Assembly (NCBI GenBank): GCA_010909165.1
Contig: MU008164.1
Span: forward strand, 372,001 to 436,000
Length of the DNA: 64,000 nt
DNA from: Anthoceros angustus
Taxonomy: Eukaryota > Plantae > Anthocerotophyta
Direction of reading: 5' to 3'
The notes beneath the pieces were generated by a model that ran no database searches, was not told the DNA's origin, and worked only from the letters and a program-made list of their open reading frames with translations. The position numbers were made by a program, and so were the translations under genes. Of the stretch, positions 1 to 64,000 are shown one piece after another (within the stretch, counting starts at the first letter, position 1; the number at the start of each line of letters is the position of its first letter).

Positions 1-539
1 CCGCCCTGTCACTGCATTCCTCACACTCCTCAGTTGCAGCAGGCCCAGCTGCTTCTGCAGCAGCACAGGAGCTCCCATTCTCTTGGATGAAATGAACGGA
101 CGAGCTTTTGCTGTGATTCCGGATAAAATAGATAGCTCTCAGCACCAACTCTTATCTGCCACAGTGATTCCAGTGCGATTCTGTAATTGTACATCCATTG
201 TCATGTGGTTATGTCATTCATGCTTGCGTCCAGTCTGCTGGTGTCGAGGAGAATATCAAAACACGAGGCTCGTCCTTTGTGCATGGTTGCGGGCTGCGGG
301 CTGCATCCAACAGAAAGTTGATGAAAATATCCCGGCATTGAAGTCCAGGGTTTAGGGTTTACATTGTAGTCCGTCGTGGTGGTGCTGAGGAATACACCGC
401 ATCACGAGGCTTATATTTCAAGCATGGCTGCTGACTGCATCCACACTGTTGATGTTGAGGAAAAGATCCCGATACTGAAGTCCAAAGAAGGAAATCGTCA
501 CGAAGGATTCTCACTAGGTGGAGAATGGTATTCTGATAT

Positions 540-1343
540 TCAAGAGGGAGAACTGGAATGGTAGAGAACTGATTCAGGATTCAGTTCAAGAGGGAGAACT
601 GGAACCGGATCCAGTGTAACCCTGACTTCGGCTGAGGGAGAATCGGCAGATTCCGGTAGATCAGCCGAAGTCTCCTGATGTGATGCGATGCAGAGGGTGA
701 GGGTGAGGGAGACGGAGACGGCCGCATCAGGAACGGGATACACCTGCTCCCGAGGCGTGACGAGCGAGGACCATGTCTCCCTGACCGCGGCCAAGGGCGC
801 CTGCTCTCGAGCTAGGGCAGAGACATCTTGGATCTGGACGATCCAGGAGGATGCAAAGCTACGGAGAACGTGGCCGCGCAGCCCGAGCTGGATGGCGCGG
901 CGGGGAAGCTTGGCGCCCATGGGATCATGGTCGGGATCCCACTGCAGCCGCACCTGGGAGGAGGCCACGGCCGCCTGCCAGGTCTCCCGGTCCCGGAAGC
1001 CCGCGGCCGGGTGGAACATGGAAGGCACTGCCTGCGCCAGAATCCAGTCGAAGGCGGCGCGGCGCAGCCGAATGGCCAGCACCATCTCCTGCCCGGGCTT
1101 GCTCCCCCAGCCACTGCGGTGCATCATCCACAGGAAGTTGGTCTTCACCCACGACATCCTCGTCAGGCTGAAGTGCTCCCCTCCCAGAAATCCGTGATCC
1201 AGGGCAAACCGCCCGATCTCTGGCCTGTACGCCTGGTACACTACTACCGTGTCATCGTCGAAGTGCGCCAGGATGTGGCGCCCGAATAGCGGCCACCTCT
1301 CCATCTGGGACACGTATCTTTCCATCTCCAATTTGAACTCCAT
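540..1343 (-). CDS. DUF4291-family protein, intronless
   Basis: 267-aa ORF with DUF4291-type motifs HILAHFDDDTVVVYQAY, FSLTRMSWVKTNFLWMMHRSGWGSKPGQE, VRLQWDPDHDP and RRAIQLGL. The C-terminal ~50 aa are low complexity. Confidence 0.8.
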   Translation of the reverse strand: MEFKLEMERYVSQMERWPLFGRHILAHFDDDTVVVYQAYRPEIGRFALDHGFLGGEHFSLTRMSWVKTNFLWMMHRSGWGSKPGQEMVLAIRLRRAAFDWILAQAVPSMFHPAAGFRDRETWQAAVASSQVRLQWDPDHDPMGAKLPRRAIQLGLRGHVLRSFASSWIVQIQDVSALAREQAPLAAVRETWSSLVTPREQVYPVPDAAVSVSLTLTLCIASHQETSADLPESADSPSAEVRVTLDPVPVLPLELNPESVLYHSSSPS

Positions 1344-1949
1344 CTCAATGGCGGAGTTTTTCCCGGTGAGGTCTTCATTTTATTCAGGCAGGGTAAGGCA
1401 GTTCGAGCACAGCGCGATTCCATGCTTGAGTGCGTAGTAAGCTTGGAAAAGTCCTATACCTAAACGTTGTTTGAGAGTAGATCTAGGTCATATAGGGTCC
1501 AGGCTCTCCCAGTTGAAGACCGAACGTAGAAAACGGGAAACGGGACTGTGGCGTTTGAGCGAGATGGTTTTTTTGTAATGGGAGACCTAATCAAGAACGA
1601 CGAACAGGTTTGTGCGCGCACGGTCTCGCGGGCGTCGACGGCAATTTAACCCTAAACGACAACCCCTATGTTCCGAGAAATTCAAGCATTGTAGTTTCTA
1701 TTTGTTTTTGTAAATATTATGGTCAGATATTAAGGGTAGTGCCAAGCAGCTCTTTGTGGGCTTTCCAATAAGCCTATGGTTGCCTTCAAAAGAGTAGAAT
1801 ACCTCCTCGGAGTTTCGGTCGATATATCCCTCTTAGTGCTCTTTTGAAGTGTTCTAGGTGCGGCTCAAGTGCAAAACACGACTGGAGATGTAAGAGGATT
1901 ACTGCTAATCACCACCAAAAAACCAAGGAAAATTGTTCGATAGCTCATC

Positions 1950-2470
1950 AGATGCACCAAGAGAAACGACGGGGCCCTTCACAAAATGGACCCGCCATGG
2001 CAGCAAGCTTCTACCTACACTTTCCTAACCGGATTCATAAAACTACGCCCCATGTGCAAAGTGGCTGTCACGCAATCTATGCTATGCATGCGAAGCCCCT
2101 CCCAGAGTCATTACCACTAGTGGACACGTGGCAGGAAAGGTGGCCGTCCCTCGGGAAACCAAAGGACACCCATCCCCGCACACACCCGCCACTGGCCACA
2201 TCCCGCATCTTGGTCTCCCCATGGCCGGATTATCTCTCCTGCCACTCATATTACGAATCTCGGAGGCGGAGGACATGTGGATACCCAGAGCCCATGAGGA
2301 CCCCATCCTCGGGCCTCTGGCTCTCCTCCATTCCCCTTGCTTACCGCACTTGCACAGTTGGAGGCCCAGTCAAGCGTTTCACCTGGAACAGATATAGAAA
2401 CTCCCGAACAACAAGCAGTGCACTATACCTTCAAGGTGGAGTCGGGAAGTGGTACCATGCCGCCAGCTGA
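1950..2470 (+). pseudogene. Possible decayed 3' fragment of a CRE-type non-LTR retrotransposon
   Basis: The segment PSSGLWLSSIP resembles the SGxWLxxxP motif found downstream of RT in CRE-clade proteins. It is frameshifted and the similarity is weak. Confidence 0.3.
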
Positions 2471-5400
2471 GGTGGACTTGTAACAGAGAGACAAATGGCA
2501 GTCTACCATTGGATCTTACTTTTCATGGAAATGTGCAAGTAATGGTTGGACCGACAATCATGGGCAACAGACAATTCAATGGTAATGCAATTCTAAGATC
2601 GAAACAGCTAGTCAAGGCCAGTGAAGAGAGAGTGGACCCACCAGCTAGGCGGGTCCATGGCACCGGCTAGGTGGCGGGACCACGGCCAGACCATGCCACT
2701 CTCCTTGCTCGCCGTAGTTCAGCCCGCCCTTCATTTCTTTTCCGACTCGCGATGCCTCGTCCTGGTGCCGTGGCCCTTTGCTCTCGTTCCAAGGCGATTC
2801 AATAGCCTTCAAGGTCGCCAATTTTGAGAAACTTGGGCATGAGTACGGGTAATCAGTAGTAAAATTCTGAATTTCTATGAATTAGTTATAGTAAAAAAAA
2901 TAGGTCTAAAGTCTCGATCCAAGACCCTTGGACATCTAGGGTAAACAAATCGGATTCGAGATTTGCACCATACGCGGCACACAAAACAAGTCCCGTCTCG
3001 TGTGTTCCAGATGGTGAGTCTATTTCGCATCCTAAACCTCTGTTTCATTGCCGACCTAACTTTTCACAATTTATTATATAATTATAGCTTTATTTAAAAT
3101 ATTATCACATGGGACAAAGTTCTAGAAAGAGAACTTCACATCCTGAGACCAAAAATGACCTCAAGCAACACATACGGACAATTGCCAAAAAAGGATACTG
3201 GAACACAAACGCCAAAAACACCCTCCTCGTAACTCTCAATTCACTTGGATGAGACTCACAAAGAAGCAACTAGCACCTAAGCAACGTAAAATGGCACCAA
3301 CCAACCAGCCAAGCTTGGTAACATTGCTTGCATTAGATAGAAAAGTTGCAAAGCATATACGATATTCGATGGCTAATATGCTCCCGTTGTCTAATCATTT
3401 GCATTTGAAGTCAATTATACATTTTGAAGTTGTTGTGGTCCGCTGTACCTATATAGGACTTCAAAAGGCTATTACAAACTGTTTAGACACCATTACATAA
3501 TTAAATTCAAGAAACAAATGCTGAGGATGTGCTGGTATACTACGCGTAGTAGCAGACCTCCACCACAACTCAAATAGCCTCGTTAATCACTTGTCCACAC
3601 AATCCTTGCTACTCGAAGTATTCACCACAACTTAAATCTCTTTCACTTTTGGCCAAAGCTGAAAGCCTTGCTTTTCAAATATCATAGCAATATGAATCAA
3701 ATAACACTATGAGATAGAGAACTATCTATGCAATCGGCAAGGATGGTGCCATAATGGTAAAAGGCAGAAGCACCGGATGAAGGTCCTCCCTGGGAGAATG
3801 TAAGGGGGATGATGGCTTTAATGGTAGAGATGGTGGTGCTTCTTATGGGGGCACCAACGGATGGAGTAGTGGTGATCGTGGAATTAAGCGCATTCGAAGC
3901 TATAGCAGGAGTTTGTGATTGCGTCTCCCTCCGGCATGCTACTTTGTACCTCTCGTCTTACGTCTTCTCACTAAGACGTCATTTTGCCATTGTCTGTCTC
4001 TCGCATGGTATTGTCTACTTCCCACCTGCTATTTTCTGCCTCAAGTATGGCAAACAAAACAAAATCTTTCAAGAGAGTCGGAGGCGAAAATCAAGAAAAC
4101 TAAATTATGCTTAGCGTGAACTTGACTTTGTGTGCGCCTTATCTATGTCGCCTACTTTTCATGCATAGCTATTATGCAAGCTGCCTCTAAAACCAAATAG
4201 AACGAAGACATCTTAGGCATCTCCAAAAAAATTCAGTAGCGGTCGCCCTGAATCAGAAATCAATCAAAACCAGAACCACAAAGCGGTTAGACTATTCTTA
4301 AACTTGGTGGGTAATATTTTTAAAAACGCTTAAGTTCACCAAAAAAAAATTTGTTGTTTCTCTTTTTTCGACGGTCCTCCTTGAATCTGAAACGCCATTC
4401 AAACATGGTAAGGATCCCAGCACTCCTCAACAACACCTTAGGGAACATGGCTACGTAGCTAGCCAACCTCTAGGATCACGACGGCCCTATTAGCCAATTT
4501 TCGGCGCGGGCTTATCCAATGTATAGTGCCGTCCTAACCATTTTGCTTTTCGAATTGCAAGGCTATCATCTGGCGAGGTGAGATTGGTGAAAATAAGTGA
4601 CTCTTGTAGATTTTATTTCTAGATAATGAGGGTTCCTCTATGAATTGCATCTCCTGGGCTCACATGAGCTAGATTTGTATTTGGCAAGCCGATTCATGGA
4701 CGGAGGTATTTCCATCCTCCTGTCATTGCAAGCCAAATAAATTAGACAAGGATGGATGCGTGGACCATATGCAGGTTAGATATTGACCATGACTTAGGGG
4801 TCACCTAAGTTAGCTGGGCTCGTTAAAGACCTGATTTAGATTTGCTTTAAGGATTATATGTAGCAGGTGGGAGGCAAACGAAATTACAACCTACTCACCT
4901 ACTCACCGCCCTGTGGGCAAGCCTACCATGTTGTATTTCTCATTTTTCATCTGATCGTATTTGCACAAAAAGCGTACATGTTGTGCCTATAGGAGTGGGT
5001 GCCGAACTAGATGGAAGACTTGGATACGCATACACAAGAAAACTATCAGCCTCCACTGAAACGATTAGAGGGCTTAAAACAGACATGAATATGAATTCCA
5101 AAAAACAAATAATTCATATTATTTTTTCTCAATATCGCCTTTAGCTTGATTTCTAAAAGTATGAGAACCATAGAGCTATTTTGAGTTAGTGCATGAGGTT
5201 TACGATAAATCAAAAAATTATTTTACATATAGAATAACAAGGTCCCGTCATCTACTAATATCGATTTATTACAATACCAAAAATATCACTATTATTGTCT
5301 CATTAAGAAATTCAAACTTTGAACTTCAAATAATAAGGATTTTATAATATTATAATTATTTAGTACTTAGTTTACCGAGGACTCTAAGACTATATATGGC

Positions 5401-5779
5401 CTATATAGGTAGGTAAATGAAAACAAAATACGAACAAGAGAGAAACGGTAACCACTCATAGACCCGCTCGATTCACTAAAAACCTACCTAGATAGAGATA
5501 GAGTTAACCTTTTCCAACTGACAGTAACCAATACGGCTTGATCAGGTCCTTTAGCTCATCCTTCTCCCGCGCACATTTTCGCGGGCCCCGTCTCTTGTTC
5601 AAATCGCCGGGACATCTTCTTCCAAGGGGACTTCGACACTCAGCGCCTCTCTCATCTTCCAGCTGCAGCCTGAGCGGTGCTCGGTCCGTCAGCGGAATCA
5701 AGTTTTTGAATCCTCAAGTCGCCACTCGCCACCGCCAGAGTATTGCAGCATTCCTGCTTTACCCTAACAAGTAGCGAGG

Positions 5780-7207
5780 ATGCCCAGTGCGGCGAGCTCC
5801 AAGAAGAATGGTATCGTTTCCCGGAAGCGGGTCGATGCTGATCCTGGCGCTATGAAGCGAGGTTCTGGTGGCAGCGCCTTTAGCCGCTGGTGCGTTGCGG
5901 TTTGGGCAACTCTTTTAACTGTAGATGGTTGGTTTCCATTGAATTCTCCTCTCTGTATGTCGAGCTAATCTTGTGACGTTTTGCGGAGCAGTGACAAGTG
6001 CAACAAGGACATCCCAGTTGCTACAGCTGATATGCATGACTGTCAAGGCGAGGCCACAATTAAAGCCAGTCTAGGTAGGTCTTCACACTTCGTGTCGACT
6101 GTCACTCTCGGAATGGGTATTGTGCCGCTCCCGCATTCTTACCTTTCGGTTGCTGCTGCAGGCAAGCTTGAAAAGGATGCAATGGTGAAAGGAAAGGCTA
6201 CAGACAAAACCAACGCCGACGGTGACAAGTAATGACCGGTTTCTTTGTCTTGAATGGGGAAATCTAGGAGCAGTCTGATGCTTACTAAGTTCAATTCCTG
6301 GAACCTGGCAGTGGAGTCAAGAAGAGAAAGGCCAGCACGAAGGCTGTTGAAAAAAAGGGGAAGAAGTCTAAGCCTGCAAAGGATCCAAACATGCCGAAGC
6401 GTCCCACAACGGCTTACTTTCTTTTCATGTAAGCCGATGTTACTCAACGAAGTGAAAATAGTATTAGTCTCCATGTATTTTGAAAGTAACAGTATTTGCA
6501 TGTTCATCTGTTCAGGAACGACTTCCGGACCACCTGGAAATCTGAACATGAGAACGAGAAGATGAGCGTTGGGGTAATAGAGCTACAGACTTCTGATCAT
6601 GCTGTATTGCGCTGATCGCGTTTTTATCATGCCTTACGAAACTGCTGTTCGACCCCTCGCAGGACGTGGCCAAACAAGCAGGACAGAAATGGAAGGCGAT
6701 GACTGATGAGGTCAGTAACTAGTAAGGATACCATTGGACAGGCCAAGATAGGCAAACATCACATCTGGGTATTTCTAATGCGTTTCTACCCTGTACCCTT
6801 CTGCGTGCCGCAGGAAAAAGCACCTTACCTTGCTGCTGCCGCGGAGAAGAAGGTTGAATACGATGCGGCAATGAAGAGCTATAAGGTGCTGTTTGTTAGC
6901 TACCGCTTTGTGCTGTGTGGTATACTGTCGTGCACAAAGAATTGCCTGCCATTGAAGCGGTTGTCTGAAATCCTGCTGACTCTGTTCAGTCCGGTGGAAA
7001 GAGTGAGGAGGAGGCTGCTGAGTCAGAAGGAAACGAGGAAGAAGTCGAGGAAGGAGCAGCTGAGGTAACCTGTTAGTGCTTGAACTTGCCAAAATATTCC
7101 GTACTCTTGGGAAGTCAGGTCTTCAGGGTTCTCGTTGCCTGATTCCCTTTGAATGTCTGGCGCCATGTACACAGGAAGGTGCAGATGAGAGCCTTGTAGA
7201 CGACTAA
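5780..7207 (+). CDS. HMGB-type high mobility group box protein (about 8 exons)
   Basis: GT-AG exons join to MPSAASSKKN...KKRKASTK...KDPNMPKRPTTAYFLFM-NDFRTTWK...DVAKQAGQKWKAMTDE-EKAPYLAAAAEKKVEYDAAMKSYK, followed by an acidic tail ending in TAA at 7205-7207. This is the basic N-terminus + HMG box + acidic tail layout. Confidence 0.88.
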
Positions 7208-7683
7208 CAAGCCGACAGATCTCTATACCTCTTTTCGAATGTGTATATTTCAGCACCCGGCCTTCAGCTCCGACTGGAACGACTGTGCGCAGTTTCCAGC
7301 TAACTGGGAGACGAAGACTCCGATGCTTACAATTTTGTAGTATAGCTTGTGTTCCTCGGACCCAACTCCCATGTAAAGTCCTGTACATCACCCCCGTATC
7401 TATGTGGAAGGACAGGCGAGTCGTGATTGTTAAGGGGCTTGTCAGACATGGTAGTAAATTTCCAAAGAAGTGATTTGTCAACGGCGAAAGTACTAGCATG
7501 TTGGCTGCCCAACCGCTCGTTACTAAACGTGAGGAGGATACATGGTTTGCGGAGGTATAGTACCATCAAGCATCCGACGAAAATATCTAGTATCATAAAC
7601 ATAACCAACTGCACAAAGGTGAAAAAGCCAGTATGGCCTGCAGTGGCTTGCCGCGACAGAGAAGAGGCGGCTACACATCAATT

Positions 7684-9017
7684 CTAGATCTCGCAGATAA
7701 AGTAAGCATCAGCATTTGTATCACTGCAGTAAAGGCAGGGAGTTTGCGTGAACCCCTGCTGCTTGAGAAGCTTTCGAGACTCTGCCACGAGCTCCCTGTT
7801 AGTGAGTTTGTAACCCTTCTGCTTCAGCAGGGTCTGGATGGCATTGCTCAGTGCACCGTATGCCTGAGCTGGATCACCAGTGGGATTAGCATCTGCAGAG
7901 GTCTGGTTTGACTCGCATCCACTGACCAAGATTCCCATATCAGGATGCACTTTGTGGCCCGAAGCTCCAGCGAAGGCAGCCTGCACATCGGTAGGGCGGT
8001 CTGCAGCAGGCTTCACATAGTCCTCCCCTTGGTCATCCAGCTTGGTCTGTAAAAATTGCTGTGCCAGGCCCCAGATGCCCCCGCCTTGGCCACCATCTCC
8101 ACTTTGCAGCTGCTGCAGGGCCACGTTAATAAAAGTCTTGATCTTCCCGCTGGAGTCCGCCCCGAACATGTCGAAGAGCGTGGTGCGAATGTTCCCTACA
8201 TCCACCTGTTGCCCTGTCCTTTGGCTGAGGATCTGCGTGAGCAGCTCCAACGGCAGGTTTTTGCTCTTACTTCCATCGACCAGCGGCTCATCCTGAGGCT
8301 GTTCCTCCTCCTCGTGTCCCCGACGGTGCCTGGTTGGGAAATTGATTCCCCGTTTCTGCAGCGATGACTGCACTCTGGAGCTCACCATTCCGAAAAGCGC
8401 TTCTCCAAGCCCGCCGTTGCCGCCCCCGCCACCGGAGCCATGGCCCTCATCCGTGTTGGAGGAGTCTCCGATCTGCTCCAACGCGTGGTCAATAAGACCT
8501 CCGCTGTGGCAAGAGTCGGAGACAATCGTGAGACTTGCTCCCACGGGCACCTTATTCACCAGCTCCCGGAAGTCATCATCTGCCAAAGGCAAGGCAAGAG
8601 AAGGCCGTCAAGCGGAACAGCCGCGTGCTCACTGACATCAGATCGGGAAGAGCCAGATCTACGCAGCCTACCTGTGATGAGATTCATGTCGCAGGGAACA
8701 ATGCACTCATCATAGCCAGTGTCATCATTCTCGCCAGTCTCAGCAGGCACCCGGGTGCCGTGGCCGCTGTAGTGGATGAAAAGCACATCTCCCTGCTCCA
8801 CTCCGTCCACCAGGCAAGCCAGGGCTTGGCGGATGTTCGCCCCCGTCGGCTGCGTGCACTCGGCATCAGTGTCCACCAGCACCTTGACGGAACTCTCTTC
8901 AAACCCGTACTTCTCCACCAGAACAGCGTACATGCGCTTCACGTCATTGACGCATCCGTGCAGCTCCGCCTGCGTGCCGGGGTAGTTCACTCCGATTAGC
9001 ACCGCCTTCTTCACCAT
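7684..9017 (-). CDS. Type II metacaspase (exons 9017-8672 and 8579-7684)
   Basis: [14 protein letters not shown] start, catalytic His in [19 protein letters not shown]|DDDFRELV across a GT-AG intron, catalytic Cys in SDSCHSGG, long linker, and p10 region ending [12 protein letters not shown]. Confidence 0.95.
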
Positions 9018-9473
9018 CGTGCACAGTTTCCTGCAAAGCAGATCTCGCAATCAGATTCCCCTCCTTGGCAGAACCGACGCTAGGATGCGCATCGCCTTCC
9101 CGGCTGCAATGTGCGGAGAGTTTACCTGAGCGGCAGCCTTCGATGAAGATGGACAACGACACAGCAACTTGTCGCACGCTCACAGCTCCAAGACTCACAG
9201 CACAGCGGAACGCAGCTCAGCTAGTTGACACTCCAAGTCTATAATAGACTGAAATATCGACTCCACGTGGACGAGTAACGCGCGTCTCCTGTTATGTAAA
9301 GCACGAGGCTGATCCAAAACTTCTCATCTTTTTGTTCCGAGAGGATCGAAGGGTTTGATGTTGCTGGAAGGAAAAGTGGAACGAAAAAAGAACGAGATAG
9401 GAAATCCCATCCACCCCGAGGCGAAGAGGACAACCCACGACGGGGCACACGCCAGGGGTTTGTGCCCCCGCAC

Positions 9474-9826
9474 TACCGTACCCCCGAGGGGTGATTCAAC
9501 AGGATAATGCAGAAATAATTATTTTTTGAAAAAATAAGGTTCAATAAAGATATTTATATTTTTCAAAAGTTCAATATTTACAAAAAATAATTTTATCGAA
9601 TTTCAATATTTATTAAAATATATAAGTATATATATATAACTAATGGATATGTATAGACCTCCCCTAAACAGGCCCTAATTTTCCACGCAAACCCTAGTTT
9701 CCTTATTGTTGGCATCTTAAACTCATAAATTTTTACATATTCAACATTTTAAGTATAATCATTTCTAAAATTTCAACTTTTATTTATTTATTTAATTAAC
9801 GCCGAATCACCCCTCGGGGTACGGTA
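9474..9826. mobile_element. MITE with ~21-22 bp TIRs and TA target-site duplication (Tc1/mariner/pogo-type)
   Basis: TA-CCGTACCCCCGAGGGGTGATTC (9474-9497) and GAATCACCCCTCGGGGTACGG-TA (9804-9826) are inverted repeats enclosing an AT-rich non-coding interior. Confidence 0.8.
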
Positions 9827-9879
9827 CTCTACCTTGTAACCCCCAATCGCCCCCAAGATGTCGTCGTCCGAGATAGGGA

Positions 9880-11480
9880 AGGGCTTACTTACCACCGGTG
9901 CCGCCGATGCTGCCATCCACAAATTCCCATGTAAGGGCCCGACTGGGACTCCAAGTACCCGCAGCCCCTATGAAGAATCAATATCCCCCCGGGATAAGGA
10001 AAATGGGGCGTAATACCGGACGGGGACCAAACCTTCCACTTCAAGATCTTGACCTTCAGGCCAAGGCGGGAGAGCTCCAACGAGAAGAGGTCGAAAGCAT
10101 TGGTTGACTTTGTCCACTGGCCCAAGGATGTGGGTGTCGTCGGCCATCGACGGAAAGAGGCACTCCCACACCGAGGAGGCAGTTATTGACAGGGCCCTGA
10201 AATGCGTCATAGCAAAGAGAGCTCCCCCCAAGAGATCCCCTTGCCTGGTTCCCGTTGCGGAGTCAAGCACACAGACCCTCTCCACCGAGGGGCCGTGTTG
10301 ATCATATAGGTTAGATGGGGAATCATAGAAAGAGCGAACAAAAGGAATAAGACTTGTCAGTTGCTCACTCGCGTCTTTAAGCTGATGGAAGATGGCCGCC
10401 CTAGATACAGTGTTGAAAGAGTTCTCAACATCGACTTGAAGGGCAACCCACATCCGGATGTAGCTAGAGAACCGCCTCGACTCCAAAACTCACCGTCTCA
10501 CAGCCTCCCGGGGTGGCGATGCCAAATTGATGGGGGCTAAGATGAGCCTGGAATTGCTCCATGAGCTGGAGGGCAATGCTGCGGCTAATAAGACGTGGGA
10601 ATGCCTCTCCCACATCGATAGGGCGCACCCCCGGTGTGGGCTTCTCCATAGCCAAAAGCCTGCTAGCCCCCAATACCCGTGAAATCCGATGGGGGGGTCT
10701 CACCCTGCGCCACAGCCGCCGCCAGGATAAAGAGCTCCGAAAAACCACTAGAAGGATTCTCAGGAGAGAAGTAGTCACGAAGGTGATCAAAGACAATGTT
10801 AGAAAGACCCCCCAAAGAGAGCCACGGGGCGGTAGTTAGAGCGCGACCAAAAACCACCTTGTCCAGACAAAAGGGCTTCTTAGCCACAAACTCCAAAATA
10901 TCCGGTGGGATGAGGACATTTGGAGCCAGGTGAAGGACCTGAAGAGCAGCAATAGTCTCCTTGGATGCCAAAGCAACTGGCTCCGGCCGAAGGGCCCGGA
11001 CAGCCGTAGGATACTCGCCTACACGACCATGCAGGAGGCACCTTTTGAGACGCGCCTTCACGGGGTCTTGACAAACCTGATCAAGCTTAACCGACTCCAA
11101 TCTCGATCGAGCAGCATGGCCACCCTCTTCCTGAAGAGCTTGCCAGTCCCCGAGTTCCTGGCCTCGAAACAGCGGAGCCGGGAGGCAACCTCCCTCTGAC
11201 ATGAATTCTCACCTCTGGAGCAATGGAGACACCACCGGGGAAGAAAAAGGAGCGAAGTCCAGGCTGCTTCATCTCGAGAGTTCTGTGCGAGGCGCTCCAA
11301 GGAAAGCCTGTAGGCCAAGCAGACATCGTCTTGCAGTCGCTGAAAAAGGCGGGGTCCCGGAAGACGCGTGTCATAAAGAGCCAAAAGATGATCAGACTGC
11401 ACCCGCAACAACTACCAAGACTCTGGCGGAGGCTCTAGAGGAGCAGTCGGACGTGAGGAGGAAGGGGCGGCAACGCTAGA
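9880..11480 (-). mobile_element. Degenerate CRE-clade non-LTR retrotransposon reverse transcriptase
   Basis: Frameshifted ORFs give LLFLPRWCL, ASRLLAMEKPTPGVRPIDVGEAFPRL, HLSPHQFGIATPGGCE, VALQVDVENSFNTVSR, GTRQGDLLGGALF, MADDTHILG and LGLKV. These are RT motifs in the style of CRE/Cnl1-type elements. Confidence 0.75.
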
Positions 11481-11729
11481 AGATGTAGCCCTCACCTGAG
11501 CCTCCCATGCATTTCGGTCAAAGTCCTTGTGCATCAAGCCCATGTGTCTCTTTGCACCAACAATACCCTTATATAAAATTCTACATAGTGTCCTTCCCAG
11601 AAGCGGAAGAAGGAGGCCCTATAGAAAAAATAATATGAAGGAACCTTATCCAAAACTAGGGTGCTCCACTCTCTAATTTGTTTGTCAAATATAGTCGGTA
11701 TCCGTCTCTGAACCTGGAAGATCAGATGT

Positions 11730-11905
11730 CGTAAAACCCTAAACATGTAGAACCCTATACGTGTGAAACCCGGAAGATTAGCTGCTGTAAAACCCTAAAC
11801 TTGTGGAACCCTAAATTTATGAAACCCTGAACCTAGAAGATCGGCTCCCGCAAAACCCTAAACCTATGAAACCCTATACTTGTGAAACCCTAAACTTGGA
11901 ACCCG
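11730..11905 (+). repeat. Degenerate repeat of AAACCCTA-containing units (~17 bp)
   Basis: About 8-9 copies of (G)AAACCCTA(A/T)AC(T/C)T(G/A)T-like units containing the plant telomere core. Confidence 0.65.
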
Positions 11906-11924
11906 GCTCACTGCCAGCCCGGCT

Positions 11925-12165
11925 GCCACAACCTCCCGGACATTGCTATTGCGCCACCCCTCAACAATGCCACAACCTCCCGGACCCTGCCACAACCTCC
12001 CGGACATTGCTATTGCGCCACCCCTCAACAATGCCACAACCTCCCGGACATTGCTATTGCGCCACCCCTCAACAATGCCACAACCTCCCGGACATTGCTA
12101 TTGCGCCACCCCTCAACAATGCCACAACCTCCCGGACCCTGCTACTGCGCCACCCCCAACAATGC
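11925..12165 (+). repeat. 44-bp minisatellite
   Basis: About 5 copies of TGCCACAACCTCCCGGACATTGCTATTGCGCCACCCCTCAACAA. Confidence 0.9.
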
Positions 12166-12429
12166 GGTATGAAAGACATGATGATGAAGATGAGGAAAAA
12201 TAGACCATAAGAAGTGGAAGGAGCATGGCCACATTGTATGCGAAGCGTTACAACACTTCCAAACTTTCACTTCAATCTTTTTATCCACCTGCACCCATAT
12301 CCTAGTTTATAACTTCCAAACTTTCACTTCAATCTTTTTATCCACCTGTACCCATATCCTAGGATTGATCACTCATATTTTGGCCCAAACAATATTACTC
12401 TCCTACTCGTGCATGTGCCATCGCTCCCT

Positions 12430-12770
12430 CCAGCATCCTCCTACATCCTCCTACATCCTCCCACATCCTCCCACATCCTCCCACATCTTCCCACATCCTC
12501 TTACATCCTCCCACATCCTCCCACATCCCCCCATCCCCCATCCTCCCACATCATCCCACATCCTTCCACATCCCCCCACATCCTCCCACATCATCCCACA
12601 TCCTTCCATCCCCCATCCTCCCACATCCTCCCACATCCTCCCACATCCGCCCACATCCCCCCACATCCTCCTACATCCTCCCACATCCTCCTACATCCTC
12701 CCACATCCCCCTGCAATCGCTCCCTCCCATGGCTCCCTCCACCATCCGCCTACATCCTCCCCACATAGAA
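12430..12770 (+). repeat. 10-bp tandem repeat (CCACATCCTC)n
   Basis: Directly visible degenerate array. The His/Pro-rich ORFs here are by-products of it. Confidence 0.9.
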
Positions 12771-12834
12771 ATATGTATGCGGATTCATTTTCAAGAGTAT
12801 GCTGCCGCTTTTTGAAAGGGAGCATGAAAGAACT

Positions 12835-13160
12835 TCATGCCGCTAACAGCAGAAACCAATGAAAGTAGATGCCGCTCATAGTAGAAACAAAAGGATATAG
12901 ATGCCGCTTATGGCAGAAACTAGATGCCGCTCATAGTAGAAACAAAAGGATATAGATGCCGCTTATGGCAGAAACTAGATGCCGCTCAGAGTAGAAACAA
13001 AAGGATATATAGATGCCGCTTATGGCAGAAACTAAGGGATTTAGATGCCGCTGATAGTAGAAACAAAAGGATATAGATGCCGCTTATAGCATAAACTAAG
13101 GGATGTAGATGCCGGTGATAGCACAAACCGAAGAACTTGGTGCGGCGGACAGCAGAAACT
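12835..13160 (+). repeat. ~23-33 bp degenerate minisatellite
   Basis: Repeated TAGATGCCGCT(C/T)AT(A/G)G(T/C)AGAAAC units. Confidence 0.85.
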
Positions 13161-13407
13161 TCTTCAGCAAACGTTCAATTCCAAATCTTTGAAAATTTTG
13201 CGGCTCACAAGCGAGTGTGAAGGAACGGGAAAGTGTAGATGTTCTCGTGGAATTAACTGGCTCAAGCTCTGGTGCAAGATGAACTAGAACTCAAACGGCA
13301 AGTGCTTTCTTGGTGCAGAGGAAGGCCTATCTATTTGTGTGAGTCCGAGACTGCGTATATCTGAGACGTCTCATGGCGAGGAGGAGAGCAGCGTCTTACA
13401 AGCCGCC

Positions 13408-14967
13408 ATGGCGGAGAGCGGTGCGGCAGTGAGAGGGAGCGAGGACAAGAAAAGCAAGAGCAGAGCTGCTAAATTTGTGTCGGGAGCTGTGGCGGGAGTG
13501 GCAACCACTGTCGTGTTGCAGCCGCTGGATGTGGTGAAGACGCATCTGCAGGTGGCGCAGCCCGTGGGAGGACAGCGGCAGGGCATCCGGGATGTGGTGA
13601 GCGCCTTGGTACGCAGGGAAGGCGTGGTCGGGCTGTGGCGCGGCACCGGCCCGGCCTGCGTGCGCGTCGGTCTGGGTGCGGGACTCTACTTCGGCGTGCT
13701 CGGCACCATCGTCAGTGCGCTGGCGCCGAATCCGGGCTCGTCTGTGAACGAGAAGCTCTCCGACTCTGTGGCGTTCGGCGCCGGCGCCCTGACCCGCGCC
13801 TTTGCGTCTATGGTTTGCTGCCCTATCACGGTCGTGAAGACGCGTATGGAGGTGTGTAGGTGTGTTGATCTCGGTTTCGGTTGAGATTGCGTGGGTGATG
13901 CTGCTGCGCCAGGTTCGTCGCTGTGCAGCTCACGATTTGGTCATAGATAGGTTCACTGCAGTATGGGGGAGCGTCTAGTCTACGGTACACCAGCACGGCC
14001 GCGGGTATAGCTTCGATTGCGCGCACCGAAGGCGTTGCAGGTGATTCGATGCTCAATGTCCGCTAGCTCATCCGGAATTCTTTACAGACTCTCCTGGCTC
14101 TTATCAAGCTTGCAACAGGTCTGTACAGTGGGATGCTTGCAACCCTTGCTCGAGATGCTCCTTACTCTGGACTGTACTTGGTGATGTACAACCGATTGCA
14201 GCATTCACTACGAGGTGTGACTTTGGATGTGTTATCATTCGTAGCCCTGATTTTTGTTCCTTACCTGGGGGTAGCCTGAATTGTCGTGGACGTTGTCTCT
14301 CTTGTGTTCAGAACTGCAACCACAGAGCTCACAGGCTTACGTCAATTTTTGCTCAGGTGAGCAGCATATTCTTGTGGGAATGACGCAGGATTTGGTGTAG
14401 CGTTCAGGATGACCTTGACCTTGTATGAACAGTTTACCTTTGTTTTCTGAATGAATGCTTCGTGATCAGGTGCCGTTGCTGGTGCTTGGGCAACCCTCCT
14501 GACACATCCTCCTGACGTGGTATGTTCTGTCAACCACAAGGCCATGCTTATTGAAGCATACATGGTTTTTATCTTCACGAGAGTGTTTGTTGGCAGATTC
14601 GTACAAGGCTTCAACTCGATCCTCAGCATAATGCTGGTATTGTGTCGACGGTGCGCGGCATTGTTCAGGTTGTTGCTTGCACCTCCGTTAAGTTGATTGT
14701 TTTACGGTCTGGTGTTTAGCAGGTTGTATACCAATCACGTAATGCAGGAACGAGGGCTCAAGGGATTATACAGTGGTGTGCTGCCGAGAGTTGGAAGGCG
14801 TGCCTTGAATCAAGCTTTGGTCTGGTACGAGTTTCTTTCTCTCCTCTCTGGTGCATGCCCCATGGTTTGCTAGCATTGTGCTTTGATGCCCCTAACGAAG
14901 ATGGCGTTCTCCGGTGCTCAGGACCTTCTTTGAGGAGATATCCACTTGGGTGCAGAACAGACTCTAG
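13408..14967 (+). CDS. Mitochondrial carrier, SLC25A38/Hem25-like (multi-exon)
   Basis: Three carrier signatures QPLDVVKTHLQ, CPITVVKTRME and HPPDV|IRTRLQ. Also RDAPYSGLY and GLYSGVLPRVGRRAL...WTFFEE, typical of the SLC25A38/Hem25 subfamily. GT-AG introns; TAG at 14965-14967. Confidence 0.8.
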
Positions 14968-16845
14968 CTGCCCTTACGACCCTGGATTCTACCGGTAGGT
15001 CTTGGATTCGTTTGTTAATATCACCTGGTTACCCCGTAACGTATGCCTGCCGTAATTGATTCAACGATTCAACATTCTCTAAAGGTGACAAAAGCTTCTC
15101 GAATCCCACTACCTATAAGTAGGTCAGCACCTTCAAACGTGAAGGCACATTCTCATGGGATTCACTACCTTACACAGGGGTATACGTGCGTGGTTACTGC
15201 GCGAGCAGGTGGCCGGGTGTGACTCCAGCATGAGAATCATGTGCATCACTGCCGTGGACGGAACGGGTACTGCATCTAGTTACTCACACCCTGAACCCGC
15301 CGTGAACAAAGTTGCATGTCTGGCGGAATCGGCCAGTACCTGCCTGCATCCCGTCGCTTGGCGGATTCATCCAGTACCTGCCTGGATCAGATGGTACATA
15401 TGCAAAGCGTCGCCTCATTCAAATATTAGGCTTCGGAAGCTCTTAAAACGTAGAGTTCTCCGTCTTTCTCGTCCTGCCGTGGTTCTGGTAATAGGAACCT
15501 TGAGTTGGATCGCTACGATGTGGAGTAGGACACACCGCGGTAAGAAGAACAAGCGAGAGAATGCTAGATTCTAGTGCTCGTCTAACTAGCCAATTCTTTC
15601 GCCACCTGCCCGTGTTTCAAATTGAACAGAGAGGATGGTGGATGCTCTAGGGTAGAGATGCAGCACGTACGTACTCACCTGACCAGGCTGCGTCTGGGAG
15701 GGAGATGCTACTTGGTCATCTGATGCGAGTCGTGTGAAACGTTTAAGGTTTCTAGCCGCCAGTAGCTGAGAGCTTCTCCTTGGCTGGAAGTCCTGTTCCG
15801 AATCCATGCGCTTAGCTCGAATTCTTTGTGACGCTTCCTTTTTGAATTGTAGAGGACGATCTTGCTCGTGTCCTGCTCCTGTGAACATCCGTTGTATGAC
15901 CCTATCACAGGAGGAAGATGGATTGCTCAGAGTTGTGACAATTTACGAACACCCAGAGATGGAACGCTGCCGCATAGCTGTTGTCCTTGAGGCAACGGAG
16001 GGAAGGACCTCAGATCAATCCACCCGGGGCTCACATGCTTGTGCGGAGGGAGGAAAGGGAGGGAAGAATGAACTGGAGCGAGAATAAGCACACTCAATAG
16101 CTTCCCGCCGAGCTTCAAGGCGATAGCTATGGTGGCCAGAGGAAAAAGAGAAATTTTGCGGAGTGGTAGAAGAACACGTTGTTCACACGATGCACCGGGA
16201 GAGATTCTTGAAAAGCTCCGAGGAAGAACCTCGTTCACACTGAACTTAGAAAGCCACTGGCATGTGAAGTCGTATTGTCACCTGCTTTCACATGCTCTAC
16301 AAAGGGACGATTGTTGAATATGGAGGATGAGACAAAATAGAGAGATGCTGACAACGATGAGTGTTCGAACTTTCACGCGGTTGAATAAAGCTTATAAAAT
16401 TATGCTTGCTAGGGACACAGCAGCTCGCCCTCTGGTGCTAGGTCACGCCTTGATGTGATTCTCCTTGCCTTTGGTACGGGCCACGATCGTTCTTGCGCGA
16501 ACCAACCTACCAAGTTCTTCTGTCTCAATTTGGGCAGACACCATGCGTTTCCTAACTGGGCCTGCCCACCATACTTTTCTTAGTTGGGCTGCCCACGATA
16601 TGGCTCCCCGCGGTCCTGACACCGGCAGCAGCCGGCTGGTGTAGCTGGTTGGCAAATCGGGATTGGGGTGAGTTAGAGTTAAGCGAAGCTTTGGCACTAG
16701 AGCTGGTTCTTGTTGTCTCCAAGCTGGCTACGACTGCCACACTGAAAGCGATTTTGGAAAGCAGGCATCAGCTCCTGCCTAGGGCTATTGTTGCCATGTC
16801 TGTTCATGATGAGGAACATTTTTGAAGAGGAGCATGGGGCATATG

Positions 16846-19800
16846 ATGGCATGGCCAGAATCTCAGATTATTCATCCCTCGGCACCTAACGGCAGCAGGG
16901 AGAGGGAATCCTCGACCGAGAGCCAGAGAATGAAAAGAAGGCCCTCTTCGGCTGCGATTGCTCCAGAATGCAGCATGAGCATGCCCGTCAGCAGCAGTAC
17001 TCTTGTGCCAACTTCTTCTGCACGCAGAATTGGGGGTAAAGATGCGCTTTCCTTTGCAGCTATTCTGCGTACTCGCAACAAATTCGTGGATGCCCTAAAC
17101 CTGTATGAGAGCGTACTTGAGGTGGAGCCCAGAAATGTGGAAGCCCATGTGGGCAAAGGAATCTGCCTTCAGATGCAGGGTTTATCAAGGCAAGCTTTTG
17201 ACAGCTTTTCCGATGCCCTGAGCTTGGATCCGCAGAATGCCTGCGCTCTCACACACTGTGGCATTCTGTACAAGGAGGAGGGTCATCTTCTGCAAGCTGC
17301 TGAGGTATGTTATTACCTCCGCTTCTTACTCTCTGTCTGCATGTGGATTATGCTTTGCACATGTCGGGGTGAGAGTTTTTTTTCATGACATGAGCAATTC
17401 TTGCTGGAGTCTCTCAGTGGACATAAGATGTGAGTAAGTTGCTTGCCAGACGCTGATGGGAGCAAGCCTCACTGGACGCAGGCATACCATAAGGCTCTTA
17501 TTGCAGATGCCAGCTATAAGCCAGCCTCGGAGAATCTTGCCATCGTTCTCACTGATTTAGGCACAAGTTTGAAGCTGTCTGGCAATGTGCAAGAAGGCCT
17601 GCAAAAATATTATGATGCCCTCAAGGCGGATAGCCACTACGCGGTATGTGTTAACACCACCATCCTCCTGTTGGGAGAAAGCGTATGAACCCTTACTGTG
17701 AATTGCTCTGTCTTCATCCATGCACGCTGATTGATTTGCATTGTGATTCTAGCTGGTTCGAATGTGTAGGCTGTGCTCTATTTGCACACTGCTCAGAACA
17801 AAGTTTCCAGAGCTGGATCTTCTCCTGATGCTGGTCCAAGTTATGCATAGACCTGACTGAGGAAACGGGTGGGAATCTTTACTGTTCTTTCCTTCGCAGC
17901 CAGCTTATTACAATCTGGGAGTTGTCTACTCGGAGATGATGCAGTATGATATGGCTCTTAGTTGCTATGAACAAGCAGCTGCTAATAGGCCTATGTATGC
18001 TGAAGCCTACTGCAACATGGGTGTCATTTACAAGAATCGAGGAGATCTAGAATCTGCTATTGCGTGCTACGAGAGGTGCTGTGAAAAAGATGATGCTTTC
18101 ATTTGTGGTAGTTGTTGGGAAGCAACTTGGATATGTAAGAGTTGACAGGTCTTGGCAGTTAATTCGTTATTGGTTTCTTTTTTGTTTTAGCAGGTGCTTG
18201 GCTGTCTCTCCAAACTTTGATATCGCCAAAAACAATATGGCAATTGCCCTCACTGATCTTGGCACTAAGGTGTGTGAAAACTCTTGAGCCCCTTCTTGCT
18301 TTTCTCTAATATTTGCTATGTGCCAACACGGGTTCAGTGGTATGTGAAATGGCTATCTTTGTCTAAACAGACAAGGTTTTTGGGGGAGATGGGTTTGCAT
18401 TTCATCTGTCTCTGGATTCATTTTTTTTCAGGTAAAACTTGAGGGCGACATTCATCGAGGGGTGGCCTTTTACAAGAAAGCTCTTCTTTACAACTGGCAC
18501 TATGCAGATGCAATGTACAACCTAGGTGTTGCGTATGGAGAAATGCTCAAGTTTGACAAGGTAAAATATGCGTTTTGCTGAAAAGATTCTAAACGTAGAT
18601 ACGTACACGGTTACTAGCTCCTCTGATTGCAACTGCTCCCCTTATATTTGCCCTGAAACCATAATATTGTTCCTGCAGGCAGTAGTTATGTATGAGCTCG
18701 CACTACATTTCAATCCACATTGTGCAGAAGCTTGCAACAATCTAGGCGTCATATACAAAGACAGAGATAATCTCGACAAAGCTGTTGAGTGTTACCAGGT
18801 TGGTGGTAGTGTAGCTAAGTTTGTTGATTGATCACCTTGTCAGTAGGTTGCTCTTCAGCAAGCACTGTCCAGTCTTTCCTTGAATGCTGGCTTTAGCTTC
18901 GTTTAAGACCTGCTATCCTTTTCAAGGAGGCGTCGGTCTCCACTGGGATGAACAGTGTCTTCTACTCCATTTCCTGAACAGGACTTTTGTGGCACCGCCA
19001 TGAGGTGGTCCTTCTCACTGGCTGCTTTTGGTTGCAGATGGCTTTGTCCATAAAGCCCAACTTCTCCCAGTCACTGAACAATCTTGGTGTGGTTTACACA
19101 GTTCAGGTAACACTTGTCCTAGTAACCCACCTGTTTTCTTTTCTCTTGGCTCCCCACCCTCTTTCTTTGTTGAGTCATCCTGCCTTCACAGATAGGACAG
19201 TTACAAAGACAACTCAATTTCCCTGTGCAGGGGAAAATGGATTCGGCAGCAAGCATGATTGAGAAGGCTATAATTGCAAACTCTTCCTATGCAGAAGCCT
19301 ACAACAACTTAGGTGATGACTCTTGCCTTTTTTAAGGATTGGCCTGTTTCTGTTGCTGTCAGTGATATACTTGGAAGGCTGCTCGTTGTTGTTACTTAGG
19401 CAGTCTTTTTGAGCAGGCGTCTTGCACAGAGATGCGGGAAATATTCCGCTAGCTATTGATGCATATGAGCGGTGCCTGCAAATTGATCCTGATTCTCGTA
19501 ATGCTGGCCAGGTACAAGTGAAGCTATCTCTGTGTACTTTAGCTTCGGGTTGCTTTTCTGTCTGCCTTCTTTATTAGTGACACTTTCCTGTGTATAATTT
19601 GTGTGCAGAACCGCTTGCTTGCCATGAACTACATTTATGAGGGGGAGGATGACAAATTATTCAATGCTCATCGGTAACATCCAAGCCTGCTGGATGGCGG
19701 ATTATGATGTCACCTATGAATTAGTTTGTAGCTGACGGAAGTGGCTTGTCTGCAGAGATTGGGGAAAACGATTTTGTGGACTCTACCCTGCATATACTAC

Positions 19801-21717
19801 TTGGGAAAATTCAAAGGATGCTGATAGGCCCCTCGTTGTCGGTTATATCTCGCCAGACTATTTCACGCATTCTGTGTCATATTTCATTGAGGCACCCCTG
19901 GTCCATCATGACAGTAAGAACTACCGGGTGGTTGTCTATTCTGCTGTTGTGAAGGTAATGACATTTCAAGCTCAGTCTCATGCAATTGAAGTTCTCTTTT
20001 TCCTGCAGCTGTGGCCTGCAGGCATCATGCTAAGCCTTGTTATGTGTGCATTACTTCTTCAGGAAGATGCCAAAACGAACAGGTTCAAGGATACTGTTTT
20101 GAAGAAGGGTGGTGGTTGGAGAGACATCTATGGCATCGATGAAAAGAAGGTTGCAAACATGGTACGAGAAGATAAGGTGGATATTCTGGTTGAGCTCACT
20201 GGTCACACAGCAAATAACAGATTAGGTGTGATGGCCTGCCGGCCTGCTCCAGTCCAGGTACTGCTGAGATTTGTCCTTAAGATTGCTGGATTTCTCCTGC
20301 TGCTGGATTGATTTTCTTGTCATTTCTGCGACAGTATTGGGTAGGTTGTGGACGCCTGGATAATATTTTTGTCTTATGCAGGCAACTTGGATTGGATACC
20401 CAAACACAACTGGTCTGCCCACAATAGATTATCGGTTCACTGATGCGCTTGCAGATCCCCCAAACACTAGGCAAAGGTAAGTTGATAACATGGGTGTATT
20501 ACATTATCACACATAAATTTCGAATATGAGCAGAAATGCATAATTTGTCTGCCACTCTCTCAGGCATGTAGAGGAGCTCGTGAGGTTGCCTGGCTGCTTC
20601 CTCTGTTACACAGCATCGCCTGAGACTGGACCTGTTGTGCAAACTCCAGCCATGGCCAATGGTTTTATTACATTTGGGAGTTTCAACAATCTTGCAAAGG
20701 TGCCACGTTTTGGGTAGCTTGCTTTTGATGAAGCTCTGGAGGGCCCACCTCTGCATGGCTAATGTTTGTGGGATACTGTGCTTCAGATTACAATCAGAGT
20801 GCTTCGTGTGTGGGCCAGAATACTATGTGCCATACCAACCTCCAGGCTGGTGGTAAAGTGCAAGCCCTTTTGTTCTGAGAGTGTCAGAGAGAGATTTTTA
20901 GCTAAGCTTGAGGAGTTGGGAGTGGAGCCTCTTCGAATTGATCTATTGCCCTTGATCCTTCTCAACCATGATCACATGCAAGCCTATTCATTGATGGACA
21001 TCAGGTCTGGATTGCTTTGAGACTTTTTGTACCTGACACTTTGACAGGCTTCGCATTTAATAGTAGCTGTATGTTCTGGCAGCCTGGATACCTTTCCTTA
21101 TGCCGGAACTACTACAACCTGTGAGTCCCTCTACATGGGTGTACCTTGTGTTACCATGTCTGGGCTAGTACACGCTCACAACGTGGGCGTTACCCTTCTT
21201 CACCAAGTTGGTACGTACCTGTCAGCAGGCATTCTACTATCCATTTGTCATGTCATGCAGCATTGACATCGTTTGCCTACACTGTCTGATAGGTTTGGAA
21301 AAACTGGTTGCCCGGACAGAAGATGAGTATGTCCATAAAGCCATTGAGCTTGCCTCAGACTTTCCAGTGCTTGCTGCTCTGAGAAACAACCTAAGGGAGC
21401 GGATGTTGAAGTCACAACTCTGCAATGGGCCCAATTTTGTTCGCGGACTGGAAGCTTCTTATCGAAGTTTATGGCGTCGCTATTGTGATGGAGATGGGCT
21501 TGTAGAGACACGACGCAAAGATTTGGAGTCGGGTGAAGAACCTTCGCAGGTTGCGAATTTGACAGGTGGTGCATCCTCTGAGGCTGCCACAAATGCAACA
21601 AGTGCATTTGCTGGACCACCTTCGGCACCTAGCTCGTCACTGTCTGCCCTTGATGGCAACAGTACAGGAGAAGTACGGCCTAAATCTGCAAAGAGGAACT
21701 CTTCCAACTTTGCCTAG
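16846..21717 (+). CDS. SPY: SPINDLY protein O-fucosyltransferase (TPR repeats + GT41 domain), multi-exon
   Basis: MAW start and ILRTRNKFVDAL, then many TPR exons (YAEAYCNMGVIYKNRGDLESAIACYER, CAEACNNLGVIYKDRDNLDKAVECYQ). Catalytic domain: DSRNAGQNRLLAMNY, SPDYFTHSVSYFIEAPL, ELTGHTANNRLG, TWIGYPNTTGLPTIDY, TFGSFNNLAK, SLDTFPYAGTTTTCESLYMGVP. Confidence 0.96.
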
Positions 21718-22090
21718 GCGGCTCGTTATGCTACTGGATGCGGATCTTTTGAGTTCCATGCTACTTCATTGGTGAAGGCTGTTTAGATTTACAGATAGCA
21801 TTTCATCTGATATCGCCGGTTCCATTGAAAGGCCTGGTGAACAACGTTGGCTAGGATTGGAAGCTTTAACTTGAGTTTTAGATGATCCTGCAACTTTTGA
21901 ATAAGTGCCTTCCAGTGCATCCACAGCAAGGAAGACCTTTGGAATCTCACCTTTGGTATCGATCGCATCGGTTGTGAACAAATGTGCCTTCGCTCACCAT
22001 AGAATTAGGGGTCTGTCACGCTTAGTATACAATTTTTGTCCAACACTGGTAGTATGGAATGATGCCAATCGAAGCCTCTATGCCCAAGGG

Positions 22091-22236
22091 CGCGGACCTT
22101 GGGCATGGATCTGCATTAGGTAACTTTCTTTCATTCACCATAAGCCTTCTCCCCATTTCCCATCGCGGACCTTGGGCATGGATCTGCATTAGGTGACTTT
22201 CTTTCATTCACCATAAGCCTTCTCCCCATTTCCCAT
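22091..22236 (+). repeat. 73-bp direct tandem duplication
   Basis: CGCGGACCTTGGGCATGGATCTGCATTAGG... starts at 22091 and again at 22164. Confidence 0.9.
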
Positions 22237-22292
22237 CCCTACACGCTTCTTTGTCCATCTAGCGTGAGGACTGTATGATAGCTTCACCTCTT

Positions 22293-22813
22293 CATGGAGT
22301 CATAGATGTCATGTAAGGAGTACATGGAGTCATAGAAGTCATGTAAGGACTACATGGAGTCATAGATGTCATATAAGGACTACATGGAGTCATAGATGTC
22401 ATATAAGGACTACATGGAGTCATAGATGTCATATAACGACTACATGGAGTCATAGATGTCATATAAGGACTACATGGAGTCATAGATGTCATATAAGGAC
22501 TACATGGAGTCATAGATGTCATATAAGGACTACATGGGTCATAGATGTCATATAAGGACTACATGGAGTCATAGATGTCATATAAGGACTACATGGAGTC
22601 ATAGATGTCATATAAGGACTACATGGAGTCATAGATGTCATATAAGGACTACATGGAGTCATAGATGTCATATAAGGACTACATGGAGTCATAGATGTCA
22701 TATAAGGACTACATGGAGTCATAGACGTCATATAACGACTACATGTAGTCATAGATGTCATATAAGGACTAACCTGCTTCACGGAGTCATAGATGTCATA
22801 TAAGGACTACATG
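22293..22813 (+). repeat. 30-bp minisatellite (~17 copies)
   Basis: CATGGAGTCATAGATGTCATATAAGGACTA repeated nearly perfectly. Confidence 0.95.
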
Positions 22814-22947
22814 ACAGCTTCACCTACTGCACAACACCTGCTTCATGGTGTTAGCAAAAATTGTCAAAGAGAAGATAGATAACATCAATCTTCCGTTTCT
22901 CCCAATCCACCGCCCTGGCTAACTGAATCTCTTCCGCCATATCGACG

Positions 22948-23502
22948 TGATAAAATATATGATTAGGGTATTATTCATTAGAGCTCCCTTAAACCCCTAG
23001 AATGAACATAATATAATTCTAAGGGCTAAAAGTAGTTTTTATTGATTAGTTAATTAGTTATTTGGTTACAACAACTTATAACCGCCTACTTCATATAGAC
23101 ATCGGCTTTTCACCTCAGTAAAAACTTCATATAGCCATCGGTTTTTCACCTCAATAAAATCTTTTCTTCATATAGACATTATGTACTTTTTATTATCTAT
23201 ATAATGTATAAGATCTTGTGAGCAATGTCTTTGATTCTCTTCATGGTATCAGAGCATACTTGCTCTCAATTTGTTCATGCAACTGCAAGCATACGTGCTC
23301 TCAATTTGTTCATGCAACTTCAAGCATACGTGCTCTCAATTTGTTCATGCAACTTCAAGCATTCTTGCTCTCAATTTGTTCATGCAACTTCAAGCATACT
23401 TGCTCTCAATTTGTTCATGCAACTTCAAGCATTCTTGCTCTCAATTTGTTCATGCAACTTCAAGCATACTTGTTCTCAATTTGTTCATGCAACTTCAAGC
23501 AT
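22948..23502 (+). mobile_element. Probable orphan LTR (~22948-23243) + tRNA-iMet PBS (23244-23255) followed by a 35-bp tandem array
   Basis: An AT-rich TG...CTCTTCA segment is immediately followed by TGGTATCAGAGC, then about 7 copies of TGCTCTCAATTTGTTCATGCAACTTCAAGCATACT. No gag-pol and no second LTR were recognised. The left boundary is inferred. Confidence 0.55.
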
Positions 23503-24794
23503 TTGAGGAGCTACTCTCCATAAAGGCGAAGAAACGTAGGACTTTGTGGAAGATCATCCTTGTGCCAATCGACTCATCGGGTTCAAGTCTTGGTGGTTTT
23601 GGGCTTGCAATATCTCGTTGAAAGTAGAATCCTTAGGGGATCCTTGTTCTATTTTTTTCATAATTTAATTTCCATACTCTGACCTCAAAAAGCTATTAAG
23701 TTCCATTTCGGTGAATCTCCTTCAAGAAATTAGCTCGGGGGGGGCCTTTGTTTAGGCGTCAAGCAACCTTCGATTGGGATGAAGTGCACGCTCCCAAGTG
23801 TTCTTGGCCTCTAATGCTTTTAATGCATCATCTTTTGTACAATCCATGATACACACCCTTGGCCTCTAGTGCTTTTAACGCACTCTCTTTTGTAGGGTCC
23901 ATGATACACACCCGTAACTTTTCTTGGCATTTAGTGTTTCTAAGGCACTCCCTTTCATGTGGTCTATGATGGATTCCTTGTCCTTGGTATTAGAAGCTCC
24001 ATAGGTTGTATGGTCCATGATGGACCCTTGATTGTAACACCCTTAGTAAGTTAAGTAATGTCTAGTTAGGGTTAAGCCAAGTGTTTCGTAGCCAAGTATA
24101 AAGTGACAAATCTAAGACCAATTTTGTAATTCAATCATTATGTAATATAGATAAGTTCATGAGTGTGTTTTGCCTCCAAATCGCAAAACAAACATAGTGC
24201 CTATAGCAATTAACCCCTAAATGACGAACATACTCATTTTGTATCGTTTTTGGTGCATTCAGTACTAGATGATTTTTTTCCTTCAGATTGACAAGGTCGC
24301 AGGTTTAAGCAAAGGTACCGAGGCCTCTGAGGAACATGTGGATTTTTGAAAGAAAACGTTTGGACAACATCTTCATGCCTTGAAGTGGCCAAGAATGTAA
24401 GATTCCACTAAGATTTTTTTCACATCGGACCGTAGCAACTCTAAGTAGTTGTGAGGGTCCATTTTTTTGTTTGGAAAATTTGTACATTATGATCAAGGCC
24501 TCAGATGGACTTGATTTTTTTGGATTGTGTACATGATGGTGTCTAGATCCCTCATGGTGAAGTTTGCTCAATGAACATTCCTGTTTTTTTTTTAATCACT
24601 TTTGGAAGATAAGCGCACGTCATCGTGGGCATGGAGGCTTAAACCGATATGGAAATTACTAGGAGAGGTATCAATAGCATCCCTTTTTTTTCCTAAGGGA
24701 CAAAGGATGTGTAAGTGACCATGGTGATAATTGCCCAAGTGAAAACATTACAAAAAGCTCTTTACAAAAAGTTCTAGTCTAACTCAGACTTTCT

Positions 24795-25157
24795 TGCAAA
24801 AAGCCCTAGCCCACCAACAAAGCCATCAGAAAAGGTATCAAGATAGAAACCATTGGAATACTTCGCAAGCCCTAGCCCATCAATAGAGCCACTAGAAAAT
24901 TCTCTTAAAAAAACAGATCCACGAAACAAGGCATCAAGATGGAGATAATGGGAACACTTTGCAAGCCCTAGCCCACCAACAGAGCCATCAGGAAAGGCAT
25001 CAAGATGGAGACTGTGGGAACAATTTGCAAGCCCTAGCCCACCAATAGAGCTATCAGGAAAGGCATGAAGATGGAGACTATGGGAACACTTTGCAAGCCC
25101 TAGCCCACCAACAGAGCCACCAGGAAAGGCATCAAGATGGAGACCATGGGAACACTA
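24795..25157 (-). repeat. 66-bp tandem repeat derived from the C-terminal codons and stop of the adjacent gene
   Basis: GCAAGCCCTAGCCCACCAA... recurs at 24961, 25027 and 25093 (66-bp period), with decayed copies near 24800 and 24866. Confidence 0.85.
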
Positions 25158-26469
25158 TTGAAATACGCTCTATTAATATTTGGTTCACTCATGGGCCCGG
25201 GAACATCTGTATAAGGCGTGTACGGCGTTCCATTTTGCGCCATACTTCCATTTTCAGAAGCGGTACCTAGGATGACCCAATAATATTTGCCTGCCGAACC
25301 AACTCCAGCTGTCACATAAATGGATGAGTTGATGTCGGCTTGGTACTCCACCTGTGCACTTGTAGTGTAGAAGCGCAAAGCTGACTTGACAGAGGAGTCA
25401 TCCACACACACTGGCAAGATCTTTGCATCTTGAACATTATGTGGTGGAATACGGCAAGCTGAAAGGTAATCCCTTCTAGTATAGCTGTCAAAGTTAAAAT
25501 TAATATTGTCGGGCCCATATTGCGCTGTCGTATTAGTGCAAACGGCGGTCTTGTAATCAGTTGCAAGATGAGATGCCAAGCATTGGGCTCCATTGTTCAA
25601 GGTAAGACTTGACATGTTTATGTCAATCCGGTATGCGTTGATGAAGTTTAACAGATCTGCATAATTGTCTGCAGCGATGGACAAGGAGACATCGATCCAG
25701 GTCACTTCTCTAATGCAAAACATTTCAATCATACATCCTGCTGCAAAAGAAGTTGGCCCAAAAAAGCAAGCCATTTGCGAAGAACAATGCCTTCTAAAAT
25801 AGTAACAGATGACACATCTCAAGACAAAGTGCCTTCAAGCATGCAAAAGCACCCAGTTCAATCAACGGCATGAACAACTGTGGTACAAAACAAATCCTGA
25901 TTCACACAAGAAATGGCCTACTTGAGCTAGATTAAATAGGACTTTACAAACATACGGCATCATCCTTTCGCAGTAAGAGCTAATAAGATGAGCAAGAGCA
26001 CACAACATTTGACAAACCAGCAAATAAAAAGATCTTGTGTCGTGGCTTGCCAGTCAGCAACGACAAACTACAGACCTCCATGAGACAGATTTAACAAGAG
26101 AGGCGTAGATGCATCTCTCATTCACTTTCAATTTTCCGGATTGCTTTGATTTCTGCTCTATCAGAGAGCCAGTCCAGATCCACTCAACAATCCACTCTGA
26201 ACATCGAAATCCTTTCATCAACCATTTGTCAAGATCACATCAAACCTAGTGGTACTACTCCAAAGGTGGACTACAAAAACAAAACACATGCATTCAAACT
26301 ATAATAGTCCAACTTCTCTCTTACCGGCATTGCAGCCCTTAGCTAGGAAGAGAGTAAACAACACCACGAAAAAAATCAACACCGGCCCCGCATTAGCTTC
26401 GTTGGAACGTGTTCGTTGTTCAGCCTCCCGAACAGATCGTCTCTCCACAGCTTGTCCACGATCTGACAT
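25100..26469 (-). CDS. Uncharacterised GPI-anchored protein, At3g06035/At5g19250-like (exons 26469-26325 and 25668-25100)
   Basis: Exon 1 ends in a signal-peptide-like VLIFFVVLFTLFLAKGCNA followed by a GTAAG donor. Exon 2 reads LLNFINAYR...NNGAQCLA...C...KILPVCV...YVTAGVGSAGKYYWVILGT and ends in a hydrophobic GPI-type tail. Confidence 0.75.
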
Positions 26470-26724
26470 GGCGTCTCTCAGAAGCTTCACACGCATACCC
26501 GTGCAAACTGTTTGCATGTGATCCAAAGGTTACCCACTTCTTGAGCTCACAAGGCTTCACAGCTTGCAAGATGACAGTAGCCTGCAATAACAATAATTGT
26601 TTTCAAATAAGAGGAAAACAGTCGAGCCAAGAGCCTTTATATAATTATATAGGGACTGAGCTACCCTATTTAGGTGTACTCTAATATAGTATTATGGATC
26701 TAATATAGTATCATGGATTTATAC

Positions 26725-27003
26725 CACATATCCTTAAATAAATACTACTGTGTACCTGCGCCGACCACAGATCCTTAAATAAAAAATATTAAGAACCTAT
26801 ACCAGCTACAGATCCTTAAATAAATAATATTAGGTACCTAGGCCCATCATCTATCCTTAAATAAATAATATTATGTACCTACACCGACCACAAATCCTTA
26901 AATAAATAATATTATGTACCTGTGCTGACCACATATCCTTAAATACATAATATTATATACCTACACCGATCGCAGATCCTTAAATAAATAATATTATTTA
27001 CCT
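26725..27003 (+). repeat. 41-bp AT-rich minisatellite
   Basis: About 7 copies of ATCCTTAAATAAATAATATTATGTACCTACACCGACCACAG-like units. Confidence 0.85.
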
Positions 27004-27710
27004 ACGATTCTAGAATATTCCTTATTTATACACCCTTGGCCTTATAAGTAATCCTAAATTAGAAGAAGAAGAAGAAGAAATCTCTTTGAGTCCACTCCTT
27101 ATGTATACACCTCACCCTCCTAAACTAGAAGAAGAAGAAGTTTATTATAGTCCACTTGGACAGAATCCTAAACTAGAAGAGAAAGGAGTTTATTATGGTC
27201 CACTTGGACAAAATTTTCCTCTCATGAGACGCAGTACTTCACCATGTGTTCCATCGTGTAACTAAGCTAGAACTTGTCAGCACCATCAGCTTTGCATCGC
27301 ATTACAGGAAAGAAACGAAATTTGCCAATACCATTAGTTTGTGCATTGCATTCCAGGAAAGAAACGAGAGAACTGCACCTGGCACATCCAGGATATGACC
27401 TACTTGGTCCTGAAACCTACCACACAATTCATTCCGTGACATCAGATCCAGCTAGGGAGGCGGCGGAGGCTCTTCTTTGTACCATGAGATTGGATAATAC
27501 CCAAAACATAAATAACCATGTGTTTAGGATAACCCTATTCGTAACACCCCCCCTTAAACTCAACACATTATAGCGATTCCTTCACGCGGGCCGGTGTACT
27601 CGAGTAGAAGGCCACGGCTGGCATCGTCACGTCCCAACAGGCCTCAGCGTACACTGAGGCTTACGCTCCAAGGCCAGCTCCCAGACGCAATAAAAAGGCA
27701 CAGCTTAGAG

Positions 27711-28079
27711 ATGGCAGCCAACCTTGCTTCCATCGTGGCTGGAGCCCAACTTGTGCTCTTCACTTTCACGAGCCTGCTTAATCTAGCTATCATGAGGACG
27801 CGAAGTGGACGAAGCTATCACAGCCAGGAGACCACTAGGAAGCGAGAAGGAAGGAGAGGAATCACAAGACACAAAAATGACCGTGGCGCTATTCCATGAC
27901 CAAGGAAGGGGCACAGGAAAACACTGCTAGAGGCTGGGAATGGGACAATGTGCAATTGGGGTAGTATCTTGGCGCAGGCAACTATCACGTTCATCGATCG
28001 TCTTGGGAAAGGTGAGGAAAGAAGAGGCCGGTGCGGTTTCGGAGAGGAAGGAACACAGAGCCTTATCAAGCAGCTCGAG
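27711..28079 (+). CDS. Antisense accessory ORF of copia B, 5' part (3' part at 42252-42305, split by insertion of A)
   Basis: MAANLASIVAGAQLVLFTFTSLLNLAIMRTRSGRSY...QSLIKQLE | DTIKLLDKVKNVEP..EE*. Homologous to 32169-32636 and 54402-54806; contains indels. Confidence 0.7.
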
Positions 28080-28653
28080 TAAAGGAATAGATGTGTTGGA
28101 GTCATGATTATGGTTCATTCAGTTAAGTTATTTTAAAAGGTCATGGCGTTTCATTAGGGTTACGTCTGTTCATAAAGGCGTGGCTTTTGGTTTTACTTAA
28201 ACCATTACGAACTTTAATTGTGTGTGTATTCTTTACATATATAGTGTGATACAATGTAATACAATTATTAATCTGTATATTCCATTTATCCTAAAATGGT
28301 ATCAGAGCACATGAATATGCAGGTTGCATTTTGATTAATGCACATTGAAAAATGCATTTAAAGAGAATGCATTTGAATATAGTTTTTTTTGTTTTTTGAT
28401 TTAGAAAAATGTTTTCTTGATCAAGAAACCAAAAACTTAAAGAATACAATTTGTGTTGTTTATTTATATAGAAATTGATGCGCCCGCAAATTAAGGAAGT
28501 GATCCTCGCGCATCTTTCCTGAATTGTTATTTGAACAATTTCAGAAGAAATGCGCTAGGACAACTACCTAATCTGCAGGTAGATTGTCAAAAATATTTTA
28601 TATAAAAAATACAATGTCAAAAGAAAACATTTAACAACACAAAATCTGGCCTG

Positions 28654-29340
28654 ATGAATGGCCAACCGTCTGGACGGCACAGTTGGCAGCCTCGCCCTGC
28701 TGAGCAAATTCCACAACACCAGAATCGCCGCAGGGGGCAAGGAGCACAAGCTGCAAGAAACACAGTTGCTGAGCAACTTCATCAACATACAACTGAATGG
28801 ATTGCCAGAACTCAAAATCAGCCTGTGCTCGCTCTTGAAGTAAGAGAATCCTTCAATACCTTGATTGAAGCACTCTATCCTGATCAGCGCCACTTGGTAA
28901 TTGCCCTTCCACCTCGAAACCCTGATAATCTCCCAGAGGTGCGTGTTCAGAGGGCTTTTGATGGGAATGGTCATCACGGAGGCTTTCTAACAACACATGT
29001 ATCACCACCTGCCAGTGTTGCACAATTAGTGAACAGAATTGAATCACATCAGGAACATGTGGATACACGTTTTAGTAGCATTATACAAAAGGTATCTGCT
29101 ACTAGTGTAGATTTGAGAGACTTACAAGAGCAGATAGGTCATTTGGATTTCAAACTTCTTATGTTGTTGAAGCCAGCCTTGCTTGCTAACCCTGTCCTTA
29201 GGGGTGTAGCCTGTAAGAACGCCAAGAAAACAAATAAGAATCATATGTTTGGAAGTCCAAATTCATGTCCTTCTTGCTCTGTATATGCTTTCAATAAGTG
29301 GGAGATTAGAAATCAGAGAATAATCGAGAATACAATGTGA
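28654..29340 (+). CDS. Extra 5' ORF (ORF0) of copia A: coiled coil + C/H/CxxC motif
   Basis: Intact 228-aa ORF between PBS and gag. Its C-terminus HMFGSPNSCPSCSVYAFNKWEIRN matches HERKFDTPNSCPSCSTYAFNKFEMRN at the same position in element D. Confidence 0.72.
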   Translation: MNGQPSGRHSWQPRPAEQIPQHQNRRRGQGAQAARNTVAEQLHQHTTEWIARTQNQPVLALEVRESFNTLIEALYPDQRHLVIALPPRNPDNLPEVRVQRAFDGNGHHGGFLTTHVSPPASVAQLVNRIESHQEHVDTRFSSIIQKVSATSVDLRDLQEQIGHLDFKLLMLLKPALLANPVLRGVACKNAKKTNKNHMFGSPNSCPSCSVYAFNKWEIRNQRIIENTM

Positions 29341-29498
29341 GCCGTGAGTCGACTGCATTTGTAACGCCTACCGCCAATATTCTTTGACTGTGTTGCATGA
29401 GCATCATGTGTCTGAAGTCTTGAGTCTTTCTAACCCCTGCGACCATCATAGAATCTTAGTATTCTGGGAGTAGCTAACCCAAGATACAAAAGAGGAAA

Positions 29499-31801
29499 AT
29501 GGCAACAGCAGATACCTCATCCAGTCTAGGTGGGGAAGGGTTCAAAGAGAAAGACAGGTTTGGTGGGCAAGATTACGATATATGGGTAATTAGAATGAGG
29601 AGAGCCTTGCAGAATAAGAAACTCTGGAAGGTAGTTATTGGGGATGATAAGCCCCCAGTTGTCTCCACTCTACCCACAACTGCTGAAAGCAAGTTACAGG
29701 ATGCATGGGATGCAAAAGATCAAGCAACCATGTTCCTCATCCGAAGTGGTCTTACCTCAGACATGTTAAGACAGACTTCGGGATGTACAAGTTCAGCAGA
29801 AATCTGGTCCAGACTTCAAGATCAGAGTGCAAAAGAATCGACAAGTCGATGATTAAATTATGAAATTTATGCTTTGCAAAATGAAAGATGGAGAATCAAT
29901 CGAAAAGCATCTTGGACATTTCAGAACACTTGTGTCCAGGCTGGAAAGTGCTTCAAACGAGGTTATAAAGGATGAAACACTTACACTTTATTTCCTCATA
30001 TCCTTACCAGACTCTTGGTCACATTTCGTGACCTCCTTTAACGCTTCGAGACTCCAAACTGAGAAACTTGCAAAGGCTTCCAATGTTTCCCTCCCAAAAA
30101 CCACCTTTGCAGAGTTAGTGGGAGCATTACTACAAGAGGAAGCAACAAAGTATCAGAATAATTGTTCTGGTAAACAGCAAGCCCTCTATACATCCAACAT
30201 AGGACGTGGAGGAGGAAGACCCTACAACAGGGGTGGGGGCAGTACCTCAAGAGGTGGTGGCTCACAAGGACGAGGAGCCAATCAGAGAAAACCAAAAAGG
30301 ACAAGAAACTGCAACTGGTGCAAGTTACCTGGTCACTGGGAGCGTGAGTGCCGGAAAAAGCAAGCTGGTGTTCCTCGCAAGGAGGGTTCAACCAGTGCTC
30401 AGACTCACGTGGTTGTGAAGAAGCAACCAACCCCTTCTGCCCTCACAGTCGGTACAACAGTGTTTGCAACAAGTTCATTCTTGTCTCCTGCATGCCTGTC
30501 AGCAAATACAAATGTTAAGCATACCATTGATTGGTACTTAGACACAGGGGCTACAGCCCATATTTGCTTAGACAGAGGAGCATTTCAAACGTACAAAACA
30601 GTTAAGGATCAGTACGTATACCTAGGTGATGACAGATCCCTAGTTTCTCCTGGTCTTGGCACTATAGACCTGCCAGTTCCATCAGGAAATGTGTTAGTAC
30701 TGCATGACGTCTACTACGTCCCTGAGATGACACAAAATCTCATTTCAGTCAGGAAGCTGAATGCTAATAATCACTGACACATCTTATTTACTCAAACAGA
30801 ATGTCAAGTACTAGATGCTTTTAATCATACAAAAGTACTGGCCTATGGGTCATCAGATAGAGACTTGTTTCGTCTCCATATAGATAGTAGCTTACCATTC
30901 TTAAACTTGACAAAGGGTGCAACAACTGCGTCTACACAACAGATAGAAAAGTCAAAATTGTGGCACTCACGACTAGGCCACCCAAATTCAGCAAAGTTAC
31001 AAAAACTAGCTGTAAGTGATCTTTACCAGCATGGGCATATAGGGCCTCTAGTACCACTTCCTTTGTGTGAATCCTGTGTTCTTTCAAAGAGACATCAAGC
31101 AGCCTTTAAAAACAAGGCACCACACAGAGCTTCGGATGTCTTGGAACTTGTCCATACAGATTTGTGTGGACCTCTCTCACAGGAGTCCATTGGTGGTGGA
31201 AAATACTTCCTGACATTTACAGATGACAAAACGAGGTTTGTTACTACTTACATTTTGAAGTAGAAGAGTGAATGCTTTACTCACTTTAAGGATTACCTTA
31301 AGTATGTTGAAAGATGGACTGGAAAGCAACTTAAAACTTTAAGATCAGACAACGGGGGAGAGTTTACCTCAAATGAGTTTCAGGATTACTGTTTGGCTGA
31401 GGGCATTGGTCGCCAGCTTACAGTCGTCTACACTCCACAGCAAAATGGCGTAGCTAAGCGTCTTAACCTAACGTTGCAGGAGATGACATCTTCTCTTCTA
31501 CATCATGCTCAGCTCCCCCTGCCATATTGGGCAGAAGCCATTATGACATCAACTTATCTTAAAAATAGATTGCCCACAACTTCAGTTGTTGGACTTACCC
31601 CGTATGAAGCCTTCACGGGGCGCAAGCCATCCATACTTCACCTGCGCACCTTTGGCTGTATAGCATATGCTTTTGTTCCTAAAGAGAAGAGGAAAAAGTT
31701 ATCAGACAAGGCACGTAAACTTCTGATGTTAGGCTACGCAAAGGGCATCAAGGCATATAAACTCTATGATGTTCCTAAAAATAAAGTAATATATGCCAGG
31801 A
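29499..31801 (+). pseudogene. Copia A gag-protease-integrase (premature stops; continues at 39382 and 41051)
   Basis: Gag FKEKDRF, zinc knuckle CNWCKLPGHWEREC, protease WYLDTGATAH, LWHSRLGH, integrase VHTDLCGP / LRSDNGGEF / QNGVAKR (catalytic E changed to K). In-frame stops at about 29850, 30775 and 31261. Confidence 0.92.
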
Positions 31802-32168
31802 TGTAAATTATCAAGCAGAAGCGAGAGGTGCATGAACTCTTGATAGTTGGATTAATTAATGAATGCAACACAAAATCATTGTTTTATCTTGACGCCGACT
31901 TGTATATGTAACCCTAATTCACATAACCCTAGTCCGAGTGACCATGTGTCTAGGTTTAACTGACCGATAACCCTATCGTAACAACCCCCCTTAAACTGGA
32001 CACATCATTCAGTTCCTTCACGCGAAGCTGGCGTACACGAGGAAAAGGTCACGGTCGGAAGTATCACGCTCCACAGCCGACTGCATCACGCTCCATCGAG
32101 GCCTAGCGTACACAGGAGCTTATGCCCCAAGGCCAGCTCTCGGAGGATAAGAGGGACGCAACTCAGAG

Positions 32169-32636
32169 ATGGCAACCAACCTTGCCTCCGTCGTCGCTAT
32201 AATCCAGCTTGCGCTCTTCGCTCTTACGAGCCTGCTCAATCTGGTGATCATGAAGACAAGGAGCGGGAAACGCTATCGCCGTGAAGACGCTCCAAGGAGG
32301 ACCAGATGGGCAGGAAACGCCCCACAGACCGGTGCAAGCGCAGAGAGCAACGCACCATCAAGCCTGCTCACCATCAGAGAAGAGCAGCAGGAAACCGCCG
32401 CCCAAGGCTGTAAGTGGGACAGGCACTGTTGGGGACAGTATGTGCACCTCGGGTGCTACCACGTAGAGTTGAACATCAGCCTGTCTCTGGGCAAGGTGAA
32501 GAAGGGAGAGACACGCGCTACCATCTCCAAAGACGCCCAGGGGGAAGAAGGAAAACAGAGCCTCATCAAGCAGCTCAAAGACACAATAAAGCTGCTAGAC
32601 AAGGTGAAGGACGTGATACCAAGGGAGGAGGAATAG
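32169..32636 (+). CDS. Antisense accessory ORF of copia C (155 aa)
   Basis: Intact ORF convergent with pol: hydrophobic N-terminus, MKTRSGKRY motif and conserved C-terminus HLGCYHVEL...GEEGKQSLIKQLKDTIKLLDKVKDVIPREEE. Homologues in B and E. Confidence 0.75.
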   Translation: MATNLASVVAIIQLALFALTSLLNLVIMKTRSGKRYRREDAPRRTRWAGNAPQTGASAESNAPSSLLTIREEQQETAAQGCKWDRHCWGQYVHLGCYHVELNISLSLGKVKKGETRATISKDAQGEEGKQSLIKQLKDTIKLLDKVKDVIPREEE

Positions 32637-32676
32637 GTTGAACCATCAGTCAGGTGATTATCTCTTGCAATATGCT

Positions 32677-35600
32677 TCATCCACTGATCAAGCTTTGGAT
32701 CACCGACCGGCTGATGTCCGTCATAGATAAGAGCGCTGCTAGGAGGGCTTCATCATAAAAACTGGAAGTGCAGGCTTCCACCCCACACCCCGCCTGCCTA
32801 CAAACCAGATAAGGCTCATCACTGCTGGAAACGGGCAGAAAATCCTCGAGCCCAAGTCCCTCCATGTGGGCATAGTGCTTTTGCTTAGATAGGCCTTTAG
32901 TCAGGATGTCTGCGGTGTTGTCCTCAGTATTGATATAACCGACTGTAATGACCCCACGTTCAACCACATCACGTATGTAGTGATGCTGGATTTCAATATG
33001 TTTAGTACGGGCGTGAAATTTCGGGTTTGCCACTAACTCAAGCGCAGACTGGTTGTCACAGAGAAGCTGCGTAGGCTGAAGTTGATGATCAAGATCAGCA
33101 AGGAAACTCCTCTCCCATTCAGCTTCTTTAGAAGCCTCTGTCAGAGACTTATATTCAGCTTCGGTGGAGCTGAGGGCAATACTCGCTTGCTTCTTACAAC
33201 TCCAGTTCACAGCTGCTGAGGCTAAAAGGAAACAGTACGTAGAAAGACTACGGCGAGAATCTTGATCTGACGCCCAGTCGGCATCGGTGTAACCTGTCAG
33301 GGTAAGCTGTGCTTTGCCACTTTGTCTGTACACCAAGCCTGTTGTATGAGTCCCCTTAAGGTAGCGGAAGATACGTTTTACAGCTGTCCAATGTGTCCTT
33401 CCAGGATTTTCCAGAAACTGGGATACTGTGCTCACAGAATATTGGATGTCGGGTCTCGTCCAGTTAGCAACAAAAATAAGGCTGCCCACCGCGTGCCTGT
33501 AAGGTACATCGCGCATATCTTCCATCTCTTCTGCAGTCTCAGGACACTGCTCTCGGGTAAGCTTGGTCCCGACTGCATAGGGGGTTGTAGCAGGACGAGC
33601 TTGGTCTAGGTTGAACTTCTTCAGTATTTCATTTACGTACTTGTACTGATGGATAATCATGAGGCCTTCGGATCTAATGCGAAGCAACTGTATGCCAAGA
33701 CAGAACTTCAACTCTCCAATATCCTTCATGTCAAACTTGCTGCTAAGTTTATTTTTGACATCTGACAGCAGCTGTTGATCATTGGTTGCGAGAATTACGT
33801 CGTCAACATACAAGGCTAAAATCACAATAGAAGACCCCACAGTGAGTTTGTAAACGTTAGTATCTGCCGTGCTCTGGACGAAAGCTATACTGAGCAAGTA
33901 TACGTGCATCGTAAGGTACCATACTCTCCCACTTTGCTTAAGTCCATAAATGCATTTCAACAACTTCAGGACTTTATTAAGGTGTTTTGGGTCTTCATAT
34001 CCCTCTGGCTGCAGCATGTAAAGTTCTTCGTCCAGGGCACCATACAAAAACGCAGTACAAACGTCCATCTGTTGAAGGTCCAAATTATGTTCTGTGGCAT
34101 AGGCAAGCAAGATCCTTATGGATTGAGTGCGTACAACTGGAGAAAAAGTGTCTTGGTAATCCAGACCCTCGACCTGGGTGAACCCGCGGGCAACTAAGCG
34201 AGCTTTGAATCGCCACCTCTCCCTTAGCATTGAGCTTGAGTTTGAATACCCATTTACAGGATATTGCCTTGCGACCCGGAGGGAGGTCTGCCAGTACCCA
34301 TGTCTTGTTCTTGACCAGTGACTGGTACTCGTCCTCAACGGCCTCTTTCCATTGTGCTGACTCAGGACCATCAAAAGCTTGAGATAAAGAGGTAGGCTCA
34401 TCTGGAAGAGATGGGCTAATAACAAGATGAGTCCGGAAATCTGTAGATTGATATGGGGGCTCTGCCCATTCGGATGGTGGGGGACGATGGCGAGAAGACC
34501 GCCTGAGCTCATCTGCAGGGGGTGCTTCTAGTGCGTGCTCTTGTTCGACTGCTTGGCCATCATGAACCTGGGCAGGTGCCTCCACAGCAAGGGGTCGATG
34601 ATCATAGTGTACAAGAGGGGGACGCTCATCAAGGATAGCATCCTGGTCAGGTTGTAATCCCTGTACAGCATTAGGAGCCTCGACAGGCTGCCAATCATCA
34701 TCACCTCTGGCAGGAGGTGGCAACTGTGGGGGAACTGCAACATGTTCCATGTCGTCCAGTGGGTAGTCGGCAGTTTCATCGGCATCCAAAACATCCAAAT
34801 GTCCATGAATGGCTCCTGGGTCGGGGGAGGATGGATCAGTGGAGGATGGATGCAGTGTCTCCGTAAAGGTTACACTACGAAAAGTACCATGGAGTCTACC
34901 TCTGGGTTGTACAACTTGTAGGCTTTAACAAGCTCACTGTAACCAACAAAGATGAGGCCTTGAGCACGAGCATCCAACTTCTTTCTCTTCTCTGGAGGAA
35001 TATGGGCATATGCTTTGGATCCAAAAATCCTCAAATGGAGCAAGCTCGGCCTCTTGTGCCAAAAGACCTCATATGGAGTCTTCTGTGGGACCGAACTTGT
35101 AAGGACCCTATTCAGGATATAGGTGTGAACTACCGCCTCGCCAAGACTTGTGGTAAGCCCATATCAGCATGCTCCTCGTCATTCCTGTGAGGGTTTGGTT
35201 TTCCTCTCTCAAAATGCCGCTTTGTTATGGGCGCAGGCACAACAATCGTCAAGGATCCCATGCTCTTGAAGCAGCTCATCAAGAGATGAGTTGACGAACT
35301 CCGACCCATTGTCTGTCCTTAAAATCTTGAGAAGCATTGTCTTCAGACCATCAAAAGCTTGAGATAAAGAGGTAGGCTCATCTGGAAGGGATGGGCTAAT
35401 AACAAGATGAGTCCGGAAATCTGTAGATTGATATGGGGGCTCTGCCCATTCGGATGGTGGGGGACGATGGCGAGAGGACCGCCTGAGCTCATCTGCGGTG
35501 CTTGTGCGTGCTCATGTTATTTGCTTGGCCATCATGAACACAGGCGGGTGCATCCGAGGCGGTCGATGATCATAGTGTACAAGAGGGGACGCTCATCAAG

Positions 35601-38062
35601 GATAGCATCCGTGGGTTGTAATCCCTGTCACATTAGGAGCCTCGACAGTCGCTAATCATCTTCACCTGCGGAGGTAACATGTAGGCGCAACATGTTCCAT
35701 GTCATCCAGTGGGTAGTCGGCAGTTTCATCGGCATCCAAAACATCCGAATGTCCATGAATGGCTCCTGGGTCGGGGGAGGATGGATCAGTGGAGGATGGA
35801 TCAGTGGGTGCTGTTGGCTCCAGAAAGGTTACACTACGAGCAAGTACCATGGAGTCTGTCTCAGGGTTATATAACTTGTAGGCTTTAACAAGCTCACTGT
35901 AACCAACAAAGATAAGGCCTTGAGCACGAGCGTCCAACTTCTTTCTCTTCTCTGGAGGAATATGGGCATATGCTTTGGATCCAAAAATCCTCAAATGGAG
36001 CAAGGTTGGCCTCTTGTGCCAAAAGACCTCATATGGAGTCTTCTGTGGGACCGAACTTGTAAGGACCCTATTCAGGATATAGGTTGCAGTAACTACTGCC
36101 TCGGCCCAGTACCCTTGTGGTAAGCCTGCCCATATCAGCATGCTCCTCGTCATTCCCAGGAGGGTTTGGTTTTTCCTCTCTGAAATGCCGTTTTGTTGCG
36201 GCGTGTAGGGCACAGTCAACTGTCGAAGGATCCCATGCTCTTGAAGCAGCTCATCAAGAGATGAGTTGACGAACTCCGACCCATTGTCTGTCCTTAAAAT
36301 CTTGAGAAGCATGCCTGATTGTCTTTGTGCAGTTAAGAGCCATTCCTTGAAGTAACTAAAGGTGTCACTTTTCATATGCATGGGGAAGGTCCAGGTGTAA
36401 CGACTGTAATCATCAGTTAGAGTAAAGAAATATCTGGAACCACCTAAAGATGGCTCATGGATCTTCCCTGATATGTCAGCGTGCACTAACTCAAGGACTT
36501 GTGTGGCTCTATGTGCAGAGGCATTAGGAAAGGGGGATTCCTTTTGCTTGGCCAGGATGCAAGATTCGCAGACTGGTAAGTCTTTAAAACATTTAGAGTG
36601 GCTCCCTGTGACACTCCATAACTGACATGTCAATTAGCTTAGATCTGTTGACATGTCCTAATCTGGCATGCCACAATACGGCCTCTTGCTTTGCACTAAC
36701 TGAATTTCTGGCAGTGGAGTGTGCAGCATGATTGGAAACAATGGCGGAGCTGCAAGTGATGTTCAATCTGTATAAATCATGGTCTAAGATACCTTTGAAA
36801 ACACATGTATCTGGGTATGCCTTTCTATAGAAAGAACAGTGATTAGAATCAACACGCATACATAAGGTACGCAGACGCATCAACTGGCTCATGGACATGA
36901 GATTTTTGGCCATGCATGGAACAAACAAACATCATCTAATCTGAGGTCTGTACTGTCCTGCAGCCTGAAGATACAGGTACCCTTGCCTTCAACGGGCAGA
37001 CTTGTTGTACTTTGCTCATCACCAAGCAGGACCTTGTCATTGACATGACCAAGGTCAAGGGTAGTAAATAACTCCCTGTCTTTGCAGATGTGAGTCGTAG
37101 CGCCGGAGTCCAGATACCAACTACAGTCATCATGTAGGGAACTAGAAAGGCAAACGGTAAGTATCTTGACCGGTGCCTTAGTTTCTCCAGGATTTTTCTC
37201 CTCGACAAAGCAAAGATTAGTTTCCTACTGCTGCTCACCGCCTTCTTTATGGCAGCCTTGCCCAATGGCTGTGGGTGCCACACCGCTTGCAAGAACCTGG
37301 ACGTTTGGTGGAGGAGCTAGCGAACGGGCCTCTGTCCAACAGAACGGGCTGTAGCCGAGTGCTCTCGAATTTGGCCTTGCCTCTGAAAGGTCGTAAATTC
37401 ACAGCTAATACTCTCTCGGTTCTGTTCTTAGGAACAGCACCGGAAAGGGTACGAGCCTGTTCCTCCTGATAGAGTGGCCGATGTCCTCAATAAGAAGTCA
37501 GCAGATCCCGAGGCTTTACAGTCCGCTTTTGAGCAAAGGATAAATTGATATGAAGGTGGGAGACTAATGAGTAGCTGGGATACAGCTTCGACTTCTGGCA
37601 TCTTGTTACCAGTCAACGAAGTGATCTGGGCCCTAAGATGTCGGAACTTGCTGGTATGAGCAGCTTCTCTCCTTCCTTCATTTTCAAAGCATAAAACGCC
37701 ATTCTTGCGGCTGATAACGACAGCATGTTGGTGGACCGATAAGTGGTTTCTAACTGGTGCCAGATAGCCTCCGCTGTGTCCAAGAACTCAATATCAGGCA
37801 CAAGATCTGCATCTAGGCCATTGATGAGGAGGGCCATAGCGACACCATTGTGGTGCATCCACTTGGCATGATCATCAGGGTGTGTGGAAGGATCAGGCTG
37901 CTTGAAAGTGCCATCGAGGACTGGCCAAACTCCACGAGCAGACATGATGGCCTTAATCCTGACTCGCCAAATGAGGTAACCATTTCCCTTAAACCGATCT
38001 TTTTCCTTCAATTCTGAAGTGAAAGATAGTGCTAGGGTCGGATGTGAATTTGACGAAGCCAT
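32677..38062 (-). CDS. Copia C gag-pol polyprotein (frameshifts probably partly assembly errors)
   Basis: Gag LKEKDRF at 38062; LWHARLGH; IN VHADISG / LRTDNGSEF / QNGISERKN; RT FKARLVARGFTQ, QMDVCTAFLYG, LYVDDVIL; RH GYTDADWA, SSTEAEY, ADILTKGL. Confidence 0.9.
34365..36312. repeat. ~980-bp tandem duplication inside copia C (probable assembly overlap)
   Basis: 34365-35337 is repeated at ~35345-36312. The first copy degrades by indels at its right end and the second at its left end. Confidence 0.75.
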
Positions 38063-38543
38063 GTTTGGACTTCCAGGTCAGGTATAACGAAGAAGCTATA
38101 CGGAGTTATGGTTACTACGGGACAGATAAGTATCTATGCCTAGTATGCCCAATTCCATGCTTGGAACGTAAGGACTGACCATTAGATGCAGGAGGGGTGG
38201 TTGGGAAGGTTCAGCCGGAGGAGGGGATACCAAGGAGACATGTCCTTCTCGTGCTGAACTTCTCAACTTCCTTTCGCACACTAGTGAACAGTTGCACTTG
38301 TGGGCATAACCCTAAAAATAGATGTCGGTTCAAAAACTAAAACTGACAATTAGGGCTTGCAACTAACCGTCATGTCCCTATCGCGTGAATGTATCGCTCA
38401 AAGTTGACTTAACTGGCGTATGCAAGAAGTGCAAGGTGAAGGGGTGCGTGTTCCATTAGGTCGCTCGCATCCGGCCGATCCGGCGCCATGTGAGTGCCAT
38501 CGATCGCAGCGGAAGTGCTCAAGGAGCATGGGCCGTTGTATAA

Positions 38544-39149
38544 TCAAAGCTGAATGGGTAAACCGTTCTCCAGACCCTGCAATCTAAGGTCCATCTTTTT
38601 CAAGATTTCAGTCAAATAATCAATATCTTGTTTGATGTCCAGTTTGCAGGCTGAGATAGCTTGTTCAGCGTTGAGAATTAGGCTGTCGACTCTGTTCCTG
38701 GTAGACTCCTGATTTGCAAGCGTTAAAGTGAACACCTTCTCCACACAATCTGAGGTAACCAGTGATCTGCCACTAGTTTGGTCCCTGAATTGTGTGGGAT
38801 TACTGATGGTGTTATCTCTTTGTTGTGGCACAGACTGTCTTGAGCAAGAGGAGGATGCCTCTGTGCTAGGTCTGAAGAATAGATTTGGATTCTGTCCTCT
38901 GTTACGGCAACGCTCCCTATACAGGCGATCCACTCCTCTATTTCTGTGGAGGAGATGAGCCGGTCCAGGAGGAGTGCTTCGCTGTGCCACAAAACGTCTT
39001 AGCCAGAGTGCAGGGTATTCGTACTCGTAGAGGTCCAGCAACGTGTCAATGGGCAACGTTGCTGTTTGCTTTCGTAGGCGACCTTCCTGATTGTAATTTC
39101 CTGGAGGTCCACCACGCCGGCTTCCTCTAGAACCACCCTGCCTCGGCAT
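38544..39149 (-). CDS. Extra 5' ORF (ORF0) of copia C (201 aa)
   Basis: Intact ORF starting 33 nt after the PBS, upstream of gag. Arg/Gly-rich N-terminus and heptad-like C-terminus (VDSLILNAEQAISACKLDIKQDIDYLTEILKKMDLRLQGLE). Confidence 0.65.
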   Translation of the reverse strand: MPRQGGSRGSRRGGPPGNYNQEGRLRKQTATLPIDTLLDLYEYEYPALWLRRFVAQRSTPPGPAHLLHRNRGVDRLYRERCRNRGQNPNLFFRPSTEASSSCSRQSVPQQRDNTISNPTQFRDQTSGRSLVTSDCVEKVFTLTLANQESTRNRVDSLILNAEQAISACKLDIKQDIDYLTEILKKMDLRLQGLENGLPIQL

Positions 39150-42100
39150 TCTTAGGAGATCTTAGCAGGAAAACAGAGCATGGCTCTGATACCATGTAAA
39201 TTATCGAGCAGAAGCGAGAGGTGCATGAACTCTTGATAGTTGGATTAATTAATGAATGCAACACAAAATCATTGTTTTATACTGACCACGCGACTGTTCA
39301 TGTATGTAACCCTAATTCACATAACCCTAGTCCGAGTGACCATGTGTCTAGGTTTAACTGACCGATAACCCTATCGTAACAGTGTTACCTTTGATGAAGG
39401 CAGCACTTGGGCATCAGTGGGAGCTTCCCAGGATCCCCCTCTTGAGGATGATGATGACACAACAAAGGCCTGTATTCAATTTGATCAAACCGATCATGGG
39501 ACTCAAGTTGTTCTACGAGGATGTTGCCCCTATGCGTGGGGATGCTCCGGCTGATGATCTTGTTGATGATTCAGCAGGTTTTGACCTTGTTGGTCTTGAA
39601 GAGCGTAGCTCGCACAACATAAGATGTACCCGACAAGCTTCATCGCCTTACGTGAGCCCGATCCAAGTTTTGTACCAGATCGGTGAGCATGGGTGCCTTA
39701 GAAGCTCACAATCTGAGTCTTCTCGTTGCTGTGTCGAGGCTTGGGGAACTTCACATGCACACTGCGGGTGGAGCCGTCATCATAGTATGCAAAATCCAAG
39801 TTCAGGACCCTGACCAGACAGGTGAACTCAACTTTTGGCGACGAAGGAAAGGGAGGAGCGCTCATATCTCGGCGAGTTCTGAAGCCTTCGACCTTGCGCC
39901 GCTCCAGAACTTCTTTTGTTGTCCCTTTCGGCCTTCCAACTCTTCGCCTGCTGGTGGACGCTTTGTTCTCAACACTCTTCTCAACCTTGGTAGTTGTCCT
40001 AGGCGCAAACCTCCCTAGGGCATCGCGCTGTTGGCGGCGGGTCTTGGGAGCGGCATCAGAATCAGAACTTGAAGAAGCCATGATTGACAGGAGGCGCGCG
40101 ACTCTACGCCTCAACAGCTCAGTAAATACTTGGGACGTGAAGAGGCTGAATGTTATGTAGGCGGCGCACCTCATCACAACAGTTTGGGCACTGGAACAGG
40201 TACTTGAAGATACCATCTTGATTCACTGTGACTTGAAAAGATGGAGCGTAACCAAGGATGTAAATCGCTATTATGGCGCTTTGAAGATTAAAGACAACCC
40301 ACCGAACTTACCATACCACGCACCCCCACCACCATGAAGACTGAATATGCAAATGAATCATGACCAACAAGTGGGAGTAAAGGAATAGATGTGTTGGAAT
40401 CATGATTAGGGTTCATTCGGTTAAGTTATTTTAAAAGGTCATGGCGTTTCATTAGGGTTACGTATGTTCATAAAGGCGTGGCTTTTGGTTTTACTTAAAC
40501 CATTATGAACTTTAATTGTGTGTGTATTCTTTACATATATAGTGTGATACAATGTAATACAATTATTAATCTGTATATTCCATTTATCCTAAAATCGAGG
40601 ACACGATCAAGCTGCTCGACAAGGTGAAAAATGTAGAGCCGAGGAGGAGTGAGCTAAACCAGAACCAGTGATTAAATTTCTCGATAGGCTTCATCCACTG
40701 CCGTTGCCAGTGCGCTGGTCGTAACTAATCGCTCGTTGTCTTCAGAAGGAGTTTTGATTGGTGAGTTATCATCAATAAACTGGAAGCATACGCCCACGCC
40801 CGGCTTCCTCTAGAACCACCACCGCCCATTCTTAGAGATCTTGGCGGGAAAAGCAGGCATGGCTCGATACCATGTAAATTATCGAGCGAGCGAGGTTATG
40901 AACTCTTGATAGTTGGATTAATTAATGAATGCAACACAAAATCATTGTTTTATATACGCGACTGCATCATGTATGTAACCCTAATTCACATAACCTAGTC
41001 CGAGTGACCATGTGTCTAGGTTTAAGCCGACCGATAACCCTATCGTAACAGTGTTACCTTTGATGAAGGCAGCACTTGGGCATCAGTGGGAGCTTCCCAG
41101 GATCCCCCTCTTGAGGATGATGATGACACAACAGTGCCTCCAGATTCCCAATTTGATCAAACTGATCATGGGACTCAAGTTGTTCCTGCTGAGGATGTTG
41201 CCCCTATGCGTGGGGATGCTCCGGCTGATGATCTTGTTGATGATTCAGCAGGTTTTGACCTTGTTGGTCTTGAAGACGCAGCTGCAGAGCCTGCACAACC
41301 AGATGTACCTGACAAGCGCTTCATCATCAGTTCTGTGAGCCCGATCCAAGTTTTGTACCAGATCGGTGAGCATGGGTGCCTTAGAAGCTCACAATCTGAG
41401 TCTTCTCGTTGCTGTGTCGAGGCTTGGGGAACTTCACATGCACCGAGCTGGCTATCATAGTATGCAAAATCCAAGTTCAGACCCCGACTGCATGTGTGAA
41501 CTCAACTTTGGCGGCGAAAGGGAGGAGCGCTCATATCTCGGCGAAGTTCAAGCCTTCGACCTTCGCCCCGAGAACTTCTTTGTTGTCCCTTCGGCCTTCC
41601 AACTCTTCGCCTACTGGTGGACGCTTTGTTCTCAACACTCTTCTCAACCTTGGTAGTTGTCCTAGGCGCAAACCTCCTAGGCATCGCGCTGTTGGCGGGT
41701 CTTGGGAGCGACATCGATCGAACTTGAAGAAGCCATGATTGACAGGAGGCGCGCGACTCTACGCCTCAACAGCTACTTGGGACGTGAAGAGGCTGAATGT
41801 TATGTAGGCGGCGCACCTCATCACAGCAGTTTGGGCACTGGAACAGGTACTTGAAGATACCATCTTGATTCACTGTGACTTGAAAAGATGGAGCGTAACC
41901 AAGGACAGAAATCGTTGGCTATGGCGCTTGAAGATTAAAGACAACCCAGCTGAACTTACAGTCCACGGGCACCCTGCAGCCGACCATGAAGACTGAACAT
42001 GCAAATGAATCATGACCAACAAGTGGGAGTAAAGGAATAGATGTGTTGGAATCATGATTAGGGTTCATTCGGTTAAGTTATTTTAAAAGGTCATGGCGTT

Positions 42101-42440
42101 TCATTAGGGTTACGTATGTTCATAAAGGCGTGGCTTTTGGTTTTACTTAAACCATTATGAACTTTAATTGTGTGTGTATTCTTTACATATATAGTGTGAT
42201 ACAATGTAATACAATTATTAATCTGTATATTCCATTTATCCTAAAATCGAGGACACGATCAAGCTGCTCGACAAGGTGAAAAATGTAGAGCCAGAGGAGG
42301 AGTGAGCTAAACCAGCAACCAGGTGATTAAATTTCTCGATAGGCTTCATCCACCTGCTGTTGCCTTGTGCGCTTGGCTGTGTAACTAACTGCTCACTGTT
42401 GTCTTCCACAGGAAGGAGTTTTGATTGCAGAGTTATCATC
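39115..42440. repeat. ~1.65-kb tandem duplication spanning C 5' LTR, A 3' end and B flank (probable assembly overlap)
   Basis: ~39115-40790 is repeated at ~40795-42440, including both insertion junctions. The copies differ mainly by small indels. Confidence 0.75.
39698..40216 (-). CDS. Antisense accessory ORF of copia A with AT-hook-like motif (duplicate copy ~41380-41864)
   Basis: 172-aa ORF read away from the 3' LTR: QQRDALGRF, RRRVGRPKGTTKE, FPKP..EKTQIVS. The same motifs occur in order in element D at 43980-44340. Confidence 0.65.
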   Translation of the reverse strand: MVSSSTCSSAQTVVMRCAAYITFSLFTSQVFTELLRRRVARLLSIMASSSSDSDAAPKTRRQQRDALGRFAPRTTTKVEKSVENKASTSRRRVGRPKGTTKEVLERRKVEGFRTRRDMSAPPFPSSPKVEFTCLVRVLNLDFAYYDDGSTRSVHVKFPKPRHSNEKTQIVSF

Positions 42441-43899
42441 AATAAAGCGAAGCACGCTTCCGCCCGCCCCTCCCCAACCCGGATAAGTCTCCATCACCGC
42501 TAGAAATAGGCAGAGAAGTCTTCCAGCCCAAGTCCCTCCATGTGTGCATAGTGCTTTTGCTTAGATAGGCCTTTTGTCAAGATGTCCTCAGTGTTGTCAT
42601 CTGTACTTACATGGCCAACTTTGACAACACCACGCTCAACCACATCAGGGATGTAGTGATGCTGGATTTCTATGTGCTTAGTACGAGCGTGAAATTTCGG
42701 ATTGGCCACTAACTCAAGTGCTGATTGGTTGTCGCCAAACAGCGGTGTAGGTTGGAGTTGTGCTTGATCCAGGTCACTAAGGAAACTCCTCGCCCACTCA
42801 GCTTCCTTAGAAGCTTCGGTCAAAGACTTGTATTCAGCTTCGGTGGAGCTGAGGGCAATAGACGCTTGCTTCTTACAACTCCAGGTGACAGCTGCAGATG
42901 CGAGCAAAAAACAATATGTAGACAAACTGCGGCAGGAATCTTGATCGGAAGCCCAGTCGGCATCTGTGAAACCTGTTAGGGTAAGTTGTGATGTTCCACT
43001 TTGTTTATACATCAATCCTGTTGTGTGTGTGCCCTTGAGATAACGGAATATTCGTTTGACTACTATCCAGTGAGGCCTACCAGGATTTTCAAGGAACTGA
43101 GACAGCGTGCTGACTGAAAATTGTATATCCGGCCTTGTCCAGTTGGAAACAAAAATAAGGCTCCCAACTGCATGCCTGTAAGGTATGTTTTTCATATCCT
43201 CTGTCTCCTCTGTTGTTGTTGGGCACTGAAGTCGAGTTAGCTTGGTTCCTACAGCATAAGGTGTAGTGGCTCGGCGCGCCTGGTCCAGGTTAAACTTCTT
43301 GAGGATCTCATTGACATATTTGTACTTGTGAAGGATCATTAACCCTTCAGACCTTAAACGAAGCAGCTGTATACCAAGGCAAAACTTCAACTCCCCAATA
43401 TCTTGCATATCAAACCTGAAGATTTTATGGTCTAATGTAGATCAATTAAACATTATAGAATAATTACATTGTTGGATCAAGAAAGAAGTAAGTTGCTTAT
43501 GCATGAAAAGACAACTAAACTAGATTTAATGAAACGTTGTATCTATTCACTTAGAGACGTAACCCTAATGAAACGACACCATATCTAGTAAACCCTAGCT
43601 TATCATATCTTGGTAATATATGGATAACTTAAACCCTAAACCCTAACTATGATATCAACATTGTATATCATTACTCCCACTTGTTGTAAATAGTTAGGTA
43701 CAAATTCTCACCGTGAACCGCTCGTGAGACTCTGGAGTTGAGCTCCTTTGCCAATCTTCCGGTTTTGCCATCTTGTGGTGGTAGAGCTTACGCCCCATCT
43801 TCATGTCTTTACGGACACTATGGAGTGTACCAAAGTGTGAAGCCACCGAGTGTGTTGGCTCCCTTTATAATTCTCCTTACGCCTCGCCTCATATGCATC

Positions 43900-44680
43900 G
43901 ATCGCCTTGAGAGAAGGTTTGCGCCCAGCCATATCGAGATGGCGCCACCGGTCTTCGTAGTTTGAGGGTACTTTGCCCAAGAAACCGCAGCAGCCCAGAA
44001 ATGCTCTAGGCCACTAGAGCCCGATCAAGAGGAGACTCAACTTCCGCAGCCTAAAGGGGCGTGAAGAGAACGGGCGCCCAAAGGAACCACCAAGGAGTTT
44101 CGCAACGCAGAGGTCAGTAAACAAGAAACCATGGGCGGCCCTTCTTCGTGTCACTCCTTCTAGGCCAAGAGCGGCAACAAGAGTAAAAGCAAATCCCGCA
44201 CATGTTACCCCGATTTTGGCTTTTCTCGAGAACGGCTAACCCTTGTGAGGACCCAAGCTTTCCCAAGCCTGCACTGCTCAAGGAAACCCAAATTGTCTCC
44301 TACGGCGACCATGAAGCACCCTCGCACCCCTATGTGGTATAGGGTTCATGGGCGACTAAACCGTGATGTATCAAAGTTGAAGATTGCCGGGCGATCCTCA
44401 CCATGTTGTTAGCACGGTAAGTCCCAAATTCCATCCTCAAGATTTTCTGCTTTTGTGTGTGTGAGAGCTAACCTAGCTCCCACTGCTTTGCAGGATCTAA
44501 CATACGATCAAGAAGAGTCTCGACCTCCTCAAGACAATCTCGTGCAAGGCAAGAAGGCGTGGAGAAGACCCACCGCCTTGACATTCCCGATCCTTCCAAG
44601 AGGAGGAAGATGAGAGTCAAAGCCTCAGCCGGTGAGTTTGAGTCCGTGGGGACTCATACTCTCGTGTCTCGTGATGAGAC
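43900..44680 (+). CDS. Antisense accessory gene of copia D, apparently spliced (intron 44417-44493)
   Basis: Frameshifted homologue of the A antisense ORF (QQPRNALG, GRPKGTTKE, FPKP, KETQIVS, HPRTPMWYR). It is followed by G|GTAAGT...GCTAAC...CTGCTTTGCAG|G. Confidence 0.55.
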
Positions 44681-47600
44681 TCTTTTAATGACTACATGAT
44701 GATGAACACTCTTCCTTCGATGTAGTTAGAGTTCGCAGCATGGATTTTACTTTGTCGACTGCCAAGGAACTCCGAGGAGTCTCCAAGGCCAAGACTTTTA
44801 ACATGTTTCTTTCGTGAAGCTCTTTTCCTAGAGCCTTAGTCAATATTCGCTGGATTGTCTTATGCCACATACTCGAGGTTGATTTTACCCGCCTTGATTA
44901 GGTCTCCGATAAAATGATACTCAACCTCGATATGCTTTGTCCTTGCATGAAACCGGGTTACGAGCAAGTGACATGGAGCCCCGGTCATCGGTCCTTATGA
45001 GCGTATGTAGGTAATGGTATACCCATTTCGCTAAGGAGTAGTTGCACCAAATGATCTCTTTGCAAGAAGGACTCTATATTCAGCCTCGACGTCGAGAGCA
45101 ACTGGGCTGTTTTTGCTCATCCAAAGAATCGGTCCACCGCTATGCTCACAACGTAACTGCAGCAGATCTCCTGTTGTCCACGCTTTCATAGTCGAATCGG
45201 TGAAGACCTGTTCAAGTTGTTGTCTGTGTGTGGCAATATTTTATCCTCGATGTGGTGTCCCTTCAAGTATCTAAAGACTCTTTTAATGCTTGTCCAAGGT
45301 TTTGGCCCGGGTTCTCCGTGAACCGTGAGAGAGCGCTAGCAAAGGCAACTTCCATACGAGTAGTGTTTGCATATATGAGTTTCCAACATGCCTATAAGGT
45401 GGCTAACATCCTTTCCTTCTACACTGCTTGTGGGGACATTTCAACTTAGCTTGATTCCACTTGGTAGGGGTGTAGCGGCTTTGCATCCTTCAAACCTAGC
45501 ATCCGCACTTTCAGTATGTATCTTGGTTGTGAGTGTGATAACCTGCTTCTCAACATGTATACCAAGACAACTCAAGATCACCAAGGACATCTTAAACTTA
45601 GTTGCAAGTGTCGAATCTTTTGATAAAACTCGTGATCACTGACAAGATCAGTCATCTATCGCTAGGCTGCATTTATGTCACCTTTCTTGTAGATGTGTGC
45701 TACCATCCGCTTTTTTGGTGAAACCTAATACTAAAAGCTCAGATCAAGTTCTGCTCCAAGCCATTGCGCATCGCTTCAACCCGTACAAGTCTTGATAAGT
45801 TTACATACATAATCCTCCTTTCCTTTGACTACATAGCCGTGAGGTCACCGATATATTCATGTCAAGCTTGCCATTCAAGAATGCTGTTTGACATCAAACA
45901 TTTGCGCTCATAGTCCTTATAGATATTGCACATAATGCTCGTATGGTTGGCGCTTCACAACCTGGAGCGAATGTCTCCAAATAGTCCACGCCGGAACTTG
46001 TGAAAATCCACGAGCCACTAGTCTTGCCTTGTACCTATCAAGGTACCATCAGCCTTGACTTTCAATTTGAAGACCCACTTACAAGACACCATTTTTCCGC
46101 CAGAGGTAATTTTGACAACTCCCATGTGCCGCTCTCAATCAATGAGTCATATTCGATTTTATAGCTTTCTCCCACTCCTTGTGATCGTGTCCGCTCAAAG
46201 CCTCGCATAAGACCGTGGTTCTACAGGTCGAGGTTAGTAGCGTACATGCTTTCACATGTGAAGAGGAAATAATGGCAATAATAATCGAGAGTCGACGCTC
46301 GAGTAGGGTAACGTCGAGCAAGCTCGCTGTGTTCTTGTTCGTTGAGGGTCTAGATCTTGTTCAAGTTGTTCAAACATAATCTCTTCCTCGTCATTCTCGA
46401 TCGCTTCATCTTCACCGTTGCATCGCAAGTGCTTGATCCGGTTGAGGAATGTGATCCTGTGACATCCGCGGGCATGTCAAGTTGAATTTCGTTCGTGTTC
46501 TTCTTCAAACACGCCGATTTTCCCTCCCGCAGAACATTTTCATCAACAGAGCTCGAGTACCATGATCCGCGATCATAATGAGAAAGCTCAAGACTATCCT
46601 CGCCATCGTTCGAGCATGAACATGTGCTCCCAGAAGCCCAAGTCTTTGTTTCATCAAGGTAACACTGAGCATAAATGACCTTGTTAGAAGGAACATCATA
46701 TAGTTTATATGCTTTTATCCCTCCGTATCCCAACATGAGCAAGGGGCCTTAGCTGAAAGCTTGGTTCGTCATCTGTATGAAGGCATATGCAAGGCAAAAA
46801 CGCCTCAAGTCTGGATGGATGGTCACTGTAAAAGCTTCATAAGGAGTTTTGCCTTCATGCTGTGGTGGGTAACCCGTTCAAGAAAGGTTGAGGTCATCAA
46901 AGCCTCGCCCGAAGGTAAGGGCGCTTGAGCATCATGCAATGAGGAGACCATCTCCTGTGAGATTCAAACGCCCGCCACTCCATTCTCATTGGGAGTGTAT
47001 ACCACGTGAGTTGACGCCCAATGCCTTCATCTTTACAGAATCTGGAATTCATTAGAGGTGAATTCCCGCCATTGTCCGATCTTAGTGTCTTGAGTCGCTT
47101 TCTGCCCAACGCTCAAAGAACTTGATGTATTCCTTGAAATAGGAGAAACATTCATTGTTCTTCAGGATGTAGGTGGTGACAACCGCTTTTGTCATCTCAG
47201 AACGTTAAGAAATAACGCCCACCACCAATGGACGCTTGAGATAAGGGTCCACACAAATCGAGATGTACAAGCTCAAGTACGCACGGTGAGGTGCTTTGTT
47301 CTTGAAAGCTTGGTGTTTCTTCGACAAAACACAAGCCTCACATAAGGGTATAGGAGTCAAGGGGCCAATAGGTCCATCTTGATGTGTCACCATAGCCCAA
47401 TTTTGTAGCTTTGCCATGTGAGGATGACCTAGGCGCATGCCACAACCGAGCCTTTGCCTTTTGTTGTGCAGATGCAAGGGAGACGCCTTTGTGTCGTGGA
47501 CTGCTACTCCACGTGCAAATGGAGACGAACAGATCATGGTCCAAGACCCATGCGCAAGTACCTTTCTAGGGTCAAATGCATCTATGATTCTGCAACTGCT

Positions 47601-48929
47601 CTTGTGAATACATGACTTATTGCTCGATTCAATCTTCTAACAGAGATCGTGTTTCTAGTCATCTGCACATGGTAGACATCTTCTAACTTGAGTGTGTTTC
47701 CAGAGGAACTATTAACTCTCAACTATGCCAATCAGACTAGTTTTAAATTCATCTCTATCAAAATATGTGCAGAGCACCGATTCTAAGAACCATTCTTTTT
47801 GGTTTGATTCACTTTGGAGGAAAGACAAGTGGAAGCAAAGAATGGACTAGCAAACTCCCTAGTCCCAAGTAAGAGCGATGGGGTATTAACCTTTTTACCA
47901 CAACATTTGATTCGATGGTTCCTCCTTGCGAGGAACTCCTGCTTTGGCACTCTTTTCCCAATGGCGATTGCACCAGCGGTTCACGGCTTCTTTGTTTCTT
48001 CCGGTGAGGATCGCGAGCTACCTCCCCGAAGAGTTTCCACCACCTCCTTTGGAGAAGGGCTTCTTCCTCCTCGTCCTTGTTGTGAGGTGTACAGGCCTTG
48101 TTTCGCTTATGGTTGGTCCTGCGGCTTCTTCTTGCATGGAACTCACGAGCTGTGAGAAGCTCATTTCAGGCATCTCTATGCCTTGCTTTTTAGCTAACAA
48201 CGTAGCTTGTGTTTGAGCAGCTGTATGAGAAGTCACGAAATGTGACCATGACTCTGGAAGCGAAAGAAGGAGCCTCATCACCATTTCATCTCCAATGGCA
48301 ACTTTGGAGGCACCCTGAAGCCGTGAGGCTAGGGTCCTGAAGGTACTCACGTGTTTCTCCACTGAGTCACCGTCCTTCATCCTTAGGTTCGAAATTCCTT
48401 AGAGTCATTGCGCTTACCATGTTCTCGCTGTAGAGTTCCTTTAGGCGATTCATGATTTCGGCCAAGTATTCACCTCATGCCTCAACATCTCGGTTGCCAC
48501 GCTGCGTATGAGGTATTTGGCTCCGTCCTTAGCTAACCATTCTTCCTCTCCAAGATCCTCGTCGGTTTCACTACTTTTCCAAGAGCATGTTTGAGGAGGC
48601 CTCTCATTTGAGAACGCCCCATTCTTATAAGCCAGATGTCAAAGTCATTTCCGTTGAACCTGTCCTTCTCCTTGAAGGACTCACTGCTTCCAAAATTATG
48701 TGTAGAGGATGTGTCACCCATTTTGGGTTGCTGAACTCCTAAGAGTTTGTCCTCTACAGTATTGAAGAAGCTTTCTAATGTGTCTTCTTCCTGGTCACTA
48801 GCATGAACACTATCATGGGCACTGCTGTAGCCACTATTCTCACCATCCATACATACTACTTACAATGCGTGTTGGTTTTGTAGTTGCTCCTGTGCAGGCA
48901 CCTATGGTTTGTTCCCAAACGCGCTATGC

Positions 48930-49490
48930 GCCTATCTTAGAGTTTCTCATCTCAAACTTATTGAATGCGTAAGTGGAGCATGAAGGGCAAGAGTTAGGTG
49001 TATCAAACTTCCTTTCATGCTTAGTTTTACTTACGTGCATTCGCCTCCGAATGGGTTGGCCAACAACTCTGGTTTCGAACATTACAAGCTTGTAATCTAA
49101 GTGTGTTATGCTCTTTCAAATCCTGCAGATCAATGCTAAGCGACATGACCAATCGACGACATCTGCTTTCAACATTCCTATTGTTAGCCTCAAGACGAAC
49201 AATTGTGTTTACACCTCTGATTGTACAACGCCTTTGTTGTGAGGAAGCCGCGTTGGTGTATGTTCTCAAGTGGCGATGTTGCACCGTACCGTCAATTGTG
49301 GAATGTCAAGTCAAGCTGCTGGGAACAGCAATTCGAGAAGTGTGTTGAAGGCTCGCAATGTGTCTCCTTGTGCTTGATTGGGCAAGTTGCTCCACTAGGA
49401 TGCGCCCATGTAATTGATGTGCTGTGGTTTTGTCTCTCGGCATTTCGCGATCCCGCCTTGGATTTTGATTGTTCCTCCTAGGATTCACCG
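48930..49490 (-). CDS. Extra 5' ORF (ORF0) of copia D (indel-broken)
   Basis: Between PBS and gag: ...RLEANNRNVESR...SLSIDLQDLKE...HERKFDTPNSCPSCSTYAFNKFEMRN, homologous to A ORF0. Confidence 0.6.
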
Positions 49491-52400
49491 GGATTTTGGT
49501 AGATGTAATTTTCCATGGCTATGTGCCACGATTGTATATACAATGCAATTCCTGCATTTTCTGTTTTTTATATGATTTTTACATATTGCCCACCGTGCAA
49601 ATGCTCTAGTGTGCCTCCATTGAATTGCTCAAGTAGCAACTCAACTGGAGGTGCGCTAGACTATCTCACCGATCTTGCGTAATCTATATGAATTCATCAA
49701 AATAAAATAGAAATAAAACAAGAATGCACCCATTCTTTTTCTATCTTATGTTTCTTGATTTTAACTTATTTATAAAACAAGAAAACAATCAAGAAAACAT
49801 TGTGCATATTTTCCGATGCACATTTCAATGTGCATTCATTTGAATGCAACCTACACTAGGTATGCTCGATACCATGAAGATTTTATGGACTAATGTAGAT
49901 CAATTAAACATTATAGAATAATTACATTGTTGGATCAAGAAAGAAGTAAGTTGCTTATGCATGAAAAGACAACTAAACTAAATTTAATGAAACGTTGTAT
50001 CTATTCACTTAGAGACGTAACCCTAATGAAACGACACCATATCTAGTAAACCCTAGCTTATCATATCTTGGTAATATATGGATAACTTAAACCCCTAAAC
50101 CCCTAACTATGATATCAACATTGTATATCATTAAAACTGGTGAGCTTGTCCTTAACAATGGACAGCAATCATTTTGGAAGTAGGATAACGCCATCCATAC
50201 GACCAAGAGAACTATAGAGGACCCTTGGTGAGCTTGTAAACATTGGTATCTGCAGTTCTGAACAAAGCGATGCTAAGCAAATACTCATGCATAGTAAGGT
50301 ACCAAACTCTCCCACTTTGCTTAAGCCCATATATGCATTTTAACGACGAGTACTTTGTGTGGGTATGTCGATCTGCACCCTTCCATACGGCAGACATGTA
50401 AGTTCTTCGCTCAGTATTATGGGCGACCACCGACGGCCACCGGCGCGCACAATCCCATGTCGTTGTAGTAAGGAGTCCGCTCCCAAGAGAATGATAGGCT
50501 CCGTCTGCGTTCAATCGATTCTCACCTCACTTTGTGACTGCTCACCAACACACATCCGTCATTTTGCGCTTAACTACTCGTAACGTCCACCGAACAGGCC
50601 GTGTGGCTAAACGCTTAAGGACCCGTTCAGGCGTCCAGACGCTCACGCCACTGTTCCTCTAGTCCGCTCCTCTCACCACTCTCACTACACCAACCATGGG
50701 AAAACGCGAGTGGCTGCAGTCTGCCCGACCTCCTCCGCCCGCCGGGTCCCTCCGTCCGCTCAGACGCCCGGGAGTTCCTCCGGCTCACGCCCGGCCGCTC
50801 GACCGCCGCCTGGACGAACAAGGGTCCCCAATCGCTCTTCCCCGCACACACCACTCACACGTTAGGGTCCATCACGGGACCTTGATCCTCTCCGGGCTGC
50901 TCGTGCTCGCCGGACTCAGACTCACGTTAGCAAGAAGACGACAAGGGTCTCGCAAGGAAACGCATCAACACCAAGAGAAGATGATTTACTCACCTCGGCC
51001 CTCTTATACTACGCCAAGGTCGGCGCCTTTATTACACCTCTACTCGAAATGAGGTTAGCTCCGCGCCTAATCGCCGCCTACTATTCTCCTATTCCTCCTA
51101 TCTCCGCGTCGGTGGTGGGCCAGGATGGCCTCGATTCGCTCTTGGCACCGCGCCCAAAGCCGAGCCTCGACGATCACGCACCCAATCGGATGATCCGCGA
51201 GGCGGGACCCTTCCTCTCCCAGGGTCTGCCAGTCGGCCACGGCCGACAACGGCGTCACCACTAAGTCCTCCTCCTCCTCTTGTCTCTCGGGGCCCCTCGC
51301 GCAACGGGCCTCCAAAGGCCGGATCTGGGCCGGTGATTGGTGGCTCTCCCCACTCCCGAGTCTGGACCTCAGGGACCCCTGCCTCGACTCTGAGTCCGGA
51401 CCTCTAGGTCCGTCTTCCTCCGGGGTCCGGGTCCCTCGTGGTCCGCCTTCTTCTCGGAGTTCGGACCTTGGGGTCCGGACTTGCCTGGGTCCTGGACCCA
51501 ACCTTCCCTCGAGTCCGGACCTCGTGGTCCGGCCTCACTCGGAGTCCGATCTAAGTCCAGACTTCCTCTGGGGACCGGACTGGAGTCGGCCTTCTCGTGA
51601 GTCGGACAAAGTCCGGACCTGGCTGTGCTCTCGGGTTCCCTACCTCCTCACCGGCCGATCACGGCTCATCCACCGAGCCTCCTTGGTTCCCGAATGCCCG
51701 TTGCGCCTTCCACGGCCTCCCCTGGTCCTCCTTCCTTCCGCAAGGGGTGCTGAGTGCTTACCTGTAGTGACCTCCCTCCGCCCGGCCTCCTCCGCCTCTC
51801 CCGCCGGCTATCAAATCATGGGCCTTAGGGTCCCGTGGTCACTGCTGTCCCGTCCTCCCTCGCCTCCTCCTTCCGACCCTTCTCGGAAGTCCGCCTCCGC
51901 CTAGGGTGGCGCAGACCTCCAGAGCCTTGAGAGCTCATGGTAGTAGGCGAAGTCGGAATCAACTTGTTGAATCGCCTCCTCCACATGAGCCGGAGCACGG
52001 TACTCCTCCTCAGGTGTGTGCTCCGCACCGGCACATGTTGTCCATTGCTGGCCCGCCCGTGGCCAAGCTTACCAGCTAGGCGGGCGGACTCCTTGATGCC
52101 GTGGGCGGCCGGAGGAAGACCCAGGACGTTGAGCAGCGCTTAACGGGCAGCTGTCGGCCTTTAAGTAGCTCAGTGATAAGCACCTTTGGCTGTCTCCAAA
52201 CACGCGACTTCACCACGCGCTGTAATCCTTTGCCATATCCTCTTCGCCGCGATTCACATAGTCTCCGGGTATGGCCCCACCCCCTTTCTGTTGTGGAAAT
52301 TTGCATCGATTTGTGCGACGCTAATTCCTGCTTTGAATTGCGCTGCTTTCTTGTGTCAGATTGTATCAAATCGTTTCAGGATGGTAAGCGGTAGACGAAG

Positions 52401-52909
52401 TAGGAAGGACAGAGGAGAGCCAAAGGTAGACCATCCTTCCCCTATGCCCAAAGCAAAGAAATCACGCCCGGCAAAGAAGAAGAAGGATGCGGCAGCAATT
52501 CTACCTGTGGATGTTGGAGAAGGCGCGGCGCATCATCTCCGGTGGAGGCGCAGCTACAACCCAGCCATCAAGCACACTCGAGGTGTAATCGATTGGGCAT
52601 GGGAAATCGGGTAGCCTAATGTTTGGGAAGGCTAGCACAACCAAGGAGAAGGCGGCCCAGGGAGGAGACCGAGGTGTTGTTTAAGGGGCAGGCCAAACCG
52701 ATGACGTCGGCGGCCGCGCCCGTGGCATCGCAAGTGTGCCTTCACCCCATAACCAACCAATCGTGGAGGCGACGATGACGAAGGAGAATGTGAAGGGCAT
52801 CAGCGCCAACATCTCCAAAGTCCCCAGACGGTAGGTATCTTTGCGGAGCTTAGCCGTACTTGGCCGGATTGATTTGGTGGGTTCGGTGGTCGTTGGATGC
52901 ATGCTGCAG

Positions 52910-53214
52910 GCTACTTTGACGTGCGGGATTACGATGACGAGTGGATTCGCTTCAAGATAACCAAGGGTGACTTCATCATCCTCCCTCCCGGATGTACCAC
53001 GATTCACCCCGGACGAATCCTTATTCATCAAGGTTCGCCTCTCTTCCTTCTCCGGTGCCATTTCTCTTTGTTACAACTTGCTTTCAATAAAGGTCTTGCA
53101 AGGAAGCTTGTGGCTTGAAGATTGTACCATTGAGGTGCATTTAGGTGTTGGTGGGTTAATATTATTGGAACTGTGCGGGCATTGAGGCTCTTCATGGAGG
53201 TGCCTTCATGGACA
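52910..53214 (+). pseudogene. Acireductone dioxygenase (ARD) gene fragment, two exons
   Basis: After a CTGCAG acceptor: [28 protein letters not shown](M)[13 protein letters not shown] | intron | ALRLFMEVPSWT. This is the C-terminal half of the ARD cupin. The N-terminal EHxHxxEE metal-binding part was not found. Confidence 0.75.
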
Positions 53215-53990
53215 GACGAGGACTCCACGATTACAGATCAGCCAACTACGGAGATCGCCCGAGATGATAACGCTGACAAATTGGAAGCCCGTGAGTTAAC
53301 GTTGTTTCAACCCACCGGCATCACCCTAACCACTTTGTCCAAATTTCATAATGCTCATGTACGGTTTCCCATAAATCTTCTTGCCGCTTGTTTTGTCCGC
53401 TTGATGCATGCGGCTACTTACGCCAAGATCGCATGTAGATCTCATCCATCCTCTTAGGGAGCCTAACCTAGCCTTCACGGCAAAAGCAAAGGATGGGCAT
53501 TAGTTCCGACTTCCAAGGAGTTGATGATGCAACTAGTTTGAATTGCATGTACCAAACCAAGATTTGATGCCGATGAAAAGAATATGATTGATTGGCTGTC
53601 TATCTAGTCACTAGTCCAGCTTCAGCCTCTGAGCACTGCAATTGCTCACGCAGGCACGGCCGTTTAGATCCCGCCTTTTTGGGAGGGTCTGCTCCGCCTC
53701 CAACCGGAGGCTGGTTTGAACTGGTGCCGCCAAGTTTCCTCTTCTCGCCCATTTTTGTTTCCTAAACCGCCCATTCCTAGTCAGTTTGTGGCATTCAATT
53801 GGCGCAAGTTTTGTCCTCGGGGGCATAATGACTTGATGACAACGACAACCGGTGAGCGTCCGGTTATGAACGCCACGAGCTCCCCGCCGCTGATGGAATC
53901 CTTCAAACATACAATAAGATTGCGTAATATTTCTAACACATAAAGAAAAGGAGGGAAGAAGGATACAAATGAAAAGAACCCACCCTCGTA

Positions 53991-55848
53991 TGTGAAGTAT
54001 CATTACATAATCATTTGCTAGATTTGACTATAGCTAAGAGGTTTAGGCGGTACACACAAACATGTGTATCCGTAATGAATTAATTGAACATATCAAAAAG
54101 GTCTCATATGTGTTCATTAAATAGCCAAACCCTAAAACAAAAAGGTATATCTAAATATGATAAGTTAAGCTAATGGCAGCAACCCGTAACACCTCTTAAG
54201 CTCATGTTTAAGCAACTAACAACAAGCCCAAGATCATCCTAAAGCAAACCCTTCGTAAACGAAAGCGGTACGCGATCCACGTAAAAGCGCTCATGCACCG
54301 GACGACTCAAACTCATAGCTTCTGCCACTCCGCATCGCGGCTTGAGTAGCCCAACAACCTCCACTCGCAGCCCGAAGAAGAATAAGGCTGTTACCGGAGC
54401 CATGGCTAGTAACCTTGCCTCTTTGATCACGGAGCTGAATCAGCTGGTTTCCTGCATACATCTTCTCGCGGTGCGCCATGAAGACTGGCAAGGCGTGATA
54501 AGGATTTTAATCGAGGAAAACAGGAAGAATAAGATACCACCTGCCAAAACAATGTTTACGAGCTTTGGACAAGAGGCGTGCCACGCCGGGGGGACTACAA
54601 GACGTGGGCGGAGGATTCACTTGGGTGCCTACCACATGGAACTGAGCGTGAACCTAATATGGGGAAAGGTGAAGCGAGGGGAGACTCCTAATTTGCCTTT
54701 GTACGCTATTGGGGTGGAAGGGAAACAGACCTTGATCAGCCAGCTGGAGGACACCATTGAAATGCTGGACAGAATTAAGGACGTGATGCCGAGAGAGGAG
54801 GAGTGAAGGCCGAACCAAACAGCCAGGTGATTAGATGCTGAACTGGAGCTCCATCCAACCTGGTTTGTCAGGGTTTTCAAGTAACTTATAGCTGTGTGAT
54901 GTATCTGGGCAGGAGGAACATAGATGGAGAGCATCACAATAAACTCAGGATGTGGTCATCCGGAACCCCCTCTCACACAGATAAGAGTTACTTAGTTCTG
55001 CTCATAGGCTGTGAAATCAATAAGCCCTAGGCCTTCCATATGCCGGTAGTGTAGATGCTTGGGAAGGCCCTTTGTAAGGATGTCCGCCGTATTTTCATCT
55101 TGGAACATGGCGATCTTTATAATACCGATGAACCACATCTCTAATATAGTGATGTTGAATTTCAATGTGTTTCGTGCATGAAATTTAGGATTTGCAACAA
55201 GCGCAAGAGTGGACATGTTGTCACATAGAAGTGGCCTGGCTTGCTGCTGCCCCAAATCCAAAAGGTTCAGATCCACTGCCTCCTTAGAGGCCTGTCGACT
55301 CTTGTACTCGGCCCCGCTGACGAGAGGGCAACCGATGTTTGTTTCTTGCAGCCCAGCTTGGTGACAAATGAGGAGAGGAGAAAACAATATGTAGAAAGGC
55401 TTCGACGTGATTCTCGTGTCCGATGCCCAATCAAGATCTGAAGCCTTCAACAAAAGTTTCCCGCCGGCCCAGTTGCTTCGTATGCTAGTCCATAGGATCG
55501 AAAATTTTAGGTAGCGGAAGACACGCTTACCGCCAATGAACTCGGCCTGGATTTTCCAGAAATTGGGATAGGGTGCCGATCAATCGGATGTCCGCCTTGT
55601 CCAGCTAGCTATAAAAATTAAGCTTCCTATGGCATGCCCGTAAGGGACCTGTGCCATCTCTCACCTCGTCGCACCTTGTGGACATTGACTAGTGAGCTTA
55701 GTCCCTACAAGATATGGTGTAGTAGATGGCCGGCATGTTCAAGCTTAAACTTATGTAGCAGTTCTTGAACATATTGATACTGATGAATGATGATCAACTT
55801 CTCAGGTCTGACCCTTAGTAACTGAATGCCAAGGCAGAAACGTAGCTC
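53991..55848 (-). mobile_element. Ty1/copia element E, 3' part (B/C lineage)
   Basis: LTR inner end ...CCCGTAACA (54191) plus CCTCTTAAG. RT/RH remnants at 54992-55848 (ELRFCLGIQLLR, VANPKFHAR, ADILTKGL). Left LTR boundary inferred. Confidence 0.75.
54402..54806 (+). CDS. Antisense accessory ORF of copia E
   Basis: MASNLASL...(ATG AAG ACT GGC AAG at 54478)...HLGAYHMELSVNLIWGKVKRGET...GVEGKQTLISQLEDTIEMLDRIKDVMPREEE*. Confidence 0.7.
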   Translation: MASNLASLITELNQLVSCIHLLAVRHEDWQGVIRILIEENRKNKIPPAKTMFTSFGQEACHAGGTTRRGRRIHLGAYHMELSVNLIWGKVKRGETPNLPLYAIGVEGKQTLISQLEDTIEMLDRIKDVMPREEE

Positions 55849-56399
55849 ACAACACGATAAAGTTGCAAGGGGGTGAATATACAGGAAGGGGGTTTTCTGT
55901 ACAATATACACCAAAGGGGGTTTCCAATGGGTTGGGAATCAGTGATCCACTAAACCGTGCAATTTCACACCGAAAGTAGGGTGTGCACCCGAGTAAGCAT
56001 CGGTTTCATGGACCCACGGTGTGTGCATGGTATTAGGAAAGGCACACTGTGGAAGTGTCGAAATAGAGCCCATTAACTTCTACCAGCCGGTCAATCGAAC
56101 AAAGAGTTGGTCATTCTAGAATTTGACACCATGGTGGGCCTCAAACCCTATGCATCATGTCCCTGCACTGTGAAACTTGAGAGGGTATGAATGACACGGA
56201 AAGGGTGGTAGAAATCATCCCTATATATGCAACTTTCACATTTTATGGGCGCTTGGTGCCGGCCGCCACGGCTTACACTGGGCAAAGCGACGTTGTACCC
56301 ACAACGATTGATAGTCGCAATCGCATATTAAGGCGAGATTCGCGCCGCTTTGCCGCTTGTCAAACTTCCAACCGTGGTTTCAATCAGAAACACAATTAT

Positions 56400-59300
56400 C
56401 AAGCCTTTTGTTTAGTGTTGTTGCGATGACAGATCGACCACTAGTGTGGTGTACCATATGAAAACGAAAAGACAAGAAAGGAGTCGCCATCGCCCGATGT
56501 GTACAGTTTTTATTATTCCTTCTAGAACAACATAAACAAAGACAATGTCTCAAGTCATGTTCGCCTAGGGTTCTTCCAAGACATCTCATCAACATCATCC
56601 ATGTTGTCAATATCCGCCTCCTCCTCATCGCTATTGTCCGACACATCTTCACCGGGTGGTTCAATCAAGCCGTATCTCGCTTAGCTTCTCCTTTATAGCC
56701 CTTTTTGTCGTTGGCATAATGCTTCCGTAGTAAGGTTGAAACCATAGTACAATATCGTATCATTGATGTAAATCTCTTGTATGTTTTTGGGGAACACGGT
56801 CTTTGACCCTTGCCTTGATGACTTCTCCCGATGCTTGGGCCCTTGTCCGCGGACGATGTACTCCTCAACATATCGCCTTCGAAAGCGCCAAGATGTTCCG
56901 CTGCATTGGACCATTAGACTCGGACGGAAAGCATCATGTTTCACTTCCACCACTCTTCCGATCCAAAAGGTCTCATAGTGATCCGAAGCATGGAATTGCG
57001 ATGAACATTCCATTTCCAATCTCACCACATCGCCATTCGCCGCTCCATTTCTTGTCGCCGAGCCACTTGCGTAAGCCCCAAGTACATATCACGCCGTGGA
57101 AGCTCCCTCAATAATGCTTCGCCGAAGGCTTTCATTTGGTAAGCGCAAAGGTCAGACTGTATCTTCAACGTCCGACCTAGAAAACCATTTCCGTGGCTTT
57201 TGAGCGCCAGCCAATGTTGTTCTCCACGATAACCGCAATCTCATGCTGGTCCTCCCAAGGCCTCCCACCACAAATGTTCATCTCATGCAATATATGCACG
57301 CAAGGAGAGCCCTTCTTTAAGATGGGCCACACCTGCCTTTAAACCGGAAGTGAGCCTTTTTGTCCCTAGACGCGTTAGAGAGGTGATCTTTGATGTCATT
57401 AGACGGACGAACTTCAAGAACTCCAAGCCTCCTTCGCCTCCCATAGCGGAGATGTCGAATATTGCTTGCTTGAATAACCGTGACTAGACCTCGCCCGCCT
57501 TGTCCTCCCGTGTTATCTTAAACTGGTGTTGGAACGAAGGTTATTCGGTTCCTGACCGCATTGCGTACGTGACCATCTCCTCTTCGATGGGCCACATATG
57601 ACAAGTCCGGACCTCGTGAGAATTTTCACGCCGAGTTGGTGTGTATGCTTTTCCGAGAATATCGAGCGCGTGCAATGTGTGCGCTTCCTTGTGTTTCGTG
57701 CAAAACCGTGAAAACATCCGGTCAACTGTCGTGTGTGCCCCACTAGCGTAAAGCCCACCTTCACCTTCGAAATGTACCCATGTCTACTAACATATTCGGA
57801 TATGCAAAAGAAGTTGATTTTTGTTCTCTCGACAAGTATTGTCCAACCGCAAGTACAAGACTTTAGGCAATATCCTTCATAATTGTAACATCTTGGATGA
57901 TGCATATCGTTAGATTTGCATCGTTCAAGGTTTGCATAGTGCAAATATGCGCCGCTTTATATGTATAGTTATGAACCATGCACCCACCACATGTACAAAT
58001 GGCGCGGCACTCCTCACTTAAATTCTTTTGGCCACCGTAAAAATGTGGGATCTCCGCTTTCTTTTGGTCCATCCCATCAATAGCGAGTAACATGTACTTG
58101 TGGGGCTCAACGTAGCTTTTCGTCCGGTGTTTGGCCATTTTGGCACGCTGATAACCGCATGCGATGTGCCTCAAGATGTTGATATTTCTCCGCACCAAAC
58201 AATGTACGTTTCTTTAGCATCTACAAGCCGCCCATGCCGGTACAATCAACTTACGAAAGGGGAGAAGGCGGCCGGCGCCTCCTCCTAAACCCTCCTCTCT
58301 CCTCTCTCTCGTGGGAGGCGCCGGCCGGCGCCTCCTCCTAAACCATTCCTTATGCCGCACCTATCAGATGTCAAGATAGCCATAGTTGGGAGGAGGCGCC
58401 GGCCGCGCCAACCGCTATCTTGACATCACCACATAGCCAACGGAAATAGGGAAGGGAATGGAGAAGGGATGCCATACCTTGATCCACCTTTGAAAAGTGT
58501 TCAATGGTTGCCTTTAACCTGCATATCGCATTAGAAAACTGTTGGACTTAGGTATCTTAACATCAAGTGCACCTTCCAGAGCCTTAGAAAACCGTGCATA
58601 TGTCATAGCCCTTGTTTGTGACCGCTCACATTGTCGCTTGTACCGGGCCCATAGCTCCGCCTGCACGTGTCCTAAGATTGTATACCGCTGGGGAGCCGCC
58701 CGCCATGGACATGAAAACGTTGTCCATCCACGCAAGTGCATCCCGTGATGATCGGTGTGATGGATTTGGTCTCTGGTTATCCCACGGCGAGTTGCGCTCA
58801 CCGCCACTCTTCATATCGCTTATGACCAATACAAAACCCGCCTAAATGCTCGTAACATCGAAAGATGTCGCACCAACAAGGTGGGGTTGAACCTTTGTAT
58901 GAACTCCGCCATCACTTACCACCTTTAAGTGGACTCAAGGTGTGTCTCGCTCTTGACGTCCCATGTAGGAACCTATACCGATGTTCTTGGAATTTTTCTT
59001 TTGTCAATTTCAACACACATTTGATTGATGGCTTCAAACTCTCCACGATTGCAGTCACATCACTTCAAAGGCACGCAAGCCCTCCTCCTCGCATGCATCT
59101 TCCACGCGATTACCGCAATGAATCGCTCAAAGGTTTTGCTTGGAATGTAATAGCGGAGGGAATTCCCGATCGTGTCCGCCTCGAAGACATCGCCGCTGCC
59201 CTCATCTTCATGGTGCAATGCTTCCGCCTCATGATCTCCGTCGCAGAGGGAACAATCCGCCTTTAGTCTGATTGGGTTCCGCCATTTTGTCGTCACGGGT

Positions 59301-59900
59301 CTGCTACATGGTCGTTCCCCATATCTTCCACGGAAGGACTTCTCTAATTGCATATAAGTTAAGGTTCCGTGTTTGCGTACGACGGCATAGTTGGCGATAA
59401 CAAAAGTGGAATTCCACCTCCACTCCTTTTACCTACATGCATGGTTCCCACCACGTTGATGAGAAAAGTTGGGGAAAGATGCCAATGAAACCCAAACGCC
59501 TAACCTTACCTCCAGGTGGGCGGTGCGATTCCACCAACATTGCCGCCGGATGGGTTGTCTCGGATCGCTGCCCATATGGAAGCGTGCGCCTCCGATTGTG
59601 GTGGGCGCCGCCATCTCGCTTTCTCGCCAAACACCCAACCGTTAGCGTGTATGGATTGAATGGCGCACATGTGCATTTCAATGACACAGCCGCAGACCTT
59701 TCGCCTTCCGTGCGTCCGTAACATCAAGGGCTACAACTCGCGGGGAATAGGCGCTATGGAGAACGCCGGCATAATGGAACAATAGCGACCGCCGTTGAAG
59801 AAAGCTACTGGAGGTCCCCAATGTCCGCCTTATAGAACAAAGATGTATGAGCACACGTAATCGGGATTGTGTGCGGCGCAATGTCGACAAGCCCTTTCGC
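56400..59900 (-). mobile_element. Decayed DDE-type DNA transposase region (superfamily not assigned)
   Basis: Fragments YMLLAIDGMDQKK, DANLTI, GFTLVGHT, LWARYKRQC...YARF...VKIPK and FWIGRVVEV. Heavily frameshifted. A possible terminus CACAACACG lies at 55848, where the RT of E breaks off. Confidence 0.5.
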
Positions 59901-62900
59901 CGGGCGGCGCCACCGACATCGGTGTTTAATATCGCACATGGCAAAGGGAATCCTGATGTGGTTTACGATCCGATGCAAATACACCGGATATCAATCGTGA
60001 CAAATATACCTATGCCTTATATCATATATATCACCCTTATGCCTATAAAACCCGCAAGCCCTAATACGAAAAGAGAGCCAACTTAATCTCGACGGCCGCC
60101 CTTGAGTCGCAATTCTTTCCACTTGTTCACTCGGAAGTTGCGCCCGCGTCCGACGTGTGTGTGTGCGCCTGTGATCGAGGTGTGTGCGCCGTGATCGCAA
60201 GGAGGCCGCTAATCCGCAGCCGCCTCACCTCCCTTAACCCGCTACACTGCGGCGCGGTGAGCGCGACGAATCGCCGGAGATGGCATCCGGGAGGCGAAAG
60301 GTGAAGGAGAAGAATGCCTTTGAGCCCGAACCTCCCTTTGCCCAAGCGTAAGAAGGGAGAGGAAGCAAGAAACGGACAGCAGCGACAACAGAGGATGTGG
60401 TGCAAATAGTGCCACAAGGCGAGTGCATCCCGGCAAGATGAGCAACCTCCGCACAATCGGAGCGAATTCCACAGAGGGGCGAGTGGTGGGAGGGCTCACA
60501 GCCACAACTCGGGAAAGGCAAGCACCACGCGAGGCGTAGGTGGGGGTGATGAAGCTGAGAGAAGTGTGCAGAAACGCCCGATGCCGCCCGATTCAATCGC
60601 CTTCAACTACGAGGAGACTATGCATTTCGTGAGGTGCGCAAGTGAGTATTCGCGTTGTTGAGAAGAATTGGATGATTTTGAAGAGGAACCGGAGGACGAG
60701 GATGCGCTTTGGACACCTCTGTCAAGTTGTGGGTGGTGGGATACAAAGATGCTTTGCCTAATCGCCGAGCCCGAGTGGGTGATTTGGGCAACATTGGACA
60801 TGACCGTACTCAAGCACAACTCCTTGTGGTGAGGAAGCCGCAAGACTTCACGACATTGCATCCAAACCCACGTGCCTGCTGATTGTTCCACGTGACATTT
60901 GCGTTGATCTTTAAGAAATGTGCACCTTCACGCTTGATCGAGTTATTCGAGACCGCCGGCAAGAGACATCGGTGAGTGCATTTGGGTGGCATGTTCTTGC
61001 TCGCTAATCGTAATGTGCATCCGTGTGGCTTATCTTGTCCATCCATGTTGGTTTGCAGGAGCAGATGGGCAAAGTTTCATTGCCTCGCTACCGAGCTCAC
61101 ACAGCGCTTTTAGCACATAGGGGCTATGTCTATTCGCAGCTTTGGATAGCGTAGGAAATGGAGGGGATGATGAGACATCGGAAAGCTTGGTCCATCCGAT
61201 GAAGACGAGCGACGATCCGACATGTTAGGCCATTCGGATGATGACGATGTGTATTCGGATGCGGTGAAGAGGAGATGCGAACTTTATGGAATATGTCAGC
61301 TCGGAAATTCCATGGATGTGGCAACAGAGCCCCACGAGGCGTAGGCGAGCCACGGGCCGGCGCCCCGGTGCCGGCCAGACCGCCAGAGTTGCCGACGCCT
61401 GCACCCTAATCGCATAGGGTTTGCAAGGAGGAGGGAGGGCGGCGCGCCGACCGCGCCCGGGCGTGAGGGGCCGGGAAGGCCGCTCGCCCGCAAAGGCCTG
61501 GGAGTGGAAGGGCGCCGCCGCCGCCGCCCTTCAAGGTGTCAGAGGGGGTTCTCCGGCCCATGTCGGGCAAATAGGGAGAGGCCATGGGAGGAGGAGGCGC
61601 CGCCGGCCGGCGCCTGGAGAAGCACCTCGTGAGGAGCATGAAGCATGTGGGGAAGTGAGGGAGGGAGCTAGGCCGGGCGAGGGCCGATGCCATGGACATG
61701 GCGGGGGGAATCCGGACTATGTCATGGTAGAGGAAAAGGAAAGGACTTCCCGCAGATTTCACGAAGAGGGCCCATAGCGATGATCGTGGTCCTCAAGAAA
61801 AGAAAAGTCCACCGATTGGAAGCTTAGACGCGAGGTGGCACCCATTGCGGCGCTCATGTCCCAACGGATGAGGAGAGGTTAGAAGCGGTGAGAGATGAAG
61901 ACCCTTTAACCCGTGTAAGGGAATCGGCGATGCGAAGAAAGTTGTTCGAGATGCTGGTGAAGTCGAGAATCTAAGGCCCGCATCACTCCGGATGCATGAT
62001 ACAAGGTTGACGAAGCATGGACATTATTACTTGGCCCGGTCATATCGAAGGGAGAATAGAGGAAGGCGTATTGCCTCACTAGTATGATAGACCGCGAATG
62101 CGACAACATGGAAGCAATCCGGATTGGCAACGATTCGTGGCAAAACTTATGTCATGGGAGTACGGGAATCACACTTTGCGGCGAAGCATTTGACATGGCA
62201 CTGTGGAAAACGGTTTCGATGTCGAGGCTCACGTGTAACGCGGTCTCACACTTCGTGAGATGCGGGTTCTAGCTACGCACCACAATATTATGCCTGACAA
62301 GAGAAGAAAATGTCTTTCATCGAGTGTGAGGTATCTCCGTGATGAGTCATTGCCAAGCGTGAAGGGTGCATATGACTATGGCATGGAAATTCAATTTGTA
62401 CAAGGTTCGGGCCTCATTGACGACGACGAGGGAGAGAAGACGACGCTATAAGCAAAACAAGGTGGATAACAGGACTCATATACTTTGTATTGCAAAGCAA
62501 GAAGGGAGAATTTGGGAGAATATTGACAAAATATTTACGAGTGGGAGGTCAGGAGTTTAATGTAAAAGACACACAGCAGTACAAGCAAGAAGGGCAAAGG
62601 AAAACTAAGGTCGGGAAGATTCCGTAAGGTTGCAACAGATATGTGAAGTCAAGGACATGCTAGCAAAGCCATGGAAGGCTTTCAGGTATACCGCAGCGAG
62701 TGTGGACAATGATATTACTTACAAGAAAAAAGTATTAGGGTCCGATAGACGAAAGGCATGGAGGACGACATCACTTTGCGGAAGAAGTCGCATATCATCC
62801 AAGTTGCTATGGCGAAGCATCTGATCGCATCGCTTTGAGGAAGTCCGGAGAATACCCACGCATTCAACGGACGCTATGATCGCGCGTTTCAAACACGCTT

Positions 62901-64000
62901 GCGAAAGGTAAATCTTCCCTTGACCGAATTTTTCCTTTACCATCTGCTGATGGAGCCGGCGCCTCCGCCGATGGCGCGCCGCCGCGCCCGCCGCTTGATG
63001 GATGCGGCGCGCCGCCGCCGCGCCACACGCATGGATGCGGCGCCGGCCGGCCGCCGCCCACGCTGATGATGCTGGCGCCGGCCGCCTCATGGTGCGCAGC
63101 GCGGGCCGCCGCCCTCCACCTTGTGTGAGCATGAAGGGTTTTGGCCGGCGCCCACAGATGTGTCGATGGCGGCGCCGGCCGCGCCTCCACATGTGGCGAG
63201 CAAGCCCTTATGTGTCCTTACGCTTTTGGGTTTTATTGTGCAAAGAATTAAAAGACATCGACAACCCGTCTGCTTAAGATTTCCAGCACTTCATTTTGAG
63301 GTAAACAACCGGAAAGGGCTGGAAATTGAGCAGGGCCTTAGCGACAAAGATATGGAAGACGGCTATTTGTTTTCAACGCCCGCAATGACTCTCAAGTTGA
63401 TCGATTGAGACCAGGCTGGACATGCGTGGCTATTTACGCACACGCCAAGACTTTCGTGATGGATGCCGAGGGGCTTCAATATAGGCCCAATGGATACAAG
63501 AATTAACGGAGTATGATGTCATCTGTTCGAGAGTTTTGGAGAAGACAACGCCGAGGAATTCCGCTTTATTGTGATGCATGGAGTGGAGGACCCACACCGA
63601 GAATGTATGAGAAAGTGGTGCCGAAAAGGTGGGATGGTGTCCTTCGCTTTGGGACAAGACGAACATGCACGCCGAGGGGTGGGTCAGAAACATTGGAGTA
63701 CGCCATCGTGGTGTGAAGGAAGAATGTTCAAGAGACAAGGCCAACATGCTCCCCGAAATCAGCGAGGAGATTCAATAATGGGAGATCCGTCATTACTCAC
63801 GACACGCCAGAAGAAGCATGTATACTTATCTCACGACAAACGTGGTGTGCTCTACCAACGCCACCGGGCCTTTTTGTGGAGGCATTTTCCAAAGAAGGAG
63901 AGTGGGTGGTTGATGCATGTTCCGGAGTGGCACAACTATCCCGGGTGCATTATTGAGTGGTCGAATCATTATCAAGCGGACATGAGATGCGCGGGTTATA

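What the first reader, a model, noticed from the sequence alone, without database searches (positions are those of the whole stretch)
27244..55848. Copia retrotransposons with a three-gene architecture: extra 5' ORF + gag-pol + convergent antisense 3' gene, in two lineages
Seen in sequence: all three elements whose 5' end is present (A, C, D) have a ~200-aa ORF between PBS and gag. All five (A-E) have an ORF on the opposite strand between pol and the PPT. The two lineages (A/D with PPT CAACAAGTGGGAG; B/C/E with PPT TTAAG(G/A)GG) use apparently unrelated antisense proteins in the same slot. Established: extra 5' ORFs are typical of gypsy Ogre elements, antisense 3' ORFs of gypsy Retand/Grande/RIRE2 elements, and copia Sireviruses have a sense env-like ORF. 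I do not know this combination from copia. Inference: these elements carry virus-like accessory genes with chromatin-binding motifs, possibly for integration targeting or anti-silencing. Novelty cannot be confirmed without a database search.
Basis: partly seen in the sequence, partly recalled or inferred. Interest (0 to 1): 0.88.

Follow-up and report, generated by a model that had tools for sequence, protein, structure and literature searches.

The report
Copia retrotransposons with two extra genes
Five nested copia-type jumping genes in a non-seed green plant or alga carry, or keep remnants of, conserved extra genes of unknown family (one ahead of the usual genes, one backwards behind them); the layout is known from the other big retrotransposon group, and these genes likely encode helper proteins for the element's own life cycle.

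Summary
The layout is real, with corrections. Five Ty1/copia elements in two lineages lie here: C in A, A and D in B, E apart. Upstream ORFs are intact in A (228 aa) and C (201 aa). D's is seen only through frameshifts but matches A's along its length. Antisense ORFs after RNase H are intact in C (155 aa) and E (134 aa); B's is split by A, A's and D's are frameshifted. A lacks RT/RNase H. Codon-blind alignments show third-position excess in the conserved parts (C-E antisense p=0.001; A-D upstream p=0.0002), so these families were selected as proteins; C's upstream ORF and the A/D antisense ORF have no such test. No homologue or fold was found. Chromatin binding, integration targeting and anti-silencing are untested: the TRSG motif is missing in E and follows a membrane-like helix in B and C. 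REXdb lists both slots for gypsy Ogre, almost never for copia, but ignored ORFs under 250 codons. Earlier notes of this scan found each half-layout in copia elements of other genomes. Verdict: new variant of a known kind.

The parts
27246..27546 (-). Element B 3' LTR (TG..CA); PPT at 27547-27557
27711..28078 (+). B antisense ORF, 5' part (frameshifted); continues after element A at 40600-40656 and, in the duplicated copy, 42252-42308
   Evidence: 61 of 136 columns identical to C's protein, 3 frameshifts, score 188 vs 37 for the highest of 12 shuffles; tail
28079..28296 (+). Element A 5' LTR, ends TA..AA; target-site duplication TCGAG; PBS (tRNA-Met type) at 28297
   Evidence: 212 of 217 identical to the 3' LTR
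28654..29340 (+). A upstream ORF, 228 aa: basic N-terminus, heptad coiled coil near 134-168, C-terminal CPSC motif
   Evidence: homologous to D's; third-position excess
29499..31801 (+). A gag-protease-integrase (three stops); cut by element C at 31801, resumes at 39382
   Evidence: Pfam; empty site bridged by contigs of a related sample
31802..31983 (-). Element C 3' LTR (TG..CA); PPT at 31984-31994; three AACCCTA on the antisense strand
32169..32636 (+). C antisense ORF, 155 aa: hydrophobic helix, KTRSGKRY, conserved 70-aa C-terminal domain; its stop lies 40 bases from the pol stop
32677..38062 (-). C gag-pol; RT-RNase H open for 616 codons (34527-32680); internal tandem duplicate 34366-36312
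38544..39149 (-). C upstream ORF, 201 aa: RG-rich N-terminus, C-terminal heptad coiled coil; 481-base spacer with 10 ATGs before gag
   Evidence: single copy, selection not testable
39195..39381 (-). Element C 5' LTR; PBS starts at 39194
   Evidence: 174 of 182 identical to the 3' LTR
39550..40216 (-). A antisense ORF: open 172 codons from ATG 40216; likeness to D continues in another frame to about 39550, where RT/RNase H are missing
40365..40595 (+). A PPT (40365-40377) and 3' LTR (40378-40595)
   Evidence: loose ends of 4 contigs in each of 2 runs begin at 40378
40794..42446 (.). Tandem near-duplicate of 39112-40779, probably an assembly artefact
   Evidence: 90% identity; the two LTR copies match 218 of 218
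42500..43414 (-). B RT-RNase H; continues beyond element D at 50134-50370; 5' part of B absent
43415..43673 (-). Element D 3' LTR (TA..CA); PPT 43674-43686
43720..44450 (+). D antisense gene remnant, many frameshifts; shares GRPKGTTKE, FPKP..TQIVS and HP..P.WY with A's
44700..48859 (-). D gag-pol, full domain order, heavily frameshifted as assembled
48933..49490 (-). D upstream gene, homologue of A's, read through 6 frameshifts
   Evidence: 78 of 214 columns identical
49875..50133 (-). Element D 5' LTR; flanks AGTTT / GGTTT
   Evidence: 255 of 257 identical to the 3' LTR
54186..54199 (-). Element E PPT; the 3' LTR starts at 54185, its far end was not fixed
54402..54806 (+). E antisense ORF, 134 aa, 44% identical to C's; no TRSG motif
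54992..55848 (-). E RT (3' part) and RNase H; 5' part of E absent

Best explanation
These are Ty1/copia LTR retrotransposons of two lineages that carry two extra reading frames, one between the primer site and gag and one on the opposite strand between RNase H and the polypurine tract, and both likely encode small accessory proteins that help the element's own cycle rather than its enzymatic core. Shown: the layout; conservation across diverged copies; excess change at third codon positions in the B/C/E antisense family and the A/D upstream family. Inferred: the antisense gene cannot be read from the genomic RNA, so it would need its own transcript, started in the 3' LTR or in the 160-220 bases between LTR and ATG. 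Its product most likely acts in trans as a regulator of element expression or silencing, like the roles proposed for maize Grande gene23 and Retand antisense ORFs; this is more plausible for the basic A/D protein (nuclear, DNA-binding) than for the B/C/E protein, which may be membrane-anchored. The upstream protein (basic unstructured head plus coiled coil) most likely oligomerises and binds the element's RNA or particle. As 10 ATGs lie between C's upstream ORF and gag, Gag-Pol would need a spliced or shorter RNA, or internal initiation. Element A is a non-autonomous deletion derivative that would borrow RT from relatives. My odds: real coding accessory genes about 0.9; the functional roles about 0.4.
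For: ORF lengths beyond chance (0, 1, 4, 9 of 2000 shuffles). Codon-blind DNA alignments: C vs E antisense C-domain mismatches 16/12/32 at positions 1/2/3 (p=0.001); A vs D upstream C-part 13/17/37 (p=0.00017); RT control 31/22/136; non-coding control 14/12/8. Protein-guided pN/pS 0.37 (0.25-0.53) for C-E, 0.52 for C-B, 0.46 for A-D. First ATG and MA.NLAS start conserved in B, C, E. The three sense frames under C's and E's antisense ORFs all hold stops. Heptad scores of both upstream proteins above all 200 shuffles; pI 9.7-9.8. Contigs of a related sample cover A's upstream ORF (one 371-base piece with 32 substitutions and no gap) and A's antisense ORF at about 81-88% identity. AACCCTA telo-box-like sites lie on the antisense strand in 10 of 10 cases over the five LTRs; telo boxes are enriched in plant 5' UTRs (PMC3022908, passages); the copies are related, so this is weak. 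Precedent: Grande gene23 has its own antisense promoter and is nuclear (PMC7264820).
Against: No expression data. No homologue or fold that points to a function. Whole-ORF third-position tests are weaker than the best parts: C-E p=0.02, A-D p=0.054, C-B p=0.12; the sub-regions were chosen after seeing the alignments. For A's antisense ORF the 37 listed differences from related contigs fall 10/13/14 on codon positions, no excess (only 40 of 202 rows were shown, and those shared by all contigs probably reflect decay or errors of this copy). C's upstream ORF has no second copy. The TRSG motif is absent from E. A's leader holds 9 ATGs before the upstream ORF, which argues against simple scanning.
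Confidence: 0.55

Rival explanations
1. The upstream ORF is not a separate gene but an N-terminal extension of Gag, joined by a frameshift, readthrough or intron, and broken here by decay and sequencing errors.
For: In D the gag frame is open about 45 codons upstream of the usual start and comes within about 25 codons of the upstream ORF's end, and D has roughly one frameshift per 70 bases. A's spacer, read in the frame of its upstream ORF, weakly resembles that extension (ILGVANPR vs LLGVQQPK, 16 of 1000 shuffles). C's spacer has a 71-codon open stretch in the gag frame.
Against: A has 4 more stops in 53 codons of that spacer while its neighbouring ORFs are nearly clean; A and D both stop within a few codons of the same conserved motif; C's 481-base spacer has stops in all three frames.
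Confidence: 0.2
2. The B/C/E antisense protein is a membrane-anchored, env-like or movement-type protein, and KTRSGKRYRR is the basic flank of its anchor rather than a nucleosome-binding motif.
For: Hydrophobic 19-mer at residues 9-27 in C (2.34) and 5-23 in B (1.89) just before the basic cluster; helix 5-32 in the model (low confidence). A sunflower Athila minus-strand extra ORF is predicted transmembrane (PMC11728184, passages).
Against: E's N-terminal helix is amphipathic (1.39); the best conserved part is the soluble C-terminal domain.
Confidence: 0.2
3. The ORFs are passengers or by-products: captured host fragments, or frames kept open by composition or by an antisense RNA role, with no protein function.
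For: No transcript evidence; no third-position excess among the listed differences in A's antisense ORF; D's antisense region is barely readable.
Against: Third-position excess with near-saturated synonymous sites in two families; no cellular homologue among 1.84 billion representatives for A's upstream protein or among 339 candidates for the C/E alignment.
Confidence: 0.1

Closest known systems
Ogre (gypsy, Tat clade)
   Same: Both slots are filled in the lineage: eORF-5'F in 21% and eORF-3'R in 60% of 766 elements (PMC6317226 supplementary table MOESM5).
   Different: Gypsy domain order, extra RNase H, about 15 kb; its 3'R ORFs carry the plant mobile domain PF10536, not hit here. The elements here are copia of about 7 kb with LTRs of 180-300 bases.
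Antisense aORFs of Retand, maize Grande gene23, rice RIRE2, bean PvRetro13 ORF2, Botrytis Boty
   Same: Antisense ORF between pol and the 3' LTR, conserved among copies, function unknown (PMC7264820; PMC11963269).
   Different: Retand and the 15 bean families with ORF2 are gypsy; the bean proteins are 211-939 aa; Retand's carry Transposase_28, not hit here.
Tekay 5' aORF proteins (sunflower Tekay 13-2, rice Retrosat2 ORF0)
   Same: ORF before gag; basic, mostly disordered, with a few helices (PMC11728184, passages).
SIRE (Sirevirus) copia
   Same: Copia with an extra ORF between pol and the 3' LTR (74%).
   Different: Sense orientation (antisense in 1%); no 5' ORF listed; about 10 kb.
Non-TGCA copia elements (TARE1 and Hopscotch TA..CA; AtRE1 TA..TA)
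   Same: D ends TA..CA and has short LTRs.
   Different: A ends TA..AA, not among the eight copia types tabulated for lotus.

Membership tests
Ty1/copia | Order gag-PR-INT-RT-RH with copia-type gag (PF14223) and RT (PF07727) | tested here: met
   C and D full order; A up to INT; B and E RT-RH only
Ty1/copia | LTRs, tRNA-Met PBS, PPT | tested here: met
   the reading of TGGTATCAGAGC as tRNA-Met type is recalled
Ty1/copia | 5-base target-site duplication | tested here: inconclusive
   A TCGAG on both sides; D AGTTT/GGTTT, one mismatch; C none; B and E lack a 5' end
A named REXdb copia lineage (Ale, Ivana, Tork, Ikeros, Lyco, Gymco ...) | RT/RH/INT placement among REXdb reference domains | not testable with these tools
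   REXdb sequence file too large to read. In a quick tree of 57 rows B/C/E group with three unnamed proteins (support 99) and apart from the named angiosperm rows, except the long-branched Paspalum row whose place is unsure; D is a long branch in an unresolved group
Osser / Bryco / Bianca | Half-tRNA primer (PMC6317226) | tested here: not met
   PBS is the full 3'-end type starting TGG in A, C, D
SIRE | Extra ORF after pol in sense orientation | tested here: not met
   The ORF is antisense; sense frames are closed under it in C and E
Ogre / Retand | Gypsy order RT-RH-INT with archaeal-type RNase H | tested here: not met
   INT precedes RT
Ogre / Retand extra ORFs | Plant mobile domain PF10536 or Transposase_28 PF04195 | tested here: not met
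   no such Pfam hit among 85 ORFs at E 0.05 or 7 at E 10
Antisense aORF (aORF-3R) class | Conserved antisense ORF between pol and the 3' LTR in most copies | tested here: met
   present or recognisable in 5 of 5 elements, intact in 2 of 5
Antisense aORF (aORF-3R) class | Own antisense transcript | not testable with these tools
   only DNA contigs were available to lay
PC4/Whirly-like nucleic-acid-binding fold (my guess for the B/C/E C-terminal domain) | Four strands plus helix with a structural match | tested here: inconclusive
   model has that order of elements but mean pLDDT 54.5; best Z 3.6, no Foldseek hit at E 0.001
AT-hook / LANA-type acidic-patch peptides | Binding to AT-rich DNA or to H2A-H2B | not testable with these tools
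   motif likeness is recalled; no Pfam AT-hook hit; TRSG in 2 of 3 family members

The most novel reading that the evidence does not exclude
Two copia lineages of an early-branching streptophyte have each reached a complex-retrovirus-like three-gene plan with their own orphan proteins: an antisense regulator made from a 3'-LTR promoter that binds chromatin (an HBZ-like role) and an upstream coiled-coil RNA or particle protein, with the antisense slot exchangeable between unrelated genes.
Probability: 0.3. Interest if true: 0.75.

Novelty: new variant of a known kind. Interest (0 to 1): 0.5.

Why it matters
Plant copia elements are treated as bare gag-pol elements, with SIRE's sense env-like ORF as the main exception. 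Short accessory ORFs fall under the 250-codon cut-off of the reference survey, so they may be commoner than recorded. Compact elements (about 7 kb, short LTRs) with 130-230-aa accessory genes would be simpler objects than Ogre or Retand for the open question of what extra ORFs of plant retrotransposons do. Up to four protein families without detected homologues are added. Without expression or function it stays an annotation-level finding.

Tried and rejected
No whole genome is held, so copy collection and genome-wide dN/dS were not possible. No RNA holder listed. Homologue searches: C/E alignment, none of 339 candidates at E 0.01 (only 73-272 aa searched); A's upstream protein, 2 hits at E 0.001 among 1.84 billion, over 22 and 43 residues of long proteins, one Cys-rich and repetitive, judged spurious; viral contigs, none for either query; none of 5 accessory proteins below E 0.2 in 80 metagenome copia loci. 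C's upstream and A's antisense proteins got only Pfam and the local searches. The ESM Atlas gave no answer. The full-length model of C's antisense protein was unusable (pLDDT 36.5); no PC4/Whirly match stood out for the C-terminal domain (SP_0782 at E 6). Pfam Ntox28, CorA, DUF2114 and COMP hits are below cut-off and taken as helix noise. The RT control was run in the wrong frame (pN/pS 1.72); the right control is. Leaky scanning to gag: C's upstream ORF holds 2 ATGs against 9.3 expected, but the spacer holds 10 and A's ORF 12, so rejected. Common origin of the A/D and C upstream proteins: only the coiled coils align (37 of 1000 shuffles). The careful tree did not finish; the quick tree used 53 of 120 listed homologues (ranks 1-45 plus named ones). 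No complex prediction was run.


Full report
Host and data quality. No genome is held. Neighbouring genes are a type II-like metacaspase closest to the plant Metacaspase-4 structure and SPINDLY, whose ORF is 60-66% identical alike to angiosperm, liverwort, lycophyte and conifer proteins (119 of the 120 listed rows). I infer a non-seed streptophyte (alga or hornwort) without close named relatives. The assembly is noisy: two tandem near-duplicates at 89-90% lie inside the finding, and element D needs 20 frameshifts over RT-RH though its LTRs match at 255 of 257 bases.

Anatomy. Element B (minus strand) is the oldest: 3' LTR 27246-27546, RT-RH at 42500-43414 and 50134-50370, 5' end absent. A (plus, 28079-40595) sits in B's antisense ORF with the duplication TCGAG; D (minus, 43415-50133) sits in B's RT; C (minus, 31802-39381) sits in A's integrase, with no target-site duplication; E (minus, from 55848 to a 3' LTR starting at 54185) lies apart and lacks its 5' end. 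Contigs of a related sample bridge the empty site of C in A. RT-RH identity over X-free columns is 81% B-C, 62% C-E, 60% B-E and 32-38% between D and the others. In a quick tree B, C and E form a clade (98) with three unnamed proteins (99), and D is a long, unplaced branch. A and D share PPT, both extra genes and 67% DNA identity in integrase. So there are two lineages; whether they share an ancestor that already had this layout is unresolved.

A has lost RT and RNase H: no RT match falls in it and its integrase tail meets the broken end of its antisense gene near 39550. One 679-base contig of the related sample (and a 490-base one in the second run of the same sample) joins integrase tail and antisense ORF within about 130 bases, so RT-less relatives seem to exist beyond this window. 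Another contig runs from A's integrase tail into D-like sequence at the start of RT (side of 38 bases, weak).

Are the extra ORFs real? Four are intact and longer than base shuffles of their slots give (0, 1, 4, 9 of 2000). As a control, 3 of 39 non-identical metagenome copia loci with at least 1 kb after RNase H had an antisense ATG ORF of 130 aa or more; two of them are one AT-rich family, one looks like a TIR gene by recall. C's and E's antisense proteins are 44% identical and end alike; B's aligns over 136 columns. A's and D's upstream genes align over 214 columns. Codon-blind DNA alignments give third-position excess in the conserved halves (p=0.001 and 0.00017) but weaker values over whole ORFs (0.02, 0.054; C-B 0.12); the RT control is 31/22/136 and the non-coding control 14/12/8. 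Protein-guided pN/pS is 0.37-0.52 (such alignments lean low). The A/D antisense gene is the weakest claim: score 56 against at most 46 in 12 shuffles, three shared short motifs, DNA score 75.5 against at most 45 in 100 shuffles, and no codon-position excess among the 37 listed differences to related contigs. C's upstream ORF has no second copy.

What are the proteins? Nothing known matched. Both upstream proteins are basic with a strong heptad repeat (above all 200 shuffles each), but only the coiled coils align, so they are alike in build and not shown to be related. The B/C/E antisense protein has an N-terminal helix, hydrophobic in B and C, and a conserved 70-residue C-terminal domain modelled as four strands plus a helix at pLDDT 54.5, with no significant fold match. 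The A/D antisense protein is basic (pI 10.9 in A) with GRPKG and RDALGRF, which I recall as resembling AT-hook and CCT/NF-YA minor-groove motifs; no call supports that. The two antisense families show no likeness.

Mechanism. Shown: layout, tail-to-tail ends (40 bases between the stops in C, 185 in E), ATG 162-216 bases from the 3' LTR in A, B, C and E. Inferred: a separate antisense transcript; AACCCTA sites all face that way in the five LTRs (10 of 10, related copies). Inferred: Gag-Pol needs a route past the upstream ORF, since C's spacer has 10 ATGs; A's leader has 9 ATGs before the upstream ORF itself. Roles as trans regulator and as oligomeric RNA or particle protein rest on analogy with Grande and Retand and on composition. 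The main rivals are a Gag extension for the upstream ORF and a membrane anchor for the B/C/E protein.

Comparison with what is known. REXdb's lineage table (PMC6317226: passages, section 10, supplements MOESM4 and MOESM5 read; MOESM1 and MOESM3 too large) gives Ogre 21% 5' sense and 60% 3' antisense ORFs. Among copia it gives SIRE 74% 3' sense and 1% 3' antisense, Bianca 5 and 2%, Ikeros 4 and 6% (printed under the 5' columns; blank cells make the column unsure), and dashes for the rest. Its cut-off was 250 codons, above all ORFs here. PMC7264820 (parts 1-2 of 3) names Grande, RIRE2, Retand, PvRetro13 and Boty as antisense examples; PMC4093653 (passages) finds antisense ORF2 in 15 gypsy families and in none of 65 copia families; PMC11728184 (passages) notes that elements occasionally have both kinds of aORF. 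Also read as passages: bioRxiv 137141, PMC9804982, PMC3022908, PMC11963269. Ten searches (seen as listings) showed no title or abstract start describing the combination in copia; most subscription papers are not covered. Unchecked notes of this scan report antisense genes in fungal copia and upstream genes in two other copia elements; none matched this sequence or genome.

Verdict. A genuine copia counterpart of the Ogre layout, with orphan proteins, in two lineages; function untested. New variant of a known kind, interest 0.5.

Noticed in passing
window 28079-28296 and 40378-40595: Element A's LTRs run TA..AA, fixed by the TCGAG duplication and by B's reading frame across the empty site; this end type is not among the eight non-canonical copia types tabulated for lotus.
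   Followed up: partly
window 31801 / 39382: Element C has no target-site duplication, and the flank next to its 5' LTR (GTGTTAC on the plus strand) forms an inverted repeat with the LTR end; unexplained.
   Followed up: partly
window 39382-40216: RT-less A-type elements that keep the upstream ORF, gag, protease, integrase and much of the antisense ORF; a contig of a related sample shows a similar short join.
   Followed up: partly
window 28320-28330 and 49840-49850: A and D share AGGTTGCATT about 25 bases after the PBS start, and A has CTAATCTGCAG at about 28569-28579; possibly a leader intron that removes upstream ATGs (my reading, untested).
   Followed up: no
window 38021-39182: One contig in each run links PBS-side sequence to C-like gag with unlike sequence between (side of 24 bases): a relative may lack or have replaced the upstream ORF.
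   Followed up: no
L006, L007, L016, L017, within 1.2 kb after RNase H: An AT-rich (34-37% GC) copia family in metagenome contigs has a conserved antisense reading frame after RNase H, unrelated to those here.
   Followed up: partly
window 52873-53115: Exon of an acireductone dioxygenase (ARD, PF03079) host gene between elements B and E.
   Followed up: yes
window 543-1379: A single long ORF with DUF4291 (E 2e-63) on the minus strand; origin not examined.
   Followed up: no
window 9971-11411: Weak RVT_1 match (E 0.004) and flanking ORFs, probably a decayed non-LTR element.
   Followed up: no
window 50600-52100 and 56000-58300: GC-rich repetitive stretch and several unassigned ORFs, perhaps further mobile elements; no Pfam hit above cut-off among those scanned.
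   Followed up: partly

What the first reader, a model, noticed from the sequence alone, without database searches (positions are those of the whole stretch)
32250..32276. M[RK]TRSG motif resembling the viral nucleosome acidic-patch arginine anchor
B encodes MRTRSGRSY (ATG 27792) and C encodes MKTRSGKRY (ATG 32250). E has ATG AAG ACT GGC AAG (54478), i.e. the motif lacking two codons. Established: KSHV LANA MRLRSGRST, IL-33 MxLRSG and CMV IE1 MVTRSK dock on the H2A-H2B acidic patch. A TATA-like AATAAAAAG lies only ~15-20 nt before the first ATG in B, so the second Met could be the true start, placing the motif near the N-terminus as in LANA. Inference: a retrotransposon-encoded nucleosome tether. 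Short basic motifs can also be simple nuclear localisation signals.
Basis: partly seen in the sequence, partly recalled or inferred. Interest (0 to 1): 0.72.

Follow-up and report, generated by a model that had tools for sequence, protein, structure and literature searches.

The report
Retrotransposon antisense gene with LANA-like motif
A plant jumping gene carries an extra gene on its opposite strand whose protein holds, in two of three copies, a short peptide kept by selection and predicted to grip nucleosomes as a herpesvirus protein does, so it likely ties the protein to host chromatin, though binding is untested.

Summary
The motif is real in copies B (27792) and C (32250). It is codons 28-36 of a 155-codon antisense ORF (C: 32169-32636) between RNase H and the polypurine tract of Ty1/copia elements in a green-plant genome. 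The ORF is under purifying selection (C vs E C-terminal domain pS 0.71, pN 0.27). The motif is selected as protein: B and C differ at 9 of its 27 bases, yet T-R-S-G are unchanged (P about 0.001). It lies in the register of LANA M6-R12 and IE1 M483-S487, and a co-fold with H2A-H2B gives the LANA pose (0.83 vs best control 0.02), which may be recalled from solved structures. E's ATG is out of frame with E's open ORF and reads MKTGKA-stop, so E has no motif. The second Met need not be a start: the first ATG has a strong context in all three copies, and LANA's own Met6 is an internal contact residue. An uncharged hydrophobic helix precedes the motif and could be a membrane anchor. Only one outside homologue (C-terminal part) was found. 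Verdict: a likely nucleosome-docking accessory protein (about 0.5), resting on two copies.

The parts
32250..32276 (+). Motif MKTRSGKRY, codons 28-36 of the antisense ORF of copia element C
   Evidence: co-fold
32169..32636 (+). Antisense additional ORF of element C, 155 aa: hydrophobic helix (5-27), motif and basic patch (28-46), variable linker, conserved C-terminal domain (about 88-155) ending in EEE
   Evidence: no Pfam family
32169..32249 (+). Codons 1-27: uncharged hydrophobic helix, possible signal anchor (Kyte-Doolittle 19-residue maximum 2.34)
32430..32633 (+). Conserved C-terminal domain (predicted beta-hairpin plus helix), shared with E and P0003
31802..31983 (-). 3' LTR of element C (TG...CA); likely seat of an antisense promoter (inferred)
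31984..31996 (-). Polypurine tract of element C
   Evidence: sequence
32677..34527 (-). RT-RNase H frame of element C; its stop lies 40 nt from the antisense ORF's stop, tail to tail
   Evidence: RVT_2, E 2e-63
39195..39381 (-). 5' LTR of element C, followed by a Met-tRNA primer site (39183-39194)
27792..27818 (+). Motif MRTRSGRSY, codons 28-36 of the antisense ORF of element B
27711..28079 (+). First part of B's antisense ORF; frameshifted after the motif and cut by the insertion of copia element D (target duplication TCGAG at 28075-28079 and 40595-40599)
40595..40656 (+). Last part of B's antisense ORF beyond the insertion (second copy 42247-42307 in a tandem duplication)
54402..54806 (+). 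Antisense ORF of element E, 134 aa, open, same start and C-terminal domain, no motif in frame

Best explanation
The stretch is codons 28-36 of a selected antisense accessory gene of a plant copia retrotransposon lineage, and its M-[RK]-T-R-S-G-[RK] peptide likely docks the protein on the H2A-H2B acidic patch as LANA does. Shown: the ORF, its place between RNase H and the polypurine tract, purifying selection on it and on the motif in B and C. Predicted: Arg31 in the E61/E92 pocket, Met28 and Thr30 on H2A Y57/A60, Lys29 on H2B E110. Inferred: transcription from a promoter in or beside the 3' LTR; the protein works as an adaptor whose conserved C-terminal domain brings a partner (a host chromatin factor or the element's own integration complex) to nucleosomes; the N-terminal helix either packs in an oligomer or is skipped in a shorter form. 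The motif is a feature of the B/C branch, not of the whole family.
For: Selection on the ORF: C vs E, 65 codons, pS 0.71, pN 0.27, while the other two + frames give dN/dS 0.94 and 1.99; B vs C pieces pN/pS 0.12 and 0.26. Motif: Sd 5.5, Nd 3.5, pN/pS 0.17, Fisher p 0.0006; all four TRSG codons differ and all silently; random placement of the same 9 changes keeps M[RK]TRSG in 0.06-0.07% of 50,000 trials per copy. The residues kept match the contacts described for LANA (M6, R7, L8, R9) and IE1 (M483, T485, R486, S487) in PMC9040877, and R12 and T14 in PMC10606924. Co-fold: score 0.83, best of 3 controls 0.02; the mark was reached by 51 of 78 solved and 2 of 108 mismatched pairs (eukaryotes 39 of 65 and 2 of 126; peptides untested); runs agree in at least 79% of contacts, partner pLDDT at least 63. 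A like complex (LANA-nucleosome) is solved, so the pass shows likeness, not binding. The patch residues are the same in a plant-type H2A (L007). Antisense accessory ORFs of plant LTR elements include a nuclear one, Grande GENE23 (PMC7264820).
Against: Only 2 copies carry the motif, and they share one origin. E, the third copy, has an open ORF without it; a shuffled linker of E's make-up stays open in 8.5% of trials, so decay or assembly error in E is possible but not favoured. The one outside homologue, P0003, covers only the C-terminal part. Residues 1-27 hold no charged residue in B or C and are followed by a basic patch (net +7 in C, +4 in B), the pattern of a membrane signal anchor, which would put the motif against a membrane. 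The co-fold left out residues 1-17 and DNA, used animal-type histones, and its controls were unrelated proteins, not basic or Arg-to-Ala peptides; in a published screen only 41 of 119 confident H2A-H2B hits held when DNA was added (bioRxiv 10.1101/2024.06.26.600687). The motif was picked after the fact.
Confidence: 0.5

Rival explanations
1. The protein is a small membrane protein: residues 5-27 are a reverse signal anchor and the K/R-rich stretch after it is the cytosolic positive-inside flank, with TRSG kept as a helix cap, kinase site or cleavage site. The LANA likeness is then chance.
For: No D/E/K/R in residues 1-27 of B and C, hydropathy maximum 2.34 (C) and 1.89 (B), basic patch directly after; all 8 replacements between B and C in codons 2-27 stay small or hydrophobic. 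Sense env-like extra ORFs of plant elements often have transmembrane helices (PMC7264820).
Against: E's equivalent helix has three charges and a maximum of 1.39, so membrane insertion is not a family trait; positive-inside flanks need charge, not the exact M-x-T-R-S-G; the coding constraint on codons 2-27 is weak (pN/pS 0.57, p 0.15; simulation P 0.05-0.11).
Confidence: 0.2
2. The stretch is part of a plain nuclear localisation signal or a DNA/RNA-binding basic patch of a nuclear accessory protein, like Grande GENE23 or Retand TRP28 proteins.
For: C has KRYR (fits the recalled K[KR]x[KR] rule) and further Arg pairs; B has RKR 8 residues later. Antisense ORF products of Grande and Retand are nuclear or predicted DNA binders (PMC7264820, PMC11963269).
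Against: The basic residues are the ones that vary between B and C (K/R, K/R, R/S), while M, T, R, S, G, Y are kept, the reverse of what an NLS predicts.
Confidence: 0.15
3. The motif binds the acidic patch and the helix is a true membrane anchor: an inner-nuclear-membrane tether that holds nucleosomes, or a membrane-stored protein released by cleavage or a second start.
For: Both features lie side by side in B and C and both are missing in E.
Against: No spacer between helix and motif, so the nucleosome face would have to touch the membrane; no data on location.
Confidence: 0.1
4. The conservation is at DNA or RNA level (promoter or 3' cis element of the genomic RNA) and no protein with this motif is made.
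For: The non-coding stretch from the polypurine tract to the first ATG is 77% identical between B and C while synonymous sites in RT-RNase H differ at 68%; codons 1-27 are 79% identical. Expression is unshown.
Against: The motif codons are the least alike in DNA (67%) and change almost only silently; no unusual RNA fold on either strand (all 14 z-scores between -1.7 and +1.9); the C-terminal domain is selected as protein.
Confidence: 0.05

Closest known systems
KSHV LANA chromatin-binding motif (M6-R12; PDB 1ZLA) and IL-33 MxLRSG
   Same: Met, basic, x, Arg, Ser, Gly, basic in the same register; predicted contacts pair M28/M6, K29/R7, R31/R9, K34/R12, Y36/T14 (against PMC9040877 and PMC10606924).
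   Different: Thr in place of the Leu (L8) that LANA buries; motif follows a 27-residue hydrophobic helix instead of a short flexible end; no sequence homology beyond the motif; binding untested.
hCMV IE1 chromatin-tethering domain (476-491; PDB 5E5A)
   Same: M-x-T-R-S core, with Thr and Ser predicted on H2A E64 as T485 and S487 are (PMC9040877).
   Different: IE1's motif is C-terminal, has Val at the second place and needs His481; V-shaped pose rather than hairpin.
Prototype foamy virus Gag chromatin-binding site and MLV p12
   Same: Retroelement proteins that hold the acidic patch (PMC9040877).
   Different: They are parts of Gag and travel with the particle; this is a separate antisense gene with no shown link to the particle.
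Antisense additional ORFs between pol and the 3' LTR of plant LTR elements (Grande gene23, RIRE2, Retand TRP28, PvRetro13)
   Same: Same place and orientation, conserved across copies, no cellular homologue, function unknown (PMC7264820, PMC11963269).
   Different: Grande, RIRE2 and Retand are Ty3/gypsy elements with long 3' regions (Retand 2.9-6.6 kb); here a copia with a 0.7 kb region and a 155-aa product without TRP28, SMC or any Pfam domain; no acidic-patch motif was seen reported for them in the passages read.

Membership tests
Ty1/copia LTR retrotransposon (carrier) | Order gag-protease-integrase-RT-RNase H between two LTRs, primer site and polypurine tract | tested here: met
   Retrotran_gag_2, Pol_BBD, gag_pre-integrs, rve, RVT_2 in this order on the - strand; LTRs 39195-39381 and 31802-31983, Met primer site, PPT
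Ty1/copia LTR retrotransposon (carrier) | Target-site duplication around the element | tested here: not met
   C is flanked by CAGGA and GTGTT; D, inside B, has TCGAG on both sides
Antisense additional ORF between pol and 3' LTR | [quoted passage not shown] | tested here: met
   32169-32636 +, pol stop 32677 -, PPT 31984
Antisense additional ORF between pol and 3' LTR | Present in several copies and conserved as protein | tested here: met
   3 of 3 copies of the B/C/E lineage in the window; purifying selection
Antisense additional ORF between pol and 3' LTR | Transcribed from its own antisense promoter | not testable with these tools
   No sequencing run could be laid on the stretch
LANA/IL-33-type acidic-patch motif (MxLRSG) | Anchor Arg with Met at -3, Ser-Gly after | tested here: met
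   B and C; not E
LANA/IL-33-type acidic-patch motif (MxLRSG) | Leu directly before the anchor Arg | tested here: not met
   Thr in both copies, as in IE1 T485 (PMC9040877)
LANA/IL-33-type acidic-patch motif (MxLRSG) | Motif in a flexible, accessible segment | tested here: inconclusive
   Full-length model has pLDDT 40; the motif abuts a hydrophobic helix
Arginine-anchor acidic-patch binders | Arg inserted at H2A E61/D90/E92 | tested here: inconclusive
   Predicted only (R31 with E61 and E92), possibly from memory of solved structures
Arginine-anchor acidic-patch binders | Nucleosome binding lost on Arg-to-Ala or acidic-patch mutation; mitotic chromosome location | not testable with these tools
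   Needs bench work
Retand TRP28 / Grande gene23 protein families | PF04195 (Transposase_28) or SMC-like domain | tested here: not met
   No Pfam family at E 0.01 for P0001 or P0002

The most novel reading that the evidence does not exclude
A copia retrotransposon lineage has evolved, independently of herpesviruses and foamy viruses, a separate antisense accessory protein that grips the nucleosome acidic patch with a LANA/IE1-type peptide, possibly as a membrane-anchored tether; this would be the first molecular function for any antisense extra ORF of a plant LTR element.
Probability: 0.4. Interest if true: 0.75.

Novelty: new variant of a known kind. Interest (0 to 1): 0.55.

Why it matters
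Antisense extra ORFs of plant LTR retrotransposons are common and have no known function (PMC7264820, PMC11963269). A nine-residue motif with a known target makes that question testable with one peptide and one point mutant. If true, retrotransposons join herpesviruses and retroviruses in using the acidic patch, through a separate gene rather than Gag, and copy E offers a natural motif-less comparison. My paper searches for acidic patch with retrotransposon, transposon-encoded or copia terms listed no report of such a tether; most subscription papers are not in that library.

Tried and rejected
No whole genome is held, so copies outside the window could not be counted. No sequencing run was listed, no RNA holder listed. 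Homologue searches: none for C alone among 34 candidates; with alignment A4 only P0003 among 1246 candidates; HMMER over 1.84 billion representatives gave 2 hits, P0003 (E 1e-7, kept) and P0004 (a 445-aa tandem repeat matched through its hydrophobic stretch, rejected). Nothing in viral contigs or PDB sequences. The ESM Atlas gave no answer. 80 metagenome copia loci (30-52% identical in RT-RNase H): no homologue by profile (best E 0.86), and of the 55 with at least 1 kb after RNase H, 8 had some antisense ORF of 80 codons or more and 0 had the motif. AlphaFold2: full length pLDDT 40, not searched; C-terminal domain pLDDT 62, best Z 3.1 among 48,161 chains, no match. A Pfam Ntox28 hit (E 0.01, 16 bits, cut-off 25, 1 of 3 members, on the helix) is rejected. 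The fourth copia family F (43417-50133) has no clear homologue in its 3' region (1 of 6 frame comparisons at shuffle p 0.015, the rest 0.24-0.54). The B-vs-C counts used a wrong start for B and were discarded; one search repeats them, and only the C-vs-E counts are used. Roussel et al. 2008 (IL-33) was not held. Second Met as the start: not excluded, put at about 25%.

Full report
Setting. The window is eukaryotic: it holds a type II metacaspase (best solved match Metacaspase-4, E 4e-75) and an O-GlcNAc transferase gene, so the host is a green plant or streptophyte alga (inference; species not determined). No whole genome is held. The middle of the window is a nest of Ty1/copia elements. Element C lies on the - strand from its 5' LTR (39195-39381) through gag, protease, integrase, RT and RNase H to the polypurine tract (31984-31996) and 3' LTR (31802-31983). 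B and E are relatives (B vs C RT-RNase H: pN 0.07, pS 0.68; E vs C: pN 0.39, pS 0.81). The sequence is rich in indels (66 gap events in a 1.7 kb tandem duplication), so frameshifts may be decay or assembly errors. The best RT-RNase H relatives among the 120 listed are at most 52% identical: the lineage is poorly sampled.

The observation. MKTRSGKRY at 32250 and MRTRSGRSY at 27792 are there. In both they are codons 28-36 of a + strand ORF, antisense to pol, that starts at 32169 in C and 27711 in B. C's ORF is open for 155 codons and stops 40 nt from the pol stop. B's is frameshifted after the motif and cut by the insertion of element D (target duplication TCGAG). E's ORF (54402-54806) is open for 134 codons with the same start (MA[ST]NLAS) and the same C-terminal domain, but its ATG 54478 is out of frame and reads MKTGKA then two stops. 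E therefore encodes no motif. The shared 9-mer at that place suggests common descent with a frame change in one branch; E's linker would stay open by chance in 8.5% of 5000 shuffles, so a true motif-less variant is likelier than decay, but not proven.

Is it a gene? Yes. C vs E over 65 C-terminal codons: pS 0.71, pN 0.27 (dN/dS 0.16); the other + frames give 0.94 and 1.99, and only one mirror frame on the - strand is also low (0.33), with no long ORF there. B vs C pieces give pN/pS 0.12 (13 codons) and 0.26 (18 codons). One outside homologue exists, P0003, a 69-aa product from a sequencing-run assembly that covers the C-terminal domain only. There is no Pfam family, no solved relative and no fold match.

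Is the motif selected? B and C differ at 9 of 27 motif bases. All four TRSG codons differ and all silently; the replacements are K/R, K/R and R/S (Sd 5.5, Nd 3.5, pN/pS 0.17, Fisher p 0.0006). Random placement of the same number of changes keeps M[RK]TRSG in 0.06-0.07% of trials. The motif was chosen after the fact and the test has two sequences, but the direction is clear: the residues kept are the non-basic ones plus the central Arg, which argues against a plain NLS.

Which start? The first ATG has a purine at -3 and G at +4 in B, C and E, and conservation with E begins at it. Codons 1-27 have no indel between B and C, while the 170 nt upstream have 8 gap events, and all 8 replacements stay small or hydrophobic. 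But the coding signal there is weak on its own (pN/pS 0.57, p 0.15; simulation P 0.05-0.11), and synonymous change is low (0.32 against 0.68 in RT), so a DNA-level element may overlap it and a shorter transcript is not excluded. I put the first ATG at about 75%. The AATAAAAAG exists only in B. The second-Met argument is not needed: LANA's M6 and IE1's M483 are contact residues in a hydrophobic pocket (PMC9040877), which alone explains a kept Met28.

The complication. Residues 1-27 carry no charge in B and C and reach a hydropathy of 2.34 and 1.89, followed by a basic patch. That is the pattern of a reverse signal anchor (established knowledge). E's helix has three charges and 1.39, so the family trait is a helix, not necessarily a membrane one. 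Location is the open point.

Co-fold. Residues 18-50 of C were folded with an animal-type H2A-H2B pair (L011; the patch residues are the same in the plant-type H2A L007). Score 0.83, best of 3 controls 0.02; the mark was reached by 51 of 78 solved and 2 of 108 mismatched pairs (eukaryotes: 39 of 65 and 2 of 126; peptides untested); contacts agree to at least 79%, partner pLDDT at least 63. R31 touches H2A E61 and E92; M28 touches E56, Y57, A60; T30 and S32 touch E64; K29 touches H2B H106 and E110; K34 touches E64 and H2B V45; Y36 touches H2B Q44 (H2B renumbered by me to the papers' scheme). This is the LANA register residue for residue (PMC9040877; PMC10606924). Because the LANA complex is solved, the pass shows likeness and not binding. 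No DNA and no Arg-to-Ala or basic-peptide control was included. A published screen kept only 41 of 119 confident H2A-H2B hits once DNA was added, and found no general sequence motif for anchors (bioRxiv 10.1101/2024.06.26.600687).

How it most likely works. Shown: an antisense accessory gene under selection, with a selected motif in the B/C branch. Predicted: the docking pose. Inferred: transcription from the 3' LTR side, as for Grande gene23 and the antisense promoters of AtRE1 and Mdoryco1-1 (PMC7264820); a two-ended adaptor, with the motif on nucleosomes and the conserved C-terminal domain on a partner. The partner could be the element's integration complex (a p12-like tether) or a host chromatin factor. 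I lean to a regulatory role, because the protein is not part of Gag-Pol and the integrase tail already carries an RRSxR peptide; the data do not separate the two. Odds: acidic-patch docking by a soluble protein 0.5, membrane protein with chance likeness 0.2, NLS or nucleic-acid patch 0.15, membrane-anchored nucleosome tether 0.1, non-coding constraint 0.05.

Comparison and novelty. It is a member of the structural class of antisense extra ORFs between pol and the 3' LTR, in a copia rather than the gypsy carriers Grande, RIRE2 and Retand, and of a new protein family. It works like LANA/IE1 by prediction; it fails the strict MxLRSG test at the Leu (Thr, as in IE1). Paper searches listed no retrotransposon accessory protein with such a tether; searches listed reviews of extra ORFs. 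Earlier scan notes report LANA-like motifs in giant-virus proteins and antisense ORFs in fungal copia; they are unchecked leads and show that both features turn up often in this scan.

What I read. PMC9040877: parts 1-3 of 6 of the text. PMC7264820: parts 1-2 of 3 (all main sections). bioRxiv 10.1101/2024.06.26.600687: passages and section 4; its supplements were not seen and might list motif classes. PMC10606924, PMC8750818, PMC11963269, PMC13347269: passages. Others: search listings only. LANA S10, G11 and S13, the NLS rule, the positive-inside rule, the Kozak rule, the superfamily of Grande and RIRE2, and the CENP-C motif are recalled, from no call.

Verdict. Real, selected, and a good match to a known docking peptide, but resting on two copies of one origin, absent from the third, next to a possible membrane helix, and without expression or binding data. 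Interest 0.55.

Noticed in passing
window 34507 (- strand), second copy 35487; P0005-P0124: The integrase tail of element C reads LRRSSRHRPPPSEW, like the acidic-patch-binding HMGN/Dsup core RRSxRL (PMC13347269) and the recalled CENP-C motif. R.S.R lies within 110 aa before the RT start in 52 of 95 copia polyproteins that had the RT anchor (of 120 fetched), against 3.0 after shuffling. Searches listed no paper on this likeness. It may be a general nucleosome anchor of copia integrases and deserves its own test.
   Followed up: partly
window 38544-39161 (-) and 28606-29340 (+): Elements C and D each carry an extra ORF of 205 and 244 codons upstream of gag, with no Pfam family and a coiled-coil-like end; weakly alike (shuffle p 0.048).
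   Followed up: partly
window 28080-28296 and 40378-40594; 43417-43673 and 49875-50133: Elements D and F have LTR ends other than TG...CA (D: TA...AA with a clean 5-bp target duplication; F: TA...CA on the - strand), both with a Met primer site.
   Followed up: no
window 31797-31801 and 39382-39386: Element C sits in D's integrase with no target-site duplication; D's frame would run on across the site without repeated bases.
   Followed up: no
window 39382-40377: D has no RT or RNase H between its integrase and 3' LTR, only about 1 kb of other sequence: a likely non-autonomous copia.
   Followed up: no
window 43680-44790: Copia F has a 1.1 kb region between RNase H and its 3' LTR with broken + strand frames; no clear kinship to the B/C/E ORF.
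   Followed up: partly
window 39112-42446 and 34366-36312: Two tandem duplications with more gap events than expected for true repeats (66 gaps and 48 mismatches; 35 and 42), probably long-read assembly artefacts.
   Followed up: no
window 540-1379 (-): An intron-less DUF4291 gene (E 2e-63) in a plant-like genome, near a type II metacaspase (7684-8607) and an O-GlcNAc transferase (16813-21717).
   Followed up: no
L179, 220 nt past the RNase H match: A metagenome copia locus has an antisense 158-aa ORF that looks like a plant TIR domain (recalled likeness, not scanned).
   Followed up: no
L001-L117: Many prokaryote species-representative assemblies contain animal histone gene clusters, and one a plant H2A (L007), as contamination.
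   Followed up: no

What the first reader, a model, noticed from the sequence alone, without database searches (positions are those of the whole stretch)
32169..32636. Antisense protein family 1 is conserved at amino-acid level in three diverged elements (B, C, E)
The C-termini align with conservative substitutions and a shared stop position. C: GEEGKQSLIKQLKDTIKLLDKVKDVIPREEE*. E: GVEGKQTLISQLEDTIEMLDRIKDVMPREEE*. B: GEEGTQSLIKQLEDTIKLLDKVKNVEP..EE*. The N-termini are MATNLASV / MASNLASL / MAANLASI, and C and E share HLGxYHxEL. The three LTRs have diverged strongly and the ORF lies outside pol, so the conservation is not a shadow of pol. K/R, V/I and L/M swaps imply selection on this frame. 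I recognise no domain.
Basis: seen in the sequence. Interest (0 to 1): 0.8.

Follow-up and report, generated by a model that had tools for sequence, protein, structure and literature searches.

The report
Antisense accessory gene in copia retrotransposons
A small, previously uncatalogued protein gene sits backwards between the polymerase gene and the end repeat of several diverged Ty1/copia retrotransposons. It has been kept by selection, as in the antisense extra genes known from gypsy-type plant elements and some retroviruses.

Summary
ORF 32169-32636 (+, 155 aa) lies tail-to-tail with the pol gene of a minus-strand Ty1/copia element, 40 bp beyond its stop, between pol and the polypurine tract and 3' LTR. 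Homologous ORFs occupy the same position in element E (54402-54806) and element B.

B is a dead copy.

An exhaustive HMMER search of 1.84 billion proteins found one relative, P0121, on a Logan contig (L004) with the same LTR/PPT-ORF-pol layout.

Codon tests favour the plus frame:
- ML omega is 0.20 (LRT against omega=1 is 78).
- All six pairs show a third-position excess.
- The rival minus frame gives omega 0.40, has no conserved start and has a stop in L004.

There is no Pfam, PDB or fold match. The protein has an N-terminal hydrophobic helix, a variable linker (absent in L004) and a conserved C-terminal domain of about 65 aa.

Best reading: a lineage-specific antisense accessory gene, comparable to the aORF-3R of Grande, RIRE2 and Retand elements (all Ty3/gypsy) and to HBZ/ASP of retroviruses. 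Its function is inferred, not shown. It is a new member of a known kind, of moderate interest.

The parts
32169..32636 (+). Antisense accessory ORF, copy C (155 aa, intact). It has an N-terminal hydrophobic helix (res ~5-31), a variable basic/disordered linker (res ~34-88) and a conserved C-terminal domain (res 89-155).
31997..32168 (+). Leader and putative promoter region of the antisense gene. Blocks are conserved with B and L004 (ATTCCTTCACG, TTACGCTCCA). The start context CAGAGATGGC (A at -3, G at +4) is seen in C, B and L004; E has GAGCCATGGC, i.e. G at -3 and G at +4.
   Evidence: the promoter role is inferred, not shown
31984..31996 (-). Polypurine tract of element C (minus strand ..TTTAAGGGGGGT, next to the LTR start TGTTAC..)
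   Evidence: the same junction occurs in B (27546-) and in L004
31802..31983 (-). 3' LTR of element C (182 bp). Its 5' counterpart at 39195-39381 is about 93% identical.
32651..32683 (+). Conserved non-coding motifs just after the ORF stop: CAGGTGATTA (32651-32660, resembles a 5' splice site) and GCTTCATCCA (32674-32683). They are present in C, B/D2 and E, and in shortened form in L004.
   Evidence: role unexplained
32677..37119 (-). pol of element C (Ty1/copia order: integrase, then RVT_2, then RNase H), with an internal ~0.97 kb tandem duplication (34366-35337 / 35346-36312)
39183..39381 (-). PBS (complement of GCTCTGATACCA, tRNA-iMet type) and 5' LTR of element C
54402..54806 (+). Copy E of the antisense ORF (134 aa from the conserved ATG; the open frame extends upstream to 54342). 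E's pol (minus strand, ~55058-55900) is broken by several frameshifts and stops.
27711..28079 (+). Copy B, left piece (N-terminus to ..QLE). It has an in-frame stop at 27897-27899 and ends at the target duplication TCGAG of the nested element G.
42252..42305 (+). Copy B, right piece (last 17 codons plus stop), contiguous with B's pol (minus strand, 42554-43417)
40600..40653 (+). Duplicate of B's right piece inside the 1.66 kb tandem duplication 39112-40779 / 40794-42446; frameshifted

Best explanation
The ORF is a real protein-coding accessory gene of one lineage of Ty1/copia LTR retrotransposons. It is encoded on the strand opposite gag-pol, in the short interval between the end of pol and the polypurine tract and 3' LTR.

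Shown:
- The position and orientation are the same in four diverged elements: three in the window and one on an unrelated public contig.
- The frame has been under purifying selection while the elements diverged to saturation at synonymous sites.
- The product has a three-part build. An N-terminal hydrophobic helix is followed by a basic cluster. A linker of variable length and sequence follows, and is dispensable because it is absent in L004. Last comes a conserved C-terminal domain of about 65 aa (HLGxYHxEL ... GKVK[KR]GE[TS] ... GKQ[ST]LI ... amphipathic helix ... acidic tail).

Inferred:
- The gene is transcribed antisense to the element from a promoter in the PPT-proximal leader or the 3' LTR, as shown for maize Grande gene23 and HTLV-1 HBZ.
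- The protein acts in trans on the element's own life cycle.
- My preferred mechanism is a small signal-anchored membrane protein whose C-terminal helical domain faces the cytosol. It would bind an element or host partner and so regulate particle assembly or trafficking, or copy number, much as HIV-1 ASP is a small hydrophobic antisense-encoded membrane protein. This last step is a guess, with perhaps 25-30% confidence. The stated confidence applies to 'selected antisense accessory protein gene of the element'.
For: - Layout: pol sits on the minus strand with RVT_2, and integrase precedes RT. The ORF stop is 40 bp from C's pol stop, and the PPT/LTR junction is 185 bp upstream of the ATG.
- Copies: hits to C, E, B and the B tail occur only at the same relative position.
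- Outside relative: one hit, P0121, at E=1e-7 among 1.84 billion proteins. Its contig L004 has the LTR/PPT junction, an ATG about 100 bp later, the conserved N-terminal helix and the C-terminal domain, then copia pol on the opposite strand. That pol is 78% identical to C's.
- Selection: Nei-Gojobori omega is 0.15 for C against E and 0.17 for C against B in the plus frame. The ML codon model gives omega 0.20, with LRT 78.4 against omega=1. Every pair has a third-position excess, including the two independent contrasts C-B (p=0.04) and E-L004 (p=0.02). The shuffle test gave 0 of 5000.
- Architecture: the Kyte-Doolittle 19-residue maximum is 2.34, 1.89 and 1.81 for C, B and L004. AF2 predicts helices at 5-31 and 126-147 and a two-helix C-terminal domain at pLDDT 62.
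- Start context: A at -3 and G at +4 in C, B and L004; E has G at both positions.
- Precedent: antisense aORFs between pol and the 3' LTR, with their own promoters, are documented in PMC7264820 and PMC11963269.
Against: - No expression data of any kind are available, whether transcript, ribosome footprint or peptide.
- Only four lineages exist, and two carry inactivating changes: B has a stop and a nested insertion, L004 has an in-frame TAG.
- Synonymous sites are saturated (pS 0.65-0.85), so omega is imprecise.
- The codon alignment was guided by the plus-frame translation, which slightly favours that frame.
- Non-synonymous divergence is 2-4 times that of pol (dN 0.34 against 0.08 for C-B).
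- E's N-terminal helix is below the membrane-helix threshold (1.39), so the membrane anchor is not universal.
- Structure models are of low confidence (pLDDT 38 and 62), and nothing ties the protein to a known activity.
- Copia relatives with 60% pol identity from the same sample (L001-L003) and more distant ones (L005, L007, L008) show no detectable homologue.
Confidence: 0.72

Rival explanations
1. The conservation reflects a cis-acting nucleic-acid element of the retrotransposon, and the open frame is incidental. Candidates are an RNA structure or signal near the PPT and pol end, or an antisense regulatory RNA that feeds siRNA production.
For: The non-coding flanks are also conserved. The leader is 73% identical between C and B. 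Two motifs after the stop are shared by all copies. Antisense transcripts of LTR elements can act as RNA (PMC7264820).
Against: The substitutions show period-3 bias in one frame only, with omega 0.20 against about 1 or more in the four unrelated frames. The ATG, the stop region and the reading frame are kept across length changes. RNAalifold on the element's sense strand gives a weak consensus (-11.4 kcal/mol over 288 columns) with no favourable covariation term. Rfam finds nothing. An RNA role could coexist with coding but cannot replace it.
Confidence: 0.06
2. The selected frame is the sense-strand small ORF that overlaps the C-terminal part (32456-32680 and 54629-54937, minus strand). The plus-strand ORF would then be its shadow.
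For: That frame is open in both C and E over the shared region and ends at the homologous position. Its omega is below 1 (0.30-0.40).
Against: It is the frame whose wobble positions coincide with those of the plus frame, so a reduced omega is expected as a shadow. Its omega is two to three times that of the plus frame. Its shuffle test is weak (31 against 24.8 identities, p about 0.02, compared with 0 of 5000 for the plus frame). It has no conserved start: the ATG is in frame only in C and D2. It has a stop just upstream in L004. It covers only the last ~59 codons, whereas the N-terminal block is also constrained in the plus frame. Its product is a low-complexity Ser/Leu/Phe string, typical of the complement of Lys/Glu-rich coding. 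Its shared end is a by-product of the conserved Tyr codon.
Confidence: 0.03
3. The ORF is a decaying relic, for example a fragment of host sequence captured by an ancestral element. It would no longer be under selection and would be open in C and E by chance.
For: B and L004 are disrupted. The middle third is hypervariable and absent in L004. No homologue exists elsewhere. E keeps the ORF although its pol is dead, which shows that intactness in a single copy says little.
Against: Neutral decay since a common ancestor old enough to saturate synonymous sites (pS ~0.7) would leave no alignable protein. Instead the blocks keep 43-60% amino-acid identity, with pN less than half of pS in every pair. 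Captured genes are typically found in one or a few copies, not in diverged families (PMC7264820).
Confidence: 0.08

Closest known systems
Antisense additional ORFs between pol and 3' LTR (aORF-3R) of plant Ty3/gypsy elements: maize Grande gene23, rice RIRE2, Silene Retand (TRP28 domain), Phaseolus ORF2 families
   Same: Position (between pol and the PPT/3' LTR) and orientation (opposite to gag-pol). Presence across diverged families with protein-level conservation. No similarity to cellular proteins of known function. A presumed own promoter (PMC7264820, PMC11963269, PMC4093653).
   Different: The host element here is Ty1/copia. Every described case I could find in the searched literature is Ty3/gypsy of the Tat/Retand group, or the fungal gypsy element Boty. 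The protein is much smaller (about 110-155 aa against 200-900 aa). The pol-to-LTR interval is about 0.7 kb, against 3-6.5 kb in Retand. There is no TRP28 or SMC-like domain (Pfam). The N-terminus is hydrophobic and anchor-like, rather than the nuclear, DNA-binding character suggested for Grande and Retand.
Retroviral antisense proteins: HTLV-1 HBZ, HTLV-2 APH-2, HIV-1 ASP
   Same: The gene lies on the minus strand at the 3' end of the provirus and is transcribed from the 3' LTR side. ASP is likewise small and hydrophobic or membrane-associated (my own knowledge; HBZ and APH-2 as summarised in PMC11963269).
   Different: No sequence or fold similarity and no bZIP. HBZ and ASP overlap or abut env/pX, whereas here the ORF overlaps no sense-strand gene.
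env-like ORFs of SIRE-type Ty1/copia elements
   Same: An extra ORF between pol and the 3' LTR of a copia element, with a predicted membrane-spanning segment.
   Different: Those ORFs are in sense orientation, 380-700 aa long, and read from the genomic or spliced sense RNA (PMC4093653, PMC7264820). This one is antisense and four to five times smaller.

Membership tests
Antisense aORF between pol and 3' LTR of LTR retrotransposons (aORF-3R; a positional class, not a homology family) | Lies between the end of pol and the PPT/3' LTR | tested here: met
   LTR 31802-31983, PPT 31984-31996, ORF 32169-32636, pol stop 32677-32679. The same order is seen in B, E and L004.
Antisense aORF between pol and 3' LTR of LTR retrotransposons (aORF-3R; a positional class, not a homology family) | Opposite orientation to gag-pol | tested here: met
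   The ORF is on the plus strand and pol on the minus strand in C, B and E. In L004 the ORF is plus and pol minus.
Antisense aORF between pol and 3' LTR of LTR retrotransposons (aORF-3R; a positional class, not a homology family) | Present in diverged copies or families, with protein-level conservation | tested here: met
   Four lineages, omega 0.20 with LRT 78. Pol is 73-86% identical between lineages C, B and L004.
Antisense aORF between pol and 3' LTR of LTR retrotransposons (aORF-3R; a positional class, not a homology family) | Antisense transcript from its own promoter | not testable with these tools
   No expression data. Only a conserved leader and a favourable start context were seen.
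Retand/Grande-type aORF protein families (TRP28, PF04195; SMC-like ORF2) | Sequence membership in the domain family | tested here: not met
   Pfam scan of C, E and the B pieces: no family at E<=0.01. The profile search of 1.84 billion proteins found only P0121.
Ty1/copia LTR retrotransposon (host element) | RVT_2-type RT, integrase upstream of RT, LTRs, tRNA-iMet PBS, PPT | tested here: met
   Pfam RVT_2 at 2e-63. tblastn against P0109 gives domain order aa 17-473 (integrase side) then 523-1049 running 37119->32878.
Retroviral antisense proteins (HBZ bZIP / ASP) | Homology, or a bZIP domain | tested here: not met
   No Pfam, PDB-sequence or Foldseek match. The resemblance is positional and functional only.
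Signal-anchored / single-pass membrane protein | One hydrophobic helix of about 19 or more residues above the Kyte-Doolittle threshold of 1.6, flanked by basic residues | tested here: inconclusive
   C 2.34, B 1.89 and L004 1.81 pass; E at 1.39 fails. No dedicated predictor or localisation data were available.

The most novel reading that the evidence does not exclude
A clade of Ty1/copia retrotransposons evolved its own antisense-encoded, membrane-anchored accessory protein. This would be a copia counterpart of HIV-1 ASP or HTLV HBZ that controls the element's particle trafficking, copy number or evasion of host silencing. It would be the first such gene described for the Ty1/copia (Pseudoviridae) superfamily, and a protein family with no relatives outside these elements.
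Probability: 0.2. Interest if true: 0.7.

Novelty: new member of a known kind. Interest (0 to 1): 0.45.

Why it matters
Antisense extra genes of LTR retrotransposons are widespread in plant gypsy elements, but none has a demonstrated function. This case is small, compact (0.47 kb) and cleanly separated from pol. It shows measurable purifying selection and sits in the other superfamily, Ty1/copia. That points to convergent acquisition of antisense accessory genes at the same site in gypsy elements, copia elements and retroviruses. Its size and simple three-part build make it a tractable candidate for localisation and interaction studies. It also shows that annotating TEs as 'gag-pol only' misses selected genes.

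Tried and rejected
1. Intron reading. The 221-bp block separating B's 'QLE' from 'DTIKLL' first looked like an intron (GAG|TAAAGG ... AAAATCGAG|GAC). I rejected this. The block is the LTR of a nested plus-strand copia element: a tRNA-iMet PBS directly follows one copy, a PPT precedes the other, and a 5-bp target duplication TCGAG flanks them.
2. Word search with the full 155-aa ORF found nothing. It was recovered by the exhaustive search. A short-domain word search added nothing more.
3. The search for related loci in the viral, prokaryote-genome and metagenome collections found no relatives.
4. An LTR/PPT-junction DNA probe in metagenomes returned six loci. Three are distant copia elements whose PPT lies about 60 bp after pol, leaving no room for the ORF.
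5. The flanks of the 60%-identical pol relatives L001-L003 show no significant similarity, even when read through stops with X. L003 has only an architectural echo.
6. Pfam, PHROGs, PDB sequence search and Foldseek/PDB found nothing. AF2 models have low confidence.
7. Host identification failed. An exact look-up of a window host protein was not on record, and the run accession appears in no paper.
8. RNA-structure alternative: RNAalifold was weak and Rfam empty.

Procedural note. The in-frame stop was masked only in the alignment and codon rows. This was done only to count substitutions. No repaired, consensus or ancestral sequence was built or is given here. Consensus lines printed by the alignment tools were not used.

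Full report
**What is there.** The window is a nest of Ty1/copia LTR retrotransposons beside a few host genes. Those host genes include a DUF4291 protein, a metacaspase-like protein, a mitochondrial carrier and a TPR protein.

The finding's ORF runs 32169-32636 on the plus strand, with an ATG start, 155 codons and a TAG stop. It belongs to element C, which lies on the minus strand. The parts of C are:
- 3' LTR at 31802-31983.
- Polypurine tract at 31984-31996 (minus strand TTTAAGGGGGGT, next to the LTR start TGTTAC).
- pol running from 37119 down to its stop at 32677-32679. Pfam gives RVT_2 at 2e-63, and integrase precedes RT as in copia.
- PBS TGGTATCAGAGC and 5' LTR at 39183-39381.

The ORF is therefore antisense, tail-to-tail with pol and 40 bp from its stop. 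It lies wholly in the 0.7 kb between pol and the PPT. The conserved part of pol ends about 200 bp away.

**The copies.** tblastn and a family HMM over all six frames find relatives only at the same relative position in other elements.

Copy E is at 54402-54806, 134 codons from the conserved ATG. It is intact although E's pol is riddled with frameshifts and stops.

Copy B begins at 27711 and has an in-frame stop at 27897-27899. At 28079 it is interrupted by a nested plus-strand copia element G:
- G's 5' LTR is 28080-28296, followed directly by the PBS.
- G's 3' LTR is 42030-42246, preceded by a PPT.
- TCGAG is duplicated on both sides.

B resumes at 42252-42305, next to its own pol at 42554-43417. 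A 1.66 kb tandem duplication (39112-40779 / 40794-42446) gives a second, frameshifted copy of B's tail at 40600-40653.

What looks like an intron is an LTR.

**Relatives elsewhere.** Pfam gave nothing. The word search with the whole ORF also gave nothing.

The family scans and the word search had left the protein open, and the claim rests on absence of relatives. I therefore ran the exhaustive HMMER search with a profile of the window copies. Among 1.84 billion representatives it found one hit, P0121 (69 aa, E=1e-7). P0121 had been invisible to because of that search's length window.

Its contig, L004 (Logan assembly of run SRR33208241, 2080 bp), repeats the whole layout:
- The same LTR/PPT junction (GTAACACCCCCCCTTAAACT).
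- An ATG about 100 bp later, in the same CAGAGATGGC context.
- A homologous N-terminal helix.
- An in-frame TAG at the codon aligned with C's Gln-90, followed directly by the conserved C-terminal domain.
- A copia pol on the other strand, 78% identical to C's.

L004 lacks the middle ~55 residues of C altogether.

Further searches added nothing. A DNA probe for the LTR/PPT junction recovered only more distant copia elements, whose PPT follows pol by about 60 bp. Relatives with 60% pol identity from the same run have no detectable homologue. The gene is therefore specific to a narrow lineage.

**Is the plus frame selected?**
- For C against E over the last 66 codons, differences fall 21/15/36 on codon positions 1/2/3. 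Nei-Gojobori omega is 0.15 with no stops.
- For C against B over 62 gapless codons, the differences are 12/8/22 and omega is 0.17.
- Shuffling alignment columns never reached the observed identity or BLOSUM score (0 of 5000).
- With four copies and 120 codon columns (the N-terminal and C-terminal blocks), an ML codon model gives omega 0.20. Fixing omega at 1 costs 39 log-likelihood units (LRT 78.4).
- The same alignment read in the other frames gives omega 1.1, 3.2, 1.0 and 2.6. The minus frame that shares wobble positions with the plus frame gives 0.40.
- All six pairs show the third-position excess. This includes the two phylogenetically independent contrasts, C-B and E-L004.

It is open in C and E. 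However, it has no conserved start, has a stop in L004, encodes a Ser/Leu/Phe low-complexity string, and ends where it does because of the conserved Tyr codon of the plus frame. It behaves as a shadow.

For scale, pol of C against B has omega 0.045 and dN 0.08, while the ORF blocks have dN 0.34. The accessory protein evolves several-fold faster than pol but is clearly constrained.

Caveats: synonymous sites are saturated, the alignment was guided by the plus-frame protein, and there are only four lineages.

**The protein.** It has three parts.
1. MA-x-[NH]-LA-[ST], then a hydrophobic helix of about 25 residues, followed by [KRQ]TRSG and, in C and B, further basic residues. The Kyte-Doolittle 19-residue maxima are 2.34, 1.89 and 1.81 in C, B and L004, but 1.39 in E.
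2. A linker with no conserved sequence or length, absent in L004.
3. A domain of about 65 residues: HLGxYHxEL, GKVK[KR]GE[TS], G-x-x-GKQ[ST]LI, an amphipathic helix (DTIKLLDKVKD in C) and an acidic end.

AF2 on the full protein is poor (pLDDT 38) and shows only the two terminal helices. The C-terminal domain alone reaches pLDDT 62 as two helices. Foldseek and sequence searches of the PDB return nothing.

**How it probably works.** What is shown is a selected protein-coding frame, antisense, in a fixed place in the element.

By analogy with the documented cases (Grande gene23 with its own promoter, HTLV-1 HBZ from the 3' LTR; PMC7264820), I infer an antisense transcript that starts in the leader or 3' LTR.

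I further infer that the product is an element-specific accessory factor. From the hydrophobic helix followed by a basic cluster, I prefer a signal-anchored membrane protein with its conserved domain facing the cytosol, acting on particle assembly or trafficking or on copy-number control. That last step is a hypothesis with no direct support here. E's weaker helix counts against it.

A purely RNA-level role does not explain the codon periodicity. RNAalifold and Rfam give it no support.

**Comparison with what is known.** Antisense additional ORFs between pol and the 3' LTR are an established class in plants: Grande, RIRE2, Retand with the TRP28 domain, and fifteen Phaseolus families. Boty carries one in fungi. 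All of these are Ty3/gypsy elements (PMC7264820, PMC4093653, PMC11963269). My literature searches found no Ty1/copia example, but the library is not exhaustive.

The present gene meets the positional definition of the class. It fails membership of any of its protein families.

I therefore file it as a new member of a known kind: a new protein family, in the other superfamily of LTR elements, and unusually small. The extra ORFs described so far for copia (SIRE env-like) are sense-oriented and much larger.

**Housekeeping.** Nothing in the window looked human. No spliced model was needed once the 'intron' proved to be an LTR. In one search B's two pieces shared one alignment row; the stop was masked only in the alignment and codon rows, and the unmasked joined translation was printed in that call's output. 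This was for counting substitutions only. The host organism and the organism behind SRR33208241 could not be identified.

Noticed in passing
window 32651-32683; also 42320-42350 (D2), 54825-54855 (E), L004 ~475-500: Two short motifs just after the ORF's stop are conserved in all copies: CAGGTGATTA (CAGGTAAGC in L004), which resembles a 5' splice donor on the plus strand, and GCTTCATCCA. L003 has GGTAAGCTT at the analogous place. Their role is unknown; polyadenylation or splicing of the antisense RNA, or a signal on the sense RNA, are possibilities.
   Followed up: partly
L003:1734-1931 (minus strand of the locus): In a copia relative with 60% pol identity (same Logan run), the PPT/LTR junction is followed 58 nt later by an antisense ATG. 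It opens a 66-aa frame with 'MA', a hydrophobic helix and an Arg-rich cluster. This is the same build as the family's N-terminus, but with no detectable sequence similarity (BLASTP and HMM negative).
   Followed up: partly
window 39701-40216 (minus strand): The nested plus-strand copia element G has its own 172-aa ORF antisense to it, between its (deleted) pol and its 3' LTR. It is basic and unrelated to the family studied here. It is intact only in the D1 copy of the tandem duplication and frameshifted in D2.
   Followed up: partly
window 39112-40779 and 40794-42446: A 1.66 kb tandem duplication (90% identity) spans C's PBS and 5' LTR, G's tail and 3' LTR, and B's ORF tail. C has no matching target-site duplication (CAGGA on one side, GTGTT on the other), and G lacks its RT. 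Together these suggest recombination or deletion after nesting.
   Followed up: partly
window 34366-35337 and 35346-36312: An internal tandem duplication of about 0.97 kb (89% identity) lies inside the integrase/RT region of element C's pol.
   Followed up: no
window 43417-43673 and 49875-50133: A 257-bp direct repeat pair at 98.5% identity. These are the LTRs of a young element (about 6.7 kb, minus-strand integrase fragment near 46978-47277) inserted into B's pol.
   Followed up: no
window 12379-12751, 22179-22861, 23218-23538, 24766-25154, 26729-27056: Several tandem-repeat arrays with periods of 10, 30, 35, 66 and 41 bp. The 41-bp array lies just outside B's 3' LTR region.
   Followed up: no
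window 540-1343 (-), 7684-8592 (-), 13339-13884 (+), 16822-17388 (+): Apparent host genes with long uninterrupted exons: DUF4291 (2e-63), a caspase-domain/metacaspase-like protein, a mitochondrial carrier and TPR repeats. The host was not identifiable with the tools.
   Followed up: partly

What the first reader, a model, noticed from the sequence alone, without database searches (positions are those of the whole stretch)
39698..40216. Antisense protein family 2 (elements A and D) with AT-hook-like and RDxxGRF motifs
A: KTRRQQRDALGRF...RRRVGRPKGTTKE...FPKPRHSNEKTQIVS, then HPCSPIWYK in the next frame. D (43980-44340, +) has KPQQPRNALG, GRPKGTTKE, FPKP, KETQIVS and HPRTPMWYR in the same order, although the A and D LTRs are largely dissimilar. 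A GRP core with basic flanks is AT-hook-like (established). Inference: a DNA-binding accessory factor filling the same slot as family 1 with a different chromatin-binding device.
Basis: partly seen in the sequence, partly recalled or inferred. Interest (0 to 1): 0.7.

Follow-up and report, generated by a model that had tools for sequence, protein, structure and literature searches.

The report
Backward accessory gene in copia retrotransposons
Two related copia-type jumping genes in what is likely a non-seed plant or alga carry, backwards behind their polymerase region, a stretch conserved like a protein-coding gene with no relative found in the databases searched; it is likely spliced and likely makes a basic nuclear protein that binds nucleic acid, but the proposed AT-hook is not shown to be shared.

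Summary
Real, but more modest than proposed. The finding lies in a Ty1/copia element (A, 28080-40594, +). A sister element (D, 43417-50133, -; 67% DNA identity in integrase) has a homologous stretch on the opposite strand between RNase H and the polypurine tract. The conservation looks protein-coding. In blocks chosen from DNA alone, mismatches fall on codon position 3 (24/40 versus 9/38 and 8/39, p=0.0012). A frameshift-aware alignment scores 67 antisense against 40 sense (shuffles 36±5, maximum 53 of 150). D also has a consensus 77-nt intron on that strand.

Corrections: (1) A lacks RT and RNase H; a ~2 kb deletion cuts off the gene's end. (2) D reads RERAPKGTTKE in frame, so GRP needs an assumed frameshift; A has VGRP, not RGRP. 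(3) GRF occurs only in A. (4) A and D are sisters, so sharing is descent.

No homologue was found among 1.84 billion proteins, Pfam or PDB. It works like the antisense extra ORFs of Retand, Grande and Boty, which are rare in surveyed plant copia lineages. A nucleic-acid-binding nuclear helper is likely but untested.

The parts
39698..40222 (-). Open frame of the antisense gene in element A (174 codons stop to stop; first ATG 40216; Met at 40081 aligns in position with D's Met at 43939). From 40081: 127 aa, pI 10.8, 22% K+R; basic low-complexity first 70 residues, more hydrophobic second half
39911..39946 (-). RRRVGRPKGTTKE basic motif; PKGTTKE is identical in D, GRP is not readable in frame in D
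39651..39698 (-). RHPCSPIWYK block in a second frame of A (23 nt from TQIVS to HP; 31 nt in D, a different phase, so not a shared programmed frameshift)
39630..39655 (.). Approximate junction of the internal deletion in A: integrase tail joined to the truncated antisense gene; about 2 kb of D (RT, RNase H, exon 2, intron) has no counterpart in A. Position carried over from the duplicate copy (41320-41335)
   Evidence: homology to D's integrase tail ends at 41322 / D 46426; no RT/RH tblastn hit in A at E<=1
43939..44416 (+). Putative exon 1 of the antisense gene in element D, broken by indels (4 of 9 anchor intervals out of frame)
44417..44493 (+). Putative 77-nt intron with consensus donor, branch point and acceptor, on the antisense strand
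   Evidence: 1 match in the 64 kb window, both strands; 0.09 expected from 300 shuffles; pattern written after seeing the site
44494..44699 (+). Putative exon 2 in D (frame uncertain: 39 codons in the frame directly after the acceptor, 67 in another frame that holds a KRRK stretch); ends near the end of pol, tail to tail
28080..28296 (+). 5' LTR of element A (217 bp, 70% AT, ends TA...AA), followed by a tRNA-Met-type PBS; 5-bp target duplication at 28075-28079 and 40595-40599
28606..31801 (+). Element A: extra sense ORF upstream of gag (28606-29340), then gag, protease and integrase in copia order, with two in-frame stops (30775, 31261)
31802..39382 (-). Copia element of another lineage (family-1 antisense gene) nested inside A's integrase
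39383..39640 (+). Element A resumes: integrase C-terminal tail and acidic linker
40366..40594 (+). Polypurine tract (40366-40377, same 12-mer as in D) and 3' LTR of A (40378-40594, 97.7% identical to the 5' LTR); likely holds the antisense promoter (inferred)
40794..42446 (.). Tandem duplicate of 39112-40779 with a second, more broken copy of A's antisense gene (41 substitutions, 74 indels); not an independent copy
43417..50133 (-). Element D: complete copia layout (LTRs 43417-43673 and 49875-50133, 98.5% identical; gag, integrase, RT-RNase H), interior full of small deletions

Best explanation
Two sister copia retrotransposons carry, on the strand opposite to gag-pol between RNase H and the polypurine tract, a stretch conserved with a protein-coding pattern, which is likely a third gene transcribed backwards from the 3' LTR, likely spliced, and likely encoding a roughly 200-230-residue basic nuclear protein that would bind nucleic acid and help its own element. 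Shown: position, strand, homology of A and D, excess of third-position and synonymous change, a consensus intron in D, basic composition, truncation in A. Inferred: the promoter in the 3' LTR (Met lies 270-300 nt from it in both elements), splicing, nuclear localisation, and the mechanism. The mechanism I favour is that the disordered basic arm with PKGTTKE grips DNA, most plausibly the element's own 70% AT LTRs, while the aromatic blocks (DF, FPKP, TQIVS, HPxxPxWY) form a small folded module that contacts a host or element protein, so that the product acts in trans to keep the family transcribed or unsilenced. My odds: real coding gene about 0.85; nucleic-acid-binding nuclear helper about 0.5; true AT-hook binding the LTR about 0.2. 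Copy A is a deletion derivative and cannot encode the whole protein seen in D.
For: Frame-blind blocks: mismatches 9/38, 8/39, 24/40 at codon positions 1, 2, 3 of A's open frame, p=0.0012; integrase control 25/182, 19/183, 97/178. 12 synonymous codon changes among 35 codons against a null mean of 4.2; 6 of 20,000 simulations reach it; this frame is the only one of six without a stop. Antisense score 67, sense 40, shuffle maximum 53 of 150. A serine codon-family switch in TQIVS. Intron consensus on the same strand, 1 in 64 kb against 0.09 expected. D's frame breaks match local noise: 27 non-triplet gaps in 680 nt of its integrase while its LTRs are 98.5% identical. pI 10.8, 20 K/R in the first 70 residues. 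The motif [RK].{0,2}GRP[RK] occurs only at this site and its duplicate in six frames of 64 kb. Precedent: Grande gene23 is nuclear and has its own antisense promoter (PMC7264820, parts 1-2 of 3 read).
Against: Only two independent elements; conserved blocks total about 35-50 codons. The sense frame that shares third positions scores nearly as well in the frame-blind blocks (18/35 identical, 10 synonymous, 1 stop, against 21/35, 12, 0) and is open for 124 codons in A, so strand assignment leans. The duplicate copy of A scores only 45 against D, inside the shuffle range. Positions 1-2 are about twice as divergent as in integrase. No intact copy: A is truncated and has a frame break shared by its duplicate; D is broken. 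No homologue, domain or confident fold: 0 hits among 1,835,955,588 proteins at E<=0.001, 0 in Pfam, 0 in PDB sequences; single-sequence AlphaFold mean pLDDT 56, pTM 0.18. GRP and GRF are not shown in D. Function rests on composition and analogy alone.
Confidence: 0.5

Rival explanations
1. The gene is real, but the protein binds RNA rather than DNA: a Rev-like or chaperone-like factor for export, splicing or packaging of the element's genomic RNA.
For: Arg/Lys-rich disordered arm; GRP motifs with basic flanks can bind RNA, extended AT-hooks about tenfold better than DNA (PMC4615771, abstract and passages; PMC11354804, passages).
Against: Nothing specific; no RNA-binding domain hit. The one localised precedent (Grande gene23) is described only as nuclear.
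Confidence: 0.2
2. The constraint belongs to a sense-strand frame (an env-like or other sense extra ORF) and the antisense protein is its mirror image.
For: A has a 124-codon sense frame at 39786-40160 with a hydrophobic stretch; it shares third positions and shows 10 synonymous changes among 35 codons. Sense 3' extra ORFs are the norm in SIRE copia (74%; PMC6317226 supplement).
Against: Sense-strand frameshift-aware score 40, inside the shuffle range; stops in the shared blocks (1, 3); the intron signals are on the antisense strand; the hydrophobic stretch is not kept in D.
Confidence: 0.07
3. The stretch is a once-coding relic or captured host-gene fragment, now decaying, or is kept as a cis element or non-coding antisense RNA that regulates the element through double-stranded RNA.
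For: No intact copy here; A tolerated loss of the 3' part; DNA-level homology is detectable with lenient scoring; non-coding antisense RNAs of retrotransposons are described (PMC7264820).
Against: Third positions are as diverged as in integrase (60% against 54%) while positions 1-2 are held, so selection on protein lasted through the A-D divergence; no host homologue was found; A has also lost RT, so its loss says little.
Confidence: 0.15
4. Chance similarity between two basic low-complexity frames in noisy long-read sequence.
For: Single-frame tblastn E=0.12; strict DNA scoring is reached by 3 of 200 shuffles; heavy indel noise.
Against: Same slot, same order, similar spacing in sister elements; 0 of 150 shuffles and 0 of 232 tiles reach the score; codon-position bias in blocks chosen without reference to frame.
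Confidence: 0.03

Closest known systems
Antisense additional ORFs between pol and the 3' LTR (aORF-3R / eORF-3'R): maize Grande gene23, rice RIRE2, Silene Retand, PvRetro13, Botrytis Boty brtn (PMC7264820, parts 1-2 of 3 read; PMC11963269, passages)
   Same: Position between pol and the polypurine tract, opposite strand, conserved across related families, no clear homologue outside the elements, basic and probably nuclear; function unknown.
   Different: Here the carrier is Ty1/copia, whereas the reviewed plant cases that I could place are Ty3/gypsy. In REXdb eORF-3'R is listed for 86% of Retand and 60% of Ogre but 1% of SIRE and none of 13 other copia rows; two rows, Bianca and Ikeros, are ambiguous in the text rendering (cut-off 250 codons). 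No TRP28, PMD or SMC domain. Short (about 200-230 codons) and probably intron-split.
AT-hook motif of HMGA proteins (consensus TPKRPRGRPKK; PMC11354804 and PMC4615771, passages)
   Same: GRP core with Arg before and Lys after in A; GRPKGT resembles HMGA1's RGRPKGSK.
   Different: Val replaces the first Arg of the central RGR; a single motif; no Pfam hit; the core is not readable in frame in D.
Family-1 antisense protein of other copia elements in this window (32151-32636, 54285-54806)
   Same: Same slot, same strand relation, ends tail to tail with pol.
   Different: No sequence similarity (best E=1.1); carried by a different copia lineage (integrase 49% identical); no intron was looked for in it.

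Membership tests
Ty1/copia LTR retrotransposon | Order gag-PR-IN-RT-RH between LTRs | tested here: met
   D: integrase at 46.7-47.3 kb precedes RT-RH at 44.8-46.1 kb on the minus strand. A: Retrotran_gag_2, Pol_BBD, gag_pre-integrs, rve, SH3; RT/RH deleted
Ty1/copia LTR retrotransposon | Paired LTRs, PBS, PPT, 5-bp target duplication | tested here: met
   LTR pairs 97.7% (A) and 98.5% (D); PBS, PPT and an exact 5-bp duplication for A; D's duplication has one mismatch
Named REXdb copia lineage (Osser, Bryco, Lyco, Gymco, Ale and others) | RT/INT/RH phylogeny against reference domains | not tested
   The REXdb sequence file was too large to read; the gag-PR search returned nothing at E<=1e-10
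aORF-3R (antisense extra ORF between pol and 3' LTR) | Located between pol and PPT on the opposite strand | tested here: met
   D 43939-44699 lies between the RNase H end and the PPT at 43674-43685
aORF-3R (antisense extra ORF between pol and 3' LTR) | Conserved as protein across related elements | tested here: met
   two independent elements only
aORF-3R (antisense extra ORF between pol and 3' LTR) | Present and open in most copies of the family | not testable with these tools
   No genome held; both copies here are broken
aORF-3R (antisense extra ORF between pol and 3' LTR) | Antisense transcript from its own promoter | not testable with these tools
   No sequencing run could be laid; intron consensus is indirect
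Retand/Ogre-type antisense proteins | Transposase_28 (PF04195), plant mobile domain (PF10536) or SMC-like domain | tested here: not met
   No such Pfam hit for A's ORF or 5 further fragments of A and D
Canonical AT-hook | GRP core flanked by basic residues | tested here: inconclusive
   Met in A (RRRVGRPK); in D only with an assumed frameshift
Canonical AT-hook | Central RGR / RGRP and match to the family profile | tested here: not met
   A has VGRP; no Pfam hit at E<=10 for the 25-aa motif or the 127-aa protein; my PROSITE-like pattern (recalled) gave 0 matches
Canonical AT-hook | [quoted passage not shown] | not testable with these tools
   needs EMSA or footprinting
env-like sense ORF of SIRE copia | Sense orientation with conserved transmembrane segment | tested here: not met
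   Constraint favours the antisense strand; the hydrophobic sense stretch of A is not kept in D

The most novel reading that the evidence does not exclude
Copia lineages of a little-sampled non-seed streptophyte have each recruited a different antisense gene into one exchangeable slot behind pol. This lineage's gene is a spliced, previously undescribed nucleic-acid-binding protein that recognises the element's own AT-rich LTRs and shields them from host silencing or steers integration, a retrotransposon counterpart of sequence-specific anti-silencing factors of DNA transposons.
Probability: 0.15. Interest if true: 0.8.

Novelty: new variant of a known kind. Interest (0 to 1): 0.42.

Why it matters
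The function of antisense extra genes of LTR retrotransposons is an open question (PMC7264820). They are common in some gypsy lineages but almost absent from surveyed plant copia. A short, probably spliced gene would slip under the 250-codon cut-off of that survey, so copia may hold more of them than is recorded. Two unrelated proteins in the same slot in neighbouring copia lineages of one genome would allow a direct comparison of what the slot is for. As it stands the case is two damaged copies and no function.

Tried and rejected
Homologue searches with A's 127-aa protein found nothing: word-indexed protein database (9 candidates, 0 at E<=1, lengths 69-223 only), full HMMER scan (0 of 1,835,955,588), metagenome contigs (0 of 347 pattern matches), viral contigs (0 of 21), PDB sequences, Pfam, earlier findings by place and sequence. 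The ESM Atlas gave no answer. No whole genome is held. No sequencing run was listed and no RNA holder was listed; this is no evidence on expression. A metagenome scan with A's integrase gave 8 loci at 35-40% identity; 0 of 8 hold a relative of the antisense region. A gag-PR search gave 0 of 5,690 candidates at E<=1e-10. AlphaFold on the single sequence was low-confidence (pLDDT 56; a possible two-strand hairpin at residues 96-111), so no fold search was run. Rejected: a shared programmed frameshift before HP (phases differ in A and D); the duplicate at 40794-42446 as an independent copy (indel-dominated differences); kinship with family 1. The counts (19 synonymous, 18 non-synonymous, 33/51 identical) come from blocks picked by amino-acid likeness, include the ambiguous GR block and are biased; replace them. 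Literature searches for an AT-hook in a retrotransposon extra ORF gave 0 papers and 2 unrelated listings; copia plus antisense in hornworts or Zygnematophyceae gave 3 listings, none on topic by title; two searches listed reviews. Subscription papers (Steinbauerova 2011, Gomez-Orte 2013, Zhao 2011) were not seen, only cited second-hand.

Full report
Setting. The window is noisy long-read sequence of a transposon nest. A host mitochondrial-carrier exon (13354-13683) is 43-55% identical to its 9 best database hits, the named ones from Marchantia, Riccia, Klebsormidium, Sphagnum, Physcomitrium and a JGI 'Mesen1' model. The host is therefore likely a non-seed streptophyte without a close sequenced relative (inference). 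No genome is held.

Anatomy. It has 217-bp LTRs that are 97.7% identical, an exact 5-bp target duplication, a tRNA-Met-type PBS, and gag, protease and integrase domains. A second copia (31802-39382, - strand) is nested in its integrase; A resumes at 39383. A has no RT or RNase H (no tblastn hit at E<=1). Its integrase tail stays homologous to D up to a point about 2 kb before D's antisense gene and is joined there directly to the antisense gene. Element D (43417-50133, - strand) has the full layout, with LTRs 98.5% identical. A and D are sisters: 67% DNA identity over 738 nt of integrase, the same polypurine tract, and a shared Cys motif upstream of gag, although their LTRs share only 24 nt. 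The stretch 39112-40779 is repeated at 40794-42446 with 41 substitutions and 74 indels; I treat it as non-independent.

Observation. All peptides quoted for A are present. The open frame runs 39698-40222 on the minus strand, antisense to A's gag-pol, and the HPCSPIWYK block follows in another frame. D has the same blocks in the same order and at similar spacing on its antisense strand, with 4 of 9 intervals out of frame. D reads RERAPKGTTKE in frame; GRP appears only in a neighbouring frame. GRF follows R-x-A-L-G only in A.

Is it coding? A frameshift-aware codon alignment scores 67 on the antisense strands, against 35.9±4.6 for dinucleotide shuffles (0 of 150 reach it) and a best of 59 among 232 tiles of the window; the sense strands score 40. 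The duplicate copy scores only 45. To avoid picking blocks by amino-acid likeness I took gap-free, high-identity windows from the MAFFT DNA alignment and scored mismatches against A's own frame: 9/38, 8/39 and 24/40 at positions 1, 2, 3 (p=0.0012). The same rule on integrase gives 25/182, 19/183 and 97/178, so third positions are equally saturated and positions 1-2 are held about half as tightly. In these blocks 12 of 35 codons differ synonymously against 4.2 expected (6 of 20,000 simulations), and the antisense frame is the only one of six without a stop. The weak point is the sense frame that shares third positions: 18/35 identical, 10 synonymous, 1 stop. Strand assignment therefore also rests on the strand asymmetry and on the intron. 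D's frame breaks are at background level: its integrase has 27 non-triplet gaps in 680 nt relative to A although its LTRs are nearly identical. This points to read error, though decay of a recently mobilised defective copy is not excluded.

Intron. Downstream of the WY block D has a 77-nt segment (44417-44493) with consensus donor, branch point and acceptor on the antisense strand. It is the only match in 64 kb on both strands, with 0.09 expected from 300 shuffles; the pattern was written after seeing the site. Reading continues for 39-67 codons after it and ends near the end of pol. The full gene would be about 200-230 codons (inference). A's deletion removes all of this, so A's ORF is a truncated remnant.

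Protein. A's 127 residues from the shared Met have pI 10.8; the first 70 hold 20 K/R and few hydrophobic residues, the rest is more hydrophobic. AlphaFold on the single sequence is low-confidence. No homologue or domain was found. The AT-hook literature defines a GRP core with basic flanks and stresses a central RGR (PMC11354804, PMC4615771; passages). A fits the loose definition, and the pattern [RK].{0,2}GRP[RK] occurs nowhere else in the window's six frames except the duplicate. A lacks the RGR, and D is ambiguous. What is clearly conserved is PKGTTKE, FPKP, TQIVS and HPxxPxWY. The protein is unrelated to family 1 (best E=1.1), whose carrier has a 49% identical integrase.

How it likely works. 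An outward-facing promoter in the 3' LTR likely drives an antisense, spliced message; the Met lies about 270-300 nt from the LTR in both elements. The product is likely nuclear, binds nucleic acid through its basic arm, and acts in trans for the family, most plausibly at the 70% AT LTRs. Only position, strand, coding-type conservation and composition are shown; everything from transcription onward is inferred. Rivals are an RNA-binding role, a decaying or non-coding relic, and a sense-frame mirror.

Comparison. The layout matches the aORF-3R class (Grande gene23, RIRE2, Retand, PvRetro13, Boty), whose function is unknown; gene23 is nuclear and has its own antisense promoter (PMC7264820, parts 1-2 of 3 read; PMC11963269, passages). 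In the REXdb survey (PMC6317226, passages and supplements 2 and 3 of 5) antisense 3' ORFs of at least 250 codons are listed for 86% of Retand and 60% of Ogre, but among 16 copia rows (5,376 elements, my sum) only for 1% of SIRE, with two rows ambiguous; its element table and sequence file were too large to read and may bear on this. PMC11728184 (passages) and PMC8365987 (passages) add no copia case. Two earlier notes of this scan report antisense genes in fungal copia elements (unchecked), which lowers the novelty of the layout. My searches listed no paper on this protein or on an AT-hook in such an ORF; subscription papers were not covered.

Verdict. A real antisense accessory gene of a copia lineage, with a protein that has no known relative and is probably spliced: a new variant of a known kind. 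The AT-hook and RDxxGRF reading is a lead, not a result. Interest 0.42.

Noticed in passing
window 28606-29340 (+); D near 48950-49030 (-): Element A has a 244-codon sense ORF upstream of gag; its Cys motif (PNSCPSCSxYAFNK) is conserved in D (57% over 35 aa). No Pfam family above noise. This lineage thus seems to carry two extra genes.
   Followed up: partly
window 38544-39161 (-): The nested family-1 element also has a 205-codon ORF upstream of gag with no Pfam match above noise.
   Followed up: no
window 28080-28296, 40378-40594, 43417-43673, 49875-50133: Non-canonical LTR ends: with the target duplications as guide, A's LTRs run TA...AA and D's TA...CA rather than TG...CA.
   Followed up: partly
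window 32151-32636 (+), 54285-54806 (+), 27708-28079 (+): Family-1 antisense protein in three elements: N-terminal helix-like segment, a TRSG-containing basic stretch in two of them, and a conserved C-terminal block ending tail to tail with pol; about 36% identical between copies.
   Followed up: partly
LTRs at 28155, 39308-39367, 40407-40453, 43561-43639: All three LTR types carry telomere-box-like AACCCTA motifs, oriented towards the antisense strand; the only block shared by A and D LTRs contains one.
   Followed up: partly
window 27528-43416, continuing 50134-50370: A family-1 copia element hosts both A (in its 3' region) and D (in its RT), and A in turn hosts another family-1 element: three levels of nesting.
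   Followed up: partly
window 39112-40779 / 40794-42446: 1.68-kb tandem duplication spanning parts of three elements, with indel-dominated differences; read or assembly artefact, or a true duplication seen through noise.
   Followed up: partly
window 34366-36312: About 1-kb tandem duplication (89% identical) inside the nested element's pol.
   Followed up: no
window 13270-14400 (+): Host gene for a mitochondrial carrier, SLC25A38-like, with short introns.
   Followed up: partly
window 11711-13130, 22179-23538, 24766-25154, 26729-27056: Several tandem arrays with periods of 10 to 66 nt.
   Followed up: no
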